Shown: positions 1 to 64,000 of the stretch, one piece after another
How positions within the stretch are numbered: position 1 is the stretch's first letter
Layout: every line of letters begins with the position of its first letter
Origin: an uncultured cyanobacterium
GTDB lineage: Bacteria > Cyanobacteriota > Cyanobacteriia > CAKZMO01
Assembly (NCBI GenBank): GCA_963719515.1
Contig: CAVRCJ010000015.1
Span: forward strand, 100,435-164,434
Reading direction: 5' to 3'
DNA length: 64,000 nucleotides
The notes under the pieces: model-generated
Database searches by the model: none
What the model was told of the DNA's origin: nothing
What the model saw: the letters and a program-made list of their open reading frames with translations, nothing else
Program-made: the position numbers and the translations under genes

Positions 1-519
1 GTTTTTGTAGACGCCCCTTTAGACCAGATGTGCCGTATCGCTGGCGAAGCAAATTTGACGGGCCTGCAGCTCCACGGCAGCGAACCGCCCGAGGACTGTA
101 GTCACCTGCGGCGCTTGTGCCCCGAGGTAGAAGTGATCAAAGCCTTGCGGCTGCGAGGCTCAAATCACAACCTTACGGGTCCAGCGCCCGACGCCCTGCA
201 GGCCGTGGAACCCTACCAAGACCACATCGATACGCTGCTGCTAGACGCCTTCCATCCCCAAGCCTACGGCGGCACCGGTCAAACCTTAGACTGGACGATG
301 CTGCAGGGGTTTCGCCCCCGACAGCCTTGGTTCCTTGCGGGAGGACTAGCGCCCCACAATGTTGCAGCGGCGTTGGCCCAGCTGCAGCCCGACGGGATTG
401 ACCTCTCTAGCGGGGTCGAACAGTCTCCCGGTCAAAAAGACCTCTCTAAGGTGGCACAGCTTTTTCGCGCGCTGGCCTCGCGCCCCGGAGACTTCACTCA
501 AAGTACTCGCTCAATGTGA
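1..519 (+). CDS. trpF: Phosphoribosylanthranilate isomerase (5'-truncated by window edge)
   Basis: Frame is open from position 1 (VFVD...). Motifs QLHGSE, LLLDA...GGTG, LAGGL and GIDLSSGVE are typical of TrpF. Confidence 0.93.
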   Translation, partial: VFVDAPLDQMCRIAGEANLTGLQLHGSEPPEDCSHLRRLCPEVEVIKALRLRGSNHNLTGPAPDALQAVEPYQDHIDTLLLDAFHPQAYGGTGQTLDWTMLQGFRPRQPWFLAGGLAPHNVAAALAQLQPDGIDLSSGVEQSPGQKDLSKVAQLFRALASRPGDFTQSTRSM

Positions 520-559
520 AGAATTTTTGATGATGGATAGCTAACATTCGGGAAAAACG

Positions 560-573
560 GTAAAATTGGATAC
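560..573 (+). promoter_or_regulatory. NtcA-type box GTA-N8-TAC overlapping a TAAAAT -10 element
   Basis: GTAaaattggaTAC at 560-573, TAAAAT at 561-566, upstream of the DUF4278 gene. Confidence 0.6.
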
Positions 574-678
574 AGAAACGAAATTGATTAGCTTTCAGAA
601 GCGATTCAAGCCCCGCCTAGTGAATTGAACCAACCGTTCTTCAAGGCAGCAATATCACTAATTCATTGGGAGATCCAG

Positions 679-1089
679 ATGAAACTTTCCTTCCGCGGCA
701 TTCCTTACCCCTACGAGCCTCAGACTGTTGAGCAGACCGAATCCGACGTTAGCGGCTCCTATCGAGGCTGTCGGATGCTGTTCAACTATCCTCGCCACAT
801 TCCAGCATCCCACCCCGTTGCCACGCTGACCTATCGCGGCGTTCCTTACCAGACGAGCGCAACGGGCGCCATTCAACCCGTCCACCCAGCCCAGCCGCGC
901 CCGCTCCGCGATCTGACAGCGCTCCGCGATCGCCAGCCTCAGATGCAGCGTACGACCATGCAGGATTTGGCGGCTGTCCACAACCAGAATGTATACGCGA
1001 TGCTGGAGCGCCGCATTCAGGCGGCCCGCACCAAGGGAGACCAAAGCCTGCTTGAGCAGCTTGAGCAAGAGCGCCGTCAGCTGGTTTAA
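679..1089 (+). CDS. DUF4278-domain protein with PirA-like C-terminus
   Basis: MKLSFRGIPY and LTYRGVPY repeats (DUF4278). The C-terminus LERRIQAARTKGDQSLLEQLEQE resembles the PirA family from memory. ATG 679 follows GGAG. Confidence 0.7.
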   Translation: MKLSFRGIPYPYEPQTVEQTESDVSGSYRGCRMLFNYPRHIPASHPVATLTYRGVPYQTSATGAIQPVHPAQPRPLRDLTALRDRQPQMQRTTMQDLAAVHNQNVYAMLERRIQAARTKGDQSLLEQLEQERRQLV

Positions 1090-1133
1090 AGGCTGTACCA
1101 CGGCATACCGCAGGGGCTTGGACCCACCAAGCC

Positions 1134-2297
1134 CTAGAAATCAACCCCCCGCTTGAGGTTGATGCCCTTCTCGGCGTAGTGCTTGTGGCAAAACACCTCT
1201 GAGTGGATACTGGCTAAATCAAAATATGCGGGCTGGTGCTTGCACCGGCCCGTAATAATCACGTTGGTGTCTTTGGGCTTGCGCAACAGCGTTTGCACAA
1301 TCGACTCGGCAGGCAGCAGCTCTAGGTCTACTGTCGGGTTAAGCTCGTCTAGAATTAAAGTCTTGTAGAGCCCCGACGCGATCGCCGCCCGAGTGATTTC
1401 CCAGCCGCGCTCGGCTTCCACGTAGTCCAGCTCCTGCTGCTGCCCTCGCCAAACGATCGCATCCCGGCCGCACCGCTGATGGTCGACCAATGCCGGGTAG
1501 CTTTGGCGCAGGGCGGCAATGGCGGCATCCTCCGTATAGCCCCGCCCTCCTTTGAGCCACTGCATAATCAGCACCCGGTGGGACTGGTCTTGGCTGATGC
1601 CGCGCCCGATGGCCTGCAGGGCTTTCCCCAAGGCGCTGGTGGATTTTCCCTTACCATCACCGGTATAGATTTCGATTCCCTTGATGTCGTAAAGATCGCT
1701 GGAATGCTCATACATCCGCATCTCGGAATGGAGATCCGCCACCTCAAGCAGCGCTGAAGGCGCACCGCGTCCGGTGGCAATAATTTCCAGGTGCTCGGGC
1801 TTGCCTGACAGCGTCTGGGCCACTTCTTCTGCAGACAGCAGCCCCAGGTCGAGCACTGGATTCAGCTCATCCAAGACCACCACAGAGTACAGCCCAGAGG
1901 CGATCGCGCCTTTAGCCACATCCCATCCTCTTTGAGCCTCCTGACGATCAAAGCGGGTGACCCCGTCGGCGTCAAAAAACTCCCCCCGCCCCGTCCGCAC
2001 CTGATCGATGAGGTGCGGAAAGCCCTGCTGCAGCGCCTCAATGGCGGCGTCTTCATCGTAGGGTCGCCCCGGCCCCTTAAGAAACCGCAGCAGCAGTACC
2101 CGCGACTGCACCCCGGTCTGAATTCCCAGCCCAATAGAGCGTAGCACCACCCCGAGCGCGGCCTGAGATTTTCCTTTGCCGTCGCCATCGTAGACGTGAA
2201 TTTGCCCCACTAAGCGACCGAACTGTGCCTGAGCCGTCTTGATGCCAATTCCCCGCCCTGTGGAACTGGCCTTTGTTCTGTTCATGGCTTTGGTCAT
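1134..2297 (-). CDS. cobO: Cob(I)yrinic acid a,c-diamide adenosyltransferase, tandem-duplicated cyanobacterial form
   Basis: Two GDGKGKS P-loops, each followed by LDELN and TGR motifs. Confidence 0.9.
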   Translation of the reverse strand: MTKAMNRTKASSTGRGIGIKTAQAQFGRLVGQIHVYDGDGKGKSQAALGVVLRSIGLGIQTGVQSRVLLLRFLKGPGRPYDEDAAIEALQQGFPHLIDQVRTGRGEFFDADGVTRFDRQEAQRGWDVAKGAIASGLYSVVVLDELNPVLDLGLLSAEEVAQTLSGKPEHLEIIATGRGAPSALLEVADLHSEMRMYEHSSDLYDIKGIEIYTGDGKGKSTSALGKALQAIGRGISQDQSHRVLIMQWLKGGRGYTEDAAIAALRQSYPALVDHQRCGRDAIVWRGQQQELDYVEAERGWEITRAAIASGLYKTLILDELNPTVDLELLPAESIVQTLLRKPKDTNVIITGRCKHQPAYFDLASIHSEVFCHKHYAEKGINLKRGVDF

Positions 2298-2604
2298 AAG
2301 TTCACCTTAATTCCCCTCGGTTGCGATCGCTGCGGGCCATAGCTGCGGGCCATAACTGTTGTAGCCAGAGAAGTTTAAGCTCCTTGGGCACCCGTCGCTG
2401 GCGCTACATGGCGCGCATACGACCATATTACAACGCCATATCTAGACTTTAGCCTCTTCGCCAGTCTGGAAAACAGGCTCGGCTTGTCGTCGACTGGGCA
2501 TTCTCGAAAGGCACGACAAGACGTGACAAAATAGTGAGAGCTGAAAGCGCGAGCCAAAACCATTTTGGAAAGCAGACCACCAAAAGACCCTGAGGAAGCG
2601 GCTG

Positions 2605-3195
2605 ATGAACGTCTATTTACTTCCGTTCAAGGTGATATCGACCCAGGCGCTGCTGCTGCTGTTCATCATTGCGATTGAGTCAGTCGTGCTGCGGCGGCGA
2701 CTTAAGTTTTCGCCTCGAAAGAGCGTAGAGTACTCGATGTCGCTAAATTTGCTGTCTCTGGTGGTGGGATGGCTCGTTTTCTTCTCGGGGCTGGCGCTGC
2801 TGGGCAACAGCCCGTCAGCCAACGAGGTGGAGACGGACTTGATCAACCTACTATTTTTGAACGGGCAGCTCCCCAATACGTTTCTTTGGATTGTGATTAC
2901 CGGCTTTATCACCTTTTTTGTGACCGTGTTTATCGAGATATCGGGATTTGTTCAGCTCGAGCAGCTTCGCGGCGAGCACAAGCAGATTGAGATGCGCTAC
3001 GGTCAGCGCAAGCCCCGGTTTCCAATGGGCTATCGGAGAGAGGCAATGTCGGGTCAGCCGGAGACAAAGCCCGCCTATGCGATTTTGATCGCCAACGCCA
3101 CAAGCTATAGCCTCATGCTGATTGTTTTGATTACCCTACAGCTGATCAATCCACTTGGGGAGGGTCCCCTGCGCCTGATTGCCCCAAACTGGTAA
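2605..3195 (+). CDS. fraC: Filament integrity protein FraC
   Basis: Membrane protein with IAIES...SPRKSVEYS..LNLLS..VGW and a C-terminal ILIANATSY. First gene of a fraC-fraD-fraE arrangement. Confidence 0.8.
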   Translation: MNVYLLPFKVISTQALLLLFIIAIESVVLRRRLKFSPRKSVEYSMSLNLLSLVVGWLVFFSGLALLGNSPSANEVETDLINLLFLNGQLPNTFLWIVITGFITFFVTVFIEISGFVQLEQLRGEHKQIEMRYGQRKPRFPMGYRREAMSGQPETKPAYAILIANATSYSLMLIVLITLQLINPLGEGPLRLIAPNW

Positions 3196-3220
3196 CCTTA
3201 CGCCTAGCTCAAGCACCGCT

Positions 3221-4309
3221 ATGCCCAAGATTCCGACGTCTGCCGATTTAATGAAACACGCGGCTACCGCTGTCACCGCATCCAGGCAGCACCTGTGGAC
3301 CACCATTAGGCCCGACCAGGCGTTCTCCTGGCAAACCCTTTTGTTCTTGTCCCTCTTCTCTTGGCTGATGGCGCTGTTTGCATCGGACGCGCCGCTGCTG
3401 TCCGACGCGCCGTCCGAAGGAATCGGTCAGCTGTCTCTACAGGGCTCCCCCACCAAATATGCCTTGTTTACCATGGGGTGGATTTTCCTGACTCTAGCGA
3501 TCGCCTGGCTGTTGAGCGGCTCGCGCCTAAAGATTCCTCTGTTCGATCTAGTTCTCCGGCCGGCCGCTTGGGTAGCAGCAGCAATTCCCTGCATCTTTGG
3601 GTTTCAGGTGTGGTACGACAACAACTTTGAGCCCGCGCTGACGGCTTGGCCCATATTGGCGGCCATCTTTTACCTTTTGCCCCGCTGCGCTAGCTCAAAA
3701 GGCGGCTACAAAATTCCCAAGGTGTCCGAGCGGCAGCATCTGCTGATTATCGTGCTTGTCAGCCTGCTGCTGAGCTGCTGGATTCGCTTTTACTTCCTGG
3801 TGCAGGACTGGGTTGACGGCAACAGCAGCGCCTTCAAGCCCATGCTGCCTGGGCTAGAGGTCGCCACCGATGACCTGCCCGACACCCTGGAGACGATCGC
3901 GGAGCCAGCGCCGGCAGCAGAGCCGCAGACCGCTAGCCCCACCAACGCTAGCCCCACCAACGCTAGGCCCGCCGATATTGCTGAGTCTGTGATTGCTAGC
4001 CAGCTAGAAGCCCTCCCCCTTCCCGAGATTCGGCAGCGCTTGCGCACGGATCTGACCCTCGTTGAGACCCTCAATGCCCAGTTCGACAACGCCCTAGCAG
4101 CTGCTCAGCAAAACCCTGGCTGGACGCTGCAGATTTCGCAGGTGGTGCCGTCGCCGCTGTCGTTTCAGCTTCAGGTTGTGCCCCCCCCTGCTCCCAGCGA
4201 GGCGGCTGGCAATACCCCCATTACCCGAACCTGCCGGGTTTCGCCCGTCGACAATCCTGGCGGTGCCCAGCTCAGTCGGCTAGAGTGTCTTGGCGCACCG
4301 TCCCAATAG
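3221..4309 (+). CDS. fraD: Septal junction protein FraD (DUF5357)
   Basis: FSWQTL motif, several TM helices ending LLSCWIRFYF.VQDW, and a periplasmic domain with a C-terminal Cys pair. Start uncertain. Confidence 0.78.
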   Translation: MPKIPTSADLMKHAATAVTASRQHLWTTIRPDQAFSWQTLLFLSLFSWLMALFASDAPLLSDAPSEGIGQLSLQGSPTKYALFTMGWIFLTLAIAWLLSGSRLKIPLFDLVLRPAAWVAAAIPCIFGFQVWYDNNFEPALTAWPILAAIFYLLPRCASSKGGYKIPKVSERQHLLIIVLVSLLLSCWIRFYFLVQDWVDGNSSAFKPMLPGLEVATDDLPDTLETIAEPAPAAEPQTASPTNASPTNARPADIAESVIASQLEALPLPEIRQRLRTDLTLVETLNAQFDNALAAAQQNPGWTLQISQVVPSPLSFQLQVVPPPAPSEAAGNTPITRTCRVSPVDNPGGAQLSRLECLGAPSQ

Positions 4310-4328
4310 GCTGCGGAGGACAAAGCTC

Positions 4329-5102
4329 ATGTCTTTTCGCAGGCTGTTCGCGATCGCCACCAACGTCTTCCGAGAGGTGATTCGCGATCGCATCCTTTAC
4401 CTGATTGCTCTGTATGCCGTCGCTCTGTTCGCCGTCGCCGCGCTGCTGCCCCAGGTGGCCGCCAACACTCAAGACAAAATTTTGCTGGATGTAGGCCTAG
4501 CGGCGATCGCCTTTATCGGCTTGGCTACGGCCGCCTTTGTTGGGACAGGGCTAGTGCACAAAGAGATTGCCAAGCGTACCCTCTACGCGCTGATGGCTAA
4601 GCCAGTGAGTGCCGCAGAGCTAGTAGTCGGCAAACACCTGGGGCTGACGGCGGTGCTCGGGGTTCTGGTGGGGGCGATGACCTTGGTCTACCTGCTGACC
4701 CTCAGCCTGGGCGGCGTCTCTTATCCACTGTGGGGGCTGCTGCTAGCGGTGGGCTATACCCTGCTAGAGCTCTCGCTAATCGCGGCGGTGGCTTTGCTAT
4801 TTGGCATTGTTACGGGCCCTCTGCTAGCCACGCTGCTCACCCTGGCGGTTTATCTCACCGGTCAGCTCAGCCCCGATTTAATTAAGCTGAGCGCGATCGC
4901 GCTCAGCCCCGCCATCACCCGAATCACAGACGCGCTTTACCTGGTGCTGCCCGATTTGTCTCGCCTCAACTGGCGCAATCAAGCCGTCTACGGAAATCTG
5001 CCCGACCCCACGGCCCTGGCGGGACACGCCCTCTACGGGGTGCTCTACACCGCCTTAATTCTAGCGATCGCCGTGGCGCTGTTTAGCCGCCGCGAGTTTT
5101 AG
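4329..5102 (+). CDS. fraE: ABC-2 type permease FraE
   Basis: IATNVFREVIRDRILY and LPDLSRL...N.AVYG...FSRREF. Follows fraD. Confidence 0.8.
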   Translation: MSFRRLFAIATNVFREVIRDRILYLIALYAVALFAVAALLPQVAANTQDKILLDVGLAAIAFIGLATAAFVGTGLVHKEIAKRTLYALMAKPVSAAELVVGKHLGLTAVLGVLVGAMTLVYLLTLSLGGVSYPLWGLLLAVGYTLLELSLIAAVALLFGIVTGPLLATLLTLAVYLTGQLSPDLIKLSAIALSPAITRITDALYLVLPDLSRLNWRNQAVYGNLPDPTALAGHALYGVLYTALILAIAVALFSRREF

Positions 5103-5200
5103 CTGCTCTTGAGGTCTGCTCAATTCTCGCCTCGCGAATTGTGGCGGCTGAAGGTAATCCTCTCAGCTGCGCTTTCCTCAGCGAGGCGCTGTGCCAGCAT

Positions 5201-6766
5201 CTAACTTTTTTCTGGAGGTAGGCGAAGATTACTTTGCTCAGAGGCAGGCCAAGTAAACCGAAAGATGGCGCCGCTCCCGAGCTCGGACTCAACGGAGATT
5301 TCCCCGCCCTCCATCTCAACAATTCGCTTCACGATCGACAGCCCAATGCCCGTGCTTTCGGCAGTTTTACAAGCCTCAAGCGTCTGAAAGATGTCGAAGA
5401 TGCGCTCGTGATGTTCGGGGTCAATTCCAGGGCCGTTATCGGCGACTGAGAACTCATAGCCTTTTTCCTGTACGCGAGCTGTGATGGTAATGCAGCCGTC
5501 GGGCAAATGATTGTACTTGATCGCATTGCTAATCAGGTTTGCGAAAACCTGATGTAGGGAGAGACGCCGCGCCAAAAGGACCGGCAGATGAGGCTGAATG
5601 TGAACCGTAAAGCTTTCTGGCGGAGCCAACAGATCAATAATTTCAGCCAATAATTCATTCAAATCCACGCGCCCCGGCAGTGTATTGGTCTGGCCAACTC
5701 GAGCGAATTTCAGTAAATCGTCAATCAACGCCTCCATGCGACCAACCCGCTGGCGCAGCAGGCTGATATGGTGCTTCGAGTCTGGCGAAAGCTGATCCGC
5801 ACAGTCTTCTACAATCCAGGCCGATAGGTTATCGATTCCCCGTAGGGGAGCTTTGAGGTCGTGAGAGATTGCGTAAGCAAACTGCTTGAGGTCCCGGTTG
5901 CGATGCTCTAAATTCAGCTTTGCCTCTAGTAAAAGGTTATTTGCTGACGTCAGGGCGCGGGCCTGCTGTGCTAGCTCTGCTTCACTCCGCCGCCGCTCTG
6001 CTTCGACCCGCTTACGCTCGGTGATGTCTATAACGGTCATTACAACGCCATAAATCTGGCTGTCGTTGTACAGAGGAGATAGGGACAAGCTGACATTAAC
6101 CGAGAGGCTCGCCTGCGTTAGGTGAACTTGCTCTTGGTTCAACACCTTTTCATTGTTTAAGGCCTGTTTAACAAGCCCATCAAAGCTGGCCTGCTGAGGC
6201 TCAGGAATCACCGGTAGGGGTTGGGCATAGACTGCCTTTTTTGACCAACCGTAGAGCTGCTCCGCCGCTGGATTCCAGGTCATGACCTTACCCGCTAGGT
6301 TAAAGGTGATGATGCTCGTTGGCGACGCATTGATAATCGTCTGCAATAAATTATCTGTCTTATGCAGCGCCTTTGTAATTTTCTGCCGTTCCTGCCGCTC
6401 TTGGCTTTCCCGCAGTGCCCGGTTTACTGCTGGGACAAGACGCTGCAGTCGCTGCTTCAGCACATAGTCGCCTGCACCCTGCTGTAAAGCCTCAACGGCC
6501 TGCTCCTCCCCCAGCACCCCAGACACCAAAATAAACGGCACGTCGGGGCAAATAGACTGCGCTAGCGCTAGGGCTTCGAGACCATCAAACTTAGGCAAAA
6601 CATAGTCTGCCAAGATCAAATCGAGCGGCTGGGTCCTCAGAATTTCCACAAACGTTTGGCGATCGCTTATCTGAGTGATGATGCTCTCAATGCCACCATT
6701 GATGAGCGTTGCCTCAATTAGCTCACGATCTATTGGATCATCTTCCAGCAGCAGAAAATGAAGCAT
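5201..6766 (-). CDS. Hybrid sensor kinase REC-PAS-HisKA-HATPase
   Basis: LLEDD receiver, WNPAAEQLYGW PAS, SHDLKAPL H-box, NLISNAIKY, DNGPG and GTG-like GIGL boxes. Confidence 0.92.
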   Translation of the reverse strand: MLHFLLLEDDPIDRELIEATLINGGIESIITQISDRQTFVEILRTQPLDLILADYVLPKFDGLEALALAQSICPDVPFILVSGVLGEEQAVEALQQGAGDYVLKQRLQRLVPAVNRALRESQERQERQKITKALHKTDNLLQTIINASPTSIITFNLAGKVMTWNPAAEQLYGWSKKAVYAQPLPVIPEPQQASFDGLVKQALNNEKVLNQEQVHLTQASLSVNVSLSLSPLYNDSQIYGVVMTVIDITERKRVEAERRRSEAELAQQARALTSANNLLLEAKLNLEHRNRDLKQFAYAISHDLKAPLRGIDNLSAWIVEDCADQLSPDSKHHISLLRQRVGRMEALIDDLLKFARVGQTNTLPGRVDLNELLAEIIDLLAPPESFTVHIQPHLPVLLARRLSLHQVFANLISNAIKYNHLPDGCITITARVQEKGYEFSVADNGPGIDPEHHERIFDIFQTLEACKTAESTGIGLSIVKRIVEMEGGEISVESELGSGAIFRFTWPASEQSNLRLPPEKS

Positions 6767-6774
6767 CGACGGTC

Positions 6775-8280
6775 CTACAATTCTGTTTGCGTAGAGGGAA
6801 TCGTGAAGCAGAAGGTCGCTCCCTCATCAATGGTGCCATTTGCCCAGTAGCGCCCATTGTGGCGAGAGATGATCTTTCGGACATTCGCAAGGCCAATGCC
6901 CGTCCCCTCAATTGCCTCGGCGTTGGAGAGGCGCTGAAAGACGCCAAATAGCTTTTCATCGGCTTCCTTCATGTCAAAGCCAATGCCGTTGTCGCCAACC
7001 GAAAAAACAGTCTCATCTTTCTTTGAGCTACCGCTCACGGTAATTTCTGCTTTTTCCCGGCCGCTCGTATACTTAACGGCGTTCTCAATCAGGTTCTGCC
7101 ACACCTGGCGCAGCAAGTTGCGATCGCCTGTCACCTGAGGTAGGGGGTCAATCTGCCAGTCAATGCTTCGTCCCCCCAGACCAAATTCAACCTGTCGTTT
7201 TACCTCCTGCACCAGCCGGTTCATGTTGACGGGGCTGAGCTGCATTTTGGCCCGACCTGTGCGAGAAAATTCCAGCAGATCGTCGATCATGTTTCCAGAG
7301 CGGGTGGCTAGCTCACCAACGGACTGAAGATAGTGCAGGGCCGTTGTATCTAGCGAGGTTAGCTCTATTTGCTCTTTGAGCAACATAGTAAACCCGTCGA
7401 TTTGACGAATAGGCGCTCTCAGTTCGTGGGAGACTGAAAAGGCAAACGCCTCTAGCTCCTGATTGAGGCTCTCTAACCGCGTCGTTCGTTCGCGAACGCG
7501 CTCTTCTAAGGTGCGATTGAGCGACTGCAGCGCAACTTCAGCTTCTTTTTTCGCCGTCACATCGCTGACCAACCCATCAACAACGAGCTTGCCATCAAGC
7601 TCTACAACCGTTTCGCTAACCTGTAGCCAAAGCGGACTGTCTTGGTTCGCTGCAGCTAGCTTAATTTCCCTTTGCCACCGCTTTTGCTCATGCCGACTGT
7701 GACTATTCCAGGCCAGCTCTTCTTGAAAGAAAGGCTGAGCTTCAGAAAGGGAAGAGAATCCCAGCACCTGTAGTAAGCCGTCGCTAGCCTCTAAAAGCTG
7801 CCCCTCCAGGGTTGAGCGAAACACCCCAACCTCGAGCTCATTGAGCAAAAACTGCAGCCGAACCTCCAGCTCTTTAGCTTTGCGGCGAACTTGAGCGTTG
7901 TTCCAGACGGAGCGGACAGCCTCGCTAAGCCGAATGAGATGCTTGGGTGACTTGAGGACGTAGTCGTCCAAACCCGCTTTCATTGCCTCTACCGCAACCT
8001 CCTGGCTGCCAGAGTCAGTAAACATAATCACGGGGCGCTCGGGATCGTGCTCTTTGAGCGCATGCAGGACGTCGAGCCCCGTCGCCCAATTGAGCTCATA
8101 GTCCGTAATCATCAGGTCAAAGTTGTCAACGGCAAACGCTTGGTAAATTTCAGTCCAGTCTAGAGCCTCCTGAATGTGAACATCAGGAAAGGCTCGCTTG
8201 ATCTCTCGAATCGCCAACAGCCGGTCATCAGGATTGTCGTCAATCAGCAAGATTCGCTGTAGCGATCGCTTCATCTCCAT
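6775..8280 (-). CDS. Hybrid sensor kinase REC-PAS-HisKA-HATPase (phytochrome-like kinase core)
   Basis: LIDDNPDD receiver, SHELRAP H-box, NLIENAVKY, DNGIGF and GTGIGLA. Confidence 0.9.
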   Translation of the reverse strand: MEMKRSLQRILLIDDNPDDRLLAIREIKRAFPDVHIQEALDWTEIYQAFAVDNFDLMITDYELNWATGLDVLHALKEHDPERPVIMFTDSGSQEVAVEAMKAGLDDYVLKSPKHLIRLSEAVRSVWNNAQVRRKAKELEVRLQFLLNELEVGVFRSTLEGQLLEASDGLLQVLGFSSLSEAQPFFQEELAWNSHSRHEQKRWQREIKLAAANQDSPLWLQVSETVVELDGKLVVDGLVSDVTAKKEAEVALQSLNRTLEERVRERTTRLESLNQELEAFAFSVSHELRAPIRQIDGFTMLLKEQIELTSLDTTALHYLQSVGELATRSGNMIDDLLEFSRTGRAKMQLSPVNMNRLVQEVKRQVEFGLGGRSIDWQIDPLPQVTGDRNLLRQVWQNLIENAVKYTSGREKAEITVSGSSKKDETVFSVGDNGIGFDMKEADEKLFGVFQRLSNAEAIEGTGIGLANVRKIISRHNGRYWANGTIDEGATFCFTIPSTQTEL

Positions 8281-8331
8281 AGGTCTAAAGGCTAGTACAA
8301 GGCTGTCAAGCTGCGCTTTCCGGTTTAACAA

Positions 8332-8787
8332 TTACGTTGCGGCCAAAATTGGATATTCATTGAGCTGCAGCCAGTAGGCATCCAATGCCACAATCATGTT
8401 GGACAATGCCTCAAAGCTAACCGGCTTGACGAGGTAAGAACTGATGCCCAAGTCATAGGTGCGGTTGATGTCCACATTTTCTTTTGAAGAAGTTAATATC
8501 ACCACCGGAATTCGCCTGATCACGGGCTGTTCCTTCATCCATGACAAAACCTCGATCCCAGATCGGCGCGGCAGCTTTAAGTCTAGCAAAATCAGCGCGG
8601 GGAGCGGATGGCTGTCGCGATCGGCGTATTCTCCTTGACCTGACAAATAGTCTACGGCCTCGTCTCCGTCTTTAACGATCTGAATTGGGCTAAATGCATT
8701 GACCTGTCGAAACGCTCTCTGAATAAAGAGAACATCGTTCGAATCATCTTCGACGAGGAGAACACTGTATCCGTTAAAGGCCATCAT
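8332..8787 (-). CDS. Single-domain response regulator, Rcp1-like
   Basis: LLVEDD, LILLDLKLP, LTSS and YLVKP...YWL. Confidence 0.92.
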   Translation of the reverse strand: MMAFNGYSVLLVEDDSNDVLFIQRAFRQVNAFSPIQIVKDGDEAVDYLSGQGEYADRDSHPLPALILLDLKLPRRSGIEVLSWMKEQPVIRRIPVVILTSSKENVDINRTYDLGISSYLVKPVSFEALSNMIVALDAYWLQLNEYPILAAT

Positions 8788-9029
8788 CTAGTACCTGAAA
8801 TTTTCCCGAACCCATAGCATTGGTCAGCTGATAAGTCGCGTGGTGTAATTTAGCGCAGCGAACCCTCCTCCCCACTATTTATCTAAGATCACTTAAGATT
8901 TCGGCAGGCTGCATCTGGCTGCTTTAGCCAGCATCGATATCGCTAAACTTAACATTGATACCGTAACAACTTGGCAGTTTTAATATCTTTTTCACATTCG
9001 AATGGTTGCACAGGCTGTAGCGATATTGC

Positions 9030-9043
9030 GTACGCTATCGTAC
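9030..9043. promoter_or_regulatory. Palindrome GTACG-N4-CGTAC (also fits GTA-N8-TAC), candidate Crp-family site
   Basis: GTACGctatCGTAC lies between crp and the response regulator gene. Confidence 0.45.
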
Positions 9044-9090
9044 ATAAAGTTTCCCGAACGCGATTTTAGCGTGCTGGAGCTGTAGTTTTG

Positions 9091-9795
9091 TCAAGGAGCA
9101 AGTAAGCGATCGTACTCTGCTTTAACAACGCCATAGCATTTGCAGCAGGCCTGCTTAAGTGCTTCCCGCTCCAAAATTTCAACCTGCCCTCGACTATAGC
9201 GAATTAGGCCAGCTTCCTGCAGGGCGCTAGCGGCGACGGTGACGCTGGCACGCCGGGTGCCCAACATGCTGGCCAAAAAGGCCTGGGTAATCTTTAGCGA
9301 GGAAGACTGAGCGCAATCTTGAGACTGCAAAAGCCAGCGTGCCAGCCGCTCCTCTGTGGGATGGAACCGATTGCAGACGGCGGTTTGACTCACTTGAGCA
9401 ATAAAGGCTTGGGTGTAAAGCAGCAGCAGCTTTTGGAGCGCTTTACCTTCGTTAAAGGCCTTGCTCAACACAACGGCATCGAGGGCGATCGCCTCTCCGG
9501 GGATCTGCACAACGGCCCGGCTCGCGTCATACCGGCCGCCCAGATAGACGGAATACCCCAGCATGCCATCGCTTCCTACAATACCGGCTTCGATGGTCGT
9601 GCCGTCTTCCATGATCTGAACCAATGAGATCATGGCGCAAGTAGGGAAGTAAACCGTCGATATCGTCTCTGCTGCCTCATAGATGATTTGCCCTGATCGA
9701 AGCGTTACGTCTCTAAGATATGGGGCTATTTGCAGGTACTCTGCTTCCGGCAGCAGCGCCAGTAGACGGTTCTGGCTCGCCCGTTTTAAGTTCAA
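9091..9795 (-). CDS. Crp/Fnr family transcriptional regulator
   Basis: QNRLLA, VYFP, AVCNRFH..EERLARWLL and HTH TQAFLASMLGTRRASVT. Confidence 0.92.
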   Translation of the reverse strand: MNLKRASQNRLLALLPEAEYLQIAPYLRDVTLRSGQIIYEAAETISTVYFPTCAMISLVQIMEDGTTIEAGIVGSDGMLGYSVYLGGRYDASRAVVQIPGEAIALDAVVLSKAFNEGKALQKLLLLYTQAFIAQVSQTAVCNRFHPTEERLARWLLQSQDCAQSSSLKITQAFLASMLGTRRASVTVAASALQEAGLIRYSRGQVEILEREALKQACCKCYGVVKAEYDRLLAP

Positions 9796-10027
9796 GGTAT
9801 TTCTCTTATGTTGCGTTCCGTAATCGGTAATGTGGAGAACCGTTTTACGGGTAGGCTGACGACATCACGATGACCAGCCAAGGGTTGCGCTAACTGCCGT
9901 CAAACGCAGCTTTTTCCTATGGCGTGAGCATAGCACCTGCGAGCAATGCGGTTTGATACGATTTGAGCAATGTTGTCTAAACCTTGTCTAAGCTGCAGCT
10001 TAGCTACTAGACAGGAAGCCCCGCGCT

Positions 10028-10210
10028 CTACCCGTCAGGGTGAGCGTCGGGATGAGAGTCGCGGTCGTCGATGGGGCTCAATGCCCCGGAGACGGCCAAA
10101 CTTCGGATGTACTCCCTAAGGACATCGTTGATAGTTCTTTCGGTCATCTCACAATACTTGTCAAGATGCTGCTTTTCTCTGTCAGCGGCTCTAATAGTTA
10201 TTTGCTGCAT
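10028..10210 (-). CDS. Small ribbon-helix-helix (CopG-like) protein inside the IS
   Basis: QITIR beta-strand followed by EKQHLDKYC and RTINDVLREYIRSL helices. Divergent from tnpB. Confidence 0.7.
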   Translation of the reverse strand: MQQITIRAADREKQHLDKYCEMTERTINDVLREYIRSLAVSGALSPIDDRDSHPDAHPDG

Positions 10211-10243
10211 GTCGTTCTGATGTCAATATGCTATCATTATTGC

Positions 10244-11440
10244 ATGAAAGTCACTTATCAGTACAAGTTGCGTCCAGCGGCTGAGCAAACGGTTACCATG
10301 ACCCGATGGCTAGATAGGCTTCGGGCACAGTACAACTGGTTGCTGGCTGAGCGATTCGACTGGTGGGAGATGAACCGCTGTTCGGTCAACGCCTGCCCAC
10401 TCACCTGTAGCCTTGCGCCACTCAAAGATAATCCTAATTACTGCAGCCAGAAGGCTAGCCTAGTACCTCTCAAGCGAGAGCGACCCTGGTACAAAGATTT
10501 GCATTCGCAGGTACTCCAGGAGGTGACGAAGCAGGTAAAGCAGACGTTCGAGCGTTTCATCAAAGGTGATAGGAATGGTAAGCGTAGCGGCAAGCCTCGG
10601 TTCAAAGGCGCGGGGCGCTACAGGACGTTCACGTTCCCGCAGATGAAACCTGACTGCATCGATGGAAGTCGTATTACCCTGCCTAAGATTGGCCAGGTGA
10701 AGCTAATCCTTCATCGCCCGATACCTGATGGGTTTACTGTCAAAACGGCCAAGGTGACTCGCAAAGCAGATGGTTGGTATGTGAGCCTGTTACTGGAAAA
10801 CAATGCCGTTCCGATGCTTACTCCGGATGTCGATAGGGCTAAGTCTGTCGGTGTTGACGTTGGGCTGAAGGATTTCTTGGTTACCAGTGACGGTGAGAGC
10901 GTTCCTATCCCTCAGTTCTTTCGACGCTCAGAGCGGCAGCTATCCAAGCTGCAGCGGCAGCTATCGAGACAGAAGAAGAGCTCTAACCGCTGGCGTAAGC
11001 AGGTGAATCGCATCGCCAAACTGCATCTGAAAATATCGCGTCAGCGTCGTGATTTCTTTTCTAAGGTGTGGGATTGGCTGTTTTCAAAGTACGATGTTGT
11101 CGCTCATGAAAAGCTCAACATCAAAGGACTTGCTCGAACCAGACTGGCAAAGTCAATCGCTGATGCCGCATGGGGTACATTCTTGGAGATAGGCTCTTTC
11201 AAAGCCGCGAAAGCTGGAAAGATGACCATCGCTGAGAACCCACGCGGAACCAGCATTGATTGCTCGGGTTGTGGTGAGCGGGTACCAAAGACGCTGGCCG
11301 ATCGGGTCCATAGTTGCCCGTCATGCGGCTTAACGATCTGTCGCGACCACAACGCGGCTATCAACCTATTGAATAGGGCTGTGGGACATCAAGCCCTTAA
11401 TCTCTCAGGAAATGTCTCAGCAGTAGCTGGGAGTCACTGA
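10244..11440 (+). CDS. tnpB: RNA-guided endonuclease TnpB
   Basis: YQYKLRP N-terminus, RuvC residues GVDVG, HEKL and RDHNAA, Zn finger CSGC/CPSC. Confidence 0.95.
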   Translation: MKVTYQYKLRPAAEQTVTMTRWLDRLRAQYNWLLAERFDWWEMNRCSVNACPLTCSLAPLKDNPNYCSQKASLVPLKRERPWYKDLHSQVLQEVTKQVKQTFERFIKGDRNGKRSGKPRFKGAGRYRTFTFPQMKPDCIDGSRITLPKIGQVKLILHRPIPDGFTVKTAKVTRKADGWYVSLLLENNAVPMLTPDVDRAKSVGVDVGLKDFLVTSDGESVPIPQFFRRSERQLSKLQRQLSRQKKSSNRWRKQVNRIAKLHLKISRQRRDFFSKVWDWLFSKYDVVAHEKLNIKGLARTRLAKSIADAAWGTFLEIGSFKAAKAGKMTIAENPRGTSIDCSGCGERVPKTLADRVHSCPSCGLTICRDHNAAINLLNRAVGHQALNLSGNVSAVAGSH

Positions 11441-11482
11441 GGAAGCCCGCGCTGTATGCGTAGCATCAGCGTCGGGAGGATG

Positions 11483-14400
11483 TCACGCCGACCCATCGAC
11501 GACGCGCTTCAGCGCTATCCAAAATCGGCTCCCTTGCCCCAGCACTGACTCGACGCCTACCCGGCCGCCCATGCGCTGGACGCCCCGCTTAACGATAGAT
11601 AGCCCAATCCCGGTGCCGGCATAGACCTCAGCGCTGTGCAGTCGCTCGAAGGGTTTGAAGATGCGCGCTTGATGTCGGGGGGAAATGCCAATGCCGTTGT
11701 CCTCAACCCAGATCCGCACGTACTGTACATCTGTCTCGCAATCCCTCGACGCTGTGGGAACATCAGCCCAGATTTTAATCTGCGGCAGCGTGCCCGGTTC
11801 AACAAACTTCAAAGCGTTGCGAATCAGGTTGTTTAGCACTTGCTCTACGACGCTGCGCTGAACGTAAACCATGGGAAAGTCTTGGCCAACTTCAACCGTA
11901 GCTTGAGCGACCCGTAAAGTGGGCTCTAGAGCAATTAAGACTCTCTTCACGACAATACCTGCATCAACACGCTGCAGATGAATCTCAGACCGCCCTAGGC
12001 GACTGTAGTTCAGCAGGTCTTGAATCAGCGTATCTAAAGTCTCAGCAGAGGTGGCCATGCGGCGGATATACTCGTGGCCTAAATCATCAAGCGCAGAGCC
12101 GTAGTCTTCTTCCAACACTCGCGCAAAGCCTTGAATCGCCCGTAATGGCGCCCGCAAGTCATGGGCAACGGAGTATGAAAAAGATTCTAGCTCCAGATTG
12201 GCTTCCTCTAGCTTCTCAGTCCGCTCCTGCACACGCTGCTCTAGAGTGATGTTGAGCTCGTGAAGCTTCTGCTCACCCCGATTGCGGACAATCGCCGCTG
12301 CCAGGCAGTTGGTGACCGCCTGCAAAAAATTAACGTCATCTTGAGTAAAGTCTTGAAGTCGGCGGGAATGCACGCCTAAGATGCCGAAGGGCCCCTCATT
12401 CCCTCCAATAATGGTGCTCATGCCGCTAATGACCTGGTGCTCAATGAGCAGGTCCGGTCCGGTAAATCGAGGCTCCCTGCGCAGATCCTTGACCACGACG
12501 GGATGTTGAGATGAGAGCGTGTAGCCTGCTTGGGAGTCCCCCTCGCTGCTAACTGTCGCCTTGCCGACGAGACCAGGCTGCCAGCCTACGCCAGATCTCA
12601 GCAGCAGCGCCTGGCCATCGGGCAATAGCTCGAGCACTTTGCAGTAGTCTACGTCTAGGCTAGCCGCAAGCATCTGAGTTGCTTGATCAAACAGCGCGTC
12701 TAAACTCAGTCCCGATAGCGCGGTCTGACTCAGCTGTGCGACAACCGCCTGCTGCTCTAGGCGACTGGCAAGCGATGCCTCGGCCTGCTTCTGCGCTGTC
12801 ACATCGGCAGCCATGGAAATCACGAGCCTGGCGCCACTATCAATTTGGCCTAGAGGCGCTGAGCTAAACAGCCAGGTCCGCCGCTCGCCGCCCTTAGTTC
12901 TCACCTCAAATTCGCCTTCATCAACCCGTCGGTTAAGGTCATAGAGGCGATTGATCCAGTCCAAAACGTCGCTTTGCTGTTCACCGTAGGCCCGCTCTGT
13001 CCAGTCGCTCAAGGTCTGTAGCTCGCTGGCCTCATATCCCGTAATGTCGGTTACCGTTCGGCTCAACCGAAAGATTTCCCCGTCTTCCCCGTGAATGATG
13101 ATGGGGAAAGGGGCTTCGGTGACCGCCCGCCGAAATCTCGCTTCGCTCTCCCTCAGCTTTGCCTCTGCCTGCTCGCGCTCCCCAATCTCCTGCTGCGCCT
13201 GCTGATAGAGCATGGCCTGCTGAACAACTAGGCTAATCTGCGTTGAAAGCTGCTTTAAAGATTTGATTTCAAGCGGCTGCCACTCGCGAGGCGCTCTGCA
13301 GTGATGGGCAATGAGCAGTCCCCAGACCTCAGTGCCCTGCAAGATGGGGACAACCAAGTTCGCTTTGACCTGCAGTGACGCTAGAAAATCGACGTAGCAC
13401 GGGGTAAGCTCACCGCTGTGAATATCGGGAATGACTTGCAGCTGTCCGGACTTGTATTGCTTAATATAGCTGGCCGACAGGCAGGGATCGCAGAACGGCA
13501 GGCTTTGGAGAGAATTCCACTGGGCATCCACCGATTCAGACAGGACAACGCCATCGTCGGGCGTCTGAAGCTGAAAGATGACGACCCGATCGGTCTGCAG
13601 GAACGCTCGCACTTTACTCACGGCGCTCTGCAGCAGTTGGCTCAGGTCTAACAGCGGCAGATCGCTGCCCCCAACGGACCATCTCCGAATCAATTGAGTG
13701 ATCTCCATCGCTAGCCGCTCAGACTCCAGCATCCGGTAGCGCTCGATATCAGCTTGCTTAGACGGCGTGATATCAGCGACCGTACCCAGCATCCGCCCCA
13801 TCGGGCGATCGCCATCGGGGTAAAATCGACCCTTACTGCTGAGCCAGTGGATAGAGCCGTCTGCCCAAACGGTGCGAAACTCTATATCGCACTGGGTTTG
13901 GTTTTGCAGAGACCGCCGGACAGCCTGCTGCAGGGCGGCACGGTCTTCTGCATGCACCCGCTTTAAAAGTGCGCGGTAGGTAGACAGCACCTCTCCATCA
14001 GTTAGCCCCAAGAATGTGCTGGCCTGCCCCGAGTAGAGCAGTCCGCCGCTTGAGCGCCACTCCCAGGCGCCCATTTGGGACGCGTCCAAGGCAAGCCACA
14101 GACGCTCGTTACTTTGCCAAAGCTGCCGTTGCAGGTTTACCTTCTCGACGGCCTGCTCGATGCTGCGCTGTAGCGATAGCGGCGTAATTTGACCCTTAAC
14201 TAAATAATCTTCTGCCCCCGCTTTGAGCGTCTGCGCGGCTAGGAATTCGTTTCCCTGACCGGTGATCATGATTAGCGCGGGCATTTGGTCTTTCAGCTGT
14301 ACTTTGAGTTCAGTCAAGAACTCCAGTCCGTCACAGTCGGGTAGACTGTAGTCCAGCAGCACCACATCAGGTTGAGCCTGCTGGCACAGCGCCAGCCCTA

Positions 14401-14524
14401 GCTCGCCCAGATCTGCCTCAATGATCGTACAGTCTAGCTTCGTATTCCGCTTCAGGTAGCGACGATAGGCGTCGCGATCCGCCTCGCTGTCTTCTACAAT
14501 TAGAATTGTGAGCGGTTTGGTCAT
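11483..14524 (-). CDS. Hybrid kinase REC-PAS-GAF(cyanobacteriochrome-like)-PAS-GAF-HisKA-HATPase
   Basis: IVEDS receiver. GAF with DRVVIF, DPCL, PCY and ANLVVPIL...WGLLIAHHC. AHDLRAPL H-box and GTGIGL. Confidence 0.92.
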   Translation of the reverse strand: MTKPLTILIVEDSEADRDAYRRYLKRNTKLDCTIIEADLGELGLALCQQAQPDVVLLDYSLPDCDGLEFLTELKVQLKDQMPALIMITGQGNEFLAAQTLKAGAEDYLVKGQITPLSLQRSIEQAVEKVNLQRQLWQSNERLWLALDASQMGAWEWRSSGGLLYSGQASTFLGLTDGEVLSTYRALLKRVHAEDRAALQQAVRRSLQNQTQCDIEFRTVWADGSIHWLSSKGRFYPDGDRPMGRMLGTVADITPSKQADIERYRMLESERLAMEITQLIRRWSVGGSDLPLLDLSQLLQSAVSKVRAFLQTDRVVIFQLQTPDDGVVLSESVDAQWNSLQSLPFCDPCLSASYIKQYKSGQLQVIPDIHSGELTPCYVDFLASLQVKANLVVPILQGTEVWGLLIAHHCRAPREWQPLEIKSLKQLSTQISLVVQQAMLYQQAQQEIGEREQAEAKLRESEARFRRAVTEAPFPIIIHGEDGEIFRLSRTVTDITGYEASELQTLSDWTERAYGEQQSDVLDWINRLYDLNRRVDEGEFEVRTKGGERRTWLFSSAPLGQIDSGARLVISMAADVTAQKQAEASLASRLEQQAVVAQLSQTALSGLSLDALFDQATQMLAASLDVDYCKVLELLPDGQALLLRSGVGWQPGLVGKATVSSEGDSQAGYTLSSQHPVVVKDLRREPRFTGPDLLIEHQVISGMSTIIGGNEGPFGILGVHSRRLQDFTQDDVNFLQAVTNCLAAAIVRNRGEQKLHELNITLEQRVQERTEKLEEANLELESFSYSVAHDLRAPLRAIQGFARVLEEDYGSALDDLGHEYIRRMATSAETLDTLIQDLLNYSRLGRSEIHLQRVDAGIVVKRVLIALEPTLRVAQATVEVGQDFPMVYVQRSVVEQVLNNLIRNALKFVEPGTLPQIKIWADVPTASRDCETDVQYVRIWVEDNGIGISPRHQARIFKPFERLHSAEVYAGTGIGLSIVKRGVQRMGGRVGVESVLGQGSRFWIALKRVVDGSA

Positions 14525-14771
14525 AAGTTCACAGACCTATAGGAAGACCTGCTGTATGGGCAAAGTCACATTGCGCCTAATACCGTAATCTTAAACGAAT
14601 CTCTAGATAGGGTTAGGCCTGACCTACGAAACTGGGTACGACACAGCAGAATTATGGCTGAGGCGTCTTTAGGGCTGTAACGCGGCAGCGCAGCACGCTC
14701 TCGCTGGCGGACGGGCTCGGCCCGCAGCGGCTTAAGTCTCGGAATTCTTTTCCTTCAGCGCGGGGAATGTG

Positions 14772-16985
14772 TCAATTGGGGCCATCTTCACAAAGCTCTA
14801 CCCGATTTCGCCCTTTAGCTTTGGCCCGGTACAGCGCCGCATCCGCCCGCCGCAGCGCCTCATTGATGGTGTCGCCAGACTGCACGGTCCCCACCCCAAC
14901 GCTGACCGTCACCTGCCTTTGCTGACCGGGTTTAACCGGCAGCGCTGCCACCAGCTGCCTAAAAGACTCCGCCGTAGACAGGGCCTCTGACAGCGGCGTG
15001 CGGTAGAGGAGTAGCGCAAATTCCTCGCCCCCCAGCCGCCCCAAAAGCCCCTTGTCCCCCAGGCTCAACGTGCAAATGTGAGCCACCTGCTGAATGACGC
15101 GATCGCCCTTGGCATGGCCAAACCGGTCATTGATGCGCTTGAAATGGTCAATGTCCAGCATTAGGGTTGCCATTGGCCAATACTGCGATTTTGGGCTGGC
15201 GATCGCGATTTCCGCCTGCTCAAAAAAAGCGCGTCGATTGTATACCCCAGTCAGCGGGTCAGTACTAGCGAGATAGCGTAAAGCGCTTTCGCGCTGAATT
15301 TGCGCCGAGATATCGCTAAAAGAAAACAGGACGCAGGGCCGGTGATTGTAGTTAATTTCTAGCCCCGAAATCAGTGACCAAAACTCCTCATTTCCCTTGC
15401 GCAGCGACGCTTCAAATCCCGTCACCCGCCCCAGCTGGTTTATCTGGGTCAAAAATGTGGCGCGATCGCCTAGGCTAAACCAAAAATCAGTTTCTCGGTA
15501 GCGCCCCGTTTCCTGCAGCGTGAAGCCGAACAGCTCTGCTGCCCGCTCATTGATGAAGTGGATGGTGCCATCTCTAACATCGCTAATGGCCATCGGAAAT
15601 ACAGGAGCATTTAAGATGTCCTGTAAGCGCCCCCGACTGTCGTTTAATTCAGCCTTGACCTGGCTCATCTTTTCCAGCACGCGGTTGTAATAGTCGGCAA
15701 TAGAAGCTACCTCTGTCCCCGGCTCAACCACAACGGGTTGGGTAAAGTCTCCCCTCAGGGAATGGGCGTTCATGCTGGCGATCAGGTCCTGTGTGGCGGT
15801 ACTAGCGTTGTGCTCAGCAATATTGAGGCCGATGCGCTCTTGCGCTGCCGTGACGCGCAGGGGCAAGACCTGATTGATGCCCCACAGCAGCGCATAGCTC
15901 ACGCCAAAAGCGTAAATCCCGACGGCAATGACCCCTACAGTCTGAACCCCCAGCATTCGCCAAACGCTGTCAGTTTCCCGCAGCATCGGGTCTGCGAATA
16001 GCGCCACCGCTAAGGTGCCCCAAATGCCGCACACGAGATGAGCGGGGACAACTCCCACGGCGTCATCAATTTTGGCATAGCTGAGCCAGCGGGCAGACAG
16101 CGTACACAACAGTCCGCCAATCCCGCCTACGCAGGTCGCCCCCAGGGTCAGCATAATATCGCAACCCGCCGTCACCGACACCAGTCCCCCCACCACCCCA
16201 TTCATAATCAGCGGCACCTGGGGACGCTTGTGGATTGCCCAGGTTGTCAACAGCGCCGCCAGTCCGCCTGCGGCTCCGCCCTGAGCGGTATTCACCAGGA
16301 TCATGGGAACCTGGTCGTCAAACCCAAAGCTGCTGCCGCCGTTAAAGCCAAACCAGCCAAACCACAGCAAAAACACGCCCAAAACGGCAGTCGGCAAGTT
16401 GTGGCCCTCAATGCTGTGAGACTTAGGGCCAAAGCGACCTAGCCTCGGGCCGATGACGAGAATGGCCGCTAGCGCCGTCCAGCCCCCCACCGAATGGACC
16501 ACTGTCGACCCGGCGAAATCGTGGAACTGGAGTTTCCCTAGCCAGCCCGGCGAGGAGTCAAACCACAGCCCTGCCCAGACCCAATGTCCCGTGATCGGGT
16601 AGACGAACAGAGCAATGATAATTGCCGTGATGAAATAGCCCAAAAAGCTCATCCGTTCAGCTACGGCCCCGGACACAATGGTAGTCGCGGTGCCGCAAAA
16701 AACGAGTTCAAACAGGAAAAAGCTGTAGTCTGCGTTTGTCCAAGTCAGCGTAGAGGGAAGCCGATTACCCACGAGGCCGAAGACCGTCTCACCAAACATG
16801 AGCTGAAAGCTAATCAGCGAGAACACCAGGGACGTAATACAAAAATCGACCAGATTCTTGATAGCAACGTTGATGCTGTTCTTAGCCCGCACCAACCCGC
16901 TCTCTAAACAGCAGAACCCGGCCTGCATTGTGCTCACGAGTATGGCGCAAAGAATGACCCAAATTACATCGAGGCTGGGTGCCAT
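14772..16985 (-). CDS. Ammonium transporter-PAS-diguanylate cyclase fusion
   Basis: Amt motifs MQAGF..LESG, DFAGSTVVH, WFGWFGFNGGS, IDDAV...PAH. C-terminal DPLTG, DIDHFK and GGEEF. Confidence 0.92.
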   Translation of the reverse strand: MAPSLDVIWVILCAILVSTMQAGFCCLESGLVRAKNSINVAIKNLVDFCITSLVFSLISFQLMFGETVFGLVGNRLPSTLTWTNADYSFFLFELVFCGTATTIVSGAVAERMSFLGYFITAIIIALFVYPITGHWVWAGLWFDSSPGWLGKLQFHDFAGSTVVHSVGGWTALAAILVIGPRLGRFGPKSHSIEGHNLPTAVLGVFLLWFGWFGFNGGSSFGFDDQVPMILVNTAQGGAAGGLAALLTTWAIHKRPQVPLIMNGVVGGLVSVTAGCDIMLTLGATCVGGIGGLLCTLSARWLSYAKIDDAVGVVPAHLVCGIWGTLAVALFADPMLRETDSVWRMLGVQTVGVIAVGIYAFGVSYALLWGINQVLPLRVTAAQERIGLNIAEHNASTATQDLIASMNAHSLRGDFTQPVVVEPGTEVASIADYYNRVLEKMSQVKAELNDSRGRLQDILNAPVFPMAISDVRDGTIHFINERAAELFGFTLQETGRYRETDFWFSLGDRATFLTQINQLGRVTGFEASLRKGNEEFWSLISGLEINYNHRPCVLFSFSDISAQIQRESALRYLASTDPLTGVYNRRAFFEQAEIAIASPKSQYWPMATLMLDIDHFKRINDRFGHAKGDRVIQQVAHICTLSLGDKGLLGRLGGEEFALLLYRTPLSEALSTAESFRQLVAALPVKPGQQRQVTVSVGVGTVQSGDTINEALRRADAALYRAKAKGRNRVELCEDGPN

Positions 16986-17114
16986 AAGGCAGTATTAACC
17001 GTTAAGCCATGTCGATTGTAGCCGTTCAAAGTCTGTGGAAAACTTAATCAGGCGGGATTACAGGAGCAGGGCGGTAAAATCGTTGTAATCCTTGCCTTAG
17101 TCGCTGTCGTACTC

Positions 17115-17906
17115 ATGACTCTTCAACCCTTACATTTGCTTGGCGTCCCCCCCAACGCCTGGATTGTCAACGCCGACAACGCCGACATTACGCGATCGCC
17201 CATCCCGCCTCAGCCCGCTACCCTCGCTACCCGCACTAAAACCCTCACCATCGACCTAGCCAAAACGATTATTTTGGTCATCGATATGCAAAACGACTTT
17301 TGTCATCCCGAGGGCTGGCTAGCCCACATCGGCATGGATATTACCCCCGCGCAAGCTCCCGTTGCCCCCTTAAATCGCCTCCTTCCCGAGCTGCGCCGCG
17401 CCAAGGTGCCTGTCCTCTGGCTCAACTGGGGAAACCGCCCTGATTTAGTCAACATCAGCGCCGGACAGCGCCACGTCTACAATCCAACGGGGGAGGGGGT
17501 AGGGTTGGCGGAGCCGCTGCCGCCGCGCAACGCCCCCGTATTGACTAAAGACAGCTGGGGGGCGGCTATCGTGGATGAACTGAGGCCCGAGCCGATCGAT
17601 ATTCGCATCGACAAATATCGGATGAGCGGCTTTTGGGACACGCCACTGGACAGCGTACTGCGCAACCTTGGAAAGACAACCCTGTTGTTTGCTGGGGTCA
17701 ATGCGGATCAGTGCGTCATGGCCACCCTACAGGACGCCAGCTTCCACGGCTACGACTGCATTTTGGTAGAAGACTGCACCGCTACCACCTCGCCAGACTA
17801 TTGCCTCCAGGCCACCCTCTACAACGTCAGTCAGTGCTTCGGGTTTGTAGCCAGTTCTGATGCGATCGCTGCAGCGATCCCCGAGGTGTCTTCAGAGCTA
17901 GTCTAA
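17115..17906 (+). CDS. Isochorismatase-family cysteine hydrolase
   Basis: D-K-C triad in IDMQNDF, DKYRMSGF and GVNADQCV. Confidence 0.88.
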   Translation: MTLQPLHLLGVPPNAWIVNADNADITRSPIPPQPATLATRTKTLTIDLAKTIILVIDMQNDFCHPEGWLAHIGMDITPAQAPVAPLNRLLPELRRAKVPVLWLNWGNRPDLVNISAGQRHVYNPTGEGVGLAEPLPPRNAPVLTKDSWGAAIVDELRPEPIDIRIDKYRMSGFWDTPLDSVLRNLGKTTLLFAGVNADQCVMATLQDASFHGYDCILVEDCTATTSPDYCLQATLYNVSQCFGFVASSDAIAAAIPEVSSELV

Positions 17907-17974
17907 ACCTTTGCTAAAGTTCTGCCCCATTTCGGGAGATGTCTGGTGTATTAGAGGTAGCTACTGGCTGTTAG

Positions 17975-18423
17975 CTAGTTCGTGAAAGCCCCGCGCTGTA
18001 TGCGCAGCATCAGCGTCGGGATGTAAGCGAGCGAGTCGAGGTGCGCCCTTGACTGGATGCCGAAGGCGGCAATTAAGGGCAGCGCCGAGGCGAGCAAAGG
18101 GTACAATTGAACCAAGCTCAAACTATTTCATGGCGGCGGCCTGCTATCCTGACACAAACGTACAGCCCTTAGCTGGTGAACAGTGCAGACGGTAGAAAAC
18201 GTAGCTGGAAATTGAATACTCGTCACTGTCTGGGGTTGGTCATTGCCTGGACATTAAACAAATCGCCTGTCGATGGGATCTAATCGGGGTTGCACGGCTT
18301 GCTGCGTAACTAGACAGGACCAGATGAAGCAGGAAACCTTCTTGCGCGGCATCCATTAAATTGTGGTGCGTGAGCCAAGAAGCCCACGCTCTATCTAAAA
18401 GATGAGCGTCGGGAGTATGTCAC
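17975..18423 (+). mobile_element. ORF-less IS200/IS605 mini-element (TTAG/TCAC type), 449 bp
   Basis: TTAG at 17971-17974, left hairpin gccccgcgctgtatgcgcagcatcagcgtcggga, right hairpin gaagcccacgct...agcgtcggga, terminal TCAC 18420-18423. Confidence 0.82.
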
Positions 18424-18486
18424 GTCCTACCACACAGCCTCGCCATACCGTCTCGCAGTACACCTTCGTCATTACCAGGAGTCACC

Positions 18487-19014
18487 ATGGGAATCGCCGG
18501 AGCAACATTGCCTAAACCTGAGCCCCAAGCCGAGTCCCAAGCTGAACCCCAGACCGAGTCCCAGACGGATAAATGCGTCATCCCGCTGTTCAAGGGGCCG
18601 CAGGACTACCAGGCCTTTCGCATTAGTCCCCAAGACAGCAACCGCTTGGCGATCGTGTTTGACCCCAGCAGCTCGGACGTCTCTTTGACCTACTGCGTTG
18701 AAATCTTTGAGGTTGGCGGGGAAACGCCCCCCAACCGACACAACCTTGCCGTTGAGATGTTCTTCATCCTCAAAGGGGAAGGAGAGGCAAGCTGCGACGG
18801 CAAAACCGTTCGCATTCAGGCGGGGGACAGCATCTTGGTGCCGCCCCAGGGGATCCACGTGATTCGCAACGTCGGTCAAACGCGGCTTTACGCCTTGTGC
18901 ATTATGGTGCCCAACGAAGACTTCGCCGAGCTGATTCGCAGCGGCACTCCGGTAGACCTTGATGACGACGACCTCAAGGTGCTGCGGCGCACCGACGCCT
19001 TAGTCACCCTCTAG
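18487..19014 (+). CDS. Cupin domain protein
   Basis: PNRH...EMFFILKGEG and GDSILVP..GIH cupin motifs. Confidence 0.85.
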   Translation: MGIAGATLPKPEPQAESQAEPQTESQTDKCVIPLFKGPQDYQAFRISPQDSNRLAIVFDPSSSDVSLTYCVEIFEVGGETPPNRHNLAVEMFFILKGEGEASCDGKTVRIQAGDSILVPPQGIHVIRNVGQTRLYALCIMVPNEDFAELIRSGTPVDLDDDDLKVLRRTDALVTL

Positions 19015-19015
19015 C

Positions 19016-20650
19016 ATGCTACCGGTTAAGAAAGAAACTCAGCCGCTGCTGCTCAGCGACGGCACCCGCCTTGACGCCGACATCTACACCCCTGACAAGA
19101 GCGGCACCTTTCCCGTGCTGCTGATGCGTCAACCCTACGGCAGAGCGATCGCCTCCACGGTGGTCTACGCCCATCCCCGCTGGTACGCGGCCCAGGGCTA
19201 CATTGTGGTCATCCAAGACGTACGGGGGCGGGGCAGTTCGGAGGGCGCGTTTGATCTATTTGCCCACGAAATAGAAGACGGCGCAGAAACGGTGGCCTGG
19301 GCGGCCCGGCTGCCCCAAAGCACCGGAGAGGTGGGCATGTACGGCTTTTCCTACCAGGGCATGACCCAGCTGTTTGCCGCCGCCGCCCGCCCGCCCGCGC
19401 TCAAGACCCTTTGTCCCGCCATGGTGGCCTACGACCTACGGAATGACTGGGCCTACGAAGGTGACGCCTTTTGTCTGCAGGCCAGCTATGGCTGGGCCGT
19501 GCAGCTCGCCGCCGAAACCGCGCGTCGCCAGGGCCACCGAGATGCCTACCAGGCTCTATACACCGCTGCCCGGACTCCCCTGTCTTGCGATCCAGTCTGC
19601 GCTCGCTCTGCCCTGCTCAACCAGCTGGCGCCCGACTCCTTCTACCACGACTGGCTCGCCCCACCGGCAGACGACTACTGGCAGCGGCGATCGCCCTATC
19701 ACTACATCGACGCGATCGCCCAGATGGACCTGCCCATGCTGCACATCGGCGGCTGGTACGACACCTATCTGCGCGGCACCCTGCGGCTTTACCGGGAGCT
19801 AGCCGCCTGCAGCACCCAGCCCCAGCACCTGTGGGTGGGGCCATGGCCCCATATTCCCTGGGGTCGCCGGGTGGGGGAGCTGGACTTTGGCCCTGAGGCC
19901 GCCAATCCTGTAGACCGGCTGCAGCTGCGCTGGTTTGACCAGTTTCTCAAGGGTAAGGACACCGGACTCCTAGGCGAAGCCCCTGTACACCTGTTCGAGA
20001 TGGGAAGCAACCGGTGGCGATCGCTGCCCCAGCTCCCCGACCCACAGCCCGCAACCTACTGGCTCACCTCAGATGGCCTAGCGGGCTTAAACGAACACAG
20101 CGGCAGGCTGAAATCCACGCCACCAGAGGCGGAGGGTCTGGCCGATGTTTTGGTCCACGACCCCTGGCGACCGGTGCAGGCTGTGGGGGGACATGCGGTC
20201 TTCCCCGCTGGGCCCTCTGACCGGGCGGCCCTAGACAGCCGCGCCGACGTGCTGACCTACACGCTGCTTCTGGAGCAGGATCTGCACATGGCAGGAATTG
20301 CCACCGCACAGCTCCACTGCTCTGCGGACGCCCCCAGCTTTGACCTCTGCGCAGTGCTGTCAGAGGTCTACCCCGACGGGCGGGTGTATCCGCTCGCCCA
20401 GGGCTACCGTCGCCTGCAGGAGCATAAAGGCGGCGCTGTATCCCTGACTCTCCAGCCTGTCGCCGCTTGCATAGCGGCGGGGCATGGCCTGCGTCTCAGC
20501 GTCAGCGGGGCCTGCTTTCCGGCCTATCCCGTGAACCCAGGGACAGGAGAGCCGATGACGGAAGGCCGCTTGATGGAGGCGAAGGTAATTACGGTATCGA
20601 TTTTTGGTGGGGGGCACTCTTGGCTAAAACTGCCGGTTGTGGATGGGTAG
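19016..20650 (+). CDS. CocE/NonD family serine hydrolase
   Basis: RQPYG, QDVRGRG.SEG, nucleophile GFSYQG, GGWYD and GPWPH. Confidence 0.9.
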   Translation: MLPVKKETQPLLLSDGTRLDADIYTPDKSGTFPVLLMRQPYGRAIASTVVYAHPRWYAAQGYIVVIQDVRGRGSSEGAFDLFAHEIEDGAETVAWAARLPQSTGEVGMYGFSYQGMTQLFAAAARPPALKTLCPAMVAYDLRNDWAYEGDAFCLQASYGWAVQLAAETARRQGHRDAYQALYTAARTPLSCDPVCARSALLNQLAPDSFYHDWLAPPADDYWQRRSPYHYIDAIAQMDLPMLHIGGWYDTYLRGTLRLYRELAACSTQPQHLWVGPWPHIPWGRRVGELDFGPEAANPVDRLQLRWFDQFLKGKDTGLLGEAPVHLFEMGSNRWRSLPQLPDPQPATYWLTSDGLAGLNEHSGRLKSTPPEAEGLADVLVHDPWRPVQAVGGHAVFPAGPSDRAALDSRADVLTYTLLLEQDLHMAGIATAQLHCSADAPSFDLCAVLSEVYPDGRVYPLAQGYRRLQEHKGGAVSLTLQPVAACIAAGHGLRLSVSGACFPAYPVNPGTGEPMTEGRLMEAKVITVSIFGGGHSWLKLPVVDG

Positions 20651-20654
20651 TTCC

Positions 20655-21182
20655 CTAAGGCCGTTCGACGTACCCCTGCAGGTTTTCCGGCTGAAAGGAC
20701 TGCAGGGTTAAGGTGGCCCGGTTTACCACAGCCTCGCCGCCTTGGGCGACCACGATATACTTGCCCTGGTTGAGGCGGTTGCGGTAGGCGATCGCATCGC
20801 CGCTGGCAGACGTCCAGCCCACTAGCCGGCCCGTCACGTAGGCTCCCATCCCTGCCGCTGCTGCCCCAAAGAGGCCGCCAATGACGTGGTTACCAAAGGC
20901 CCCAGCCCAGCTAATTAGGCGAATATCGGTGAGCAGGTTGAAGAGGTAACCCGCTCCGAACCCGAAGGGAATCAGCCAGGTCACCAGGCTGCTGGACTGC
21001 TTATCGGCCTCCTCGTCAGGGTCGATGAGGCCAAACTGGTCGGCGCTTTTGTAGCCGTCTCCAAGAATATCGATCTGGTCCATTGGCAGCCCCTGCTCCC
21101 GTAGAGCTTCGTGGGCCGCTTCCGCCTGCACCCGGTTGGAGAAGACGGCAACGAGGTAATTTGTGGGACTCTGAGTCTGCAT
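20655..21182 (-). CDS. Conserved hypothetical membrane protein
   Basis: YLVAVFSNRVQAEAA N-terminus, two Gly-rich hydrophobic segments, YRNRL..GKY. Confidence 0.7.
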   Translation of the reverse strand: MQTQSPTNYLVAVFSNRVQAEAAHEALREQGLPMDQIDILGDGYKSADQFGLIDPDEEADKQSSSLVTWLIPFGFGAGYLFNLLTDIRLISWAGAFGNHVIGGLFGAAAAGMGAYVTGRLVGWTSASGDAIAYRNRLNQGKYIVVAQGGEAVVNRATLTLQSFQPENLQGYVERP

Positions 21183-21420
21183 GGTGATTTGTTGTGAGAA
21201 GAATTTAAGGATAGTCACAGGCCGGCGCCGTCTCCAAAGCGCGGCTTCGCTCAGGAGATTTTCAGCTGCTTTGAGTTTGGCCCTATACTCAACTTGACGA
21301 TAACAGGCGCAATGCTGTAAAGGCATCTATCGTCTGTAGTGTGTCCGGCCGCTGCGCAGCGGCTCGCAGCGGCCCCCGATTATTACTCCTAACTCCCTCA
21401 TTACCCTAGGTGAGAAATCC

Positions 21421-21474
21421 AAAAAAAAATCCCCAGCTATGAAAGCCGGGGATTGGAATCAGGGTGCATCTACC
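21421..21474 (-). ncRNA. Candidate small RNA with intrinsic terminator
   Basis: Minus strand reads GGTAGATGCACCCTGATTCC, then hairpin ATCCCCGGCT-ttcat-AGCTGGGGAT and a T9 tract. No minus-strand gene lies upstream to terminate. Confidence 0.5.
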
Positions 21475-21547
21475 ATTCCTATCTACGCGGTTATGCTAGT
21501 CTGTCAGGACTGCTTTTATAAATTCCGTCAATATCGTGAGTCCCCTC

Positions 21548-23017
21548 ATGACCTCACTGCTTCTCAAACCCAACACCGACTTCGCTTCCAGCCTCGCCCA
21601 GGCCCTTACCAAAATTGACCTGCCCGCCGACTGGGTGGGGCTGCGGGGGGTACGGGAGCGCAGCAGTCACTACACCGTGCGCGACGGTAAGCCCCAAAAC
21701 AATGGGCGATCGCTGGAGCAGGGGGTGATGGTGGAGGTGATGGTGGACGGCCACATCGGCTACGGGGCCACCAACTCCTTCGAAGAGGGGCGGCTGCTAG
21801 AGGCGGCGGCCCTGGCCTACCAGCAGGCCAAGGCGGCCAGCGAGTGGGCCATTTACCCCGCGACTCTAGCGGCGCGGCCCCAGGTGATAGGCAACTATAG
21901 CTCCCCGGTGCAGCGATCGCTGTCGGCAATGTCTGCGGGCGAGGTCAATCAGCTGCTGGTGGACCTCTGCAGCCACATGGCGGTGTCCGACCGCATCGTT
22001 CAAACCCTGGCCAACGCCGTCACCACCGAGCGCGACACCTGGTTCGTCAGCAGCAACGGCTCCGACGTCTATCAGCGCATCGCTCTGATTCAAACCCACT
22101 TTGGCGTGGTGGCCCAAGAAGGTCCGGTGGTGCAGCCGCGCTCTCACAACGGCTTTCTTGCCCACTGCTACCAGGGCGGCTGGGAGCATGTGCCCAGCAC
22201 CCTAGCGCCCCAGGCCCGGCGCGTGGGGGAGCAGGCGGTGGAGTTGCTCAGCGCTGAGGACTGCCCCGACATCACCACCACCCTGGTGCTGGCCCCCGAC
22301 CAGATGATGCTGCAGATTCACGAGAGCGTCGGCCACCCGCTGGAGCTAGACCGCATCTTGGGCGACGAGCGCAACTACGCCGGGGGCAGCTTCGTCAAGC
22401 CCGCCGACTTCGGCCACCTGGACTACGGCTCGCCCCTGATGAACATCACCTTTGACCCCACCGTCGCCCACGAGTTTGCCAGCTACCAGTTCGACGACAC
22501 CGGGGCACCGGCCACCCGGGAGTATCTGATTCAAGAAGGCCGGCTGCTGCGGGGGCTTGGGAGCCTGGAAAGCCAGACCCGTCTGGGGGTGCCCGGGGTA
22601 GCCTGCGCGCGGGCCACCTCTTGGAATCGGCCCGCCATTGACCGGATGGCCAACATCAACCTGGAGCCCGGGGACGAGTCCTTTGAGGAAATTGTGGGCA
22701 ACATTGAGCACGGCGTCTACATGGAGGCCAACCGCTCCTGGTCTATCGACGACCAGCGCCACAAGTTTCAGTTTGGCTGCGAGTACGCCAAGCTAATCGA
22801 AAATGGTCAGGTAACCCGCACCCTGCGTAACCCCAACTACCGGGCCACCACCCCTCAGTTTTGGCATAGCTTGACCCACGTGGGCGATCGCGCCTCTTGG
22901 GAGGTGTACGGTACGCCCTACTGCGGGAAGGGGGAGCCTAACCAGGTAATGCGCGTCGGCCACGGTTCCCCGATCTGTGCATTTGACGCCATTGAGGTGT
23001 TTGGAGGAGAAGCATGA
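21548..23017 (+). CDS. tldD: TldD family metalloprotease
   Basis: HESVGH zinc motif, DRMAN, FQFGCE and CGKG. Confidence 0.9.
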   Translation: MTSLLLKPNTDFASSLAQALTKIDLPADWVGLRGVRERSSHYTVRDGKPQNNGRSLEQGVMVEVMVDGHIGYGATNSFEEGRLLEAAALAYQQAKAASEWAIYPATLAARPQVIGNYSSPVQRSLSAMSAGEVNQLLVDLCSHMAVSDRIVQTLANAVTTERDTWFVSSNGSDVYQRIALIQTHFGVVAQEGPVVQPRSHNGFLAHCYQGGWEHVPSTLAPQARRVGEQAVELLSAEDCPDITTTLVLAPDQMMLQIHESVGHPLELDRILGDERNYAGGSFVKPADFGHLDYGSPLMNITFDPTVAHEFASYQFDDTGAPATREYLIQEGRLLRGLGSLESQTRLGVPGVACARATSWNRPAIDRMANINLEPGDESFEEIVGNIEHGVYMEANRSWSIDDQRHKFQFGCEYAKLIENGQVTRTLRNPNYRATTPQFWHSLTHVGDRASWEVYGTPYCGKGEPNQVMRVGHGSPICAFDAIEVFGGEA

Positions 23018-24378
23018 TAGCAGCGGCCCCGTCTTCTGTTGAGTTTGCAGCGCGCCTAGAAGAGAGCTTTCGCCAGCTCTCGTCCGCCCTAATTGACGGA
23101 CTGAAGGTGGGAGAGCACCTCACGTTGGGCTTTGTGGGAGAGCAAAGCCAGTTCATTCGCTTCAACCGAGCCAAGATCCGCCAGGGCGGCATGGTCACCG
23201 ATGGTACTCTGTCCATTACGCTGATGGCCGGGGAGCGCACCCAAAGCTACTCTATCCCGGTGACGGGGCATACAGAGACCGATACTGCGCTGGCGCAGCA
23301 GGCGATCGCCACCCTACGGGAAGAGCTGCCCACCCTGCCCATCGACCCCTACCAGGTTCTGCCCCAGGGCAGCGCCACCAGCCACGACGTGCACCGAGGC
23401 CAGCTGCTAGACCCCGAGCAGGCCGCTAGCTCCATTCTCTCGGCGGTGCGCGACCTGGACTTTACCGGCCTCTATGCCGGGGGTGCAGCGGTGCGGGGCT
23501 ACGCTGACTCGGCGGGTCAGCGCCACTGGTTTGCCACCGATTCCTTCACCCTCGACTACTCGCTATTTACGCCAGAGGGCCGAGCCGTCAAAGGCACGGT
23601 GGCCGGGGATAGCTGGGACGAGGCCGGATATCGAGATAAGCTGAGCCGCTCGGTGCAGCAGCTTGCCGGCCTAGCGCAGGCTCCCCGCACCGTCGATCGG
23701 GGTGAGTACCGCACCTATCTGGCCCCCGCGGCGGTGGCAGACCTGCTGTCGATGCTGTCTTGGGGCGGGGTGAGCGAGGCGGCTTTGCAGCGGGGTAGCA
23801 GCGCGCTGGCGGCCCTGCAGCGCGGGGATAAAACCCTGTCCGACCAGTTTACCCTGGCGGAAAACTTTACCCATGGTCTGGTGCCCCGCTTCAACGAGCT
23901 GGGGGAGGCCGCGCCGGAGACCCTGCCGCTGATTGAGCGGGGTAGTTTGGTGAATACGCTGATTAGCTCCCGCACCGCTAAGGAATACGGTAAGCAATCC
24001 AACGGCGCGTCTGCCGGGGAAGGGCTGCGATCGCCCGATATGGCAGCGGGGACGCTGCCCCTCGACAAGGTGCTGGAGACCCTAGGCACTGGGCTATATT
24101 TATCGAACGTGCATTACCTCAACTGGAGCGATCGCCCCTCGGGGCGGGTCACGGGCATGACCCGCTACGCCTGCTTTTGGGTGGAGGACGGCGAGCTGGT
24201 GGCTCCGATTGAGAATCTGCGGTTTGACGAGAGCCTGTATAAGTTCTGGGGGGATAAGCTGCTGGCGCTGACGGAGACGCAGGAGTTTATCCCGGAGGTG
24301 GGCAGCTATGGTAACCGCGACTTAGGCGGCAGCTGGGTGCCGGGGATGCTGGTAGAAGGCTTTACATATACGCTGTAG
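23014..24378 (+). CDS. tldE: TldE/PmbA family partner subunit
   Basis: FIRFN and HYLNWSD...TGMTR, no HExxxH. ATGA overlap with tldD. Confidence 0.82.
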   Translation: MIAAAPSSVEFAARLEESFRQLSSALIDGLKVGEHLTLGFVGEQSQFIRFNRAKIRQGGMVTDGTLSITLMAGERTQSYSIPVTGHTETDTALAQQAIATLREELPTLPIDPYQVLPQGSATSHDVHRGQLLDPEQAASSILSAVRDLDFTGLYAGGAAVRGYADSAGQRHWFATDSFTLDYSLFTPEGRAVKGTVAGDSWDEAGYRDKLSRSVQQLAGLAQAPRTVDRGEYRTYLAPAAVADLLSMLSWGGVSEAALQRGSSALAALQRGDKTLSDQFTLAENFTHGLVPRFNELGEAAPETLPLIERGSLVNTLISSRTAKEYGKQSNGASAGEGLRSPDMAAGTLPLDKVLETLGTGLYLSNVHYLNWSDRPSGRVTGMTRYACFWVEDGELVAPIENLRFDESLYKFWGDKLLALTETQEFIPEVGSYGNRDLGGSWVPGMLVEGFTYTL

Positions 24379-24401
24379 GCGCGGGGCTTCCCGTCTAACA
24401 G
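24379..24401 (-). mobile_element. Truncated left-end remnant of the TTAG-type IS family
   Basis: Reverse complement TTAG|ctgttagacgggaagccccgcgc compared with TTAG|ctactagacaggaagccccgcgc at 10000. Confidence 0.65.
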
Positions 24402-24435
24402 CTAAAGGTTAACGGTACTCGCGTTCCCGTGAACT

Positions 24436-25401
24436 ATGACCACATCTATGCCAAACCCTAACCTCAGCGTCCATCACACCATCCATTCCCACCAGTCTCA
24501 CTGCGGCTGGGACCATTCCCTGCCGCCGCAGCTGACGATCGCCCCCGGCGAAACGGTGGAGATGGAGCTTAACGACGCCTCGGGGGGGCAGCTTACCCTA
24601 GACTCCACCGTGGCGGATGTCGACGCCTTCGACTTTGGCCGCACTAATCCGGTCACCGGCCCCATCTATATCGAGGGGGCTGAGCCGGGGGATGTGGTGA
24701 AGCTATTTATCCAGAACTTCAGCCCCTCCGGCTGGGGCTGGACCGCCATCTTCCCCGACTTCGGCCTGCTGGCGGACCAGTTCCCCGACACCGCTCTGCA
24801 GCTCTGGCGCTACGACGTAACGGCTAAGGGGGCGATCGCCGAAGGTCTGAGCGCCCGGATCCCCCTGAAGCCTTTCGCGGGCACCATCGGTCTGGCCCTG
24901 GCGGAACCGGGTCACCACAGCGTGGTGCCGCCCCGGCGGGTAGGGGGCAACATGGACATCCGCGACCTGTCTTCGGGCAGCACACTGTACCTGCCGGTGG
25001 AGGTGGCCGGGGCGCTGCTCTCCATCGGCGACAGCCACGCGGCCCAGGGAGATGGAGAGGTGTGCGGCACGGCCATCGAGAGCCCGATGACGGCGGTGTT
25101 CACTATAGACCTGCTCAAAGACCACCCGATAAAATACCCCCACTTCGAGACCGCCGGTCCCGTCACCCGCCACCTAGACGCCAAGGGCTACTACGTCACC
25201 ACGGGCATCGCCCCCGATTTGATGATCGCTACCCGGGAGGCGGTGATGGCCATGATCGACTGGTTGGGTAAGGCCCACCAGATGGACGCCGCTGAAGCTT
25301 ACATGCTGTGCAGCGTCTGCGCCGACCTGAGGGTCAGCGAAATTGTAGACAAGCCCAACTGGGTGATGTCCTGCTATTTGCCCAAAATCGTGTTTGAGTG
25401 A
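24436..25401 (+). CDS. Acetamidase/formamidase family protein
   Basis: NPVTGPIYIEGAEPGD, GGNMD and GDSHAAQGDGEVCGTAIE. Confidence 0.92.
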   Translation: MTTSMPNPNLSVHHTIHSHQSHCGWDHSLPPQLTIAPGETVEMELNDASGGQLTLDSTVADVDAFDFGRTNPVTGPIYIEGAEPGDVVKLFIQNFSPSGWGWTAIFPDFGLLADQFPDTALQLWRYDVTAKGAIAEGLSARIPLKPFAGTIGLALAEPGHHSVVPPRRVGGNMDIRDLSSGSTLYLPVEVAGALLSIGDSHAAQGDGEVCGTAIESPMTAVFTIDLLKDHPIKYPHFETAGPVTRHLDAKGYYVTTGIAPDLMIATREAVMAMIDWLGKAHQMDAAEAYMLCSVCADLRVSEIVDKPNWVMSCYLPKIVFE

Positions 25402-25789
25402 CATCCTCCCGACGCTGACAGCAAGCTGTACAGCGCGGGCTTCCTCAGTGACTCCCAGCTATTGCCGAGACATATCCTGAGATAGGTTTATACTCCGCCT
25501 GATGCCCCACGGCAGAGTTTTGAATTTTCATCTCCGCGAGGGAGGATACGCACTATGTGTCGCAGATACATTTGCAAACTGAGGAACGGGTGACTTGCAG
25601 CTTTCGCCTACGGGCCCGTCACACTCTTTGCGGGGTGTATCACCTTGCTATCTCTATCATACCAACTGCTAGCCTCAGCGCTGAGCGCACTATCCGCTGT
25701 GCATCATTTTGCGGGCGCACTTCGGCTAGCGCGACTCTCATCCCGACGCTCACCCTGACGGGTAGAGCGCGGGGCTTCCTGTCTAGTCG
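25398..25789 (-). mobile_element. ORF-less mini-element with ends of the 10004-11486 TnpB element, 392 bp
   Basis: First ~60 nt are nearly identical to 10004-10062. Last ~120 nt are homologous to the tnpB 3' end/right end through ggatgTCAC. CTAA (=TTAG) at 25790-25793. Confidence 0.9.
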
Positions 25790-25922
25790 CTAACGAGGTC
25801 TCCCCGTATCAGCTTGGCAACGGTTTCGCGATCGCCTCCCCGCGATGCTGCATCTGATAGCGGGGGGCATCGTATTCACGCTGATTCGGCCTTAGCGCGG
25901 GCATCTGCGTCGCCGTCCGCCA

Positions 25923-26033
25923 ATTCCTATTATTGCGGGAGTGGTGCTGGTGACGGCGATCGGGATTGTGCTGGGGAATTTAGTAGCGGATTTGGTGATG
26001 CCGCTGGTGAACCCCTAGATTCGGCTGGGCTAG
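25923..26033 (+). pseudogene. C-terminal fragment of a DppB/OppB-type ABC permease
   Basis: Translates IPIIAGVVLVTAIGIVLGNLVADLVMPLVNP*IRLG, matching the N.L.D......DPRIR terminus, with an internal stop and no upstream body. Confidence 0.6.
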
Positions 26034-26207
26034 CGGAGCGTCTAGAAGGGCGATCGCCCAATCGCCAGCAGTTTATATTCCGAGGCCATGGCGGCAAACG
26101 AGACGAAGAACTGCCACAGGCCAGTGGGGTCAAGACAGGAACTCTAGGTGGCACTGCACTCGACCAGTGTGCCCGCTGAGGGTACCACCCTGCGAGTCAT
26201 TTTTGCG

Positions 26208-27086
26208 TTACCGGACTTCAGATCTCACTTCAGCTGCAGGTGGGCAGGATTGAGGGGCCGGCATCCTCTTCACCTTTGTTGCCAAACCGATACGCTCCAG
26301 CAGCTGAATGACGTGCCAAGTCAGGTCGATTTCCCACCAGCGCCAGCCCGTCTGAGCCGACCTGGGGAATTTGTGGTGATTGTTGTGCCAGCCCTCGCCG
26401 TAGGTCAAAACAGATACCCACCAAAGGTTACGAGCGTTGTCATCCGCCTCAAAATTGCGATACCCCCAGCAGTGCGCTGCCGAATTGACAAACCAAGTTG
26501 AATGCCACAGCAGCACCGCCCGAACAAAAACGCCGTAAATTACAAACGACGCTCCTCCCAGAGCATATAGGCACACGGCAAGCGCCACTTGCAGCAGTAG
26601 AAAGTAGCGGTTGAGCCACCGATAGTAGCCGTCACGGGCCAGGTCGGGCGCGTACTTGCTGTAGTGATCAAATTCAAGCGAGGTCGATTCTGGCCTGAGC
26701 ACCCAGACGATATGGCTCCACCAAAACCCGCGCTTGGCCGAGTAAGGATCCTTCTGCGAGTCTTCAGTGAACGCGTGATGCTTGCGGTGATTTCCGACCC
26801 AGAAGATTGGCCCGCCCTGCACCGCTAAAACTCCGATGGTGGCGATGCCGTATTCTAGCCACCGCGGAACCTGAAAGCTGCGGTGGCTCAGCAGCCGGTG
26901 ATAGCCCATGCAGATGCCGATACTGCCGAACAGCCAGTGAAGCACCAGGGCCACCCCCAATGCTGACCAGGAAAAGAACCAAGGGGCAAGTAGGGCAACT
27001 CCGTGACATGCCGCAAAGAAGATGACGCTGGGCCAGTTGATATCGTTTTTGCGCTGGGGCGCAATTGAAAGTGATGTTGAGGTCAT
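26208..27086 (-). CDS. desC: Delta-9 acyl-lipid desaturase
   Basis: His boxes HRLLSH, HRKHH and GEGWHNNHH. Confidence 0.9.
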   Translation of the reverse strand: MTSTSLSIAPQRKNDINWPSVIFFAACHGVALLAPWFFSWSALGVALVLHWLFGSIGICMGYHRLLSHRSFQVPRWLEYGIATIGVLAVQGGPIFWVGNHRKHHAFTEDSQKDPYSAKRGFWWSHIVWVLRPESTSLEFDHYSKYAPDLARDGYYRWLNRYFLLLQVALAVCLYALGGASFVIYGVFVRAVLLWHSTWFVNSAAHCWGYRNFEADDNARNLWWVSVLTYGEGWHNNHHKFPRSAQTGWRWWEIDLTWHVIQLLERIGLATKVKRMPAPQSCPPAAEVRSEVR

Positions 27087-27170
27087 ATTGCGTTAGAGAC
27101 CAAAGTCTAAGACGTCAGAATCAGAAATTCGAAGCGAGAAGCTTGTAAACAAGAAGTTTGCTATGCTTTG

Positions 27171-27235
27171 GCAAGTGCCACTTGCATAACGTGAGTCTAG
27201 CTCAAGTCAAAGAAAAAATGCAAGTGTCACTTGCA
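27171..27235. promoter_or_regulatory. Two palindromic operators GCAAGTG-N-CACTTGC
   Basis: 27171-27185 GCAAGTGCCACTTGC and 27219-27235 TGCAAGTGTCACTTGCA, between divergent desC and tetR. Confidence 0.8.
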
Positions 27236-27259
27236 CCTCGACAGCTCCGACCGGCAATT

Positions 27260-28432
27260 ATGACCGCCTCTCCCTCCCGCAAAAGACTTATCCAAGCTGC
27301 ATTTGAGCTTTTTCTTGCCCAAGGTGTGAGCCACACCACAACCCGGCAAATTGCGAACCTGGCCGAGGTCAACGAGGTCACCCTGTTTCGTAACTTTGGG
27401 AATAAGTATGGATTGCTGCAGGCCGTCATTGAAGAAGCGCCGACATTTCAGTCACTCAGCGAAGCGCTAATTCGGCAGGCGGAGCAGACACCTGATACGC
27501 GCCAGGCTCTCAGGCAATATGCAGGCGACGCGCTGCAGATCTTAGAGCAGGCTCCTGCCTTTGTGCGATCGCTCATAGGCGAAGCCGACCAGTACCCCGA
27601 GGCCAGCCGTCAAGCGCTAGGCCATCGTCTCGGGGAAGCAAGCCGCTATGTCGGTCAGTACCTGCAGGCTCTGCCCCTCGGCCAGCCGCCTCAAAAACTA
27701 GCTGGCTTTTTAAGTACCCTACTGATTGGCTATGTGGTGATTGAATCTACCAGCAGCAACCACTCGCTTTGGGACGATCGAGAGGATTTTTTGTCGGGGC
27801 TGGTGGACCTGCTGCTGGGGGCGATCGCCACCGCCCCCCCATCCAATCCCTCATCACCCCTCAGCAAAGCCCAGCGCATAGAAGACCTACCCGCTCCTTG
27901 GGTCCACCAAATCTTGCAGCAGGCCAAAGCCGCAGGCCCACAGGACTTTGCTTTGGCCTATGTGCTATTTGGCGCTGGCCTAACGCTAAGCGAGGTCGTG
28001 CCTTTGAGGCGATCGCACCACCTCAGCGATAAATCTCAGCATACGCTGCGAGTTGGCGATCGCCAGGTTCCTATTAACCAGTGGATTTTAGGAAAGCGCT
28101 ACGGCTCTTACACCAGCAATCCGCTGACCAAGTGGTTGAAGAGCCGCAAGGATGACCAGTCACCCCTATTTCTCAGCGATTTAGAAGCGCCCCTGCCGCT
28201 CAGCGATATTCAACAGCGATGGCGTAGTTGGACAGAATCTCTTCAGGTTCCAGCGCTTCCGCAGCAGGCGAAGCAAACCTGGTGCGTCGCGATGCTCATG
28301 CGCGGCGTAACGGTGGAAAACCTCAGTCTTCTCTCGGGCTGGGACGCCGAGCAGCTAGAGCCCTACGTGCAGCGCGCTAGGGAAAAGTCGGCGCTAGAGC
28401 AGGCGCGATCGCTCGACCAGAAGAACCCTTAA
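27260..28432 (+). CDS. TetR family regulator with C-terminal tyrosine-recombinase-like domain
   Basis: HTH TTTRQIANLAEVNEVTLFRNFGNK. C-terminal LFGAGLTLSEV, QTWCVAML and LSGW...PYV. Confidence 0.82.
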   Translation: MTASPSRKRLIQAAFELFLAQGVSHTTTRQIANLAEVNEVTLFRNFGNKYGLLQAVIEEAPTFQSLSEALIRQAEQTPDTRQALRQYAGDALQILEQAPAFVRSLIGEADQYPEASRQALGHRLGEASRYVGQYLQALPLGQPPQKLAGFLSTLLIGYVVIESTSSNHSLWDDREDFLSGLVDLLLGAIATAPPSNPSSPLSKAQRIEDLPAPWVHQILQQAKAAGPQDFALAYVLFGAGLTLSEVVPLRRSHHLSDKSQHTLRVGDRQVPINQWILGKRYGSYTSNPLTKWLKSRKDDQSPLFLSDLEAPLPLSDIQQRWRSWTESLQVPALPQQAKQTWCVAMLMRGVTVENLSLLSGWDAEQLEPYVQRAREKSALEQARSLDQKNP

Positions 28433-28490
28433 TAGGAACGCAAGCGACGGCGGCTTGAATTTCGCTTAAATCTATTTGCTTGAACTTAAA

Positions 28491-28562
<72 letters not shown>

Positions 28563-28613
28563 GCGGTCTTCTAGAGTAGCATAGTTATGCTGAAACTCTC
28601 GCGCTGGTAACCC

Positions 28614-30071
28614 ATGGTAGCTGCCGACTCCACCCCTCAATCTTCCGCCCCATTACACCCTTTAAACAACTGGTGGGGCAAGCTTGTCGCCATCATCGCT
28701 GTTGCCAATCTAGCGATCGCCCTTTTCAACGTCAGCTACCTGCCGCTGCGCAACCTCTACCTACGATACCTCCCCGCCGTCGTCACCGCCTACGACCCCG
28801 TCAAAGGCATTGAGGCTCATCCCACCACTTCTGCCTATATTCGGGCTGTCGATGCGCTCCACGAGCAAGTTGAAGGGGCCCCGAGCCTTGAATCCGTGGG
28901 GGTTGGAGAGGCCCTAGCCCAGCTTCGGCAGCAGAGCGAGGCCCTAATTCAAGAAAATCCGTTCGCCTCAGCCGGGCAGTTCGGCACCTTTGCCAAGCTA
29001 AAGCGCCGCATTCTAGGTGAGACTCAAGCAAACAGCGCCCTGGAAGCCTTCCAAATCTACTGGAGCAAGGATTTTCTTAACCAGACCGGCTGGCCTGAGG
29101 CTTACGAATTTTTTCAAAAAAAGCTGGAGCCGCTGCTCGCGCGCAACTACTTCCGCACCACGGACGACAACGGCCAGATTGTCGATCGCTTCTGGCAAAT
29201 CGATCTGTGGTTTGGGGCCTTCTTCTTAGCTGAGTTTTTGCGGCAGACGCTGTTTGAGAGCCTGCGTCGACCGGGAATCTCTTGGCTAGATGCCATGCTG
29301 CGCCGCTGGTATGACGGCTTTCTCATTCTGCCGCTGTGGCGCTGGCTGCGGATAATTCCGGTGACGGCGCGGCTCAATCAGTCTGGGCTTGTGAATCTAG
29401 AGCGGGTCATTCAGCAGGTGACCCATGAGCCTGCGGCCTACCTCTCAGAGCGGGTGGCAACCTTTGCCCTAGTGCGGCTGCTCAACCAGGCGAAGGAATC
29501 GGTGGAGACGGGGGCGCTGGTGCAGGCGCTTCTCGGCGGGGAAAAGCCCTATATTCAGATTTCTGACGTGGACAAGGTAGATGCGTTGAGCGATCGCCTG
29601 CTTGATATGGCCATTTACCGCGTGCTGCCCAAGGTGCAGCCTGACGTGGAGGCGCTGCTGCGCCACAGCATTCAAGGAGCCGTCAAGGAGTCCGACGTCT
29701 ATCGGGGGCTACAGCAGATGCCTGGCTTAGATAACGTTCCGGAGGCGGCAATAGTCGATCTGTCAGATTTCTTAGCCCGTCAAACCTATGAAGTGCTGGT
29801 GGAGTCCTATAGCGACGAAGAGGGCCGGGTCTTGTTTGAGCGATTAACCCAAGATTTTCGGGGGGCTTTCCTAGAAGAGCTGCAGGATGCCAAGACCCAG
29901 CGAGAGCTGCAAAACTTGTTGGCGGGGCTTCTAGAGGAAGTAAAGCTCAACTATGTCCAGGGCGCGACAAACAACGACCCAGAGGCCACCTTAGCTGAAG
30001 CCGATCAGCTCAAAGCCGTCTCCTCACCTCCGGCGTCCCCGGCAGGGCCCGACGCTATGTCGAACGGCTAG
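28614..30071 (+). CDS. Conserved hypothetical membrane protein
   Basis: Long ORF with N-terminal TM and an ion-channel-like segment RWYD..LILPLWRWLRIIPV..RL. Confidence 0.7.
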   Translation: MVAADSTPQSSAPLHPLNNWWGKLVAIIAVANLAIALFNVSYLPLRNLYLRYLPAVVTAYDPVKGIEAHPTTSAYIRAVDALHEQVEGAPSLESVGVGEALAQLRQQSEALIQENPFASAGQFGTFAKLKRRILGETQANSALEAFQIYWSKDFLNQTGWPEAYEFFQKKLEPLLARNYFRTTDDNGQIVDRFWQIDLWFGAFFLAEFLRQTLFESLRRPGISWLDAMLRRWYDGFLILPLWRWLRIIPVTARLNQSGLVNLERVIQQVTHEPAAYLSERVATFALVRLLNQAKESVETGALVQALLGGEKPYIQISDVDKVDALSDRLLDMAIYRVLPKVQPDVEALLRHSIQGAVKESDVYRGLQQMPGLDNVPEAAIVDLSDFLARQTYEVLVESYSDEEGRVLFERLTQDFRGAFLEELQDAKTQRELQNLLAGLLEEVKLNYVQGATNNDPEATLAEADQLKAVSSPPASPAGPDAMSNG

Positions 30072-30191
30072 GCCTATCGATCGACAGCATCTCCTTTTGA
30101 TAGATAGAAAAGTAGTCTGTGAGACCCTACTATGAAATTACTCTCAAGTCAATTGACCTGAGTTAACCGAATTGAGGTAGGAGATACCGCT

Positions 30192-30374
30192 ATGAGTACT
30201 GAAGACAGAGCAAAAGCCACAGGCAAAAATATCCAGGGTAAAGCTCAAGAAGCTCTCGGCAACGTAACGGGCGATCCTCAGCAGCAAGCTGAAGGTAAAG
30301 CAAAGCAGACCGAAGCGCAGGCTGAGCACGCCAAAGAAGATGTAAAAGATAACGTCAAGAAAGCAATCGACTAG
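30192..30374 (+). CDS. csbD: CsbD family stress protein
   Basis: KNIQGKAQEALGNVTGD....AEGKAKQ. Confidence 0.9.
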   Translation: MSTEDRAKATGKNIQGKAQEALGNVTGDPQQQAEGKAKQTEAQAEHAKEDVKDNVKKAID

Positions 30375-30410
30375 TCTTACAGCGCTTGCGCTTAAGCAGC
30401 AACTGCTTTT

Positions 30411-30442
30411 TGCTCCTGGCCAGCCGGTCAGGAGCAGTTTTT
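30411..30442 (+). terminator. Intrinsic terminator after csbD
   Basis: tgctcctggcc-agcc-ggtcaggagca followed by a T tract. Confidence 0.75.
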
Positions 30443-30444
30443 AT

Positions 30445-30858
30445 AGGAAACGCCGTAAAACCCATCCACTTTAGCGGTGGGATATAAGGCGGTGAGCGTA
30501 GCAAACATATGCAAAACCCTTGCTGTGACTGGGATTTGCTATAGTAAAGGCGGTCAATGACCCACCCGAGACGCAGACGTAACAGACAGCCTAACGTGAC
30601 GAAATCGGCAATCAGCTGATGGCGCGGAAAGCTCGGTAGACCGGGAAAAGAGGATAGGGCAACGGAAACGACCCTAGAATCAACAATCGACATAGAATTC
30701 CTTGAATTCAACAAAGAAGAACCGCAGGGCTTGCGGGGATAGTCTGTGGAGCGATCGTAAGACCGGAAAGGTTTAGGCCTCGAAGGTAGATGCTACGAAG
30801 CAGAAAAATCTTGGAGCAATCCAAGAATCCCACGTGCTTTAGCCGTGGGAGTAGTCAA
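30445..30858 (+). mobile_element. ORF-less mini-element with ends of the 42343-43700 TnpB element, 414 bp
   Basis: TTAT at 30441-30444. Left end cgccgtaaaacccatcc..tttagcggtggg..ggtgagcgtagc and right end gctacgaagcagaaaa..tcttggagcaatccaagaatcccacg..ctttagccgtgggagtagTCAA match the full element. Confidence 0.9.
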
Positions 30859-31108
30859 AGCGCCCTTCTTCAACTCCAATCTGACCCAAGCTATTCAGAC
30901 CCCTATTGCCATGCCGGAATCAACCCCTGCTTCTAACGCTCCCCAGGCCGACGATCCTCAAAAGACCGCTGGACCCGCCGCACCTACAGATGCCGCTGTT
31001 CCTTCGCCCGACAGTCTACCTGCCGATACTGACGCCCCATCGCCCACCGGAGACATCAGCAACGACCCGCCCGGGGCTCGCCCTGCTCCGTAGGCTCGCA
31101 GCGAGACC

Positions 31109-31771
31109 CTAGAGCAGCCCTCGGTAACGAATGAAAAGCAAAAGCGTGACCCAAGCGCCCAGCGCAACTTTGATGGCGACAATAATATTGAGTAGCGGTA
31201 TCCAGCCGCCGCTAATGAGCGAGGCCATTTCGCCTTGGGGCAGCGCCAACCCAACCCAGCTGAGGGCCGCGATCGCCACGAAGGCCAGTACCGAAGCTTT
31301 TTCCCACAGGGCGGCGCGCCAGCGCCGGTAGACCTCATCCATCCAGGTTGAATCGGAGGTGATGGCGATGAGGCCAATGGCGGTGCCCCCCGCGACCCCC
31401 GCCGCAAACCCGCCGCCGGGGCTGAGATGCCCCCGCAGGGCAAGCTCAATGCTGATGAGCGCGGCGATCGTTGCCCCTAGCCTAGCCAATACGATAGAGG
31501 GCTGGTCGGTGAACTGGTAGACGGTCTTAGAGGGCTGTTCGTCGGCCAAGAGAAATTTGACGCCCATGGTCGCGATGCTGAACACGACGACCTCAAAAAT
31601 CGTATCGTAGAGGCGATTTCTAAAGATGATTCCCGAAACCGCGTTGGGAACGCCGCTGTCTTCGACCACCAGCCCAACAATATTCAGGCCGCTAACGTCT
31701 AGCGCAAAGTTGGGCAGAAAAAGGATTTTGAGGTAGAACAGGACTCCCGCGAAAATATAGATCCACTTCAT
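31109..31771 (-). CDS. mrpB: Mrp/Mnh Na+/H+ antiporter subunit B
   Basis: RLYDTIFE and RGHLSPGGGFAAG. Confidence 0.9.
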   Translation of the reverse strand: MKWIYIFAGVLFYLKILFLPNFALDVSGLNIVGLVVEDSGVPNAVSGIIFRNRLYDTIFEVVVFSIATMGVKFLLADEQPSKTVYQFTDQPSIVLARLGATIAALISIELALRGHLSPGGGFAAGVAGGTAIGLIAITSDSTWMDEVYRRWRAALWEKASVLAFVAIAALSWVGLALPQGEMASLISGGWIPLLNIIVAIKVALGAWVTLLLFIRYRGLL

Positions 31772-31779
31772 GGCGTCAG

Positions 31780-32433
31780 TTAGGGGGCTAGGGTAACATC
31801 GTGCTTGACTATCGGCGCATCTGGCGCAATATAGCTCAGCGCTATTGAGTCGGAAAGCTCGCGCAGGATGTTGTAGAGATGCTGTACTCGAACCTGCAGA
31901 TGCAAGCGTTCCGTAGGCGACGTAACGCAGATAGCGTGGACCTCCTTGGCCGCGATCGCCTGCTCTAGAGCCTGAACGCTCGGATAGCCCACCAGCTCTA
32001 TGCTCAGATGGTGCTTGCGCAAAGCGACCTGTAGCCCAGACTGTAGCTTATCGGCTACAGATTGATCGACCACGAGTTCATCCGTCACGCGCTCATCTAT
32101 CACGAATTTATGAGCTGTAGACTTGTCGGCCACAGATCCCCTGGCGCTGTCGACCACGGGCGAAGTTTCAGACGCTACCCCGAGCATGCCAATCCGCACC
32201 GTCATAGACGAGCGAACCGCCACCGCGTAAAGGGTAATCGAGAGCATGGTGCCTACTAGGGCCTCAGTAAGGGCCACATCTGCGGCCCCAAGCAGCGCGT
32301 AGACCAAAGCGGCGATCGCCCCCAAAATGCCGCGCATCACTAGGGCATGATAGGGATTTACCTGGACGACCAGCATGACTGCCGTCAGGGGCAGCAGGGC
32401 CACAATTGCGATGACATAGGGTTCATTGGTCAT
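31780..32433 (-). CDS. Mrp-associated DUF4040 subunit
   Basis: GAADVALTEALVG, within the mrp operon. Confidence 0.85.
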   Translation of the reverse strand: MTNEPYVIAIVALLPLTAVMLVVQVNPYHALVMRGILGAIAALVYALLGAADVALTEALVGTMLSITLYAVAVRSSMTVRIGMLGVASETSPVVDSARGSVADKSTAHKFVIDERVTDELVVDQSVADKLQSGLQVALRKHHLSIELVGYPSVQALEQAIAAKEVHAICVTSPTERLHLQVRVQHLYNILRELSDSIALSYIAPDAPIVKHDVTLAP

Positions 32434-32746
32434 CTACCCGCCTCCCTGCTGAGCTGTGGCCAATCGAGCTGTAGCCAATCGAGCTGTGGGTCGAACAGTA
32501 GGCCAATACATACCCCAGCACCGTATTCCAAATCGCCAGGGAAATTAGCGCTAGCAGCAGCAGCGGCCACTCCCGAGGAATCTTTAGCAGCAGCCCTACG
32601 ACGATGCTCATTGAGCCCAAGGTATCGGATATAGATAAGCTGTGGAGCTTGAACAGCACCGAGCGATCGCCCAGCAGCGGCACCGTGCCCCAGAACCAAA
32701 ACACCAAGCCAAGGACAATGCAGCCGTAGCTCACTATCGAAATCAT
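32423..32746 (-). CDS. mrpG: Mrp subunit G
   Basis: KLHSLSISDTLG. Confidence 0.85.
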   Translation of the reverse strand: MISIVSYGCIVLGLVFWFWGTVPLLGDRSVLFKLHSLSISDTLGSMSIVVGLLLKIPREWPLLLLALISLAIWNTVLGYVLAYCSTHSSIGYSSIGHSSAGRRVDDQ

Positions 32747-32758
32747 GTCAGTCTCTCC

Positions 32759-33007
32759 TTACTCATTCACCCGGCGAATCACGTGGGCCATGAGCATCAG
32801 CGCCGCATTACCCACGCTCAAAATCAGCACTCCTACGACACCAATCATCCAGTCGTCCCGCAGCACCGACACCGCCAAAATCATCACTGAGGCTTTGGTT
32901 GAGATGCTGGCAAAAGCCAGCATCTTTTGCCAAATATCTTCGTCTTGCGAAGCCTCATAGAGCGGAATAAGCAGTGCGACCACCATCACAATCAAAACTG
33001 TATTCAT
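32759..33007 (-). CDS. mrpF: Mrp subunit F-like
   Basis: 82-aa three-TM protein between mrpE and mrpG. Confidence 0.72.
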   Translation of the reverse strand: MNTVLIVMVVALLIPLYEASQDEDIWQKMLAFASISTKASVMILAVSVLRDDWMIGVVGVLILSVGNAALMLMAHVIRRVNE

Positions 33008-33411
33008 CGCCGCTCTCCTACGCGTCGCGGCAGACGAGGAAGCACCCGGTGTACCTCGTACCAGCCTTCATCGCGGCAGTTTAGCACGATAGTTTTGGGG
33101 GTAAAGGTGATGAGAAAAATGTCAAGAAATACGAGTCCTGGCGTCCGCTGTGACTTGACCTGCTCAAAAATAGTGTCCTCTCGCGTATGGGGGCGAATCA
33201 TTATTTCTATTGCCTCAAAGTATGCCTGAGGCACGGCTACAATAATTTCCCAAATCGCTCTCAGCCAGTCCTTGAGCGCTGGGGGAGCGCTAGTGCTGCG
33301 GGGCAGCAGTAGGGAAACGGCGACGCCAATGGCAACGTTGGCCGGGCTAATATCGGCAGTGAGCAAAAACCAAATCGTGAGTCGCAGCAGCAAATCCAAG
33401 TAGCCAATCAT
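33004..33411 (-). CDS. mrpE: Mrp subunit E
   Basis: IWFLLT and LITFTPKTIV. Confidence 0.85.
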   Translation of the reverse strand: MIGYLDLLLRLTIWFLLTADISPANVAIGVAVSLLLPRSTSAPPALKDWLRAIWEIIVAVPQAYFEAIEIMIRPHTREDTIFEQVKSQRTPGLVFLDIFLITFTPKTIVLNCRDEGWYEVHRVLPRLPRRVGERR

Positions 33412-34892
33412 GTCAAAACCATCCAGAACAGTAGGGTCAACATCAGGCTCATAACCCCGATGAGGTGCTCAAGCCGCTCAGCGGCGCGGGGGAGCTTAAG
33501 GGTTGAGTGCCGCACAATGAACCAATAGGCCGCCCAGCCTACGGCAACAGTGGCGAGGGACTTACCTAAGTTGCTCAAGCTATAGGCTTCGAGATAGGCG
33601 ATGTTGCCAAGGACGAGAGCGCCCAAAAGCAGCCCTACGGCAGGCCAAAAGCCCGGCTTAGCTTTGGTTTCCGGGTCGTGTCGCCCGTGGGGCAAGAAAA
33701 TAAACTTAGCAAAGGAGATAGCTGTTCCCACCGCCGCCACATTGAGGGCAATGACCTGCCAGGGAAGTACGTTCTTCACCGTCAGCGCCTTGGCCCCAAA
33801 GCCTGCTAGCAGGGGTAGCCCAGAAATGGAGGCGCTTGCCGCCGCTAGCGCTATCCACATCGGGGTCGAAATCCCCGTTTTCTTCAACGTTTTGAAGTCT
33901 CGGCTGGGCAGATTGCCCGCGCCCAGAAAGAGCGCCGATTTAACAAGACCATGGGTCAGGGCATAAAAGCCGCTGGCCACCGGGGCCGCCATCACAAAGC
34001 CAAGCTGGGAGACGGTGTGAAACGCCAGCATGCGCTTGGAGTCTTTTGAGAAGATAGCGTAGCTGACCCCTAGCAGCGCCGTCCCCACGCCAAATAGGCT
34101 GACCAGCGGAGCCACCTCGTCCACCAGCAGGGCGCAGCGCACTAGAGGAAACACCCCCGCCTTCACCACTACGCCCGACAGCAGCGCCGACACCGGCGTC
34201 TCAGACTCCGCATGGGTGAGCGGAAGCCATAGCCCCGACACAAACACCCCCCCTTTCGTGAGCAGCCCCAGAAAAATGAAGGCGATCGCCTCAGGCGGAG
34301 CGCTGCCCAGCCCGGCAAAGGCGAAGGAGCCGCTGGCCTTGTAGACCAGCAGCGCCCCAATCAGATAAAACAGCATGGCCGTGTTGCTGACAAACAGGTA
34401 GCGCAGGGCCACCCAGATAGCGCGGTTGGTGCGGGGATAGGCAATCAGCAGGAAGGCCGCAATGCCAATCACCTCCAGCGCCACGTAGAGGCTAATGAAG
34501 TCGGCGCAGATGAATGCCCCGTTGACGCTGCCGTGCAGGACCATCACCTGGGTATAGAAGAAAACTGACTTGTCGCTGCGCCAGCAATAGATCAGCACCG
34601 CCGTCGTGACCAAAGCGTTGGTGACGATGTAGTAGCCGCTCAGCGAATCGATCAGCAGGGTGACGCCGAAGTTGTCCAGCAGCTGCACCGGCAGGGGTTG
34701 AGAACCGATTTGGGGTAGGCCCCAGGCCAGAGAGATCAGGCTCACGACTAAGGCCAGATAGCGGGCCGCCCGGGTCACCAAATAGCCGCTGAATCCGGCG
34801 AAAAAGGGTAAGGCCACCAGCGCCAGGATGATCGTGACGCCTGGTGCGGCAAGGTTAAAGGGGACAGCGTTGGGCAAAGCGATCGCAGTCAT
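33408..34892 (-). CDS. mrpD: Mrp subunit D
   Basis: DFISLYVALE, WLPLTH, SALLSGVVVKAG and KRMLAFHTVSQLG. Confidence 0.9.
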   Translation of the reverse strand: MTAIALPNAVPFNLAAPGVTIILALVALPFFAGFSGYLVTRAARYLALVVSLISLAWGLPQIGSQPLPVQLLDNFGVTLLIDSLSGYYIVTNALVTTAVLIYCWRSDKSVFFYTQVMVLHGSVNGAFICADFISLYVALEVIGIAAFLLIAYPRTNRAIWVALRYLFVSNTAMLFYLIGALLVYKASGSFAFAGLGSAPPEAIAFIFLGLLTKGGVFVSGLWLPLTHAESETPVSALLSGVVVKAGVFPLVRCALLVDEVAPLVSLFGVGTALLGVSYAIFSKDSKRMLAFHTVSQLGFVMAAPVASGFYALTHGLVKSALFLGAGNLPSRDFKTLKKTGISTPMWIALAAASASISGLPLLAGFGAKALTVKNVLPWQVIALNVAAVGTAISFAKFIFLPHGRHDPETKAKPGFWPAVGLLLGALVLGNIAYLEAYSLSNLGKSLATVAVGWAAYWFIVRHSTLKLPRAAERLEHLIGVMSLMLTLLFWMVLT

Positions 34893-35260
34893 GGCGTATT
34901 GCTCCGCTCCACTTCCTGAGCCTCCAGAGTTGGGTTGTCCCGCGAGAGCTTCATCACCCCCACCAGCATCAGCGCTTGCACAGAGAAGCCAATCACGATC
35001 GCCGTTAAGATCACTGCCTGAGGCACGGGGTCGGCGTAGGCGACGGCCTCAGCCTTTAAGCCAGCAGTATCAACGGCGATGGGGCTGGCGGTGATGGGGA
35101 CAAATGAGCCGCTGCGGGACGCCACCAAGACATAGTAGGCAATCACCCCGGTGCTCATGACGTCCATGGACAAAATTTTCATGATCAAGTTGCGCTTCAG
35201 CACAATGCCGAAGAATCCGCAGAGGACAGTGGCGAATACGCAGGCTTCTAAAATAAACAT
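34889..35260 (-). CDS. mrpC: Mrp subunit C
   Basis: ADPVPQAVILTAIVIG. Confidence 0.92.
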   Translation of the reverse strand: MFILEACVFATVLCGFFGIVLKRNLIMKILSMDVMSTGVIAYYVLVASRSGSFVPITASPIAVDTAGLKAEAVAYADPVPQAVILTAIVIGFSVQALMLVGVMKLSRDNPTLEAQEVERSNTP

Positions 35261-35475
35261 AGGCGTTGGTTCGGCAACAAGGGAATAGGAGCGCTAAGGC
35301 TCAGACCGAGTCAGGTCTTGCGATCGCTCTCTCGCTAGGTCATTGGGTTCTGATGCAAGGCGTGAATTTGCTGCGTTGGATAGGCCTAAAGTTAGGCGGT
35401 AGGGCTATGGCGCTGCCGTGCCCTTGCCAAACGCATACCAAGATTGGCTAGACGGAAGAGGGCAGCAAAGCGGCG

Positions 35476-37176
35476 CTAAAGGGCTGCAGCCTCCGCGTCG
35501 ACATCTAGCCGCGCTCCTGGAAACACGTGGGTTACCGCTGTTCTGAGGGCCTCGGCGCGATCCATAAACTGGTGGTCTTCAGGCACCACGTCAAAGACTC
35601 TGAGCGTCTCTAAGCGTTGCCTTGTTTGCCCGTCCGCCCCGACGAGATAGACCTCTCGCCCTTCGTCAATGGCCTCTTTGACCGCATTCTCAATGGCTAG
35701 GGAGGCCGTCACCCCTAAGTGGGGAATATCGCTCACGTCAAAGATGATGGCGTCGCACTGGCTGATAGCGTTGTGCTCACGGGCGATCGCCTTAGCCACG
35801 CCGAAGATCATCGGTCCGCTGAGCTGGAACAGCAGCACCCGGCCATCCGCTTCATCGAGCCAGCGCTTCTCCGTAGCATTCAGCAGAATTGTATCGTCCG
35901 CATCGCTAATAGTTCTCACGCCCTTTTTCGACTGCAGGGCGGTCATGCGCTCAATCGTCAAGATATTGGCAACGAATACACCTACACCCACGGCAACAAT
36001 CAGATCCACCAGCACCGTCAGCAGAATCACCCCGTACATGATGAAGGCCGCTTTCTTCGAAATCCGGTGCGCTCGCTTGAGGAAGCTCCAGTCGATGATG
36101 TCGATACCCACTTTAAGGGCAATGCCAGCCAGCACCGCGAGGGGAATTGTTGCCGCTAGACCAGAGGCACCAAGAATTACCACCAGTAAGATGCCTGCGC
36201 GAACCAGGCCAGAGAGAGCGGTGCGCCCCCCGCTTTGAATGTTGACTACCGTGCCCATCGTGGCGCCGGCACCGGGAATACCGCCAAATAAACCGGACAT
36301 GATGTTGCCGAGACCTTGTCCAATCAGCTCTCTATTAGAGTTGTGCTCAGTGCGGGTCAAGCTGTCCGCCACCATAGAGGTCAACAGCGCATCAATACAG
36401 CCCAGCATCCCTAACACCGCCGCGTCCGCGAACATTAGCTGCAGCTGACTGGCGTTAAACATCGGGATCTGAATGGCCGGAAAGCCCGCAGAAATCTCAC
36501 CAATGCGGCGAATATCAACCCCCTGGAACAGCACTAGCGACAGCAGCGTACCGACAATCAGCGCCACAAGCTGAGGCGGCACAAACCGCTTAAATCGGGA
36601 CGGCATGAACCAGATGATAGCGACGCTAAGCACTGCCAGAATCGTTTCTACCGGCTGAATGTTGGCGAGCAAATCGGGGATAGACATCAGGGTGCCCACC
36701 ACCCCACCAGCAGGACTAGGCTGACCTAGGAAAGGAGCCAGCTGCAGGATAATGAGGATGATGCCGATGCCAGACATAAAGCCTGAGATCACCGTGTAGG
36801 GCATCATCGTCACGTATTTACCGAGGCGCAGCGCCCCGAAAATAATTTGAAAGACCCCGGCCAGCATGACCACGGTAAAGGCCATTGTCAACCCGTTCTC
36901 TGGGTCGGCGGCGACTAAGTGGGCGATGACCGCCGTCATCACCACCGTCATCGGGCCGGTAGGCTCGGAAATCAGGGTGGGGGTTCCTCCAAACAGAGAG
37001 GCAAAGAGACCCACCAGCACCGCGCCCCATAGACCCGCAGCAGCGCCCGCCCCCGAAGCAACACCAAAGGCGAGCGCCATGGGCAGAGCGATTACGGCAG
37101 CGGTAACACCTCCAAAGACGTCACCGCGTAAATTTCGAAAATGAATTCTATTGGTCAGCTGCACAGTATTAGACAA
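35476..37176 (-). CDS. bicA: SulP-family Na+-dependent bicarbonate transporter BicA
   Basis: GDVFGGVTAAVIALP, SEPTGPM, ELIGQG.GN, GAGATMGT and a STAS domain. Directly upstream of mrp. Confidence 0.9.
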   Translation of the reverse strand: MSNTVQLTNRIHFRNLRGDVFGGVTAAVIALPMALAFGVASGAGAAAGLWGAVLVGLFASLFGGTPTLISEPTGPMTVVMTAVIAHLVAADPENGLTMAFTVVMLAGVFQIIFGALRLGKYVTMMPYTVISGFMSGIGIILIILQLAPFLGQPSPAGGVVGTLMSIPDLLANIQPVETILAVLSVAIIWFMPSRFKRFVPPQLVALIVGTLLSLVLFQGVDIRRIGEISAGFPAIQIPMFNASQLQLMFADAAVLGMLGCIDALLTSMVADSLTRTEHNSNRELIGQGLGNIMSGLFGGIPGAGATMGTVVNIQSGGRTALSGLVRAGILLVVILGASGLAATIPLAVLAGIALKVGIDIIDWSFLKRAHRISKKAAFIMYGVILLTVLVDLIVAVGVGVFVANILTIERMTALQSKKGVRTISDADDTILLNATEKRWLDEADGRVLLFQLSGPMIFGVAKAIAREHNAISQCDAIIFDVSDIPHLGVTASLAIENAVKEAIDEGREVYLVGADGQTRQRLETLRVFDVVPEDHQFMDRAEALRTAVTHVFPGARLDVDAEAAAL

Positions 37177-37357
37177 CCTCTTAAGTGAAACAGTGGACAG
37201 GAACTTCAGATACTTGACACCCTCGTAGTGCTTTAGACCAGACTGTGAGCCAACGGTGTATCAACGGGCGGCTGTAGCCCTCGCAAGTGACCCATGGGCG
37301 CGATCGCCGCCTTATGACGGCAACTGCGACGCTAAGGGAAAGGTAAGTACCCTATAC

Positions 37358-37373
37358 ATAGAGATAAGTCTAT
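37358..37373. promoter_or_regulatory. ATAG-N8-CTAT box (NdhR/CcmR-type) upstream of bicA
   Basis: ATAGagataagtCTAT. Confidence 0.7.
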
Positions 37374-37607
37374 CAAAGTCTAATCAACCATTGACTGAAG
37401 TCTAGCCTAAAACCTAGATAAGCCTACTTTCTCATAAGGTTAGTTTTTCTAATAGTTAGGTAAAGCGAAACTTATCGTTAACGATAGCGGCTATGGTAGC
37501 AATAAATATTGTTAAGGTTGTCCGCAATATCTTTCCATAGGACGGAAATAGACTCTACACCTAAACTTAATGGTTAACCGTGGTGTAATCTTTTCGAGCG
37601 AGGAATT

Positions 37608-39545
37608 ATGGCCAAAGGAAAAGAAGATAAGCCTCTACAGGGGGGAAAAGGACCTTATCTGCTGTCTATAGAGGAAATTCCATCCAAGAATAGCTCTGAA
37701 GGTCAAGACCGTAAACGGCGCGCATACTTCGTGGGCAGTACGGCACCTAACAACGTCGAAAAAGGGGTCAATTATGTTGACTCCCCAGAGGATTGGATTA
37801 AAGATATTGCTAAAGCTCTGAGTCCCGAAAATCCTCAAGAGGCTGAAGAGGCTAAAAAGCAGCCTGAACTTCTCATTGCGATCCATGGCTACAACAACGC
37901 TGTGGGAACCTTTAAGTCAAAAGAGGGTAAAACAGGAGGAGAAGGCAAAAAAAAGGGTAGAGGGGTAAAGGGGTGGTACCACGATATCGGCGATCATATT
38001 GATCAGCATTGCCCAGAGCGCTCTGATAAATTTGTGCTGATCGGCTATCGGTGGCCCTCTGAGCAAATCAAGGGCATCAACCACGAATCATTCGGTAACG
38101 ACACGCTAGGGGCTAAGCTCAACTACGCCCGCCAGTCGCTGCCTGTAGCGCTAAAGGTGGTTGCGGCAGGGACGATCGCGGCTTTAGTGGGCCTGACGCT
38201 GAGCGCGTTGGCGACGAACTGGCCAGGGAGTCTAGCGTTCGGCATTATTGGCGTCATCACTATCGTTGCCGCGACGATAACGCTCTCCATTGTTTTGACG
38301 CTATTTTTGCTGAGAATTGCAGGCTATTTTCGAGACTCTTACCGGGCGACTAACTTTGGCATCACGGACTTGGTTGAGCTGCTTCGACAAATCGATAAAG
38401 CCGTCCTTGAGGCAACCTCTCAAAAGGCCGAAAGCGATTACTGGGAGAGGCCAGAGAACCGCATTAAGATCTCATTTATCGGCCACAGCATGGGCGGGTT
38501 TGTGGTGACCAACACCGTCCGCATTTTGTCAGACCTCTTCAAAAAAGATTCCGTCGGAACCCTCAAGCTTTCGTCAGACGCCCCTACCGACCCAGAGAAA
38601 AAAGTTAGTGAAGAGAAAAACCCCGATAGGCTTGTCGGTAACGTCTTTTCTTTGAGTCGCCTTGTTCTCGTTGCTCCCGATATTCCTGCTGAGACCCTTA
38701 TCTTGGGCCGCGCCAACTTCCTCAAATCCTCGCTTCGGCGATTTGAAGAAGCCTACCTTTTTAGCAACGAAGGGGATATGGCCCTAAAGCTGGCCTCTAC
38801 AGCAGCGAACTACGCCAGCTTTCCCGCCCGCACCCGTGAGGGCGGCTACCGGTTGGGCAATGTCGTGGTGCGACTGCCCAAAGGTCCATCTAACCCAACT
38901 TATGGCATCGTCAACCTAGCTGACTTGGAAGGGAGAACACCGGCGAAGCATTTCTTAAAATATCTATTTATCTTGCCATACACATCGCTATTCGATCGTC
39001 AAAAGCAGGTAAACCCTCTAGCTGAAGAGAAGCCGCAGAGCGAGGAAACGGAACACATTGCCGAGCTGTTCACCGTCTTCGACTGTACAGACTACTACGA
39101 ACTCGATAAGGATAAACCAACGAAGCGGGTCGGCATGCTGAGCCACGCCCTAGGCAAGCGATCGCTCAGCTTCCTCGACTACGTCTGGCTCACCCGCGCC
39201 TACTTCGCCGGAAAAATTGATACCCACGGCGGATACTTTTCAGCGGCGGATGTGGAGGGTTTTGGCTCTGAGGAACGACCCCGCCCTGAAGCCGAGCTTA
39301 CAAAGCACCTAATCTACGGCTTGGCCTCCCTTGGATTTGAGTCGCTGCTAGAGTCACCCCGGTTTATTCAGCTCTCAGAAACTACGTCTGACGCCTGCGG
39401 GGAAGGGGCTGCCTCTGAAACACCCGCCGCAATCCAGAAGCTATCGCAAATCTGCTGCGATCGCCAGATTCAGGTACTGCTCGCCCCCAAACGCTATCGG
39501 GAATGCACTGCTGAGCAGGGTGGTAATAAGGAGTATTCAGCCTAG
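37608..39545 (+). CDS. Alpha/beta hydrolase (DUF900-like) with internal TM hairpin
   Basis: IHGYNN, YRWPS, nucleophile GHSMG, LVAPDI and SNEGD.AL. Confidence 0.78.
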   Translation: MAKGKEDKPLQGGKGPYLLSIEEIPSKNSSEGQDRKRRAYFVGSTAPNNVEKGVNYVDSPEDWIKDIAKALSPENPQEAEEAKKQPELLIAIHGYNNAVGTFKSKEGKTGGEGKKKGRGVKGWYHDIGDHIDQHCPERSDKFVLIGYRWPSEQIKGINHESFGNDTLGAKLNYARQSLPVALKVVAAGTIAALVGLTLSALATNWPGSLAFGIIGVITIVAATITLSIVLTLFLLRIAGYFRDSYRATNFGITDLVELLRQIDKAVLEATSQKAESDYWERPENRIKISFIGHSMGGFVVTNTVRILSDLFKKDSVGTLKLSSDAPTDPEKKVSEEKNPDRLVGNVFSLSRLVLVAPDIPAETLILGRANFLKSSLRRFEEAYLFSNEGDMALKLASTAANYASFPARTREGGYRLGNVVVRLPKGPSNPTYGIVNLADLEGRTPAKHFLKYLFILPYTSLFDRQKQVNPLAEEKPQSEETEHIAELFTVFDCTDYYELDKDKPTKRVGMLSHALGKRSLSFLDYVWLTRAYFAGKIDTHGGYFSAADVEGFGSEERPRPEAELTKHLIYGLASLGFESLLESPRFIQLSETTSDACGEGAASETPAAIQKLSQICCDRQIQVLLAPKRYRECTAEQGGNKEYSA

Positions 39546-39547
39546 CG

Positions 39548-41380
39548 CTAGTAATGCGTTCCCGACTTGCGGTGATGCACGGCGGTCTTCACGTCCGCCT
39601 CTATCACCTCGCCTCGGTCCACTGTGGAATACACCACCCAGTGGTCACCGCACTCCATACGGCTTTTCACCCGGCATTCCAGGTAAGCCGATGCCCCGGC
39701 CAAAATAGGGCAGCCGTTCTCTCCCACCTTCGTTTCTACGCCGGCAAACCGGTCTTCCCCTGGCCCAAAGGGCTTCAGGAAATGCTTCATCAGGGGAATG
39801 TAGGCCCCCTCGGGCAAAATATTCAGCACAAAGTGGCTGTCGGGGTACATCAAAGACTCGATGGCCCGCTCCTTAGCCACCGACACCGTAAAGCCTGGCG
39901 GCGCAAACGTTGCCTGTGACACCCAAGAGGCCAACATGGCGCTGGACACGTCGTTTTGCTGAGTTGTGACAATGCATAGAGAGCCGACGATGCGACCGAC
40001 GGCCTGTTCGGTGGGCGCGATGGTGGACACCCCCGGCTTAGCGGTGAGCTGGGTTGCCTTCTTGCGCTTGCGGGCCTTTTTAATCGCCTGCACTAGATCT
40101 GTGCCGGCCTCCTCGCAGGTCTTGAGGGTGGCGTCGGTGGGGGTGAACTTGACGCGGATGGGGTCGAACGCGAAGGCGTATCCGGCGTCCTTGAGCTTGT
40201 CTTCCAGGTAGTCGATCGCCTCTCCGCTCCAGCCAAAAGAGCCAAAGACGCCCACGTACTTTTCGTTGGGAACGTTAGAGAGCATGACGCCCAGAGCCGT
40301 CTGCACCTGGGTGGGGGCGTGGCCGCCCAGCGTGGGCGATCCGATAATAAAGCCGTCGCACTGCTGGGCCACCGCCTTAATTTCGTCAGGGCTGGCCACC
40401 TCGCAGTTGATGGACTCCACGCGGCTGCCGGTTTTGGTTACCCCTCGGGCGATCGCCTGGGCTAGGGTCGCCGTGTTGCCGTAGGCGGAGGCGTAGAGCA
40501 GCGCCACCGACAGCTCTCGGCCCTGCTGCTTTTGACTCCACTGTCGGTAGGCGTTGGTGAGTTCGGTGACGCCAAAGCGCACTAAAGGGCCATGGCCCGT
40601 GGCGTACAGCCGCACGGGGGAGACCTCCGACAGCTTTTCCAGCACGGTCTGCACCTGGCGGGCGTGAGGAGCCATTAGGCAGTCGAAGTAGTAGCGGCGA
40701 TCGTCCTGCAGGGCTTCCCAGCCCTCGTCAAAGACAGCCTCGCCGCAGACGTGAGTCCCGAAGAACTTATCGGTGTAGAGCACCTGGGTTTGCGGGTCGT
40801 AGGTGGCGAGGGCGTCCGGGTAACGGGACATGGGAATAGGCACAAACTTGAGGCGGTGTCCCTGACCGAGGTCTAGGGTGTCGTCAGCGCCCTTGAGCAC
40901 CTTGAGGTTGAGGGCGTGGTCCGGCAGGGCCGACTTGAGGGCGATCGCCGCCGGGTTGGAGCAGGCAATGGTGACGTTGGGGGCGATCGCTAAGATTGCC
41001 TTGAGGGTTTCGGCGCGGTTGGGGTTGACGTGGCCCAGGATGATGTAGTCGAGCTGGGTGAGGTCTAAGGGATTCACTTCTGGAGCGCGGTATTCCTGCA
41101 CCACCCAGCGCAGCTGCGCCCACAGGTCGCTCCACATAGGCAGTTTAGCTTCAGCCTCTTGGGCAGGGGACTGCAGCGCACCCAGAAAACTCTCGGTGAA
41201 GGACTGGCCTGGGGGGTCTATGAGAGCGGTTTTGTCGGCGCGAATTAGATAGCTGTTGGCGGTGGTGCCTTTCTCACGGGCGTATTCGATCTCAAACCGC
41301 AGGCGGTTCCAGCTGCGGGAGCGATATACCGTCGTGTTGGCGGCGATTGGGGCGATTTGGACGTCGCGGGGAGTGTTCAT
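39548..41380 (-). CDS. flv1: Flavodiiron protein, Flv1/Flv2 class
   Basis: RSWNRLRFEIEY, non-canonical HVNPNR, flavodoxin SAYGNT and a C-terminal flavin reductase domain. Confidence 0.8.
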   Translation of the reverse strand: MNTPRDVQIAPIAANTTVYRSRSWNRLRFEIEYAREKGTTANSYLIRADKTALIDPPGQSFTESFLGALQSPAQEAEAKLPMWSDLWAQLRWVVQEYRAPEVNPLDLTQLDYIILGHVNPNRAETLKAILAIAPNVTIACSNPAAIALKSALPDHALNLKVLKGADDTLDLGQGHRLKFVPIPMSRYPDALATYDPQTQVLYTDKFFGTHVCGEAVFDEGWEALQDDRRYYFDCLMAPHARQVQTVLEKLSEVSPVRLYATGHGPLVRFGVTELTNAYRQWSQKQQGRELSVALLYASAYGNTATLAQAIARGVTKTGSRVESINCEVASPDEIKAVAQQCDGFIIGSPTLGGHAPTQVQTALGVMLSNVPNEKYVGVFGSFGWSGEAIDYLEDKLKDAGYAFAFDPIRVKFTPTDATLKTCEEAGTDLVQAIKKARKRKKATQLTAKPGVSTIAPTEQAVGRIVGSLCIVTTQQNDVSSAMLASWVSQATFAPPGFTVSVAKERAIESLMYPDSHFVLNILPEGAYIPLMKHFLKPFGPGEDRFAGVETKVGENGCPILAGASAYLECRVKSRMECGDHWVVYSTVDRGEVIEADVKTAVHHRKSGTHY

Positions 41381-41821
41381 GGGTTTTAAGGTAAGCGCTT
41401 GACAGGTCTCAAGGCCCCCTACGCCCCAACCCTTTGAGGGACCAGGCTACAGGATAAAATTCCTGCCGGTACATATTAGCGTAAGGTCTTTTCTCTGTGA
41501 CCAAGCGAATGGACAAAACAGCAAAGCCTTGATCCTCAAAACACACCACTGGTGAGTGAAAGAAGATGTAGCGATCGTACTACATTAGTGAGCCAGATCT
41601 GCGCCCTCTGCGATGGTGTTGGCGTAGTCTCGCTTGCGGAGACAGCCATTCCTTCGCAAAGCGTCTTCGCAAGCGTTAGGGAGAATCGTGTGATCGAAAA
41701 AGCGCCGCGCATAAGGCCTGCTTATGGGATAGGCCTGCAATTGTGAGGCAACCTTTCGTCAAAAGACCGCCCACAGGTGAAGCGATCGCATAAACTAAAT
41801 ACTATGGTATTCGATGAAAGC

Positions 41822-41837
41822 ATAGAGTTTTGACTAT
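41822..41837. promoter_or_regulatory. ATAG-N8-CTAT box (NdhR/CcmR-type)
   Basis: ATAGagttttgaCTAT, between flv1 and the 80-aa gene. Confidence 0.62.
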
Positions 41838-42079
41838 ATACTGAATTTGGCTAACTCAAAGCTGTGCCCCTGTTTTCGAACATGCGACATCTAACCTGTG
41901 CAGCCACCTGATGGGCGCTGTACAGGTTAGATGTTCTAGGCTCCGCGTGGAGCGTGGAGCTAGAACGCCACTTATTTAACCAGCCTTTTTGCTGTAATAG
42001 GTGGTTCTTGAGCAAGTATTCCGTGTGATACAGCCATCGCCCTGTTAACGATACATACGATAGGTATGGAGTGAAGATC

Positions 42080-42322
42080 ATGAATAAGTTTGAATCGAAG
42101 CAGTCGCAATCTAAGCTGAATACTGATGAAGGCTGGGCCGTGCAGATATATGGCAGCAACCGCCGCTTGCTCTGTGTCTTAGAACCTTCTCACGGCTGGA
42201 TTTTTCTAGCGGGCTGTTGTGCGGGTTTGTTGTTGTCAATTATTTGGTTTAACGCAGCCCGCTATAGTTCTCCGGGCAAACCGATCGCCCCAACCGAATC
42301 TCCGGCATTCCAGGTAGATTAG
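42080..42322 (+). CDS. 80-aa single-TM protein upstream of sbtAB
   Basis: GGAG upstream of the ATG. WAVQIY...RRLLC.LEPSH.W followed by a hydrophobic helix. Confidence 0.7.
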   Translation: MNKFESKQSQSKLNTDEGWAVQIYGSNRRLLCVLEPSHGWIFLAGCCAGLLLSIIWFNAARYSSPGKPIAPTESPAFQVD

Positions 42323-42342
42323 GGCACCGTACTGCGAAGAAG

Positions 42343-43700
42343 TTGACTACTCCCACGGCTAAAGCGCGTGGGATTCTTGGATTGCTCCAAGACTTTTCTG
42401 CTTCGTAGCACCTGCCTTCCGAGATTTGCTCTCCATGCGCGAAGCGCAGGCTTCGCCAACGGGTCTTACGGTCGCTCCACAGACTGACACCGCTAGACCC
42501 GCGGCCAATACGTTTACAGCAGCGTTTACGTCTCTATCATGCTTCACTTCGCACTCAGGGCACTGCCACCCTCGAATATTCAGCGGCAGCTTATCTACAA
42601 CGTGACCGCAGCTGCCACAGCGCTTAGAGCTGGGGAACCAGCGGTCTATCTTGACGAGCTCCCGCCCGTACCATTCGCACTTGTAGGTAAGCTGCCGCAC
42701 CAGCTCACCCCAACTCGCATCACTGATAGCCTGCGCCAGTTTGTGGTTTTTCACCATGTTCCCCGCTGCTAAGTCCTCGACGGCGATCGCTTGGTTTTCG
42801 CGCACCAGCCGGGTTGTCAGCTTGTGTTCGCGAAGCGTCCCGAAGGGAAGCAGGTCTTTGCGGGCATTGGCTATCTCGGCGTGGACCCTAGCCACCCTGA
42901 GCCGCGCTTTGTATCGGTTGTTCGAGTCCTCTTGCTTCCGGCTGAGCGCCTTTTGAGCTTTCCTCAGCTTGCGGTACTTGGCCTTGAAGCCCTTGGGGTT
43001 AGCCATCTTCTCACCTGTGCTCAGCGTGAGCAGACTGGTGATGCCCATGTCTAGCCTAACTTTGTTAGGAGATTGCGGCAGGGGCTCAATCTCTACCTCC
43101 ACCAACAGCGACACAAACCAGCGTCCTGCAGGCGTCAGCTTCACCGTGATGGTCGATGGTGCGGCATCTTTCGGGAGCTGGCGCGACCACCTAATCGGCA
43201 ATGGCCCGCAGCACTTAGCTAGGTAAACTTGACCGCCCTTAAACTTGAATGCCGCCTTGGTAAACTCCGCGCTGCCGCCGTTGCGCTTCTTTTTGAAGTT
43301 GGGATACTTAGCCCGACCGGCGAAGAAGTTAGTGAAGGCGGTCTGCAGATGTCTCAGCCCCTGTTGAAGGGGAACCGAGCTAACCTCAGTAAGAAATTCA
43401 AGGCCCTCCTCTTTTTTCCACTGGGTCAGCATCGACGAGGTTTGAGCGTAGCCGACGCCCTCTTGCTTCTGGTACCAGGCCTCAGTCCTTGCCGCCAAAG
43501 CGCGGTTGTAGACCAGGCGAGTACACCCCATTGTCCAGCGCAAGAGCAACTCTTGCTCAGCAGTAGGATAGAAGCGGTAGCGGTAAGCCTTTTGAACCAT
43601 ACTTACAGTCTAAGACTCGCCGTGTAAAGTATGAATATGTTCGCTACGCTCACCGCTTTATACCCCACCGCTAAAGCGGATGGGTTTTACGGCGACCTCT
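42343..43700 (-). mobile_element. IS200/IS605-family tnpB-only element (TTAT/TCAA type)
   Basis: ATAA (=TTAT) at 43701-43704, subterminal hairpins, and TTGA (=TCAA) at 42343-42346. Confidence 0.9.
42359..43600 (-). CDS. tnpB: RNA-guided endonuclease TnpB
   Basis: AYRYRFYPT, RuvC residues LDMG, VEDL and DRDVNAA, Zn finger CGSC/CPEC. Confidence 0.95.
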   Translation of the reverse strand: MVQKAYRYRFYPTAEQELLLRWTMGCTRLVYNRALAARTEAWYQKQEGVGYAQTSSMLTQWKKEEGLEFLTEVSSVPLQQGLRHLQTAFTNFFAGRAKYPNFKKKRNGGSAEFTKAAFKFKGGQVYLAKCCGPLPIRWSRQLPKDAAPSTITVKLTPAGRWFVSLLVEVEIEPLPQSPNKVRLDMGITSLLTLSTGEKMANPKGFKAKYRKLRKAQKALSRKQEDSNNRYKARLRVARVHAEIANARKDLLPFGTLREHKLTTRLVRENQAIAVEDLAAGNMVKNHKLAQAISDASWGELVRQLTYKCEWYGRELVKIDRWFPSSKRCGSCGHVVDKLPLNIRGWQCPECEVKHDRDVNAAVNVLAAGLAVSVCGATVRPVGEACASRMESKSRKAGATKQKSLGAIQESHAL

Positions 43701-43818
43701 ATAACTTTTATTAACCAAAGATATCAAAGGATCGCCAAACAAAAGAAAATCTTATAGCTTGCATTTGAGATTGCGTTCCTGATTCGCGCTGACTGTCATA
43801 AATCAGGGCATTTTTGAT

Positions 43819-43866
43819 ATAGACTCAAGTATATACAGATTCGGCTTTCGATAGAGCTTTGTCTAT
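43819..43866. promoter_or_regulatory. Two ATAG-N8-CTAT-type boxes upstream of sbtA
   Basis: 43851-43866 is perfect (ATAGagctttgtCTAT). 43819-43834 has one mismatch. Confidence 0.68.
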
Positions 43867-44253
43867 GGAAGATGGCTTCGCCTTTCAGCCGCGTTTGGAG
43901 AGCGGCCACCTCCAGACAGTCTGCCAGCAGGTTCTCCTGTAAGCCCTGTGCTGTAAAGGCGAAGCGCTCTATCCCTAGCTTTTTCCAACTCTCACTTGTC
44001 ACAACAATCACGCCTCTCGCAAGGCGGTGGAAGGAGGTATTTATGACAAATTTCTCTCGCATGGCCCATCAGGACTTTCTGCGCGCCGCAGAAGCTCCCG
44101 CAGCCGGCTCTGTTGGCGTATTCCCCGAATGCGCAACCATTTTTCATTGCTACTGCCGATGAATGACCGCTACCCCCTCGAGGGGGTAGACAAAAACGCC
44201 TTCCTAGACATATCGCTCAAATCCTACGAACCAACTACTGGAGGTATTACAAA

Positions 44254-45375
44254 GTGGATTTTTTCTCTGATTTCTTGACGCTCTTCCTGGCGAAGTTGCA
44301 GTCCCCAACCCTTGGCTTTTTGATTGGTGGCATGGTCGTTGCCGCCGTCAATAGCCGACTGACAATTCCAGATCCGGTCTATAAATTCATCGTCTTCATG
44401 CTGCTCATCAAAGTCGGTCTGAGCGGCGGCATTGCAATCCGTAATGCCAACCTATTGGAGATGCTGTTACCTGCACTATTTGCCATGGTAATAGGGATTC
44501 TTATCGTGTTCATCGGGCGCTATACGCTAGCCAAGCTACCGAACGTCAGAGTCGTAGATGCCATTGCGACCGCGGGCCTGTTCGGTGCCGTGAGCGGCTC
44601 TACCCTTGCCGCCGGTCTAACGATCCTGGAAACGGAAGGCATCGAATACGAAGCTTGGGCGGCGGCACTCTATCCTTTTATGGATATCCCAGCACTCGTG
44701 ACGGCGATCGTCTTGGCCAGCATCTATACCAAAAAGCAGCGCGATACCGCAGATGAGTATCTCAGCAAGCAGGAGTATCACGGCAAACAGCTCGTTACCG
44801 CAGGCGGACGTCCCAGCGGAGATCAAGACATTGTCGCAAGCGGATACCCCAGAGATCAGCGCCCTGAAAACGATCGGGTCAAGATATGGCCCATCGTCAA
44901 GGAAAGCCTCCAGGGTTCTGCTCTGTCTGCCCTGCTGCTCGGCATCGCTCTAGGTCTGCTAACCCGACCGGAAAGCGTCTTTGAAAGCTTCTACGAGCCC
45001 CTGTTCCGCGGCCTGCTTTCGATACTGATGCTGGTAATGGGGATGGAAGCTACGGCAAGGCTTGGTGAGCTGCGCAAAGTGGGCCAGTGGTACGGCCTAT
45101 ATGCTGCAGTAGCGCCCTTGCTGCACGGGCTCATCGGGTTCGGTCTCGGCTGGATTGCCCACGTCCTTACAGGATTCAGCCTTGGCGGCGTCGTGCTCCT
45201 AGCCGTCATTGCTTCCTCTAGTTCAGACATCTCGGGACCGCCCACTCTGCGAGCTGGTATCCCATCGGCCAATCCCTCCGCCTACATCGGCTCGTCTACA
45301 GCCGTCGGTACGCCGATTGCGCTTGCCGTAGGAATACCGCTCTTCATTGGGCTTGCCCAGGCGCTGGGCGGCTGA
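44254..45375 (+). CDS. sbtA: Na+-dependent bicarbonate transporter SbtA
   Basis: LQSPTLGFLIGG, FGAVSGST, YPFMDIPA and SSSDISGPPT. Confidence 0.93.
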   Translation: MDFFSDFLTLFLAKLQSPTLGFLIGGMVVAAVNSRLTIPDPVYKFIVFMLLIKVGLSGGIAIRNANLLEMLLPALFAMVIGILIVFIGRYTLAKLPNVRVVDAIATAGLFGAVSGSTLAAGLTILETEGIEYEAWAAALYPFMDIPALVTAIVLASIYTKKQRDTADEYLSKQEYHGKQLVTAGGRPSGDQDIVASGYPRDQRPENDRVKIWPIVKESLQGSALSALLLGIALGLLTRPESVFESFYEPLFRGLLSILMLVMGMEATARLGELRKVGQWYGLYAAVAPLLHGLIGFGLGWIAHVLTGFSLGGVVLLAVIASSSSDISGPPTLRAGIPSANPSAYIGSSTAVGTPIALAVGIPLFIGLAQALGG

Positions 45376-45441
45376 TTCTAAAAAGACTCTTGGTCTGCCG
45401 GTGCTCCCTTTGACCCGGCGACCAGCGCGGCGGCCCAGTGA

Positions 45442-45861
<420 letters not shown>

Positions 45862-45887
45862 GCTAGAGCTCCGCTGAATCAAACCCG

Positions 45888-45916
45888 AAAAGCCGGGGTT
45901 ATAGCCCTGGCTTTTT
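45888..45916 (+). terminator. Intrinsic terminator after sbtB
   Basis: aaaagccgggg-ttatag-ccctggcttttt. Confidence 0.75.
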
Positions 45917-46018
45917 GGTGTCCGCACTTCGTGTTCGCCGGATGTTGACAAGCAACTCCGATAGTTAACTCACATTCGGCTTACGAGGAATCCGGCATTG
46001 GGGATTGTCTGAATCTCT

Positions 46019-47530
46019 TCAGAGGTGCGAGACTGCGCCATAGACGTCGGGGTTGTCACCCTCTAGGTCAAGGGCATTAGATGCTGCGTTGTCGACGTAC
46101 GTCGGTGGGGCTCCCAGCACCAGTACGCGAGGGGGGAAGACCGCCGATGTCGGTCGGTCTGACATCACGAAAAGCGCCCCGCCTTTCCCTCGCCCAGACC
46201 TATGGCCTAAACCGGCCAGGGCCAGATTGCCCTCAAAATGCACATGGTTCAAAATCAGGCTGCCGGAGCGCACAAAGACCGCGCCGCCCAAGCCAGCACC
46301 ACCGCCCCCCACGCCAAGAAACCCATTCCCCCCAAAGAGGCCGCCCCGCCCCGGCAGTCCTGAATTGTCCCCGGCCCCGCCGCTGCCGCCAAAACCTCCC
46401 GCCCCGCCGCCGCCGCCAAAGCCACCGCTTCCCCCGTTGCCACCACTGCCGCCCGCGGCAACCTCTATTGTCCCGATGCCGCCATTGCCCCCGTTGCCTG
46501 CATTCCCGTAGCCGCCAAAGCCCCCGCCGCCGCCAAAGGCGATCGCCCCCGCACTGCTCCCCGATCCCCCCGCGCCAAAGCCGCCGAAAATGCCCGTACC
46601 GCCGTCGCCGCCGTCGCCGCCGCTGCCGCCATTGCCGCCGTCCGCGCCGTTGCCGCCGTTGCCGCCGTTGCCGCCGTTGGCAAAGCCGCCAAAGCCACCC
46701 CCACCCCCGAAAACAATGCTGCCAATGCCGTTGATGCCGATGCCGTTGACCCCGGCGATCGCCCCCCGATTGGCCTTGAGTTTTGTTTTGCCCCACCTGA
46801 TGTCAATCTGCGGCCTGCTTTCTGCGGGAGCGCCGGGAAGACTGACGCCGTTGACTCCCGCGATCGCCCCCCGGTTCACCTTCAGCTGGGTTATGCCTTG
46901 GCTCTGAATTTCAATGTGCGGGGCCAACCGCTGGCTGCCCCGCCCGCCGACGGCCTGATTGTTTAAAAACTGGACGTGCACCAGGTGCACAACGCCCCCA
47001 TTGACCAAAAGTCCCCCCCCCATTCCGGCACTCCCCCCCCCTCCGCCAGCGCCATCTTCACCCTGGGCCAACCCGTTGGCAAAGGTCACGCCCTGGATCG
47101 TGACATCGCCGCCGTCAATCTGGAGGATGCGGTGGCGAGACTCACCGCTGATAGTGAGACGGCCATTGCCCCGCATTGTCAAGCTGCTGGTCAGGGACGG
47201 TAGGGGGCTTTGCAGCGCGACCGTCCCCTCAATCTCGCCTAGATCGAGCAAATCGTCGTCAGGTGATTCGTTGGCTTGCGCGATCGCCCAGCGCAGCGAT
47301 CCAACCCCGGCATCGGTTGTTGTGGTGACCTGAATCGGCTTTACGTGCAGTGGGGCTGCTTGATCCGCTGCTGTTTGGGCCGTTTCTATCTGGGCCATGA
47401 GAGGCCGCCCTTCATAAACGCTGGCTTCCGCCCCTAGGTTGAGCCACTCGAACCTAACATCGAGCCACCCGATCACCAGGAGACCCAAGATGATAAGCAG
47501 ACCATTCCGCCAGCTGTAGCCGCTATTCAT
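46019..47530 (-). CDS. Secreted/anchored glycine-rich protein with beta-helix-like repeats
   Basis: N-terminal TM, VTTTTDAG.GSLRWAI..AN motif, GGxGGxG repeats and GGA..F..N.A repeats. Confidence 0.75.
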   Translation of the reverse strand: MNSGYSWRNGLLIILGLLVIGWLDVRFEWLNLGAEASVYEGRPLMAQIETAQTAADQAAPLHVKPIQVTTTTDAGVGSLRWAIAQANESPDDDLLDLGEIEGTVALQSPLPSLTSSLTMRGNGRLTISGESRHRILQIDGGDVTIQGVTFANGLAQGEDGAGGGGGSAGMGGGLLVNGGVVHLVHVQFLNNQAVGGRGSQRLAPHIEIQSQGITQLKVNRGAIAGVNGVSLPGAPAESRPQIDIRWGKTKLKANRGAIAGVNGIGINGIGSIVFGGGGGFGGFANGGNGGNGGNGADGGNGGSGGDGGDGGTGIFGGFGAGGSGSSAGAIAFGGGGGFGGYGNAGNGGNGGIGTIEVAAGGSGGNGGSGGFGGGGGAGGFGGSGGAGDNSGLPGRGGLFGGNGFLGVGGGGAGLGGAVFVRSGSLILNHVHFEGNLALAGLGHRSGRGKGGALFVMSDRPTSAVFPPRVLVLGAPPTYVDNAASNALDLEGDNPDVYGAVSHL

Positions 47531-47645
47531 TTAGCCTATCTCTCGCGCTAACAAAGCAGGTCAAGCAACAGCGCCACGAGTTCAGCGCCGCTATGGGGCA
47601 ACCCTCAAAGTCGCTCAAAGGACACAGCCGTCAATTTTGGGCTGT

Positions 47646-47660
47646 TGTATACGGTATGCA
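47646..47660. promoter_or_regulatory. GntR-type operator 1
   Basis: TGTATACGGTATGCA upstream of gntR. Confidence 0.7.
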
Positions 47661-47722
47661 CAGCTAAGATGATAATACTTCTCAGCCTATCCAGCTGATT
47701 CTCAACCGCTCAATTTTGCTAA

Positions 47723-48439
47723 GTGACGCCCGTGACCTCGACTTCGCCCACTCCTCCTGCAATTCAGCGCCGGAAATCTCTCTACGAGCAGGTCTATAGC
47801 GCCCTGCGCCTCGGAATTTTGACGGGTGAGTTCGCGCCGGGCAGTCGTCTCATTGAAACTCAGCTGACGGACTGGTTTAAGGTGAGCCGTACCCCGCTGC
47901 GAGAGGCCCTGCGGCAGCTGCAAAAGGAAGGGTTAGTCACAGCAGACACCAGCGGCCTGCAGGTGACCACGATTTCGGCCACTGATGCGGTGGAGCTATA
48001 CGACTGCCGCCTGGTGCTAGAGAAGCTTTCAGTCGCTGGCGCTTGCGATCGCGCTAGTGAACAGCAGCTCAAGTCTTTGGAGCAGTACGTGATTCAGGCA
48101 GAAGCCCGTAATCCGCAAGAGTCTGACGCGCAAACGCTACGGCTGCTGCTGGATTTGGACTATCAGTTTCACCATCTAATTGCCGAAAGCTCAGGCAACC
48201 GACGGCTTGTCTCGCTGCTAGACCAGCTCTTCGACGCCATGGCGCTGCTGCGAATTCAGACCCTGCAGCAAAATCCATCGGTGCTGGATATCCGGCTTGA
48301 GCATCGCCAGGTCTATGAGGCGATCGCCCGGAGAGATGCCCCCACCGCGATCGCGACCATACAGCTTCATCTGCTGGCGAGCAAGGGGCGCGTTGTCAAG
48401 CAGCTGCAGTCTGTTTCTGAGCCGTATCCGCAGGTCTAG
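47723..48439 (+). CDS. GntR family regulator (FCD domain)
   Basis: VSRTPLREALRQL HTH, D.QFH..I...SGN and EH. Confidence 0.92.
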   Translation: MTPVTSTSPTPPAIQRRKSLYEQVYSALRLGILTGEFAPGSRLIETQLTDWFKVSRTPLREALRQLQKEGLVTADTSGLQVTTISATDAVELYDCRLVLEKLSVAGACDRASEQQLKSLEQYVIQAEARNPQESDAQTLRLLLDLDYQFHHLIAESSGNRRLVSLLDQLFDAMALLRIQTLQQNPSVLDIRLEHRQVYEAIARRDAPTAIATIQLHLLASKGRVVKQLQSVSEPYPQV

Positions 48440-48567
48440 CTTTGGCCACATTGCCGATGCAGCGTCAGGCTTTCAGCTGATTCTGGTGTCCTCAGCAACT
48501 GACCCAATGCAATAGCGCTGTGCCCAGCAAATCTGTGCCGACAAAACCGAATTTAATGGCTAAAATA

Positions 48568-48581
48568 GTATCTAAAGATAC
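48568..48581 (+). promoter_or_regulatory. NtcA-type box next to TAAAAT
   Basis: GTAtctaaagaTAC, with TAAAAT at 48561-48566. Confidence 0.55.
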
Positions 48582-48606
48582 AGTTTTAATTCCGAGCTAG
48601 ACCACA

Positions 48607-48843
48607 GTGCCACATCAATTTTCATCTGCCCCGTCCCACTCTTCTCAGCCCGCGCTCAAGCAAGTCCTCCAGGCAAAGTGGCGAGCCATCACAGCCTTCA
48701 TGGTGCATCGCCCTCAGCCCTCAGCCCAAACTCCCGATATTTCTGCAGATCAGCGCTACAGCAGTAAGGCTGACCGCTACCCCTATCTTCCCGCCATTGA
48801 AGAGAAGCGCGATTGGCTAGAGCGGGCCTACCGGCAGCGGTAA
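48607..48843 (+). CDS. Small hypothetical protein
   Basis: 78-aa ORF with its own promoter-like elements and a downstream terminator. Confidence 0.5.
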   Translation: MPHQFSSAPSHSSQPALKQVLQAKWRAITAFMVHRPQPSAQTPDISADQRYSSKADRYPYLPAIEEKRDWLERAYRQR

Positions 48844-48884
48844 GTGAGCGATCGCCGCCTGCTTATTCTTTACGTCTCAGCGGC

Positions 48885-48926
48885 AAAAGCGTCCCTTGGA
48901 TCTACCGATTCAAGGGACGCTTTTTT
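48885..48926. terminator. Intrinsic terminator
   Basis: aaaagcgtcccttg...caagggacgctttttt. Confidence 0.8.
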
Positions 48927-49143
48927 GTGGATCGCCACTGCTGGTACCTTGGGGTATGCCTTGTGAGAGAACAGTGTCTCCATCGCCTGAGCGATGTACC
49001 CTGCAGCAACGCCCTCAGGACAAGCCATCTGGTCCAAAATGCTGTACGACGTAGGCCGCATAGCGCGCAGAGGTGCCGCCCCGTTAAGCCCGCTGGCCGT
49101 CAGGAAAAACTGTAGTGCTGGGCACAATCGAATACTCTTCTAA

Positions 49144-49158
49144 TGCATACAGTATACA
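49144..49158. promoter_or_regulatory. GntR-type operator 2
   Basis: TGCATACAGTATACA upstream of the permease. Confidence 0.72.
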
Positions 49159-49236
49159 GATTCGTATGCACCTGCTGTGGAGCGATCGCTCCATGGAGTA
49201 AGCCCCTAAGCCAGAGTAATTCCCTGGAGGATATCG

Positions 49237-50679
49237 ATGACTCAGCCCGACACTCAGCCTAACGTAGAGCTTCAGCAAAAGCCGCCCGACTCTCCGCCGC
49301 CCTATTCGGGATGGCAGGGGGCGATCGCCAACTACTTCGACTTTGCCCACCACAAGACTAACTTCCGCACCGAAATCCTGGCCGGGTTGACCACCTTTAT
49401 GACCATGGCCTACATCTTAGTGGTGCATCCGCTGATTATGTCAGATGCGGTATTTCTGCAGGAGTCCGGCGATCTGTTTAGAGAACTCGTCGTCGTGACG
49501 GGTATCTCTGCCGCTATCGGCACCTTAGTGATGGGGCTCTACGCAAAGTATCCGTTTGTGCAGGCCCCCGGCATGGGCACCAATGCCTTTTTCGCCTACT
49601 CCGTCGTACTAGGGCTAGGCATTGACTGGCGCGTTGCCCTAGCCTGCGTGCTCGTTGAAGGCCTTATCTTTATTGCCCTCACCGTTACCGACGTGCGCCG
49701 CCATCTGATTGCCGCCGTCCCCAGCTGCATCAAAGCCTCTACGACGGTGGGCATCGGCATGTTCTTGGCCTACATCGGGTTGAGCGGCGACCCGGCAATT
49801 GGGGGAGCGGGGTTGATCGTCGCTAACGAAGTGACGAAAACAGCCTTTGGCAGCTTCCGAGAGCCTGCCACTCTGCTCGCCACCTTCGGCATTTTGATCT
49901 CAGCGCTGTTTATTATCAGACGCATCAAGGGGGCGCTGCTGTGGGGCATTGGGGGCACGGCCATCTTGGGCTGGGTCTTTGGGGTCGCTCAAGCCCCTAG
50001 CGGTATCGTGGCCATTCCCGCCTTCCCCTCCAATCTTTTTGGTCAGGCGTTTGTGGGGCTAGGCGGCATCAACGGCAGCAACATCATCGATTTTCTTGCC
50101 GTGCTCTTGGTTTTCCTATTTGTGGATATGTTCGACACCATCGGCACCCTGATGGGAGTGGGCACACAGGCTGGCTACATCGACGAGCAGGGAGAACTGC
50201 CTCGGGCCAACCAGGCGCTGTCTGCCGATGCGATCGCCACCACTGCCGGGGCAATTATGGGCACCTCTACCGTCACCACCTTTGCTGAATCTGCCGCTGG
50301 GGTCTCCGAGGGCGGACGCACCGGGCTGACGGCGGTTGTGGCTGGCGCTATGTTTATAGTGGCCCTGCTGTTTGTGCCCATTTTTGAGGCGGTGCCTGCT
50401 TTTGCGACCGCCCCCGCCCTGCTCATTGTTGGGGTACTGATGATGTCCAGCGTCAGCAGCATCCGCTGGGGCGATTTGACGGAAGCAATTCCGGCTTTCG
50501 TCACCATGTTCTTTATCCCCTTAGGTTTTTCTATCGCCGCTGGCCTGTCTGCAGGTCTCATTCTCTATCCCTTCGCCAAGCTGGTTGCCGGACGCTCCCG
50601 TGAGATTCCGGTGATTACCTGGGCACTAGCCGCCATCTTCATCTTTAGGTTTGCATTCGAGTCCCTTCGATTCGGTTGA
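49237..50679 (+). CDS. NCS2/AzgA-type purine permease
   Basis: EILAGLTTFMTMAYI, APGMG.NAFF, DMFDTIGT and ESAAGV.EGGRTGLT. Confidence 0.92.
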   Translation: MTQPDTQPNVELQQKPPDSPPPYSGWQGAIANYFDFAHHKTNFRTEILAGLTTFMTMAYILVVHPLIMSDAVFLQESGDLFRELVVVTGISAAIGTLVMGLYAKYPFVQAPGMGTNAFFAYSVVLGLGIDWRVALACVLVEGLIFIALTVTDVRRHLIAAVPSCIKASTTVGIGMFLAYIGLSGDPAIGGAGLIVANEVTKTAFGSFREPATLLATFGILISALFIIRRIKGALLWGIGGTAILGWVFGVAQAPSGIVAIPAFPSNLFGQAFVGLGGINGSNIIDFLAVLLVFLFVDMFDTIGTLMGVGTQAGYIDEQGELPRANQALSADAIATTAGAIMGTSTVTTFAESAAGVSEGGRTGLTAVVAGAMFIVALLFVPIFEAVPAFATAPALLIVGVLMMSSVSSIRWGDLTEAIPAFVTMFFIPLGFSIAAGLSAGLILYPFAKLVAGRSREIPVITWALAAIFIFRFAFESLRFG

Positions 50680-50872
50680 GTTGATTAGATCCCTGCAGGG
50701 CAATGCCTTCCGGCGCTGATGAATCAAAGTGCGAGTTTGTTGCCTGTAGGGGCATGGCGGTGCTACATCCCTACAGGCATGCTCCCCAATCAACACCGTC
50801 CTCCCCTGGCAGCCAGAACAGTTGCCCCTATAGTGGAATGCCTGCCAAGGCGAATGCAGCATTTCCAAAAAA

Positions 50873-50887
50873 TGTATACAGTATACA
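50873..50887. promoter_or_regulatory. GntR-type operator 3 (perfect palindrome)
   Basis: TGTATACAGTATACA. Confidence 0.78.
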
Positions 50888-50912
50888 AGTCGCTCCTCAA
50901 GGCTAGGCCCTC

Positions 50913-51974
50913 ATGCTAGTTACCCAACAGCCCACATTTCGCCGCTTCTGGTATCCCGTCATCCTTTGCTCGCAGTTGACCGATGGTCCCCAGGCCTTTG
51001 AGCTGCTGGGGGAGCCCCTGGTGCTATGGCTAGATCAGCATGGCCAGCCGACGGCAATGCGCGATCGCTGCTGTCACCGCACCGCAAAGCTCTCCCTCGG
51101 CAAAGTCGAGCGAGGCCGCATCTGTTGCCCGTATCACGGCTGGGAGTTTGGCTCCGATGGGGCCTGCGTGCGGGTGCCCCAGCTCGACGCCGGCTGCGCC
51201 ATCCCGGCGAACTATGCCGTTGACGCCTATCGCTGCGCTGAGCGCTACGGCTACGTTTGGGTGTGTTTGGGAGATCCCCTAATCGACATCCCCACTATCG
51301 CCGAGGCCGATAACCCGAGCTACCGGCTGATTCACGAGTTTTATGAGCCTTGGCAATGCGCTGGGCTGCGGGTGATGGAAAACGAGCTGGATCTGGCCCA
51401 CCCCACCTTTGTCCATACCCAAACCTTTGGCAGTGAAGATCACCCCACGCCCGACAAGCTGGAAATCACCGAAAGCGACTGGGGAATCCACGTCCACGGG
51501 ATGCTGGGGGTAGTCAACCCAGAGCAGCAGCGGCAAAACCTAAACATGGCGGACGAGCAGACGATGCGCACTCTGGATATGGACTGGTTCATGCCTTTCA
51601 CCATCAAGCTCAAGATTACCTACCCCAACGGCCTAGAGCACATTGTGGTAAACACCATGACGCCCATCAGCGATCGCGTCTCCCAAATGGTGCAGTTTTG
51701 CGTCCGCAACGACAGCGAGGACGACACTCCCGCTGCAGATGCGATCGCCTTTGACCGGGCCGTCACCCTAGAAGACAAGCGGATTCTAGAGTCTACTGAC
51801 TACGATGTGCCCCTCAGCCCCAGCCGAGAGGAGCATATGTTTACCGACCGGCCGGGCATCATGATTCGTAAAAAGGTGGCGGCGCTGCTGAAAGCCCATG
51901 GTGAGGTGGAGCAAACTAAGTCTGCGGGCTCCCACTCCGCTAGCGCCCAAAGCCCGGCGGCACAGCTGGTATGA
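50913..51974 (+). CDS. Rieske non-heme iron oxygenase, possibly HpxD-like purine hydroxylase
   Basis: CCHR...CPYHGW Rieske site. Mononuclear Fe site EN.LD.AH..FVH and ED. Purine gene context. Confidence 0.85.
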   Translation: MLVTQQPTFRRFWYPVILCSQLTDGPQAFELLGEPLVLWLDQHGQPTAMRDRCCHRTAKLSLGKVERGRICCPYHGWEFGSDGACVRVPQLDAGCAIPANYAVDAYRCAERYGYVWVCLGDPLIDIPTIAEADNPSYRLIHEFYEPWQCAGLRVMENELDLAHPTFVHTQTFGSEDHPTPDKLEITESDWGIHVHGMLGVVNPEQQRQNLNMADEQTMRTLDMDWFMPFTIKLKITYPNGLEHIVVNTMTPISDRVSQMVQFCVRNDSEDDTPAADAIAFDRAVTLEDKRILESTDYDVPLSPSREEHMFTDRPGIMIRKKVAALLKAHGEVEQTKSAGSHSASAQSPAAQLV

Positions 51975-52196
51975 TGCGATCTCGCAAAGTCTGTCCAGTG
52001 ACCTGATTTGGGCGCAAACCAGGACTTACGCAAAATTCTATCGGCTGTTACCCTGACCGCGCCGCTCCCTTTGAGGTCTTTGGTGTTGGCAGAGCGGTAG
52101 TGGACGCTGGAGACGGGGGGGGCAATGCTCTCCTTAGTCACGTTGTGTGAGTCCCGCAAACGCAAGCAGTAAGCTCTAGACTTTAGTCACAAGAAT

Positions 52197-52211
52197 TGTA
52201 TACAGTACACA
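52197..52211. promoter_or_regulatory. GntR-type operator 4
   Basis: TGTATACAGTACACA. Confidence 0.72.
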
Positions 52212-52340
52212 ATATACAGCCTGCTCGCGAGGTCGTTTGGCCTCAGTAGCGCAGGTATCGGTCTTGAAAACGGCTTCCCCTTAGACTTCGGCTACGGCGA
52301 CGCTGTGGTTCGTCCCCATCTATCAACTCCCCGCAGGCCT

Positions 52341-53387
52341 ATGCAGCTTAAAAAACTCGAACTGGAAAAATCTCCCCTATTTCTTGTCGCGCCTTTCTTC
52401 TTTCTAGGGACGGCGATGGTGGCGATGAAATATATCCTGCCCCATACATCGCCTCTATTTTTGGCCGCGTTTCGTCTGCTGCCGGCGGGTTTGCTGACGC
52501 TGGCGGTCGCCGCCCTGCTCAAGCTGCCCCAGCCTAGAACCTGGCGCGCCTGGCTTTGGATTGCGCTATTTGCCCTGGTAGATGGCGCATTATTTCAAGG
52601 GCTTTTGACGACGGGGCTTGTGCATACGGGAGCGGGGATTGGCGCGGTCTTAATTGACGCCCAGCCTCTAGTGGTGGCGCTCTTGGCCCGCATCCTGTTT
52701 GGCAATTTGATTGGGCTGTGGGGCTGGCTGGGACTAGCCATTGGTATCGCGGGCATTAGCCTGTGCGGGCTTCCGTCCGACTGGATCTATGGCCTGTGGG
52801 ACAGTGGCCTTTCGCTGAAGTCATTATCCGGGCTGACGATGGGCGGGGGCGCAGGGGCAGCGGCCCTGCTGCAAAGCGGTGAATTTCTCATGCTGCTGGC
52901 GGCGCTGTCGATGTCGGCGGGCACCGTCCTTATGGGCTACGTCAAGCGCCACGCCGATCCGATTGTCGCGACTGGATGGCATATGATCTTAGGGGGCATC
53001 CCGCTGGCGGTGCTGTCGGCGTTGTGGGAACCCTACCCGATTGATAACCTGCTGGTGAGCGACTGGATGGGGCTGCTCTACGCCACGGTGTTTGGCACGG
53101 CCCTAACCTACGGCATGTTCTTTTACCTGACGGCTAGCGGCAACATGACCAGCGTCAGCGCGCTGATTTTCCTGACCCCTGTTTTTGCTCTGCTGTTTAG
53201 CAGCCTCTTTTTAGGGGAGCAGCTGACCAATCTGCAGTGGGGCGGGGTGATGCTGACGCTGGTGAGCGTCTATTTAGTCAATCAGCGGGAGCAGGTTGAG
53301 GCGGCGATCGCAAACTGGACCCGAGCTTCACCGGGCGGTGCCGTGGAGACCGTTGCCTCGGGCGCTGAGCCCGACGGTGATGGCTGA
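52341..53387 (+). CDS. EamA/DMT family transporter
   Basis: Two EamA repeats, about 10 TM helices, LIDAQPL and FLTPVFA..LGE. Confidence 0.88.
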   Translation: MQLKKLELEKSPLFLVAPFFFLGTAMVAMKYILPHTSPLFLAAFRLLPAGLLTLAVAALLKLPQPRTWRAWLWIALFALVDGALFQGLLTTGLVHTGAGIGAVLIDAQPLVVALLARILFGNLIGLWGWLGLAIGIAGISLCGLPSDWIYGLWDSGLSLKSLSGLTMGGGAGAAALLQSGEFLMLLAALSMSAGTVLMGYVKRHADPIVATGWHMILGGIPLAVLSALWEPYPIDNLLVSDWMGLLYATVFGTALTYGMFFYLTASGNMTSVSALIFLTPVFALLFSSLFLGEQLTNLQWGGVMLTLVSVYLVNQREQVEAAIANWTRASPGGAVETVASGAEPDGDG

Positions 53388-53490
53388 ATCTAATGGCAAG
53401 GATAGGGCGCTGCCATAGCCCTACGGAATGCACGCCTAAATCCGCAGTGCCCCGTTTTTCACGACGTAATTTTTTTAGGAGAAAATTGAC

Positions 53491-53823
53491 ATGATGCGTA
53501 AACTTTTGGCCACAGCCCTGGCGGTCTGTCTTGCAGTAGGCACCCTCGCGTCTCTACCGGCGATCGCTGGCGAGGCCTATAGCCAGTCCCCCGTCAGTCA
53601 GGCAGCAGGCAACCAGTCCTACCCTCCTCAGTCGGGCTACGACAGAATGAAAAACTCCAGCGACAATGGCTACGTCAATGACTACGCCGACAAGCAGTCA
53701 AATCAAGCTAAGCCTCAAGAGAAACAGTCCAACCAGACGGGCGCGGCTAAAAAGCAGTACGCCCAGCAAAAGCAGTACACCCAGCAAAAGCAGGGTAGTC
53801 CACAAAAGCAGTATCAGCAGTAG
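53491..53823 (+). CDS. Small secreted Gln/Lys/Tyr-rich protein
   Basis: AGGAG SD, Sec signal ending AIA, and KQY.QQ repeats. Confidence 0.7.
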   Translation: MMRKLLATALAVCLAVGTLASLPAIAGEAYSQSPVSQAAGNQSYPPQSGYDRMKNSSDNGYVNDYADKQSNQAKPQEKQSNQTGAAKKQYAQQKQYTQQKQGSPQKQYQQ

Positions 53824-53833
53824 GTCTAACTCA

Positions 53834-55189
53834 ATGGTCTCCTTGCAAAATCAATCTTCAACAGAGCAGCTTGCAATTCGCGGGTCTTTCTTAGATTTTG
53901 TGGGAGACCCCTTCTATTGCCCGGCAGCGGAGAGCGTTCGCTACGTAGCCGACGGTCTCCTGGTGCTGGAGCAGGGCAAAATTAAGGCCTTTGGCCCCTA
54001 CGATGCGCTAAACGCTGAGTACGGAAGCCTGCCAACGACGGCCTACCCAGAACGGCTGATTGTGCCGGGGTTTATCGATACCCACGTTCACTATCCCCAA
54101 ACGGGGATGATTGCCGCCTACGGGGAACAGCTTTTAGAGTGGCTAGACCAATACATCTTTCCTACAGAGGAGAAGTTTCAGGATAAGGACTACGCCAGAG
54201 ACGTCGCCGAACGCTTCTTAGACCAGCTGCTCAGCAACGGCACCACCACGGCGCTGGTGTTTGCGACGGTGTTTCCCCAGTCTGTGGACGCCTTTTTTGA
54301 AGCGGCTGAGGCTCGCAGCCTCTGCATGATTGCCGGCAAGGTGATGATGGATCGCAACGCGCCAGCGTCGGTATGCGATACCGCAGACTCCGCCTATGAA
54401 GAAACCAAGGCGCTGATTCAAAAGTGGCACAAGAAAGGGCGACTGCGCTACGCCGTGACGCCTCGCTTTGCCATCACCTCAACTGACGCCCAGCTGCAGC
54501 GGGCGGGAGAGCTGCTGAAGGAGTTCCCAGATGTGTATCTGCACACGCACCTCTCAGAGAACGTCAAAGAGGTAGAGCGGGTGCAAGAGCTTTTTCCAGA
54601 CTGCGAGGGCTATTTGGACACCTACGACCAGGCCGGACTCGTGAAGGAGCGCTCAGTGTTTGCCCATGGCGTCCATTTGAGCGATCGCGAATTTCAGCGG
54701 CTGTCGGAGGCCAAAAGTGCGATCGCCTTTTGCCCGACCTCAAATCTGTTTTTGGGCAGCGGCCTGTTTAAGCTTGAGCAGGCAAAATCAGCCGAGCATC
54801 CCGTCAAAGTTGGCTTAGGGACAGACGTCGGGGCGGGGACGAGCTTTTCCATCCTGCAAACCATCAACGAGGCCTACAAAGTCGCGCAGCTGCGACAGCA
54901 AAAGCTGTCCCCCTTCAAAGCTCTATTTCTGGCGACTTTGGGGGGCGCAAAGGCGCTGTGCCTGGAGGACAGTCTCGGTAATTTTGAGGTGGGGAAGGAG
55001 GCCGACTTTATTGTGCTCAACCCGAGGGCCACCCCCCTGATGGCGCTGCGCAACGGCCCAGAGGTTCCGGCTACGCTGGGCGAGCTGAGCGATCGCGTTT
55101 TTGCGCTGATGATGATGGGAGATGACCGCGCGGTTGAGGCGGCGTATATTTTGGGGGAGTTGGCCTACGCAAAGCCGCCTACTGAATAG
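53834..55189 (+). CDS. guaD: Guanine deaminase
   Basis: PGFIDTHVHYPQ, TPRFA, HTHLSEN, AHGVH and GTDVGAG. Confidence 0.95.
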   Translation: MVSLQNQSSTEQLAIRGSFLDFVGDPFYCPAAESVRYVADGLLVLEQGKIKAFGPYDALNAEYGSLPTTAYPERLIVPGFIDTHVHYPQTGMIAAYGEQLLEWLDQYIFPTEEKFQDKDYARDVAERFLDQLLSNGTTTALVFATVFPQSVDAFFEAAEARSLCMIAGKVMMDRNAPASVCDTADSAYEETKALIQKWHKKGRLRYAVTPRFAITSTDAQLQRAGELLKEFPDVYLHTHLSENVKEVERVQELFPDCEGYLDTYDQAGLVKERSVFAHGVHLSDREFQRLSEAKSAIAFCPTSNLFLGSGLFKLEQAKSAEHPVKVGLGTDVGAGTSFSILQTINEAYKVAQLRQQKLSPFKALFLATLGGAKALCLEDSLGNFEVGKEADFIVLNPRATPLMALRNGPEVPATLGELSDRVFALMMMGDDRAVEAAYILGELAYAKPPTE

Positions 55190-55263
55190 AGCATTTGCAG
55201 GGCCATGACAGCGCCATGGCCTCCCCCTAAGTCATCAGCGCCGAAACGCTTTCCTACAGCGGG

Positions 55264-56997
55264 TTAATAGTAGTTCCCTACCTTGCGGTGATGGACCGCC
55301 GTCATCGCCTCCGGCTTCGACACCTTACCCGTGTGCACCGTGCTGTAGACAATCCAGTGGTCGCTGCACTCCATGCGGCTCGACACCTCACACTCCAGGT
55401 AGGCCAGCGCATCCGACAAGATGGGCGAGCCATTTTCCGCCTGACGCGTCTTGACGCCCTCAAAGCGATCGCCCCCCGGCGGGAACCGCTTCAGGAAGTG
55501 CTTCATCAGCAGCTGATAGTTGTCTTCTTCTAAGATGTTGAGCACGAAGCGATCGCCCACCTGCATCAGAGATTCGATGGCCCGGTCTTTGGCGACCGAC
55601 ACGGTGAAGCCCAGCGGCTCGAAGCTCGCCTGGGATACCCAGGAGGCCAGCATCGCGCCGTTGAGTTCGCCCTTCTGGGCGGTGAGGATGTACAGCCCGC
55701 TGCTGATGCGGCCCAGAGCTTTTTCTAGCTCGTTGTCAATGGCCTTGACCTTTTGAGCTTTGTCCTTTTGGGTCAACAGCTGGCCTAGGTCGGTGCCCGA
55801 CTCTTCGCAAGCCTGGTAGGTGATGTCGGTGGGGGTGTCCTTGATGCGGATGGCGGGGAAGCCCTGCTTGAGCCCCGCGTTGGTGAAGCGGTTTACCAGC
55901 GGGTCCACCGGCTCGTCGTCGCCGCCGTAGCATTCAAATAGGCCCACCACCTGCTTGGCTTTCACCGCCGCTAGAATGGTGCTCACCGCAGCCTGAGCTT
56001 CGCTGGTGAAGGGGCCAGACGCTGGAGGGGTGGCAATTACAATCGCCGCCACGTGGCTCACCAGCTCGTTCACCGCCTGGGGGTCGGCGGACTTGAGGTC
56101 CATCATTTCTACCGCCACGCCGGTTTTGGTGATGCCCCGGGCGATGGCCTGAGAGAGGCGATCGCTGTAGCCGTAGTCGGAGACGTAGAACACTGCCGCC
56201 GTGGTTTCGGCCTTGGCCTTGGCTTCGCTCCAGCTTTTGTAGCGCCCGGTGAGTTCCGCGACGTTGTGCTTCAGCAGCGGCCCGTGGCCCGTGGCGATTT
56301 GCTCAACGTCCCCGCTCAGCTTGCTCATCCGCTTCATGGCGCTGAGCACCGAGCGGGCGTTGGGGGCCATGAGGCATTGATAGTAGAAGTGGAAGTCGGC
56401 CTCAATGGCCTTGAGGTCGTCGTCGTAGGTGGCGTCGCTGCAGTAGTGGAGGCCAAAGGCGTCACAGGTGAAGAGGATCTGCGTCTTGGCGTCGTAGGTG
56501 AAGATGGTGTCGGGCCAGTGGAGGTTGGGGGCGCTGACGAATTCTAGGACGTGGCCGTTGCCCAGATCTAAGGTGTCGCCGCTTTTCACCTGCATCCGCT
56601 CGAAGGGCTGATGTACCAGGTTTTCTAAGAAGGCGATCGCCACCTTTGCGCCCACAATCGTGGCGTTGGGGGCCAGCTCCAACATGTCTTTCACCAGGCC
56701 GCTGTGGTCCGGTTCGGTGTGGCTAATAATGATGTAGTCGATTTCGGCGGGGTCGATGAGGCCCTTGAGCACGCCTAAGTAGAGCTCGCGGAACTTGGCG
56801 TGGGAGGTGTCGACAAGGGCGGTCTTTTCGCCACGAATCAAAAAGGAGTTGTAGGTGGTGCCGTTCTGCAGCCCGAACTCAATGTCGAAGCGATCGCGGT
56901 CCCAGTCGAGGGAGCGGATGGTGGTGGTGTCGGGGGCAATCTCGGCGGTTTGGGTAGTGAGGCGCTTTTGGGCGGGTGCAGCCGTGACCATGGGCAA
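55264..56997 (-). CDS. flv3: Flavodiiron protein, Flv3/Flv4 class
   Basis: RSLDWDRDRFDIEF, canonical SHTEPDH, HWPD, CDAFG.H and a flavin reductase domain. Confidence 0.85.
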   Translation of the reverse strand: MPMVTAAPAQKRLTTQTAEIAPDTTTIRSLDWDRDRFDIEFGLQNGTTYNSFLIRGEKTALVDTSHAKFRELYLGVLKGLIDPAEIDYIIISHTEPDHSGLVKDMLELAPNATIVGAKVAIAFLENLVHQPFERMQVKSGDTLDLGNGHVLEFVSAPNLHWPDTIFTYDAKTQILFTCDAFGLHYCSDATYDDDLKAIEADFHFYYQCLMAPNARSVLSAMKRMSKLSGDVEQIATGHGPLLKHNVAELTGRYKSWSEAKAKAETTAAVFYVSDYGYSDRLSQAIARGITKTGVAVEMMDLKSADPQAVNELVSHVAAIVIATPPASGPFTSEAQAAVSTILAAVKAKQVVGLFECYGGDDEPVDPLVNRFTNAGLKQGFPAIRIKDTPTDITYQACEESGTDLGQLLTQKDKAQKVKAIDNELEKALGRISSGLYILTAQKGELNGAMLASWVSQASFEPLGFTVSVAKDRAIESLMQVGDRFVLNILEEDNYQLLMKHFLKRFPPGGDRFEGVKTRQAENGSPILSDALAYLECEVSSRMECSDHWIVYSTVHTGKVSKPEAMTAVHHRKVGNYY

Positions 56998-57169
56998 TCT
57001 CCTGCAGAATTTTTAAAGTTAAAGGGGCGTAGTTTAACAACATTTATGTTTCTTTATTATCCGATGTTCGGCCCGGTTAGTAAAGGTGGGGGTTTCATAA
57101 CCCAGCCGAAAGGGCGATCGCGTATCTCGGAGATGTTTCCTCTAATCTCTCCCTTCCTGGGTTAAGGGC

Positions 57170-57450
57170 TACGGCGCACAAACATCTTTGTTGAGAAGCC
57201 TACCCCCCTTAATCCCCCTGCGTCCGTAGGACGCGCTGCGCGAAAGCCAAGGAGGGAAAGCGCAGTCCTTCCCCTTAGCCTGCCGTATACACACATCTTG
57301 GCTGTGAGCCGTAAATGCTGCTTTAACCCCCTTAATCCCCCCTTGCCAAGGGTGGAAGCCACGGTCCTCTCCCTTGAGCTTTGGCGTCAGCCTGCCCGAA
57401 GGGCGTAGGGGAGTTAGAGGGGGTCAGACCTACTTGTGTGGGTTAAGGGG
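57170..57450. repeat. Nested MITE/REP-like repeats
   Basis: Two ccccttaatccccc..gccaagg units, the inverted ggggagttagaggggg, two c.gtatacacacatct-like ends and small hairpin inserts. Confidence 0.55.
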
Positions 57451-57468
57451 GAGAACTGAGAAGGGTGA

Positions 57469-57744
57469 TTACAGCGATCGAATGCGCATCAGGTAGGCCA
57501 GCGCCTGCCCTTCCCGGCGGCTGAGCCTCACGCCATCATCTCGAATATCCACGGGGCCGGTCCAGAGGGACTGCTCCACGGCATAGCGGTTGATGTGCAT
57601 TAGGTGTATGGTTTCGCGGAGGGCGGGCGGCGAGCCGATAATGATATGGCGCACTACTTCGCCATCGGGGGCGGGTGGGGTTTCGTCTAGGCGAAGCAGT
57701 GCCGCCTCGCGATCGAGGGGCTGGTCAGGGTATATAAATGTCAT
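57469..57744 (-). CDS. Small conserved cyanobacterial hypothetical protein
   Basis: RHIIIGSP.A...TIH.MH...YA..W motif. AAAGGA SD upstream. Confidence 0.7.
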   Translation of the reverse strand: MTFIYPDQPLDREAALLRLDETPPAPDGEVVRHIIIGSPPALRETIHLMHINRYAVEQSLWTGPVDIRDDGVRLSRREGQALAYLMRIRSL

Positions 57745-58050
57745 TTGGGTTCCTTTCTTTGTGGATTAGGGAAGAAACCCAAGCTTTGGCCATCCCTGGA
57801 CGTGACGTGTTTCGGGATGGCACGGGATAATGCCCGTAGCCGCCGAGACAGGCTAAATCTGTCGAGGGGGTTAGGCGGCGATCATTGGTCGCAACAATGA
57901 CCGTCGCCGACTGACCAAATACTTGGGAGCCGAACTGCGGGATGCAGCTCTCAAGAAGAGACAATATCGCATCTAGTACAAACAATCAAGCCCGAGTTTT
58001 GGCGGCTGATATGCTGGGGGTAGTCTGCAGCGCATTTTGAGGCGGCCGCG

Positions 58051-58599
58051 ATGATCCAAACCGCTAAGCTTTCGATTGACGAATATCACCGGATTGTGGC
58101 GTCGGGAGCCTTGGGGAGCCGCCGCATTGAGCTGCTGTGCGGAGAGATGGTGGAAGTGAGCCCGGAGACGCCTTACCACGCTAATCAGAACAACAGGCTG
58201 TTTAAGTATTTGCTGGCGCGGTTTGATGGGCTAGCTGATGTGCGATCGAGCCATCCGATTACGCTGGGCGACTCGGAGCCGGAGCCGGATATCGCCTTAG
58301 CCCAGCTCCCGGAGAACCGCTACGATACGCGCCACCCTATGCCCGCTGACCTCTATTTGGCGATGGAGGTGTCTTACTCGACGCTGGAGTATGACCTGGG
58401 ACGCAAGCGGGAGATCTATGCAGCGGCAGGGATAGGCGACTATTGGGTGGTGAATCTGCGGCAGCGGCAGCTGCACCTGTTTGGGGAGCTGCGAGGGGGT
58501 GAGTATGGGCGGCAGCGCGAGCTGGCGGCGGGGACGGTGAGCGTCTCGGCGTTTCCTGAGGTTGAGCTTAGCGTGGCGCGATTGCTGCAGGGCGCGTAG
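58051..58599 (+). CDS. Uma2 family endonuclease-like protein
   Basis: RIELL.GE, SEPEPDI, EVS.STL.YD...K..IYA.AGI.DYWVVNL. Confidence 0.92.
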   Translation: MIQTAKLSIDEYHRIVASGALGSRRIELLCGEMVEVSPETPYHANQNNRLFKYLLARFDGLADVRSSHPITLGDSEPEPDIALAQLPENRYDTRHPMPADLYLAMEVSYSTLEYDLGRKREIYAAAGIGDYWVVNLRQRQLHLFGELRGGEYGRQRELAAGTVSVSAFPEVELSVARLLQGA

Positions 58600-58979
58600 C
58601 TTGGCATCATTGAAAAATGTTTTGTTTAGCGATTGTAGATTTTGCCCATACCACGAAGGCAGCCGATATTGGCAACACGTCTTTGAAAATTTTGTGAAGA
58701 TTGCCTTTGCTATATGTATCTTTAATAACTTTCATGCAAGCGTTCAGCATCAAAAGACGCGAGGATCTACACCTTTCGAAAATTGAAATATAATTGAGCA
58801 GTAGTATAAAATCCATGTATTCCGGATCTCGGTAAAAGCATACATTTTAAAACAATAATCTTGGGCTTCAACTAAAGAGTTTCCGGCGGAGCCTAATCTC
58901 TACCAGTTAAATTTTGCTTTTGTTAGTTGAAAGAGAACCTCTCTTTAAGCTTCCAGAAAACTAAATCAAACCATTGCTC

Positions 58980-60020
58980 ATGTCTAAAGATTTAGAAAAA
59001 AGTTTGGCGAGATTCAAAACTGCAGTCTTAGAATTTGCCTCTGCCTCACAGCAGAGTAAATACACATACTATCGAAAAGGTGAGCGAATTATAAACGAAG
59101 GAGAGATAGGAACCGACTTCTTCTTAATTATAGAGGGAACTGTAAAGATCCTCAAAGGCGACGGCAAAAACATTGGGAATGAGAAAGAGATTGCCTTGAG
59201 ACATGCTGGTGACCCGATAGGTGAAATGACTCTTCTTCAGAGAAACAAGAGGAGAACAGCGACTGTTGAGATTGCAACCGATACTGCTTCTTTTATTAAG
59301 CTTGCAAGAGAAGATGTGTTTTCTCTTGTGAGAAGCGACTCCGAAATCAGAGATTCTCTCCAACAATTAGCTATTTCCAGGGCAAAGGAAACTCAGCAAG
59401 TTATTGAAGGAAACATACATGTAGAGAATAAGATCACGTCCTGTCTGCTTACCGATATTCACAATTTTACTTATTTAGGAAAAATTGTAGAAGAAGAATA
59501 CGTAAACAACTTTTTATTTGATTTTCTCGACAGCTCTGAGGAGATAGCGTCTCATTATAATGGTAGATTTGAAGACCAAGGCGATGGCTTCAAGATTCTC
59601 TTAAGTGAGGGCGATCATGCGAATGATGCTGTTTGCTGTGCTATTGAGATCAGAGACTTATTCTTAAATATGCAATCGCGATGGAAGGTTAGAAGTGAGG
59701 CTTTCCAAAAGATTGGACTGGGTACTGGAATTTGCTCAGATTTTATGTCCATAAGGCATAAAAAACATAAAAATTCATCTAGGCAGTTAAAAGAGAGAGT
59801 GTTCTCACACTCGATAAGCATTGCTGCTGCTATTTCAAAGTATAGAAAAGATTCGACAGACACTAATATTTACGTAACCAAAAAAACAAATTGTCTCCTT
59901 AATAAAGGACGCTTTAATATAGATGCTGAGACTGAAGTTCTGCTTGAAAATACAAATAGAAAGTATTTAATTTATAGAATAGAGAGCAGAGTTAAAAAGC
60001 CCTCTTGGGTATTTCTTTAG
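58980..60020 (+). CDS. Cyclic-nucleotide-binding domain fused to a divergent class III nucleotide cyclase
   Basis: CNBD: IINEGE, IIEG.V, GEMTLL...RRTATV. Cyclase: TDIHNFT, QGDG, IGLGTGI. Confidence 0.82.
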   Translation: MSKDLEKSLARFKTAVLEFASASQQSKYTYYRKGERIINEGEIGTDFFLIIEGTVKILKGDGKNIGNEKEIALRHAGDPIGEMTLLQRNKRRTATVEIATDTASFIKLAREDVFSLVRSDSEIRDSLQQLAISRAKETQQVIEGNIHVENKITSCLLTDIHNFTYLGKIVEEEYVNNFLFDFLDSSEEIASHYNGRFEDQGDGFKILLSEGDHANDAVCCAIEIRDLFLNMQSRWKVRSEAFQKIGLGTGICSDFMSIRHKKHKNSSRQLKERVFSHSISIAAAISKYRKDSTDTNIYVTKKTNCLLNKGRFNIDAETEVLLENTNRKYLIYRIESRVKKPSWVFL

Positions 60021-60602
60021 ATGGCGATAATGAAGTTAGAAAGCTCTGGAGGCGATATTGACTCTAGAATATTTTCGCTTTCACCTTCCAAGACAGATGC
60101 GTTGTTACTTGGACGAGACACAACACAAGCACCATTGATCTCGGAACTAGACAAATCCATTCGAAATCAGATTTTTATTAGCTATAGCCATCGAGATGTA
60201 GAATGGCTAGAAAAACTTCAAAAATACCTAAAGCCAGCGATTCGAAATAAAACGGTCAATATTTGGGATGACACGAAGATTCAGCCCGGTAAAAGATGGC
60301 ATGAAGAAATTAATGCGGCTTTATCTGCTGCAAAGGTAGCTGTCCTACTTGTAAGCGTAGACTTTCTCAACTCTGATTTCATCAACGAGAACGAACTTCC
60401 TCCTTTGTTAGAAGCCGCTAAGTCTAAGGAATTGACAATTATCTGGATACTGATCAGCGAATGCATGTATGAAGAGACAGAAGTCAAACACTACCAAGCT
60501 GCCCACTCGCTCAGTCGCCCACTCGTGAGCCTCAATGCTGCGGAGGAAGCTACTACGCTCAAAGAAATTTGCAAGGCTATCAAAAATGCTGCGAATCAAT
60601 AA
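60021..60602 (+). CDS. TIR domain protein
   Basis: IFISYSHRD, IWDD..I.PG..W, VLLVS..FL.S.FI..NELP. Start could be 60030. Confidence 0.9.
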   Translation: MAIMKLESSGGDIDSRIFSLSPSKTDALLLGRDTTQAPLISELDKSIRNQIFISYSHRDVEWLEKLQKYLKPAIRNKTVNIWDDTKIQPGKRWHEEINAALSAAKVAVLLVSVDFLNSDFINENELPPLLEAAKSKELTIIWILISECMYEETEVKHYQAAHSLSRPLVSLNAAEEATTLKEICKAIKNAANQ

Positions 60603-61026
60603 GCACTGTTACCGTGAATCGCTGCTTACCACTGCTCATTCAGCGTAAACACAGAGTGTGTCGACAGCCGCCCTGCGATCGCCTCTGCCTCCGTTTGCGC
60701 CAGTCCCTAGCGACTCCGCCAGCTTGCCAAACTTGACCTTGACGGGCCGCGTCCACATCGACGTAGACGGGCGGGCCGGGATCTCGGAACTGTGGGTCAT
60801 GGACGAACTAAGGGGTAAGAATTGCCTCCCTAATAGTGAAACAATTTGGCCCTCACCACGAGACCAATATCCCTCCTCGCCAAAAGCACTTAACCGCCAG
60901 TGCCTCTATCATGAAAAAGAGCCCAGGGTTCAAGCCAACCCATCGCCAACCAGGCAATCGCCATCGCCCAACCGCCCCGCGCGATCGCCCCGTTCCCCTC
61001 CCCCAAAAGTATAGATATCAGCGCTG

Positions 61027-62313
61027 ATGCTAGCACCCTCCCCCCCCGCACAGTCCTCAAGCGAGCGATCGCTGTCCGACTACTATCAACAGGTCCGCCA
61101 GCTCAGCGAACGCACCTGCCAACCGCTCGAAATTGAAGACTACGTCGTCCAGAGCATGCCAGAGGCCAGCCCGCTCAAATGGCACCTCGCCCACACCGCC
61201 TGGTTTTTTGAAACCTTCGTTTTAGTTCCCCACCTCAAGGGCTACAGCGTCTTTCACCCCAAATACGACTACCTGCTCAACTCCTACTACGAATCCGTCG
61301 GCGATCGCACCCCTGCCGCCCAGCGGGGAACCCTCTCTCGCCCCACCGTGGCCGAAACCTATCGCTACCGGGCCTATGTCGACGACGCGATGCAGTCGCT
61401 GATTGGTGAAGCCGCTGACGACCCCGAGATAAAGTCGCTAATTGTTTTAGGCCTCAACCACGAACAGCAGCACCAAGAATTTCTGTTCACCAACATCAAG
61501 CACATCTTCGGCAGCAACCCGCTGCGCCCCACCTACAGCGCCGACCTGCCAACCCCTGCCTCCGCAGCAGACGCGACGGCAGGCAAACCCCTCAAGTGGC
61601 TAGACTACGCCGCCCAGCTGTACGAAATTGGCTACGACGGCGACGGGTTTGCCTTCGACAACGAGCTGCCCCGCCACCCCGTCTACCTGCGGGAGTACAA
61701 GCTGGCTTCTCGCCTGGTCACCAACGGAGAATACCTAGAATTCGTCCAGGCTGGTGGCTACAGCAACGCCGACCACTGGCTTTCAGAGGGGTGGTCAACG
61801 GCCCGCTCCAGCGGCTGGCAAGCCCCGCTCTACTGGGAGCAAATCGACGGCGACTGGTGGACAATGACCCTAGGCGGCATGCGCCGCTTAGCGGAAGATG
61901 AGCCCCTGTGCCACGTCAGCTTTTACGAGGCAGACGCCTACGCCCGCTGGTGCGGCAAGCGTCTGCCCACAGAGGCCGAATTGGAAACGGCGGCGGCGGG
62001 GGTGCCCCTGTCCGGCAACTTCCTCGATAGCGGCTTACTGCAGCCCGCGCCAGCCCATGGCGACAGCCCGCCCGCGCAGCTGTTCGGCGACGTGTGGGAA
62101 TGGACGAACAGCACCCACCAGCCCTACCCCGGCTACCGGCTGGAGTCCGGGGTTTTGGGCGAATACAACGGCAAGCTGATGTGCAATCGCCTCGTGCTCC
62201 GGGGCGGCTCCTGCGTCACGCCGCAATCCCACATTCGCCCCACCTACCGCAACTTCTATCCCCCGGCCACGCGATGGCAGTTTACCGGCGTTCGCTTGGC
62301 GGATACGCCCTGA
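61027..62313 (+). CDS. egtB: Ergothioneine biosynthesis sulfoxide synthase EgtB
   Basis: SPLKWHLAHT, HEQQHQE, FAFDNE and an FGE-like domain with GDVWEW and RGGSC. Confidence 0.92.
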   Translation: MLAPSPPAQSSSERSLSDYYQQVRQLSERTCQPLEIEDYVVQSMPEASPLKWHLAHTAWFFETFVLVPHLKGYSVFHPKYDYLLNSYYESVGDRTPAAQRGTLSRPTVAETYRYRAYVDDAMQSLIGEAADDPEIKSLIVLGLNHEQQHQEFLFTNIKHIFGSNPLRPTYSADLPTPASAADATAGKPLKWLDYAAQLYEIGYDGDGFAFDNELPRHPVYLREYKLASRLVTNGEYLEFVQAGGYSNADHWLSEGWSTARSSGWQAPLYWEQIDGDWWTMTLGGMRRLAEDEPLCHVSFYEADAYARWCGKRLPTEAELETAAAGVPLSGNFLDSGLLQPAPAHGDSPPAQLFGDVWEWTNSTHQPYPGYRLESGVLGEYNGKLMCNRLVLRGGSCVTPQSHIRPTYRNFYPPATRWQFTGVRLADTP

Positions 62314-62419
62314 GCCGTGACTCTAACGTCTGGTTTAGGCTAGCCTAGCTAAGGCCAGCGCCATTGCCAATGTGGCGACCGCCAACACAGATCTTTCCTA
62401 TCTCTCAAGGAACTTTTTC

Positions 62420-62914
62420 ATGCGCCCCAACCCGATTCCCCCCGGTCCCGGTCAAGAATCCGTGTGGGACTATCCCCGACCGCCGCGGATTGAAGATGTG
62501 ACCAAGCACATCAAAATCATTTTTAACGGTGAACTGATTGCGGATACCCATCACGCTAAAAGGGGACTGGAAACCAGCCATCCCCCCACCTACTACCTCC
62601 CCGAAACAGACATCAAGATGGAGTATTTGCTTCCCAGCGCTCACTCCACCTACTGCGAGTGGCGGGGCTGGGCAAAATACTACAGCCTCAAGGTGGGCGA
62701 TCGCCAGGCAAAAGATGTGGCCTGGTACTACACCGAGATCTTTCCGGCCTACGAGCAGCTCAAAGGCCATCTCGCGTTTTATCCCGGCCCCATGGATGCC
62801 TGCTACGTCGATGACGAAAAAGTGACGCCCCAGGCGGGCGCATTCTACGCCGGCTGGATTACTAGCGATATCGTCGGACCGTTTAAGGGCGACCCCGGCA
62901 CGAGGGGCTGGTAG
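62420..62914 (+). CDS. DUF427 protein
   Basis: ESVWDYPRPP, ETSHPP.YY, CEW.G.A.Y and FKG.PGT.GW. Confidence 0.85.
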   Translation: MRPNPIPPGPGQESVWDYPRPPRIEDVTKHIKIIFNGELIADTHHAKRGLETSHPPTYYLPETDIKMEYLLPSAHSTYCEWRGWAKYYSLKVGDRQAKDVAWYYTEIFPAYEQLKGHLAFYPGPMDACYVDDEKVTPQAGAFYAGWITSDIVGPFKGDPGTRGW

Positions 62915-62916
62915 CC

Positions 62917-63711
62917 ATGTGCAGACTCCTGGCTTATATCGGCTCCTCCATTCAGCCCGATCGACTAATCTACGCGCCTGAACATTCCCTCGAAGTTCAA
63001 AGCTACAGTCCCCAAGAAACCATGACCACCTCGGTCAACGCCGACGGTGTAGGGTTGGGGTGGTACTCCCCTGAGCGGGATGCTGCCCCATTTCTCTACA
63101 AAAACGTCCTGCCGATTTGGGCTGATACCAACCTCCCCCACCTCAGCCGCTACATCCAGACGGAGCAGTTTTTGGCCTATATCCGCAGCGCCACGTCGGG
63201 GCAAGCCACCAGCCTCAGCAACTGCCAACCCTTCAGCCACGACCAGCTTGTGTTTACCCACAACGGGTTTATCGAAAACTTCAGGGATACGCTCTACCAG
63301 CCTATCCGCAAGCATCTTACAGACGAAATCTACCGCACCATCGAAGGGACCACGGATTCCGAGCATATTTTTGCTCTCATGGCGAACGAGATGGTGGTGA
63401 ATGGGCATAGCCTAGCGATCGCTGTGCAGGAGTGCTTTAAAACGCTCCTCAAGCTTTCAGCCTGCGGGGAGGTGGCCTTTAGTGCCAACGTTATCGTCAG
63501 CGACGGACACCGTTTGGTTGCCACTCGATTTGCCAGAGGGAAACCAGCCCCCTCGCTCTACTGGCTTTCCGACGATGCCGCTTTCCCAGAGGGCGTCATT
63601 GTTGCCTCTGAACCCTTGTTCCCAGGGGACTGGACCGCCTTTGAGGAAGACAGTATGCTTTGCGTGGAGAAAGGCAGCAAGCCCAAGCTACAGCCTATTG
63701 AGACAGTGTAA
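62917..63711 (+). CDS. egtC: Ergothioneine biosynthesis Ntn-hydrolase EgtC
   Basis: MCRLLAY, NADG.G.GWY, RSAT, NCQPF, HNG and GTTDSE. Confidence 0.9.
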   Translation: MCRLLAYIGSSIQPDRLIYAPEHSLEVQSYSPQETMTTSVNADGVGLGWYSPERDAAPFLYKNVLPIWADTNLPHLSRYIQTEQFLAYIRSATSGQATSLSNCQPFSHDQLVFTHNGFIENFRDTLYQPIRKHLTDEIYRTIEGTTDSEHIFALMANEMVVNGHSLAIAVQECFKTLLKLSACGEVAFSANVIVSDGHRLVATRFARGKPAPSLYWLSDDAAFPEGVIVASEPLFPGDWTAFEEDSMLCVEKGSKPKLQPIETV

Positions 63712-63955
63712 AACGGCTAGGGCAGCCGCCTTGTGGGCGATCGCGAGAACTCTGAGCCGAAACGGTGCCCTTGAGGCCTTGGCGCTGCGGGGCGTGGCGC
63801 ATTGTAGAGTGCGGATTGAGATAATTTGCGCTCTATACTGCGCCAGGATGCTCTAGATTCGTCCGCTCTTGGGGCAACGCTGGGAGGCCAAGAGCGGCAA
63901 TTGACGCCTTGCCTGAAAAGCCAAAACTCCGTGCCAGAGCAGGTTTGGAGGAGAA

Positions 63956-64000
63956 TGGACGTAACTGGACTCGAACCAGTGACCCCCACGATGTCAAAGT
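63956..64000 (-). tRNA. 3' half of tRNA-Val(GAC), cut by window edge
   Basis: Minus strand reads TTGACAT-CGTGG-GGGTCACTGGTTCGAGTCCAGTTACGTCCA. Confidence 0.75.

Follow-up and report, generated by a model that had tools for sequence, protein, structure and literature searches.

Gene-less IS200/IS605 elements with omegaRNA-like 3' modules and predicted TnpB partners in the genome of an uncultured cyanobacterium

Five elements of the IS200/IS605 type were identified in a 64,000-nucleotide stretch of DNA from an uncultured cyanobacterium (the window, meaning the whole stretch analysed). Two of the elements (T1 and T2) contain a tnpB gene and three (M1, M2 and M3, here called minis) contain no gene; reading of the sequence confirmed all five at the positions, and with the TTAG/TCAC or TTAT/TCAA ends, given in a preliminary description of this DNA. 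T1 (10004-11486, plus strand) is preceded by the TAM TTAG (10000-10003), terminates in ..ATGTCAC and contains a tnpB gene (10244-11440, plus strand) encoding TnpB1 of 398 aa. T2 (42343-43700, minus strand) is preceded by the TAM TTAT (the reverse complement of 43701-43704), terminates in ..TCAA and contains a tnpB gene (42359-43600, minus strand) encoding TnpB2 of 413 aa. The HTH_OrfB_IS605, OrfB_IS605 and Cas12f1-like TNB domains (Pfam) were detected above the cut-off in both proteins, and both matched the ISDra2 TnpB chains 8bf8, 8exa and 8h1j (E 3.5e-42 for TnpB1 and 2e-72 for TnpB2). In this alignment, read by eye, the RuvC acidic positions of both proteins align to the reference D, E and D, in agreement with the earlier view of two tnpA-less TnpB elements with intact RuvC residues.

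Both TnpB elements possess subterminal hairpins at the two ends and are inserted 3' of a short conserved motif; among their copies the flanks vary and the target is not repeated, i.e., there is no target duplication. Seventeen places in the genome match residues 1-398 of the T1-type tnpB without a stop, and T2 has nine near-full copies at 87-100%; a 416-aa frame is present in four T2 copies. The predicted omegaRNA 3' module of T1 (11352-11486, plus strand) is composed of helix A, helix B, which encloses an inner hairpin, and the hairpin of the right end. Helix A lies within the tnpB coding sequence, and the predicted guide (11487-11502, plus strand) adjoins the right end. At the place occupied by tnpA in autonomous copies, T1 contains a 60-aa ribbon-helix-helix-like open reading frame (10028-10210, minus strand), which showed a weak match, below the cut-off, to DUF6290 (E 0.0036). 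A homologue with 58% identity occurs at the same place in L080, and Arc-like open reading frames accompanying TnpB have been described in a preprint (10.1101/2023.11.20.567912).

The minis M1 (17975-18423, plus strand, 449 bp), M2 (25398-25789, minus strand, 392 bp) and M3 (30445-30858, plus strand, 414 bp) have the ends TTAG/TCAC, TTAG/TCAC and TTAT/TCAA, respectively, and M1 carries a left-end hairpin. Their ends are 81-97% identical to the left and right ends of TnpB elements, and the part that minis and TnpB elements have in common is asymmetric, with only 64-72 nt at the left end against 135-215 nt at the right end. The copy number check proposed earlier returned near-full copies of every family across the genome (53 of M2, 18 of M1, 4 of M3, 16 of T1 and 6 of T2, at an identity and length of at least 90%). 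TTAG lies 5' of the left end in all 53 copies of M2, 17 of 18 copies of M1 and 15 of 16 copies of T1, and TTAT in all four copies of M3 and five of six copies of T2. The 53 copies of M2 have 53 distinct flanks. M1 is absent from the orthologous intergenic site in the three congeners in which both flanks were found (G002, G003 and G004), and M3 is absent from the orthologous site in G002; divergence of the intergenic DNA among the congeners was too great for these absences to be read to the base. M1, M2 and M3 are mobile families with insertion 3' of either TTAG or TTAT, and they show the features by which PATEs are defined: they are gene-less and multi-copy, with IS605-like near-terminal palindromes, neither inverted terminal repeats nor target duplication, and insertions that vary among relatives.

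By sequence comparison, the 3' 135-215 nt of each mini are homologous to the predicted omegaRNA region of a TnpB family of this genome, namely M2 to T1, M3 to T2 and M1 to a third family, T3. T3-type loci are located outside the window, elsewhere in the genome, and encode a TnpB approximately 37% identical to TnpB1. The left end of M1 is 97% identical to that of T3, and the last 170-200 nt of M1, within its 3' module (about 18224-18423, plus strand), align to T3-type 3' ends. M1 and T1 share hairpin-level similarity only, a 32-nt match of the M1 left end to the T1 right end. M1 had been grouped with T1 by its end type; the TTAG/TCAC ends stand, whereas a partnership with T1 was ruled out, since both the ends and the 3' module match T3. 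The predicted guide of M1 lies at 18424-18439 (plus strand). Eleven of 12 M1-like loci lack a TnpB1/2-like frame within 1.5 kb, and the type recurs in other cyanobacterial genera.

M2 contains an omegaRNA 3' module (25398-25539, minus strand) followed by a predicted guide (25382-25397, minus strand), and a stretch homologous to the 3' part of tnpB (25448-25612, minus strand). Remnants of the TnpB C-terminus were detected by blastx only in M2 and M3, and M1 gave no blastx match; when translated, the M2 interior shares 42% of its residues with positions 346-398 of TnpB1. An interior aligning to decayed tnpB had been named beforehand as refuting a guide RNA role. M2 does align in this way, yet such an alignment cannot serve as a refuter because the omegaRNA itself overlaps the 3' end of tnpB. 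Across the class, matches to the M2 interior are confined to the genus, save short helix-A matches, and the part upstream of helix A showed just one compensatory pair in three sequences, all within the genus.

A covariance model (R1) was built from 13 TnpB-linked 3' ends only. R1 matched M2 over the whole model (113.8 bits, E 9e-27) and M1 at 18324-18423 (37.1 bits, E 2e-7), as well as a mini of the congener G002 (105.6 bits) and a mini of another genus, G008 (82.8 bits). The paired positions of the RNA modules co-vary. In the TnpB-linked alignment, 92.8% of cells are paired and both sides have changed in 17 of 27 pairs, compared with 8.3 +/- 1.8 in shuffled alignments (0/500 reach 17) and 2-7 pairs in slid controls. 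In the M3 family (13 sequences), both sides have changed in 17 of 55 pairs, compared with 9.9 +/- 1.9 after shuffling (0/500) and 4-6 pairs in slid controls; helices 4, 7 and 8 of the M3 5' domain are among the co-varying helices. These pairs were counted on the very alignments that had yielded the folds, and a MAFFT alignment including the minis was left out of the counts as it misplaced the 3' arm of helix A. Covariation of helix C does not speak for an RNA because this helix is also the DNA hairpin needed by TnpA. The retention of an omegaRNA-homologous 3' module in all three minis, seen by covariance model, blastx and alignment, supports the earlier suggestion that they are not simple deletion scars.

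In Rfam searches of the window at gathering thresholds, a tRNA and NsiR1 were the sole matches, and at E <= 1 over 10000-44000 no match fell within the elements. RAGATH-18 RNA (RF03064) is a TnpB-associated reRNA motif (PMC11061315). Sub-threshold matches to the whole RAGATH-18 model were found on the sense strand in M3 (30743-30806, 20.1 bits) and M1 (18266-18335, 17.4 bits), in both cases in the 3' module. These scores lie far below the gathering score of 44.9 bits, and M1 and M3 are therefore not members by the Rfam criterion; M2 gave no match.

Putative -10 boxes lie where they had been placed: TACAAT in M1 (18102-18107, plus strand), TGGTATGAT in M2 (25656-25664, minus strand) and TGCTATAGT in M3 (30537-30545, plus strand). 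All copies of M2 but one have the box TGGTATGAT (52 of 53), the exception being TGGTATACT; its counterparts are TGCTATACT in G002 and TGGTATAAT in G004. At the column of the M1 box, a relative with 68% identity has TAGAAT and G111 has TATGCT; a canonical -10 box is lacking at the aligned place in the M4 relatives of M1. In the M3 family, a TAnnnT box precedes the conserved block by 7-8 nt in 14 of 15 loci, and the sequence upstream of the box is unconserved. Across diverged relatives, the candidate -10 box is conserved and keeps its position. The motif TGNTANNNT occurs 52 times in the 128,000 strand positions of the window. A sigma-70 scan requiring a -35 element returned 4 sites against 3.6 expected, none of which is one of the three proposed boxes; such a strict scan is uninformative on promoters that lack a -35 element.

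The conserved RNA block of M3 (30552-30858, plus strand) combines a 5' domain (about 30552-30721, some 170 nt) with a 3' module resembling that of T2 (30722-30858), and is followed by a predicted guide (30859-30874, plus strand). BLAST conservation in other genera begins at query position 13, i.e., at 30552 in the window, which is the transcription start predicted in the preliminary description. Identity between M3 and T2 is 75% across the final 162 nt of M3 and 95% across the final 77, and the M3 5' domain has no homologue in T2. Outside the source genome, none of 14 M3-like loci has a TnpB1/2-like frame within 1.5 kb, and none of the 51 frames of at least 130 aa at these loci matched a TnpB or Y1 Pfam family. 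A close relative of the T2-type TnpB (best E <= 1e-130) is present in 9 of 12 genomes that contain the M3 5' domain and in 31 of 288 others (Fisher p = 9e-7, a value that ignores kinship); the other three genomes contain only distant TnpB2 relatives. M3 is not recently derived from T2; it belongs to an old lineage that is gene-less and has the additional 5' domain.

The genome contains 14 matches to the Y1 tnpA family (PF01797), three of which are located beside a T1-type tnpB with T1-like ends (C10:312171-313974, C5:98444-100227 and C1:303800-305604). A tnpA elsewhere in the genome had been anticipated, and intact tnpB copies are found there too. Judging from homology, a TnpB compatible with each mini would be encoded elsewhere by the T1, T2 and T3 types. 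Among 97 right-flank guides, none has a TAM plus a 12-nt seed match elsewhere, and the number of additional guide 12-mer matches (for M2, 26 of 53) corresponds to the estimated chance level. Each guide matches its own flank only. Instead of several guides for each nuclease, as proposed earlier, the minis are more plausibly seen as securing their own retention.

We consider it probable (about 60%) that all three minis are PATEs, non-autonomous derivatives of IS200/IS605 elements that encode no protein and are composed of a left-end hairpin, a short spacer with a -10 box, a structured RNA gene of 250-310 nt and a right-end hairpin, and that their RNA serves the cognate TnpB in trans and leads to homing of the mini. 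The RNA would be transcribed from the promoter of the element itself and would continue past the right end for 16-20 nt into the flank, and the cognate TnpB would bind it in trans. Y1 TnpA would likewise act in trans and excise the mini; the empty site left by rejoining (TAM plus flank) would then be cut and repaired from the sister copy. The likely beneficiary would be the mini itself, by homing to its own site, and the minis would be guide-only parasites of TnpB and TnpA elements.

The minis might instead be plain PATE- or MITE-like deletion derivatives, in which the omegaRNA-like part is passive or needed by TnpA or the ssDNA intermediate, the -10 boxes have arisen by chance or play no part, and a functional RNA is not produced. 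PATEs are reported to arise when IS605-type elements lose their core (PMC3119063), the M2 interior resembles TnpB1 as a decaying remnant would, and the strict promoter scan was negative. This reading is improbable in view of the helices beyond the TnpA hairpin, which stay paired through two-sided changes with gene-less copies included, the whole 3' module kept by several separate mini families, and the M3-type box, which holds its distance across genera while the sequence upstream differs. The long right part of the minis also seems to exceed what transposition needs, because a 52-bp terminal-only PATE is probably still mobile (PMC3119063).

TnpB-linked omegaRNAs can be cut from tnpB mRNA. The RNA module of promoterless minis could likewise arise by read-through alone, from neighbouring genes or from TnpB-element transcripts, and M3 directly follows the terminator of an upstream gene (30410-30437). 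This terminator is strong, which argues against read-through, as do the differing contexts of the 53 M2 copies and the conserved -10 boxes, whose spacing to the point where conservation begins is constant; we regard this origin as very improbable. A greater share of belief, still well short of even, goes to a structured RNA that acts mainly in another capacity, as a regulatory or antisense sRNA, as a titrator or inhibitor of TnpB that competes with the guides of the TnpB elements, or as the guide of another effector, with the M3 5' domain as carrier. The conservation and covariation of this domain and its lack of a T2 counterpart, which suggest that the RNA may do something besides guiding TnpB, favour such a role, as do the three genomes without a close T2-type TnpB. 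The omegaRNA-like 3' module, placed at the right end of the element beside the would-be guide, the frequent company of the T2-type TnpB in the other nine genomes and the stand-alone omegaRNAs reported to work in trans (PMC10691335) point back to guidance of TnpB. For M3 itself, we tentatively raise a further reading, which we hold to be rather unlikely as a whole: the M3 type would be a guide-only lineage that is old and independent, in which an RNA gene of ~310 nt with its own promoter has spread through many families of cyanobacteria with no nuclease gene, and the conserved, co-varying 5' domain, which TnpB-linked omegaRNAs lack, would add an ability such as out-competing the guide of the TnpB element (hyperparasitism), stabilising or processing the RNA, or a TnpB-free task.

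The principle of stand-alone guides has already been published, and M1, M2 and M3 would be further examples (PMC10691335, PMC10055086). In their introduction, Altae-Tran et al. 2023 (PMC10691335, with reference 1 therein) mention stand-alone omegaRNAs said to work in trans and to provide further target sites. As there, the minis would be mobilised guide-RNA loci without effector or transposase, with effector loci in the same genome; here, three families for three TnpB types lie within 13 kb, and a conserved -10 box and the additional 5' domain of M3 are documented, from sequence alone. Of the PATE-like elements in Geobacillus stearothermophilus, Meers et al. (2023 preprint, PMC10055086) state that they "often encode omegaRNAs", which depend on the TnpB of other IS elements. 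Like the minis, they are IS200/IS605 elements without genes in which both ends are conserved, whereas the present minis belong to another phylum and have other end sequences, and M2 is more numerous than its TnpB element. The PATEs of Haloquadratum walsbyi (Dyall-Smith et al. 2011, PMC3119063) were described before TnpB guides were known. They share with the minis the non-coding nature, IS605-like near-terminal palindromes, lack of target duplication, homogeneous families and strain-specific insertions, and one of them, HqIRS71, retains part of the tnpB C-terminal region. Many Haloquadratum PATEs are terminal-only 52-bp forms in that description, whereas all minis here contain the long RNA module.

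The window provides a clean natural example of putative guide RNA genes separated from the nuclease, with three TnpB types and three gene-less element families that would serve them. For omegaRNA engineering, the compact promoter-plus-scaffold units and the M3 5' domain are ready-made test objects. M2 (53 copies) outnumbers its TnpB element T1 (16-17). Should the RNAs prove active, elements with no other product would be the source of most TnpB guides in this genome, which would bear on the spread of TnpB and on the possible beginnings of a CRISPR-like separation of guide and effector.

Two tnpA-less IS200/IS605 TnpB elements (T1 and T2) and three gene-less mini-elements, or minis (M1, M2 and M3), are present in the window, which is C15:100435-164434 of the cyanobacterial genome G000 (5.28 Mb, 21 contigs). 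T1 (10004-11486, plus strand) is preceded by TTAG at 10000-10003, terminates in TCAC and contains tnpB at 10244-11440, whereas T2 (42343-43700, minus strand) has TTAT and TCAA ends and contains tnpB at 42359-43600. M1 (17975-18423, plus strand), M2 (25398-25789, minus strand) and M3 (30445-30858, plus strand) are 449, 392 and 414 bp long, respectively. Direct reading of the sequence confirmed the coordinates and ends of all five elements in the preliminary description. Three TnpB domains of Pfam score above cut-off in both proteins, TnpB1 and TnpB2, which match ISDra2 TnpB structures at E values of 3.5e-42 and 2e-72, respectively, and whose RuvC acidic residues align with those of ISDra2 TnpB, as judged by eye. 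TnpB2 (42359-43600, minus strand) has a 7-residue insertion relative to 9yyg_A, the top-listed solved TnpB-like chain.

A ribbon-helix-helix-like open reading frame of 60 aa (10028-10210, minus strand) lies in T1 at the place occupied by tnpA in autonomous copies. It shows a weak match to DUF6290, and a homologue with 58% identity is found at the same place in L080, a locus whose TnpB is only 51% identical. This arrangement matches the association of Arc-like open reading frames with TnpB reported in 10.1101/2023.11.20.567912. The extended -10 sequence TGCTATCAT (10229-10237, plus strand) ends 6 nt upstream of the tnpB ATG (10244), a position which suggests that the T1 tnpB mRNA may be leaderless or near-leaderless. 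A T1 copy with a 98% identical TnpB (L069) is located on a contig filed under a non-cyanobacterial metagenome bin (Rubricoccaceae), which could reflect mis-binning or recent transfer. The window also contains a match to NsiR1 (nitrogen stress-induced RNA 1; 63.5 bits; 21422-21475, minus strand) with a terminator-like hairpin at 21454-21428; this match accords with a cyanobacterial origin of the genome.

Copies in G000 were counted by two criteria, namely at least 85% of the length, and at least 90% of both identity and length. By these criteria, respectively, there are 16 and 16 copies of T1, 19 (one just 68.5% identical) and 18 of M1, 53 (96.5-100% identical) and 53 of M2, 4 and 4 of M3, and 9 (87-100% identical) and 6 of T2; a truncated fifth copy of M3 is present on contig C20. 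TTAG is found 5' of the left end in 15/16 T1, 17/18 M1 and 53/53 M2 copies (TTTAG in 47), and TTAT in 4/4 M3 and 5/6 T2 copies. The right flanks of all 53 M2 copies differ. The genome contains 85 TnpB-like loci from at least five sequence families, and a stop-free full-length TnpB1-type protein is encoded at seventeen places. As for the tnpA sought elsewhere in the genome, the Y1 transposase family has 14 matches, three of them within autonomous tnpA+tnpB versions of T1. M1 is absent from the orthologous intergenic region of three congeners, and M3 is absent from the congener G002, in which the upstream terminator hairpin of its site is present. On the basis of these copies, the Y1 and TnpB census and the absences in congeners, the minis are mobile elements of the PATE (palindrome-associated transposable element) type for which the genome offers both TnpA and TnpB in trans. 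The insertion point of M3 falls in the T-run belonging to a strong terminator hairpin (30410-30444, plus strand), the TTAT motif being part of the T-run; in G002, the hairpin is followed by TTTTTGTTG without the element.

The similarity of the minis to TnpB elements is strongly asymmetric, with 64-72 nt at the left end and much more at the right. M2 has 116 nt in common with T1 at 80% identity, and the final 137-162 nt of M3 are shared with T2 (95% identity over the last 77 nt). For a 52-bp PATE consisting of termini only, continued mobility is reported as probable (PMC3119063), so the long right-hand part of the minis looks like more than transposition needs. M1, which has TTAG/TCAC ends, was also considered as a T1 derivative, and this origin was rejected: at the left end it is 97% identical to T3, a third TnpB family found outside the window whose TnpB is about 37% identical to TnpB1, and over the last 170-200 nt it can be aligned in blocks with 3' ends of the T3 type. 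Two more mini families (M4 and the 68% relative of M1) carry the left end and 200-nt 3' module of M1; the interior of M4 is unlike that of M1.

Four helices can be recognised in an alignment of 13 TnpB-linked 3' ends (T1 together with seven relatives whose TnpB is 69-81% identical and five at 55-60%). Helix A lies within the coding sequence of tnpB, helix B encloses an inner hairpin, and helix C forms the hairpin at the right end. Pairing is retained in 92.8% of cells. Both sides are changed in 17/27 pairs, as against 8.3 +/- 1.8 after shuffling (0/500 reach 17) and 2-7 in slid controls; here and below, pairs were counted on the same alignments from which the structures were derived, and helix C doubles as the DNA hairpin of TnpA. 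A covariance model (R1) made from TnpB-linked sequences alone matches M2 (113.8 bits, E 9e-27, over the whole model), an M2-type mini of G002 (105.6 bits), a mini of another genus in G008 (82.8 bits) and M1 (37.1 bits, E 2e-7). In printed alignments read by eye, helix A is longer in the minis (7-9 pairs) and differs in sequence between M2 and G008; once free of coding constraint, it was retained and improved rather than lost.

The interior of M3 was searched against 301 genomes of the class, and 21 match, twelve besides G000 at E <= 1e-15. Most alignments at this level start at position 13 of the query (window position 30552), the start site predicted in the preliminary description, 7 nt past the -10 hexamer. 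A TnpB1/2-like frame was found within 1.5 kb of 0/14 M3-like loci, and 0/51 frames of at least 130 aa around them match the TnpB or Y1 family; the neighbouring genes are housekeeping genes. A MerR-HTH plus resolvase frame (L136:1941-2558, plus strand), located about 240 nt from one module, is presumably an IS607-type TnpA (serine transposase). A module of about 310 nt ending in GTCAA is common to 15 M3-type loci. In the alignment of 13 sequences, 94.5% of cells are paired and both sides have changed in 17/55 pairs, compared with 9.9 +/- 1.9 after shuffling (0/500) and 4-6 in slid controls. The hairpin before the right end occurs in G000 in two fully compensated, GNRA-capped versions, each in M3 and T2 copies, which suggests exchange between minis and TnpB elements. 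T2 copies vary both in this hairpin and in the presence of a 25-nt hairpin that M3 and some T2 copies lack. M1-type modules recur in other families (12/301 genomes), and 11/12 such loci outside G000 lack a nearby TnpB1/2/3-like frame; the 5' part of M2 is limited to the genus. In G040, two M3-like modules (L105/L139, L122/L157) directly adjoin ends of T1-type elements; part of the -10-like box of one is supplied by a T1-type right end, and the other is shortened by an inverted T1-type end.

The -10 box of M2 reads TGGTATGAT in 52/53 copies and TGGTATACT in the remaining one, with TGCTATACT in G002 and TGGTATAAT in the congener G004; in the mini of G008, TGATATAAT is displaced by about 20 nt in the downstream direction. 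The M3 box is TGCTATAGT in the window and TGCTATAAT in four other aligned copies, including the truncated one. Across genera, 14/15 M3-type loci have a TAnnnT box 7-8 nt upstream of the conserved block, eight of these 14 with TG upstream, and there is no conservation further upstream. TACAAT of M1 aligns with TAGAAT in the relative of 68% identity and with TATGCT in G111, and a canonical box is lacking at the aligned place in the M4 type. Over the 128,000 positions on the two strands of the window, the extended -10 pattern is found 52 times, so correctly placed boxes in both M2 and M3 would be unlikely by chance.

These data bear on several explanations. A strict sigma-70 scan reported none of the three proposed boxes; that scan demands a -35 element, and the comparative signal is the better guide. 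Expression of the mini RNA by read-through only is very improbable. It is also rather improbable that the minis are inert remnants. On translation, nucleotides 178-342 of M2 are still 42% identical to residues 346-398 of TnpB1 (E 1e-6); the co-varying set of the M3 family includes helices of a 170-nt 5' domain absent from T2, and this family is more than a T2 scar. The same 5' domain leaves room for a main task of the mini RNA other than guiding TnpB, and three of the twelve genomes carrying it have only distant relatives of T2-type TnpB. A close T2-type TnpB is present in the other 9/12, against 31/288 genomes without the domain (Fisher p = 9e-7, kinship ignored), and a different main task is considered unlikely.

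In the preferred reading, to which a probability of 0.6 is given, the minis are stand-alone, omegaRNA-like genes with promoters of their own that would be mobilised by Y1 TnpA and read by the cognate TnpB, both in trans. The earlier interpretation is partly supported, with three corrections: M1 pairs with T3 and not with T1, M3 carries an additional 5' domain, and a wider target range of the nuclease does not fit. Stand-alone omegaRNAs are already in print: they are described as mobilised, without effector or transposase, in genomes with effector loci, and as shown to act in trans, adding target sites (PMC10691335, citing its reference 1), and PATEs "often encode omegaRNAs" requiring TnpB of other elements (PMC10055086). 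A limited search of paper texts found no description of their own promoters or 5' extension. The minis had been proposed to give each nuclease several guides. The predicted guide of every mini is its own right flank, and 0/97 guides have a TAM (TTAG or TTAT) plus seed match elsewhere in the genome. Therefore, the mini RNA would not widen the target range of the nuclease; the fitting function, in the model of PMC10055086, would be to let the excised mini home back and thus be retained.

Follow-up and report, generated by a model that had tools for sequence, protein, structure and literature searches.

A conserved RNA domain precedes the predicted omegaRNA in a gene-less, IS605-derived element of cyanobacteria

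RESULTS

A mobile element without genes lies at the end of an acetamidase gene

Within the window, i.e., the whole 64,000-nucleotide stretch of DNA from an uncultured cyanobacterium that was analyzed, an acetamidase/formamidase gene (PF03069; 24436..25401, plus strand) has its TGA stop inside the right end of a gene-less element of 392 bp that occupies 25789-25398 on the minus strand. The element starts directly after TTAG and finishes with the right end GGATGTCAC, and its boundaries are exactly those given in a preliminary description of this DNA (25398..25789). Read along the minus strand, it consists of a left end (25789-25730) with a subterminal hairpin (25778-25740), a spacer upstream of the promoter (25729-25665), a predicted extended -10 promoter motif TGGTATGAT (25664-25656), a 132-nt structured leader of the predicted transcript (25649-25518) that begins 6 nt downstream of this motif, and a 120-nt omegaRNA core (25517-25398) made of stem 1 (25517-25493), stem 2, the right-end hairpin, and the TCAC end. 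The left ~60 nt, already described as nearly repeating the start of a tnpB element in the same window, are identical to 10004-10063 at 59 of 60 positions.

Genome-wide, we found 53 copies of the element, a multiplicity that had escaped the preliminary description, 391-393 bp long and 96.4-100% identical, all of which end in TCAC, while both the flanks and the guide differ from copy to copy. Given this copy number, near-identity, and diversity of flanks, the element belongs to a recently active family and is not a lone relic. All 53 copies follow TTAG (47 of them TTTAG), which amounts to insertion at a fixed target without duplication; the TTAG at this locus (25793-25790, minus strand, host DNA just beyond the left end) is the predicted TAM, based on the 53 copies and on 15/15 full-length cognate tnpB elements. 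The subterminal palindromes are IS605-related, terminal inverted repeats are absent, and no protein-coding gene is present, with stops in the frames and no match to TnpA or TnpB. The element at 25789-25398 is an IS605-derived, non-autonomous PATE. One of its copies (G000:C6:428067-428458) sits inside the tnpB of another IS605 family.

The spacer is loosely common to the mini families B, D, E, and F of the genome, and an nhmmer profile built on it found 76 places in the genome, every one inside a mini-element. It is perhaps in part a decayed tnpA tail, as a tnpA-tail remnant is visible at the spacer position in a homologous locus (L218). A 1,307-nt contig from a DNA run, which aligns to window positions 25606-25785, carries the left end, the promoter, and the first ~45 nt of a leader variant, followed by ~1,100 other bases; it may represent either a longer parent or an insertion of nested type.

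Insertions avoided reading frames: frames of at least 150 codons were interrupted by 7 of 53 copies, compared to 898 of 1500 sampled TTTAG sites (p 6e-12), and 10 of the 46 remaining copies lay at a stop codon, compared to 52 of 602 in the background (p 0.008). Because the target carries a stop on both strands and the right end read backwards gives TGA, insertion at a gene's stop spares the gene in either orientation. At this locus, the TGA that terminates the acetamidase gene is the one supplied by the right end (25398-25401).

The host DNA past the right end (25397-25382, minus strand) forms the predicted 16-nt guide, as read from the sequence under the rule, given in passages of PMC10278001, that the guide comes after the right end. 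The guide had been proposed to be antisense to the 3' end of the acetamidase mRNA; the 16 nt after TCAC are indeed as described, but their complementarity is a by-product of the insertion site, since each of the 53 copies has its own guide. A TTAG followed by a 12-nt guide match elsewhere in the genome was found for 0 of the 53 guides, and for 3 of 53 at 10 nt. No joint across an empty site was present in four DNA runs, and four genus relatives gave no match to the end of the acetamidase gene, so that no empty site was recovered.

Transposase and nuclease are available in trans

The same genome encodes the proteins that such an element would borrow. In the window, a cognate tnpB-only element of 1,483 bp (10004..11486, plus strand) contains tnpB at 10244-11440, whose product is a TnpB (PF01385, PF07282, and PF12323) with the RuvC residues D205, E289, and D368. 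The genome contains 20 long matches to this element; the frame is intact in 17, and TTAG directly precedes each of the 15 full-length matches. Among the tnpB families of the genome, only this one has the same RNA core as the mini-element; a catalytically intact cognate TnpB with the same core and target motif is thus encoded, as expected for an omegaRNA. Furthermore, tnpA is present in three copies with the same ends, in open frames with the HUH motif and the tyrosine. Judging from the copy number and from IS200/IS605 biology, the element would be mobilised by TnpA. The tnpB frame in the window is open from the left end onward (466 aa from a GTG at 10040; window 10040-11440), and its upstream part overlaps an antisense remnant of a tnpA tail.

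The core folds as an omegaRNA

The preliminary description had noted that the right ~120 nt parallel the 3' end of tnpB, and this held: they correspond to the last 111 nt of the tnpB element, with 88% identity over the last 85 nt. Stem 1 differs in sequence from that of the tnpB copy, with its pairing and loop kept, and is followed by stem 2 and the right-end hairpin. The loop of stem 1 can form a pseudoknot with the last 8 nt of the element, and across six cores 30/30 cells of this pseudoknot are paired, with one pair changed on both sides. A 3' end at the right end of the element, a subterminal hairpin, and a pseudoknot with the stem 1 loop are characteristic of omegaRNAs, and every feature of PATEs and omegaRNAs that could be checked from sequence was found in the element.

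Among homologues, the core measured 115-120 nt in 16 of 17 cases and 139 nt in the one with a repeat expansion. Two types of core were found behind the leader, and the second type also ends tnpB genes in two genomes. For the D-type elements, no tnpB with a matching core was present among the matches listed in five carrier genomes, and one was present in two others. A set of 93-bp elements after TTTAG (L183, L184, L188, L189, and L192, in G050 and G022) has its start immediately after the TCAC inside omegaRNA stem 1 and its end at the right end; these are apparently mobile D-type core fragments that use stem 2 as their left end.

A predicted promoter precedes the leader

A -10-like hexamer was found upstream of 16 of the 18 leader homologues, compared to 2.9 on average (maximum 10) in 1000 shuffles, with a pattern that was picked post hoc, after the data had been seen. 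The motif at 25664-25656 was absent from the output of a strict -35/-10 scan. By pattern, the left-end hairpin was found in 12 of 18 homologues, 10 of which follow TTAG. A weak sigma-70-like site (9/12; 25467-25494, plus strand) lies within the core and reads antisense through the leader. The predicted transcript has the same strand as the TnpA substrate; therefore, the strand cannot separate RNA structure from DNA structure.

The leader is a covarying structure of ordinary stability

Matches of covariance models (CMs) and covariation define the leader as a conserved structured region. It contains a long irregular stem, domain 1 (25641-25565), which is supported by a strand-swap test of its basal helix and by RNAalifold. 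The basal helix P1 pairs 25641-25636 with 25570-25565 and is followed by P2/P3, with a 2-nt bulge, and by a nearly invariant apex (25620-25587). Downstream, hairpin H2 (25564-25547) was seen in this sub-group only, and hairpin H3 (25544-25532) is conserved, all on the minus strand. The hairpins named in the preliminary description were borne out in part: of gtaggc-gaaa-gctgc, a 3-bp stem is conserved while the loop varies, and gacggg/cccgtt folds here (p 0.82-0.97), but only three of its pairs survive in homologues.

Three sequences from the genus yielded a fold with 106/106 cells paired, one compensatory pair, and one paired double insertion, and RNAalifold on them agreed on most helices, while their covariation did not exceed the shuffle control (179/500). 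We then considered 18 distinct leaders from 15 genomes, which fall into four sub-groups with 45-67% identity between groups and in which the genome under study is represented by its C5 copy, with one base different. In a model-fitted alignment, which is biased toward the model and holds related, non-independent sequences, the paired cells amounted to 92.7%, with changes on both sides in 13 of 27 pairs, a level reached by 0 of 500 shuffles. P1 has four unrelated, mutually exclusive sequences, whose strands pair only within their own sub-group. Upon swapping its strands across sub-groups in a structure-blind alignment, the mean pairing energy changed from -6.8 kcal/mol for own strands to -2.5 kcal/mol for swapped ones, and 0 of 214 cross pairs reached the own mean; a control window gave -1.5 versus -0.7. 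The same swap for P2/P3 (-7.0 versus -5.3) was not discriminating.

In the apex, GAY-CGACCCGUAGGC, GCYGCAAGUC, and CCCGUU are nearly invariant in the 14 long forms, with a freely variable terminal loop, and the four short forms retain just GAC-ACCCAUAG and CGYUUCC. The leader by itself was no more stable than shuffled sequence (z -0.7), and the mean folding z of the 18 leaders was +0.2 as RNA and +0.3 as DNA. Stability does not exceed that of shuffles; the evidence for structure is the covariation. Judged by these patterns of sequence change, the leader is a selected fold with conserved unpaired bases and is not unusually stable.

The leader occurs in seven families and only in front of omegaRNA cores

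With BLAST and exact patterns, the leader was confined to its own genus (3/17 and then 3/401 genomes in two scans; two genus relatives), and 11 further matches of a 401-genome scan, 21-39 nt long, were at chance level and rejected. A contig collection added nothing (10 matches, of which 8 in unrelated phyla and 2 at loci already counted), and metagenomes gave 0 matches plus 1 at chance level, viral sequences 0, and plasmids 0. With a CM built on three sequences, the search of 141 genomes gave full-length matches at 31-50 bits in six of them, which belong to four other families, and a ten-sequence CM found 7 more genomes in 160 further searches of hand-chosen genomes, a set without small picocyanobacterial and many other genomes and with about 25 repeats of earlier searches. 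In total, the leader was present in at least 16 of ~276 distinct cyanobacterial genomes, from seven families, with 24-42 candidates scored per genome. Weak CM matches in G085 (17 bits) and G002:C14 (20 bits) lay outside elements and were dropped.

OmegaRNA stem 1 adjoins the leader in 18 of 18 loci with downstream sequence, and tnpB is absent from all of the loci. Conversely, the leader CM found nothing significant at 20 tnpB loci in five carrier genomes (best 14 bits, E 0.21), and none at 38 other loci except another copy of the same element. That the ~130 nt after the extended -10 do not resemble tnpB, as first noted by eye, was upheld by blastn, which gave no match to 99 tnpB-like regions and 21 further tnpA/tnpB loci; the exceptions were a mini-element copy inserted in another tnpB and a 22-nt match of one homologue (E 0.28). 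In Rfam 15 (all 4227 families), the leader had no match at E<=10 in the element. HEARO and IS605-orfB are included in Rfam, and neither these motifs nor RAGATH-18 matched the element.

These results bear out the initial proposal of an omegaRNA with an extra 5' RNA module: the core pseudoknot covaries, and so does the module, which is conserved and belongs to no Rfam family. An interior derived from tnpB or host coding DNA, or one without covariation among copies, had been named as what would speak against it; what we found, upon collecting homologues, was a conserved covarying structure in at least 16 genomes.

Other mini families carry other leaders

In the same genome, the leaders of mini families B/F and E are unrelated to the 132-nt leader, and that of family C is weakly related. 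Family B has 18 copies (among them G000:C3:610786-611235, C1:7104-7547, and C4:101934-102370, with one copy at about window positions 17974-18423). Its leader motif comprises a small hairpin, a stem with 2-nt and 1-nt bulges, and an AAACGUA/GUGAACA loop, without an Rfam match; this motif, unrelated to the 132-nt leader, is conserved in at least five genomes from four other families (L105, L107, L108, L124, and L104). A likeness of this leader to the hatchet ribozyme failed when tested, as the Hatchet model had no match in the genome, nor did Rfam support likenesses to group II domain V or group I P9. Further gene-less elements with a promoter and other leaders of 120-150 nt were L020/L141 (G008), L113 (G314), L120 (G114), and L098 and L102 (G000).

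Family C (G000:C3:566939-567363 and five more copies; also L144, L145, and L146) has a third leader type, which covaries in four sequences (6 of 26 pairs) and whose 5' end is weakly like the 132-nt leader; the family C core has a RAGATH-18 score below threshold. A model of C sequences only ranked the 132-nt leader first in the window (16 bits, E 0.15). An A-only model scored 9/9 C loci at 7-10 bits, below a 15-bit match in a tnpB frame, and the ten-sequence leader model found no family C locus. Kinship between the two leaders is thus weakly indicated.

DISCUSSION

In its construction, the element is a PATE with a predicted trans-acting omegaRNA, a known kind of element, and what is new is the RNA domain ahead of the guide, which is uncatalogued and well supported. 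PATEs were defined in Haloquadratum (PMC3119063), and the text of Meers et al. (10.1101/2023.03.14.532601) reports that PATE-like elements of Geobacillus stearothermophilus encode an omegaRNA, which TnpB is proposed to use in trans. As described in these two papers, PATEs share with the present element the absence of terminal inverted repeats, IS605-like subterminal palindromes, the lack of target duplication and of genes, and homogeneous copies. Unlike them, the element is more than a pair of fused ends, as it carries a dedicated predicted promoter and a 132-nt RNA domain untraceable to tnpA or tnpB; the text of the two papers, supplements aside, mentions no such domain. Stand-alone omegaRNAs of OMEGA systems, which according to passages of PMC10691335 act in trans in a role called unknown there, are likewise mobilised guides without a nuclease that have a compatible effector in the same genome; the extra conserved 5' domain sets the present element apart, none being mentioned in those passages. 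In the full-text literature, judged largely from titles and passages and with supplements, patents, subscription papers, and ISfinder outside the scope, we found no description of the leader.

For the TnpB of ISDra2, 116 nt of RNA are reported to stay bound, with the pseudoknot present, and nucleotides -231 to -117 to be unneeded for cleavage (main account in PMC10097598). For AmaTnpB, passages of PMC10278001 describe that RuvC trims the 5' RNA to 126 nt. The present core, with its ~116-120 nt, stem 1, and pseudoknot, resembles both, and in both the ~115-130 nt on the 5' side are trimmable. However, the 5' part in those systems, as portrayed in these accounts, is tnpB coding sequence, disordered and dispensable, whereas the 5' part of the present element is non-coding, with covariation and a conservation of its own. 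RAGATH-18 reRNAs (RF03064; PMC11061315, as excerpted) are a TnpB-type guide motif, of which we saw weak sub-threshold matches in the cores of C-related mini families. IStrons, as outlined in 10.1101/2023.11.20.567912, are likewise IS605 elements with an added structured RNA; the present element has no match to a group I intron model, and its insertions avoid reading frames (7/53 versus 898/1500).

We consider it moderately probable, with the model taken as a whole, that the element is a stand-alone guide-RNA gene built as a PATE, in which the leader is a stabilising or loading precursor domain that is trimmed by TnpB. TnpA from the copies with tnpA and tnpB would peel the element off as single-stranded DNA and paste it after TTAG. 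The extended -10 motif suggests transcription from the element's own promoter into a precursor of ~250 nt plus the guide, the last 120 nt of which would bind the cognate TnpB in trans, by analogy with Meers 2023. After excision, the guide may direct TnpB to cut the empty site, upon which recombination would restore the element (as proposed in the text of 10.1101/2023.03.14.532601). The leader would take the place of the translated tnpB mRNA body that accompanies a guide encoded in cis, and, in what is the weakest step of the model, may keep the untranslated RNA stable and competitive for TnpB from other loci. It would do so through its long stem and an apex that makes conserved protein or tertiary contacts, before TnpB trims it off.

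The main argument for a protective or loading role is the restriction of the leader to gene-less elements. Counted in favor of the model are the 53 copies with the same ends and target, the intact TnpA frames, the intact tnpB in 17 of 20 matches, the covarying pseudoknot, the constant position of the leader before a core without tnpB, the P1 swap, the two core types, and the 0/53 guide matches, as well as the core length of 115-120 nt in 16/17 homologues, because it matches the 116 nt bound by ISDra2 TnpB in the PMC10097598 account. On the other side, the leaders fold no better than shuffles, which is weak for a purely protective stem, and in this sub-group the first 8 nt at the 5' end are unpaired. 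Since the ISDra2 region 5' of -116 is described as dispensable (PMC10097598, main account), the leader need not matter to TnpB. Also counted against the model are the unrelated or weakly related leaders of other mini families in the genome, the inseparability of RNA and DNA structure by strand, and the five D-type genomes in which a tnpB with a matching core was unseen among the listed matches.

Several other functions can be set against this model. We deem it rather unlikely that the leader is an independent cargo RNA, or an aptamer that binds some other protein (TnpA, a host RNA-binding protein, or RNA polymerase), which rides the guide transcript and aids the spread of the element. Near-invariant unpaired residues across seven families, the modular joining to different cores, and the several unrelated leaders that fill the same slot would fit such cargo, yet the leader was never seen apart from an omegaRNA core at the 18 loci, and no complementarity to tnpA or tnpB mRNAs was found. 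A latch in cis is an unlikely reading: leader 25586-25578 would pair with core 25449-25441 (and 25549-25543 with 25478-25472), open stem 2, and keep the guide off until TnpB trims the leader. The precedent is an inhibitory mRNA segment of AmaTnpB, which can inhibit cleavage, as proposed in passages of PMC10278001, via pairing with the scaffold. In this copy, the helix has nine perfect pairs, 17/17 leader/core pairs could form a duplex of 6-9 bp at this place, and the position ranks at the top of 1,085 window pairs when own and swapped pairings are compared (statistic 4.2), although this comparison was post hoc and involves two core types only, and 2 of 80 null maxima reach 4.2. Moreover, the same leader strand is already used in the leader's own P3, the latch helix has p ~0.06 in this copy, and less than one latch pair is expected in 16 of 17 folded transcripts, such that we regard a leader-core latch as a weak hint.

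It seems improbable that the fold acts in single-stranded DNA, where it would compact the peeled strand, join the ends, and raise excision or insertion by TnpA. In the established IS200/IS605 mechanism, TnpA uses the hairpins of just that strand which the predicted transcript represents, and the element has 53 copies compared to 20 for the tnpB-bearing one; however, the domain always starts a few bases, or one hairpin, behind the -10 box, conservation is absent from the DNA that separates the left end from the promoter, and the folding z as DNA (+0.3) is no better than as RNA. A self-cleaving ribozyme of a new class, maturing the 5' end of the guide without TnpB, as the preliminary description had suggested examining, is very improbable: it lies at the guide's 5' end and has a conserved apex, and nothing more specific speaks for it, whereas no Rfam ribozyme matched in the element or in four homologous loci, and Hatchet matched nowhere in the genome. 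The short variant is missing half of the invariant apex, with stem P5 and the GCAAGUC strand gone, and yet spreads, and TnpB itself is reported to trim 5' extensions (passages of PMC10278001). Scarcely tenable, finally, is the reading of the leader as filler DNA or as what neutrally remains of a lost gene, for which the folding z near zero and the resemblance of the last ~12 nt to what precedes the core in some tnpB genes could be cited; covariation, with compensatory changes at 50-60% identity and conservation in seven families, largely refutes it, and there is no coding match to tnpA or tnpB.

RNA 5' of the TnpB-bound core has been regarded as dispensable, and here this slot holds a structure kept for long across seven cyanobacterial families and found only in elements that need a TnpB borrowed in trans. 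In a bolder and rather doubtful extension, gene-less cyanobacterial IS605 elements would have evolved into dedicated guide-RNA genes, with an active and so far undescribed RNA device as their 5' domain: an aptamer for TnpB or TnpA, a latch that holds until TnpB trims it, or a new ribozyme. Such a device would let a nuclease-less guide out-compete guides encoded in cis, which would bring these elements closer to Cas12 systems with their separate long RNAs. The leader offers a defined, mutable handle on guide stabilisation, loading, or gating in trans, with a possible use in expressing TnpB guides separately from the nuclease.

Follow-up and report, generated by a model that had tools for sequence, protein, structure and literature searches.

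The window, by which we mean the whole 64-kb stretch of cyanobacterial DNA analysed here, contains an AT-rich island with two genes, the first encoding a protein with a cNMP-binding domain (CNBD) followed by a class III cyclase-homology domain, and the second encoding a TIR protein (Table 1). Measured in 400-base windows over 58600-60599, the GC content of the island lies between 0.347 and 0.430, versus 0.515-0.667 in the flanks. The HIP1 motif (GCGATCGC) is present in 89 copies in the 64 kb, compared with 1.86 expected from shuffles, and the same count revealed no copy between 57121 and 60675, leaving the island free of HIP1. Equally long gaps were found at 9492-13805 and 42790-46539, so that a lack of HIP1 does not by itself set the island apart. 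In a comparison with 30 related genomes, the flanks matched at 75-84% and the island stretch showed no match except for a weak one at the level of the TIR. To the left, homology to the relatives ends at 58584-58587; to the right, it starts again at 60629. Metagenome contigs, single and of low depth, depart from the window precisely at two points, following 58605 and preceding 60629. The island is foreign DNA in a cyanobacterial genome; the abrupt AT-rich segment devoid of HIP1 and the horizontal acquisition, both put forward in a first-pass annotation of this DNA, are thus upheld. Its boundaries show no flanking pair of direct or inverted repeats, displaying only short repeats at chance level, and none of nine pattern matches from a scan of viral contigs turned out to be a relative.

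Table 1. Features of the island and of its immediate flanks.
Feature	Position	Strand	Basis
Uma2-family gene, left flank, resident, outside the island	58051..58599	+	Pfam Uma2 1.3e-28
AT-rich foreign island with two genes	58606..60628	.	GC, HIP1, comparison with relatives
AT-rich untranslated leader of the island with promoter-like sites	58606..58979	+	sigma-70-like matches
Gene 1, protein with CNBD and class III cyclase-homology domain, 346 aa	58980..60020	+	ORF list (58974..60020)
cNMP-binding domain with C-helix, aa 24-143	59049..59408	+	Pfam cNMP_binding
Class III cyclase-homology domain, aa 145-339	59412..59996	+	fold comparison
TAG stop of gene 1, directly followed by ATG of gene 2, same frame	60018..60023	+	sequence (...ctt tag atg gcg...)
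Gene 2, TIR protein, 193 aa (TIR domain aa 51-158, nt 60171-60494)	60021..60602	+	Pfam TIR_2
NNH3-NACHT (NLR-like) gene remnant, cut off by the island	60629..60800	-	match to L012 protein

Up to the point where homology ends, the resident Uma2-family gene on the left is 77-79% identical at the DNA level to genomes of the same genus. On the right, the remnant was recognised through L012, an intact NNH3+NACHT protein of 606 aa from a same-genus genome (Pfam NNH3 1.4e-43, NACHT 9.3e-09), whose residues 35-72 match window positions 60800-60687 (63%) and whose residues 178-203 match 60706-60629 (81%), with no match further on. By this comparison, the island abuts a truncated NNH3-NACHT gene, most of which it has replaced. 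In G003, a genome of the same genus, the homologue of Uma2 is located on one contig and the intact NACHT gene on another, so that the synteny of the empty site cannot be rebuilt. The nearest other neighbours are housekeeping genes, namely amidohydrolase, flavodiiron, EgtB-like, DUF427 and GATase genes. Within the leader, sigma-70-like matches are found at 58766-58794 and 58783-58812, but with six promoter-like sites in the region versus 3.9 +/- 1.9 expected they are not above chance, and terminator-like sites likewise show no excess. Two short ORFs (58562-58786, plus strand; 58607-58816, minus strand) have no Pfam match, and Rfam returned none across 57000-64000.

Gene 1 probably starts at the ATG at 58980, with a TTG at 58974 as the alternative; its product is 100% identical over 346 aa to entry P0001 of the protein collection and is encoded by a single copy in its own genome. 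The CNBD (PF00027) is well recognised by Pfam (1.1e-13, 51.4 bits versus a cut-off of 27.5), resembles the CNBD part of the PADLOC PycTIR model (1.2e-15) and matches PDB 8jsk (2.7e-15). Its phosphate-binding cassette, G81-E82 and R92-T93-A94, is intact with respect to the consensus Gly-Glu and Arg-Thr/Ser-Ala, G81, E82 and R92 being invariant and A94 nearly so in an alignment of 21 rows. In the AlphaFold model, a helix of residues 121-142 joins this domain straight to the first strand of the cyclase domain.

Sequence profiles recognise the cyclase domain less readily. Guanylate_cyc (PF00211) yields an E-value of 0.0047 and 17.0 bits, under the gathering cut-off of 21.9, and among the relatives only P0134 passes it (24.1 bits); because of this score, the assignment rests on the fold. 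An AlphaFold2 model built from a 40-row alignment reached a pLDDT of 93.8 and a pTM of 0.86, and was used instead of a 4-row run that gave a poor cyclase domain (pLDDT 56.8). In VIA-align, residues 145-339 match class III cyclases with Z-scores of 21-24, including CyaB (3r5g; Z 23.8, rmsd 2.9, 186 residues aligned), Cya2 (2w01; Z 23.1) and CyaC (Z 23.1), and Foldseek gave an E-value of 1e-13. According to the model, gene 1 has a divergent class III cyclase fold. A profile of the domain alone found CyaB (1.4e-10) and also Cya2 among PDB sequences, but no PycC among its 49 PDB matches, and no PycC or PucC structure appeared among the matches listed by VIA-align (50) or by Foldseek.

Both metal-binding Asp residues are in place, D159 in TDIHNFT (codon 59454-59456) and D202 in QGDG (codon 59583-59585); they are invariant in 40 rows and align with the Asp that canonical cyclases have in their DIxGFT and GD motifs, and the FEDQGDGF segment is invariant or nearly so across the family. 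Pfam, fold and motifs together agree with the first-pass description of gene 1 as a cNMP-binding domain fused to a class III cyclase with both metal Asp. In the base pocket, a Glu four residues before the second metal Asp and an Arg at the second base position each occur in 17 of 19 family members. This Glu198/Arg273 pair looks purine-type and, by analogy, weakly suggests that GTP would be converted to cGMP. Gln200 is invariant and stands two residues before Asp202, the spacing by which the CTP-contacting Gln144 precedes Asp146 in EaPycC. The transition-state motif N-x-x-x-R, on the other hand, is replaced in the window copy by Ser280 and Ala284. Asn is found at position 280 in 17 of the 19 members, with Ser also in P0126 and L014, and the canonical Arg in just one of them. 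K287 (Lys in 18, Arg in one) lies opposite CyaB's Arg after a three-residue insertion in the HMMER alignment alone, and may be a substitute for the transition-state Arg. Since the Arg is missing family-wide and Asn is exchanged for Ser, catalysis may be weak, altered or lost in the window copy.

It is therefore conceivable that the protein is a receptor only, its cyclase-homology domain being a pseudo-enzyme scaffold for dimerisation or nucleotide binding and its CNBD sensing a cNMP from elsewhere (another host cyclase or the infection itself), which would switch on the attached or adjacent TIR as in PycTIR or PucTIR. Besides the altered transition-state residues and the Pfam score below the cut-off, this reading can draw on the CNBD, whose best PADLOC matches are CNBD-TIR effector models, and on catalytically inactive cNMP cyclase domains reported in some conflict-system proteins (Kaur et al. 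2020, PMC7159879). We regard it as unlikely, though worth keeping in mind: the conservation of the metal Asp and of FEDQGDGF is difficult to account for unless nucleotide or metal chemistry is involved, most members retain the Asn, K287 may stand in for the Arg, and no gene for a separate cyclase or CNBD-effector is present in the island or beside the homologues at loci L001 and L013.

Gene 2 encodes a TIR domain (TIR_2 6.5e-15, 56.1 bits versus a cut-off of 28) and, by Pfam, carries no CNBD. The collection calls it as P0006 with 190 aa, probably starting at the ATG at 60030. The Glu of its NENEL motif, E125 (codon 60393-60395), does not vary across the 35 rows of gene 2 and 34 TIR homologues; we take it to be the catalytic Glu by analogy with other TIR NADases, in keeping with what had been predicted from the ENEL motif. 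The best PADLOC match is ThsB1 (7.8e-19), a class that produces a signal, and this could be seen as pointing to a reversed, Thoeris-like order, in which infection would be sensed by the TIR, an NAD-derived signal would be its product, and the CNBD-cyclase protein would be the responder or output, for instance by NTP consumption or secondary cNMP signalling. PADLOC matches of TIR domains, however, do not tell signal producers from NADase effectors. Given also that the cassette retained in the CNBD is typical of 3',5'-cNMP binding and that in the relatives CHAT, EAD1 or STAND can take the place of TIR at the C-terminal position, which is of effector type, we consider such a reversal highly improbable.

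Both ORFs share one frame and are separated solely by a TAG with an ATG immediately after it, at a position where P0004, P0129 and other relatives show a continuous linker. P0004 can be regarded as the fused counterpart of the window gene pair: gene 2 is 39% identical to its TIR end (5.5e-37), compared with 17-26% for other fused TIRs. As gene 2 is closer to many cyanobacterial TIR proteins of unrelated architecture, with up to 63% identity, than to the TIR of P0004, it is not established that both halves descend together. A complex prediction for the two proteins (score 0.00, mark 0.32) carries no weight either way.

Such a junction raises the question of whether a once-fused CNBD-cyclase-TIR gene was recently inactivated by the TAG at 60018-60020, having lost Asn280 as well, so that the locus no longer works. 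The stop is the sole break in a frame that is fused as the norm of the family, Ser280 replaces a residue that is mostly retained, and the adjoining NACHT defence gene is itself a remnant. The metagenome does not confirm the junction independently, since the module was found there in four DNA runs of one study and in pieces only (share 0.09-0.15), with no contig spanning TAG/ATG and no RNA run listed as carrying it. We nevertheless judge a dead copy to be rather unlikely. Both ORFs are otherwise intact and full-length with respect to relatives, an ATG directly after the stop (a 1/64 chance for a given codon) is as found in coupled genes, and Ser at the Asn position recurs in P0126 and L014. Moreover, the metagenome copies, about 5% diverged, show 18 synonymous changes and 19 others among the 37 differences listed from low-depth contigs, 12 more lying outside the list, a ratio more synonymous than random change, which hints weakly at constraint on both ORFs.

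Comparison with 19 full-length members unveiled that the CNBD-cyclase part is followed by a TIR domain in nine, by CHAT in two, by EAD1 in one (P0126) and by a STAND-type ATPase in one (P0134), the remaining six having no recognised C-terminal domain. CHAT was also found in two more metagenome loci, L013 and L014, and the fused TIRs span at least three subfamilies. Judged from these sequences, the normal layout of the family is one chain with an N-terminal CNBD, a class III cyclase and a C-terminal effector (TIR or CHAT protease) or adaptor (EAD1 or STAND ATPase). The window locus holds a split version of this rare family, whose effectors are swappable on a constant sensor-cyclase part. The first-pass annotation had named as its refutation test that the two genes do not co-occur elsewhere; CNBD-cyclase and TIR do co-occur, mostly on one chain. 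Its reading of the TIR as standing alone in a distinct two-protein wiring, by contrast, cannot be kept: because one frame is cut by a TAG and the relatives are fused on one chain, the locus is not a two-protein rewiring of Pycsar. Its defence-type reading gains from the swapped effector or adaptor domains in 13 of the 19 relatives and from the truncated NACHT gene next door. In the neighbourhoods of the homologues, the one at L013 adjoins an AAA_15/AAA_21 ATPase and an S8 peptidase. Two further candidates were set aside: the ORF downstream at L002 (2229-3488), taken by eye for caspase-like, has no Pfam support, and the 739-aa ORF downstream at L001 reached Peptidase_C25 at only 7.2e-4, which is sub-threshold.

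In the tree, the family members group in a clade of their own (100/100 support), set apart by a long branch from P0159 and P0161; 11 of its 18 inner branches are open, and the tree gives neither the number nor the order of effector swaps. P0161 and P0159, the latter with TPR, are CNBD-cyclase proteins of more canonical type that carry no effector. Their existence, together with the physiological role of the closest solved relatives CyaB, Cya2 and CyaC, would suit a gene 1 that is an ordinary product- or ligand-regulated cyclase, like other sensor-regulated cyanobacterial class III cyclases, with the TIR as an incidental neighbour. This seems quite improbable in view of the separate clade, the conflict-type domains on the same chain in most members, the foreign nature of the island and the very rare and patchy occurrence of the family, with two loci, in one genome each, among 185,579 species and four relatives among 5.8 billion clusters.

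We therefore favour, with a probability of about 0.5, the reading that the island carries a member of a rare family of self-contained cNMP-gated abortive-infection switches. For this switch we infer catalysis, a ligand, self-activation, an NADase output and an anti-phage function, which would act together as follows. The cyclase domain would dimerise and, once triggered, make a 3',5'-cNMP, with GTP and cGMP weakly suggested by Glu198/Arg273. The product would bind the CNBD of the same and of neighbouring molecules, whose C-helix leads directly into the cyclase; feedback activation is plausible. Activation reinforcing itself beyond a threshold would then bring the TIR domains together in an assembly that consumes NAD, and the infection would be aborted. 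Where the chain is split, as in the window, coupled re-initiation would yield the TIR, which would then need to bind the gene 1 product or react to it indirectly. More tentatively, and with clearly less confidence, the family may be pictured as a single-chain second-messenger circuit, in which a protein's own cNMP, possibly cGMP, acts on its own CNBD; switching would be autocatalytic and all-or-none, pass from molecule to molecule and fire the attached TIR, CHAT, EAD1-recruited partners or STAND, the effector of the window being detached by one stop and working in trans.

Pycsar and Pucsar split the signal maker and the reader over two proteins; the window family would unite reader, maker and killer on one chain. 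This layout raises the question of why any diffusible messenger is needed at all, and points to product feedback, for setting a threshold and for amplification between molecules. Being small and modular, with four output domain types and with members that are fused or, as here, naturally split, the family could become a compact model for the cNMP gating of TIR and caspase-like effectors. It also bears on annotation: the cyclase domain scores below the Pfam threshold, and today's defence catalogues do not identify either window gene as a system. On sequence grounds, the module is a rare candidate anti-phage system.

Pycsar consists of the cyclase PycC and an effector, PycTIR or PycTM (Tal et al. 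2021, as summarised in PMC11224242), and Pucsar is described as its cGMP branch (bioRxiv 10.64898/2026.08.12.744502). The window module has three functional parts in common with both: a class III-fold cyclase with two metal Asp, a CNBD as receptor and a TIR as output. Its CNBD resembles that of PycTIR, and its Glu/basic pair of base contacts is similar to that of PfPucC, which makes cGMP and uses Glu118, four residues before Asp122, and Lys195 (bioRxiv 10.64898/2026.08.12.744502). In contrast to Pycsar and Pucsar, where cyclase and CNBD-effector are separate proteins, the CNBD lies N-terminal to the cyclase here with the TIR after it, and the outputs of the family also include CHAT, EAD1 and STAND. 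The CNBD-TIR/TM effector protein that defines Pycsar is absent, gene 2 being a TIR only and the CNBD sitting on the cyclase protein, which places the window module outside Pycsar as defined. Its cyclase domain also matches canonical cyclases such as CyaB better than any solved PycC, and the earlier placement of the pair near Pycsar is not supported in the form given.

PADLOC models of PycC match the window protein weakly (1.4e-4 and 2.9e-3), and over the 21 alignment rows PDLC02367 and PDLC02369 match 14 and 11, respectively, at E<=0.01. A CNBD on a cyclase has a precedent in another PycC model, PDLC00734, which spans a CNBD followed by a cyclase in one protein and is matched by all 21 rows. 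Of six relatives scanned singly, only P0159 aligns across both domains (model positions 33-345 of 374); P0129, P0146, P0134 and the window protein, unlike the PDLC00734 proteins, match through the CNBD part only, and P0003 and P0161 each show one second matching stretch whose location in the model is not given. PDLC00734 proteins are described without mention of a C-terminal effector, whereas the window family normally has one.

Resemblances extend to conflict systems of multicellular bacteria, whose cNMP cyclase domains are linked with STAND, EAD adaptors, TIR and caspase-type peptidases (bioRxiv 10.64898/2026.08.12.744502; Kaur et al. 2020, PMC7159879). "Immune clade 1" cyclases are fused to STAND NTPases, and the legend of Figure 1A of the same preprint includes cNMPBD, EAD and TIR in the set of domains depicted alongside cyclases (bioRxiv 10.64898/2026.08.12.744502). 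P0134 with its STAND domain, the single such case among the 19 members, and P0126 with EAD1 fit this picture. The accessible parts of the Pucsar preprint and of the text of Kaur et al. 2020 contain no description of a CNBD-cyclase-TIR chain or of its split form; a literature search found no text on such a chain, and a term search of two supplements of PMC7159879 returned none either. What is new here, as read from the sequences, is the same-frame TAG/ATG split of a sensor-cyclase-TIR that usually stands on one chain in the relatives.

A different kind of parallel is offered by the GAF-regulated CyaB1 of Anabaena, a product-activated class III cyclase of physiological function and with no TIR or CHAT output. 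As in CyaB1, a cNMP-binding domain placed N-terminal to a class III cyclase would allow the product to activate its own synthesis. In the window family, unlike in CyaB1, the sensor is a CNBD instead of a GAF domain, and the presumed feedback would act on a protein with a TIR or CHAT output.

Gene 1 of the AT-rich island (58606-60628) encodes a member of a rare and modular family in which a CNBD is joined to a class III cyclase-homology domain, and the window holds a split form of it. The abrupt AT-rich segment reported in the first-pass annotation was borne out with sharp limits, the GC content in 400-base windows being 0.347-0.430 from 58600 to 60599, whereas both flanks display 0.515-0.667. 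Counting the cyanobacterial HIP1 octamer GCGATCGC likewise confirmed its lack in the island: the scan of the window found none from 57121 to 60675, against 89 copies in the 64 kb, where 1.86 are expected. Because two further HIP1-free gaps of equal length occur in the window, this gap supports, rather than proves, a foreign origin. The island was not found in the 30 related genomes compared (four of the same genus, many of the 30 being fragmented assemblies), and its flanks match related genomes at 75-84%. On the right side, homology to a same-genus genome starts exactly at 60629, inside its intact 606-aa NNH3+NACHT gene, and single metagenome contigs depart from the window immediately past 58605 and immediately ahead of 60629, which fits the island limits. 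The NNH3-NACHT remnant has lost an internal stretch and changes frame, and its end is the start of the island; as only two stretches of residues are left (see the table), the island took the place of most of this NLR-like defence gene. An AT-rich cyanobacterium is a plausible donor, since the best TIR relatives of gene 2 are from Nostoc-type cyanobacteria.

Features in and around the island (window positions)
Feature	Position	Strand	Remark
Repeat of about 530 bp	57470-58003		
91-aa ORF within the repeat	57469-57744	-	without Pfam match
68/69-aa ORF in the AT-rich leader	58607-58816	-	opposite strand; without Pfam match
Gene 1 (CNBD and cyclase, 346 aa)	58974/58980..60020	+	ORF call
Gene 2 (TIR)	60021..60602	+	ORF call; the two ORFs fill the segment
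NNH3-NACHT (bacterial NLR-like) remnant	60800-60629	-	residues 35-72 and 178-203 of the 606-aa same-genus homologue
Gene set right of the island	61027-63711		

Apart from the NACHT remnant, the surroundings of the island are housekeeping genes. That the pair serves ordinary signalling appears very unlikely. The repeat on the left recurs in its own genome on at least eight other contigs at 70-94% identity, as well as in same-genus genomes, and could be either a small gene family present in many copies or the remnant of a mobile element. The gene set on the right may be an ergothioneine-type biosynthesis cluster: it encodes an FGE-sulfatase/DinB_2 protein whose domain content is EgtB-like, a DUF427 protein and a glutamine amidotransferase of class II.

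Gene 1 matches Pfam cNMP_binding (1.1e-13) and, weakly, Guanylate_cyc (E 0.0047; 17.0 bits, under the 21.9 cut-off). PADLOC matches, which for both genes are at the domain level only, comprise CNBD-TIR effector models recognised through the CNBD (PycTIR 1.2e-15) and weak matches to PycC models (1.4e-4 and 2.9e-3). The phosphate-binding cassette of the CNBD (G81-E82 ... R92-T93-A94) is intact and conserved, and in the AlphaFold model the C-terminal helix 121-142 continues unbroken into the first cyclase-domain strand, a predicted geometry such as one would expect of a cyclase dimer controlled by ligand binding. Modelled with four sequences, the middle domain had a pLDDT of 56.8; a 40-row alignment of family members and canonical cyclases found by phmmer gave a pLDDT of 93.8 and a pTM of 0.86. 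Residues 145-339 align with CyaB (3r5g; Z 23.8, rmsd 2.9, 186 residues), the guanylyl cyclase Cya2 (2w01; Z 23.1) and CyaC (Z 23.1), with Foldseek E-values to class III cyclases of about 1e-13. A domain-only profile of seven sequences retrieved CyaB (1.4e-10) and Cya2 (2.1e-5) from the PDB sequences; its 49 matches at E<=1 included no PycC.

Residue counts come from aligning 19 family members with 23 canonical cyclases. The metal-binding Asp pair, correctly read in the first-pass annotation from TDIHNFT (D159) and QGDG (D202), is kept in 19/19 members. Seventeen members keep the transition-state Asn; the window copy and P0126 (and the metagenome locus L014) have Ser there. P0143 alone (1/19) keeps the canonical Arg. 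Three positions beyond the Arg site a basic residue is universal (K287 here; Lys in 18, Arg in one), and K287 stands opposite CyaB's Arg after a three-residue insertion in the HMMER alignment. That gene 1 encodes a pseudo-enzyme receptor, to be weighed between the universal Asp pair and the largely missing Arg, we consider rather unlikely.

The first base-contact position is Glu in 17/19 members, as in guanylyl cyclases (Lys in adenylyl cyclases), and the second is Arg in 17/19, where adenylyl/guanylyl cyclases have Asp/Thr or Cys. According to the accessible text of the Pucsar preprint (bioRxiv 10.64898/2026.08.12.744502), the cGMP-making PfPucC recognises guanine by Glu118, four residues ahead of the metal ligand Asp122, and Lys195, the same spacing and charge pattern as the Glu/Arg pair of the family. 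EaPycC, in the part of its report available (PMC11224242), contacts CTP by Gln144, two residues ahead of Asp146; the invariant Gln200 of the family, two residues ahead of Asp202, shares this spacing and counts against cGMP. As these likenesses point different ways, cGMP as the product is a leading guess of low confidence.

Gene 1 is very rare, with four relatives in 5.8 billion clusters (P0005 sharing the CNBD only), two loci, one genome each, in 185,579 species, five metagenome loci and none in the viral contigs searched. At E<=1e-10, exhaustive phmmer with the cyclase domain alone returned 24 proteins; it is only from about 1e-8 that canonical cyclases appear. The 19 full-length members are the window protein, P0002-4, P0126-135, P0138, P0141, P0143, P0145 and P0146; six fragments of 135-277 aa (P0136, 137, 139, 140, 142, 144) were excluded. 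The same CNBD-cyclase module is followed by a TIR domain in nine of the 19, CHAT in two, an EAD1 adaptor in one, a STAND-type ATPase in one and no recognised domain in six, and the CHAT form also occurs at two further metagenome loci, L013 and L014. The fused TIRs form several subfamilies, gene 2 sharing 39% identity with that of P0004 (E 5.5e-37) and 17-26% with the others. In the tree, the family is a clade with 100/100 support, its inner branching order not resolved, on a long branch away from P0161 and P0159. These two are more canonical CNBD-cyclase proteins (P0159 with N-terminal TPR repeats), lie above the Pfam cyclase threshold, have Lys at the canonical Arg site and may represent the ancestral stock. 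P0002 (aa 340-499) and P0133 (aa 340-455) end in Gly/Asn-rich short repeats without Pfam match, to which P0002 adds a long helical tail rich in Ala and Gln; these unrecognised C-terminal regions may be additional output or adaptor domains not yet described. Two other loci have neighbours that may be accessory or defence genes. In L001, the betaproteobacterial CNBD-cyclase-CHAT gene is followed by an ORF of 739 aa (9669-11888) whose Peptidase_C25 match lies below threshold (7.2e-4); in L013, genes for an S8 peptidase, a protein of 118 aa and an AAA_15/AAA_21 ATPase (2652-5720) precede the CNBD-cyclase homologue.

Gene 2 matches TIR_2 in Pfam (6.5e-15), contains the proposed Glu (E125 in NENEL) and resembles ThsB1 (7.8e-19) and SAVED-TIR in PADLOC. 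A reverse, Thoeris-like wiring of the pair seems most improbable. TAG at 60018-60020 ends gene 1 and ATG at 60021 begins gene 2, a single stop within one frame, and the combined linker of about 63 residues is comparable to the about 45 of P0004. The pair therefore represents, in two pieces, what is normally one chain: the arrangement claimed earlier, with the CNBD on the cyclase and the TIR alone, holds here, but not as a distinct wiring. A fresh inactivation leaving a dead copy is unlikely; the fused form is the family norm, the window copy has lost Asn280 and no metagenome contig covers the junction, but both ORFs are full-length, the ATG stands immediately after the stop, and copies about 5% diverged, on low-depth metagenome contigs, are synonymous in 12/25 (gene 1) and 6/12 (gene 2) of the differences listed, 12 more lying outside that list.

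The best reading, to which we give a probability of about 0.5, is a self-contained cNMP-gated abortive-infection switch, in which every step that goes further than domain content, conservation and context is inferred. A cyclase dimer would make a cNMP, which would bind CNBDs on the same molecule and on others, reinforce activity and drive effector assembly, the TIR perhaps following the ligand-driven filament activation described in the accessible parts of the reports on PycTIR (PMC11224242) and PucTIR (Pucsar preprint). A self-made ligand is favoured because neither the island nor the neighbourhood of the L001 and L013 homologues was found to contain a separate cyclase or CNBD-effector gene.

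The observation of the first-pass annotation thus stood and its interpretation was partly supported. The locus falls outside the Pycsar definition, having no CNBD-effector protein and a cyclase of uncertain clade. That a defence-catalogued cyclase carries a CNBD is no novelty, as the PADLOC PycC model PDLC00734 covers both domains and P0159 matches it through both (positions 33-345 of 374). In the accessible portions of the literature searched, the CNBD-cyclase-TIR chain is neither described nor tested; the architecture may already be catalogued in the Pucsar preprint (Figure 1A, Table S1); by its legend, Figure 1A shows cyclases with cNMPBD, EAD and TIR, among other domains. The likeness to Pycsar/Pucsar is in the parts and how they would work. 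As far as the available text of both sources goes, prokaryotic conflict systems (Kaur et al. 2020, PMC7159879) show the same pattern, a constant module whose ends are exchanged (TIR, caspase-like, adaptor or STAND), and this also fits the Pucsar preprint's cyclase 'immune clade 1'.
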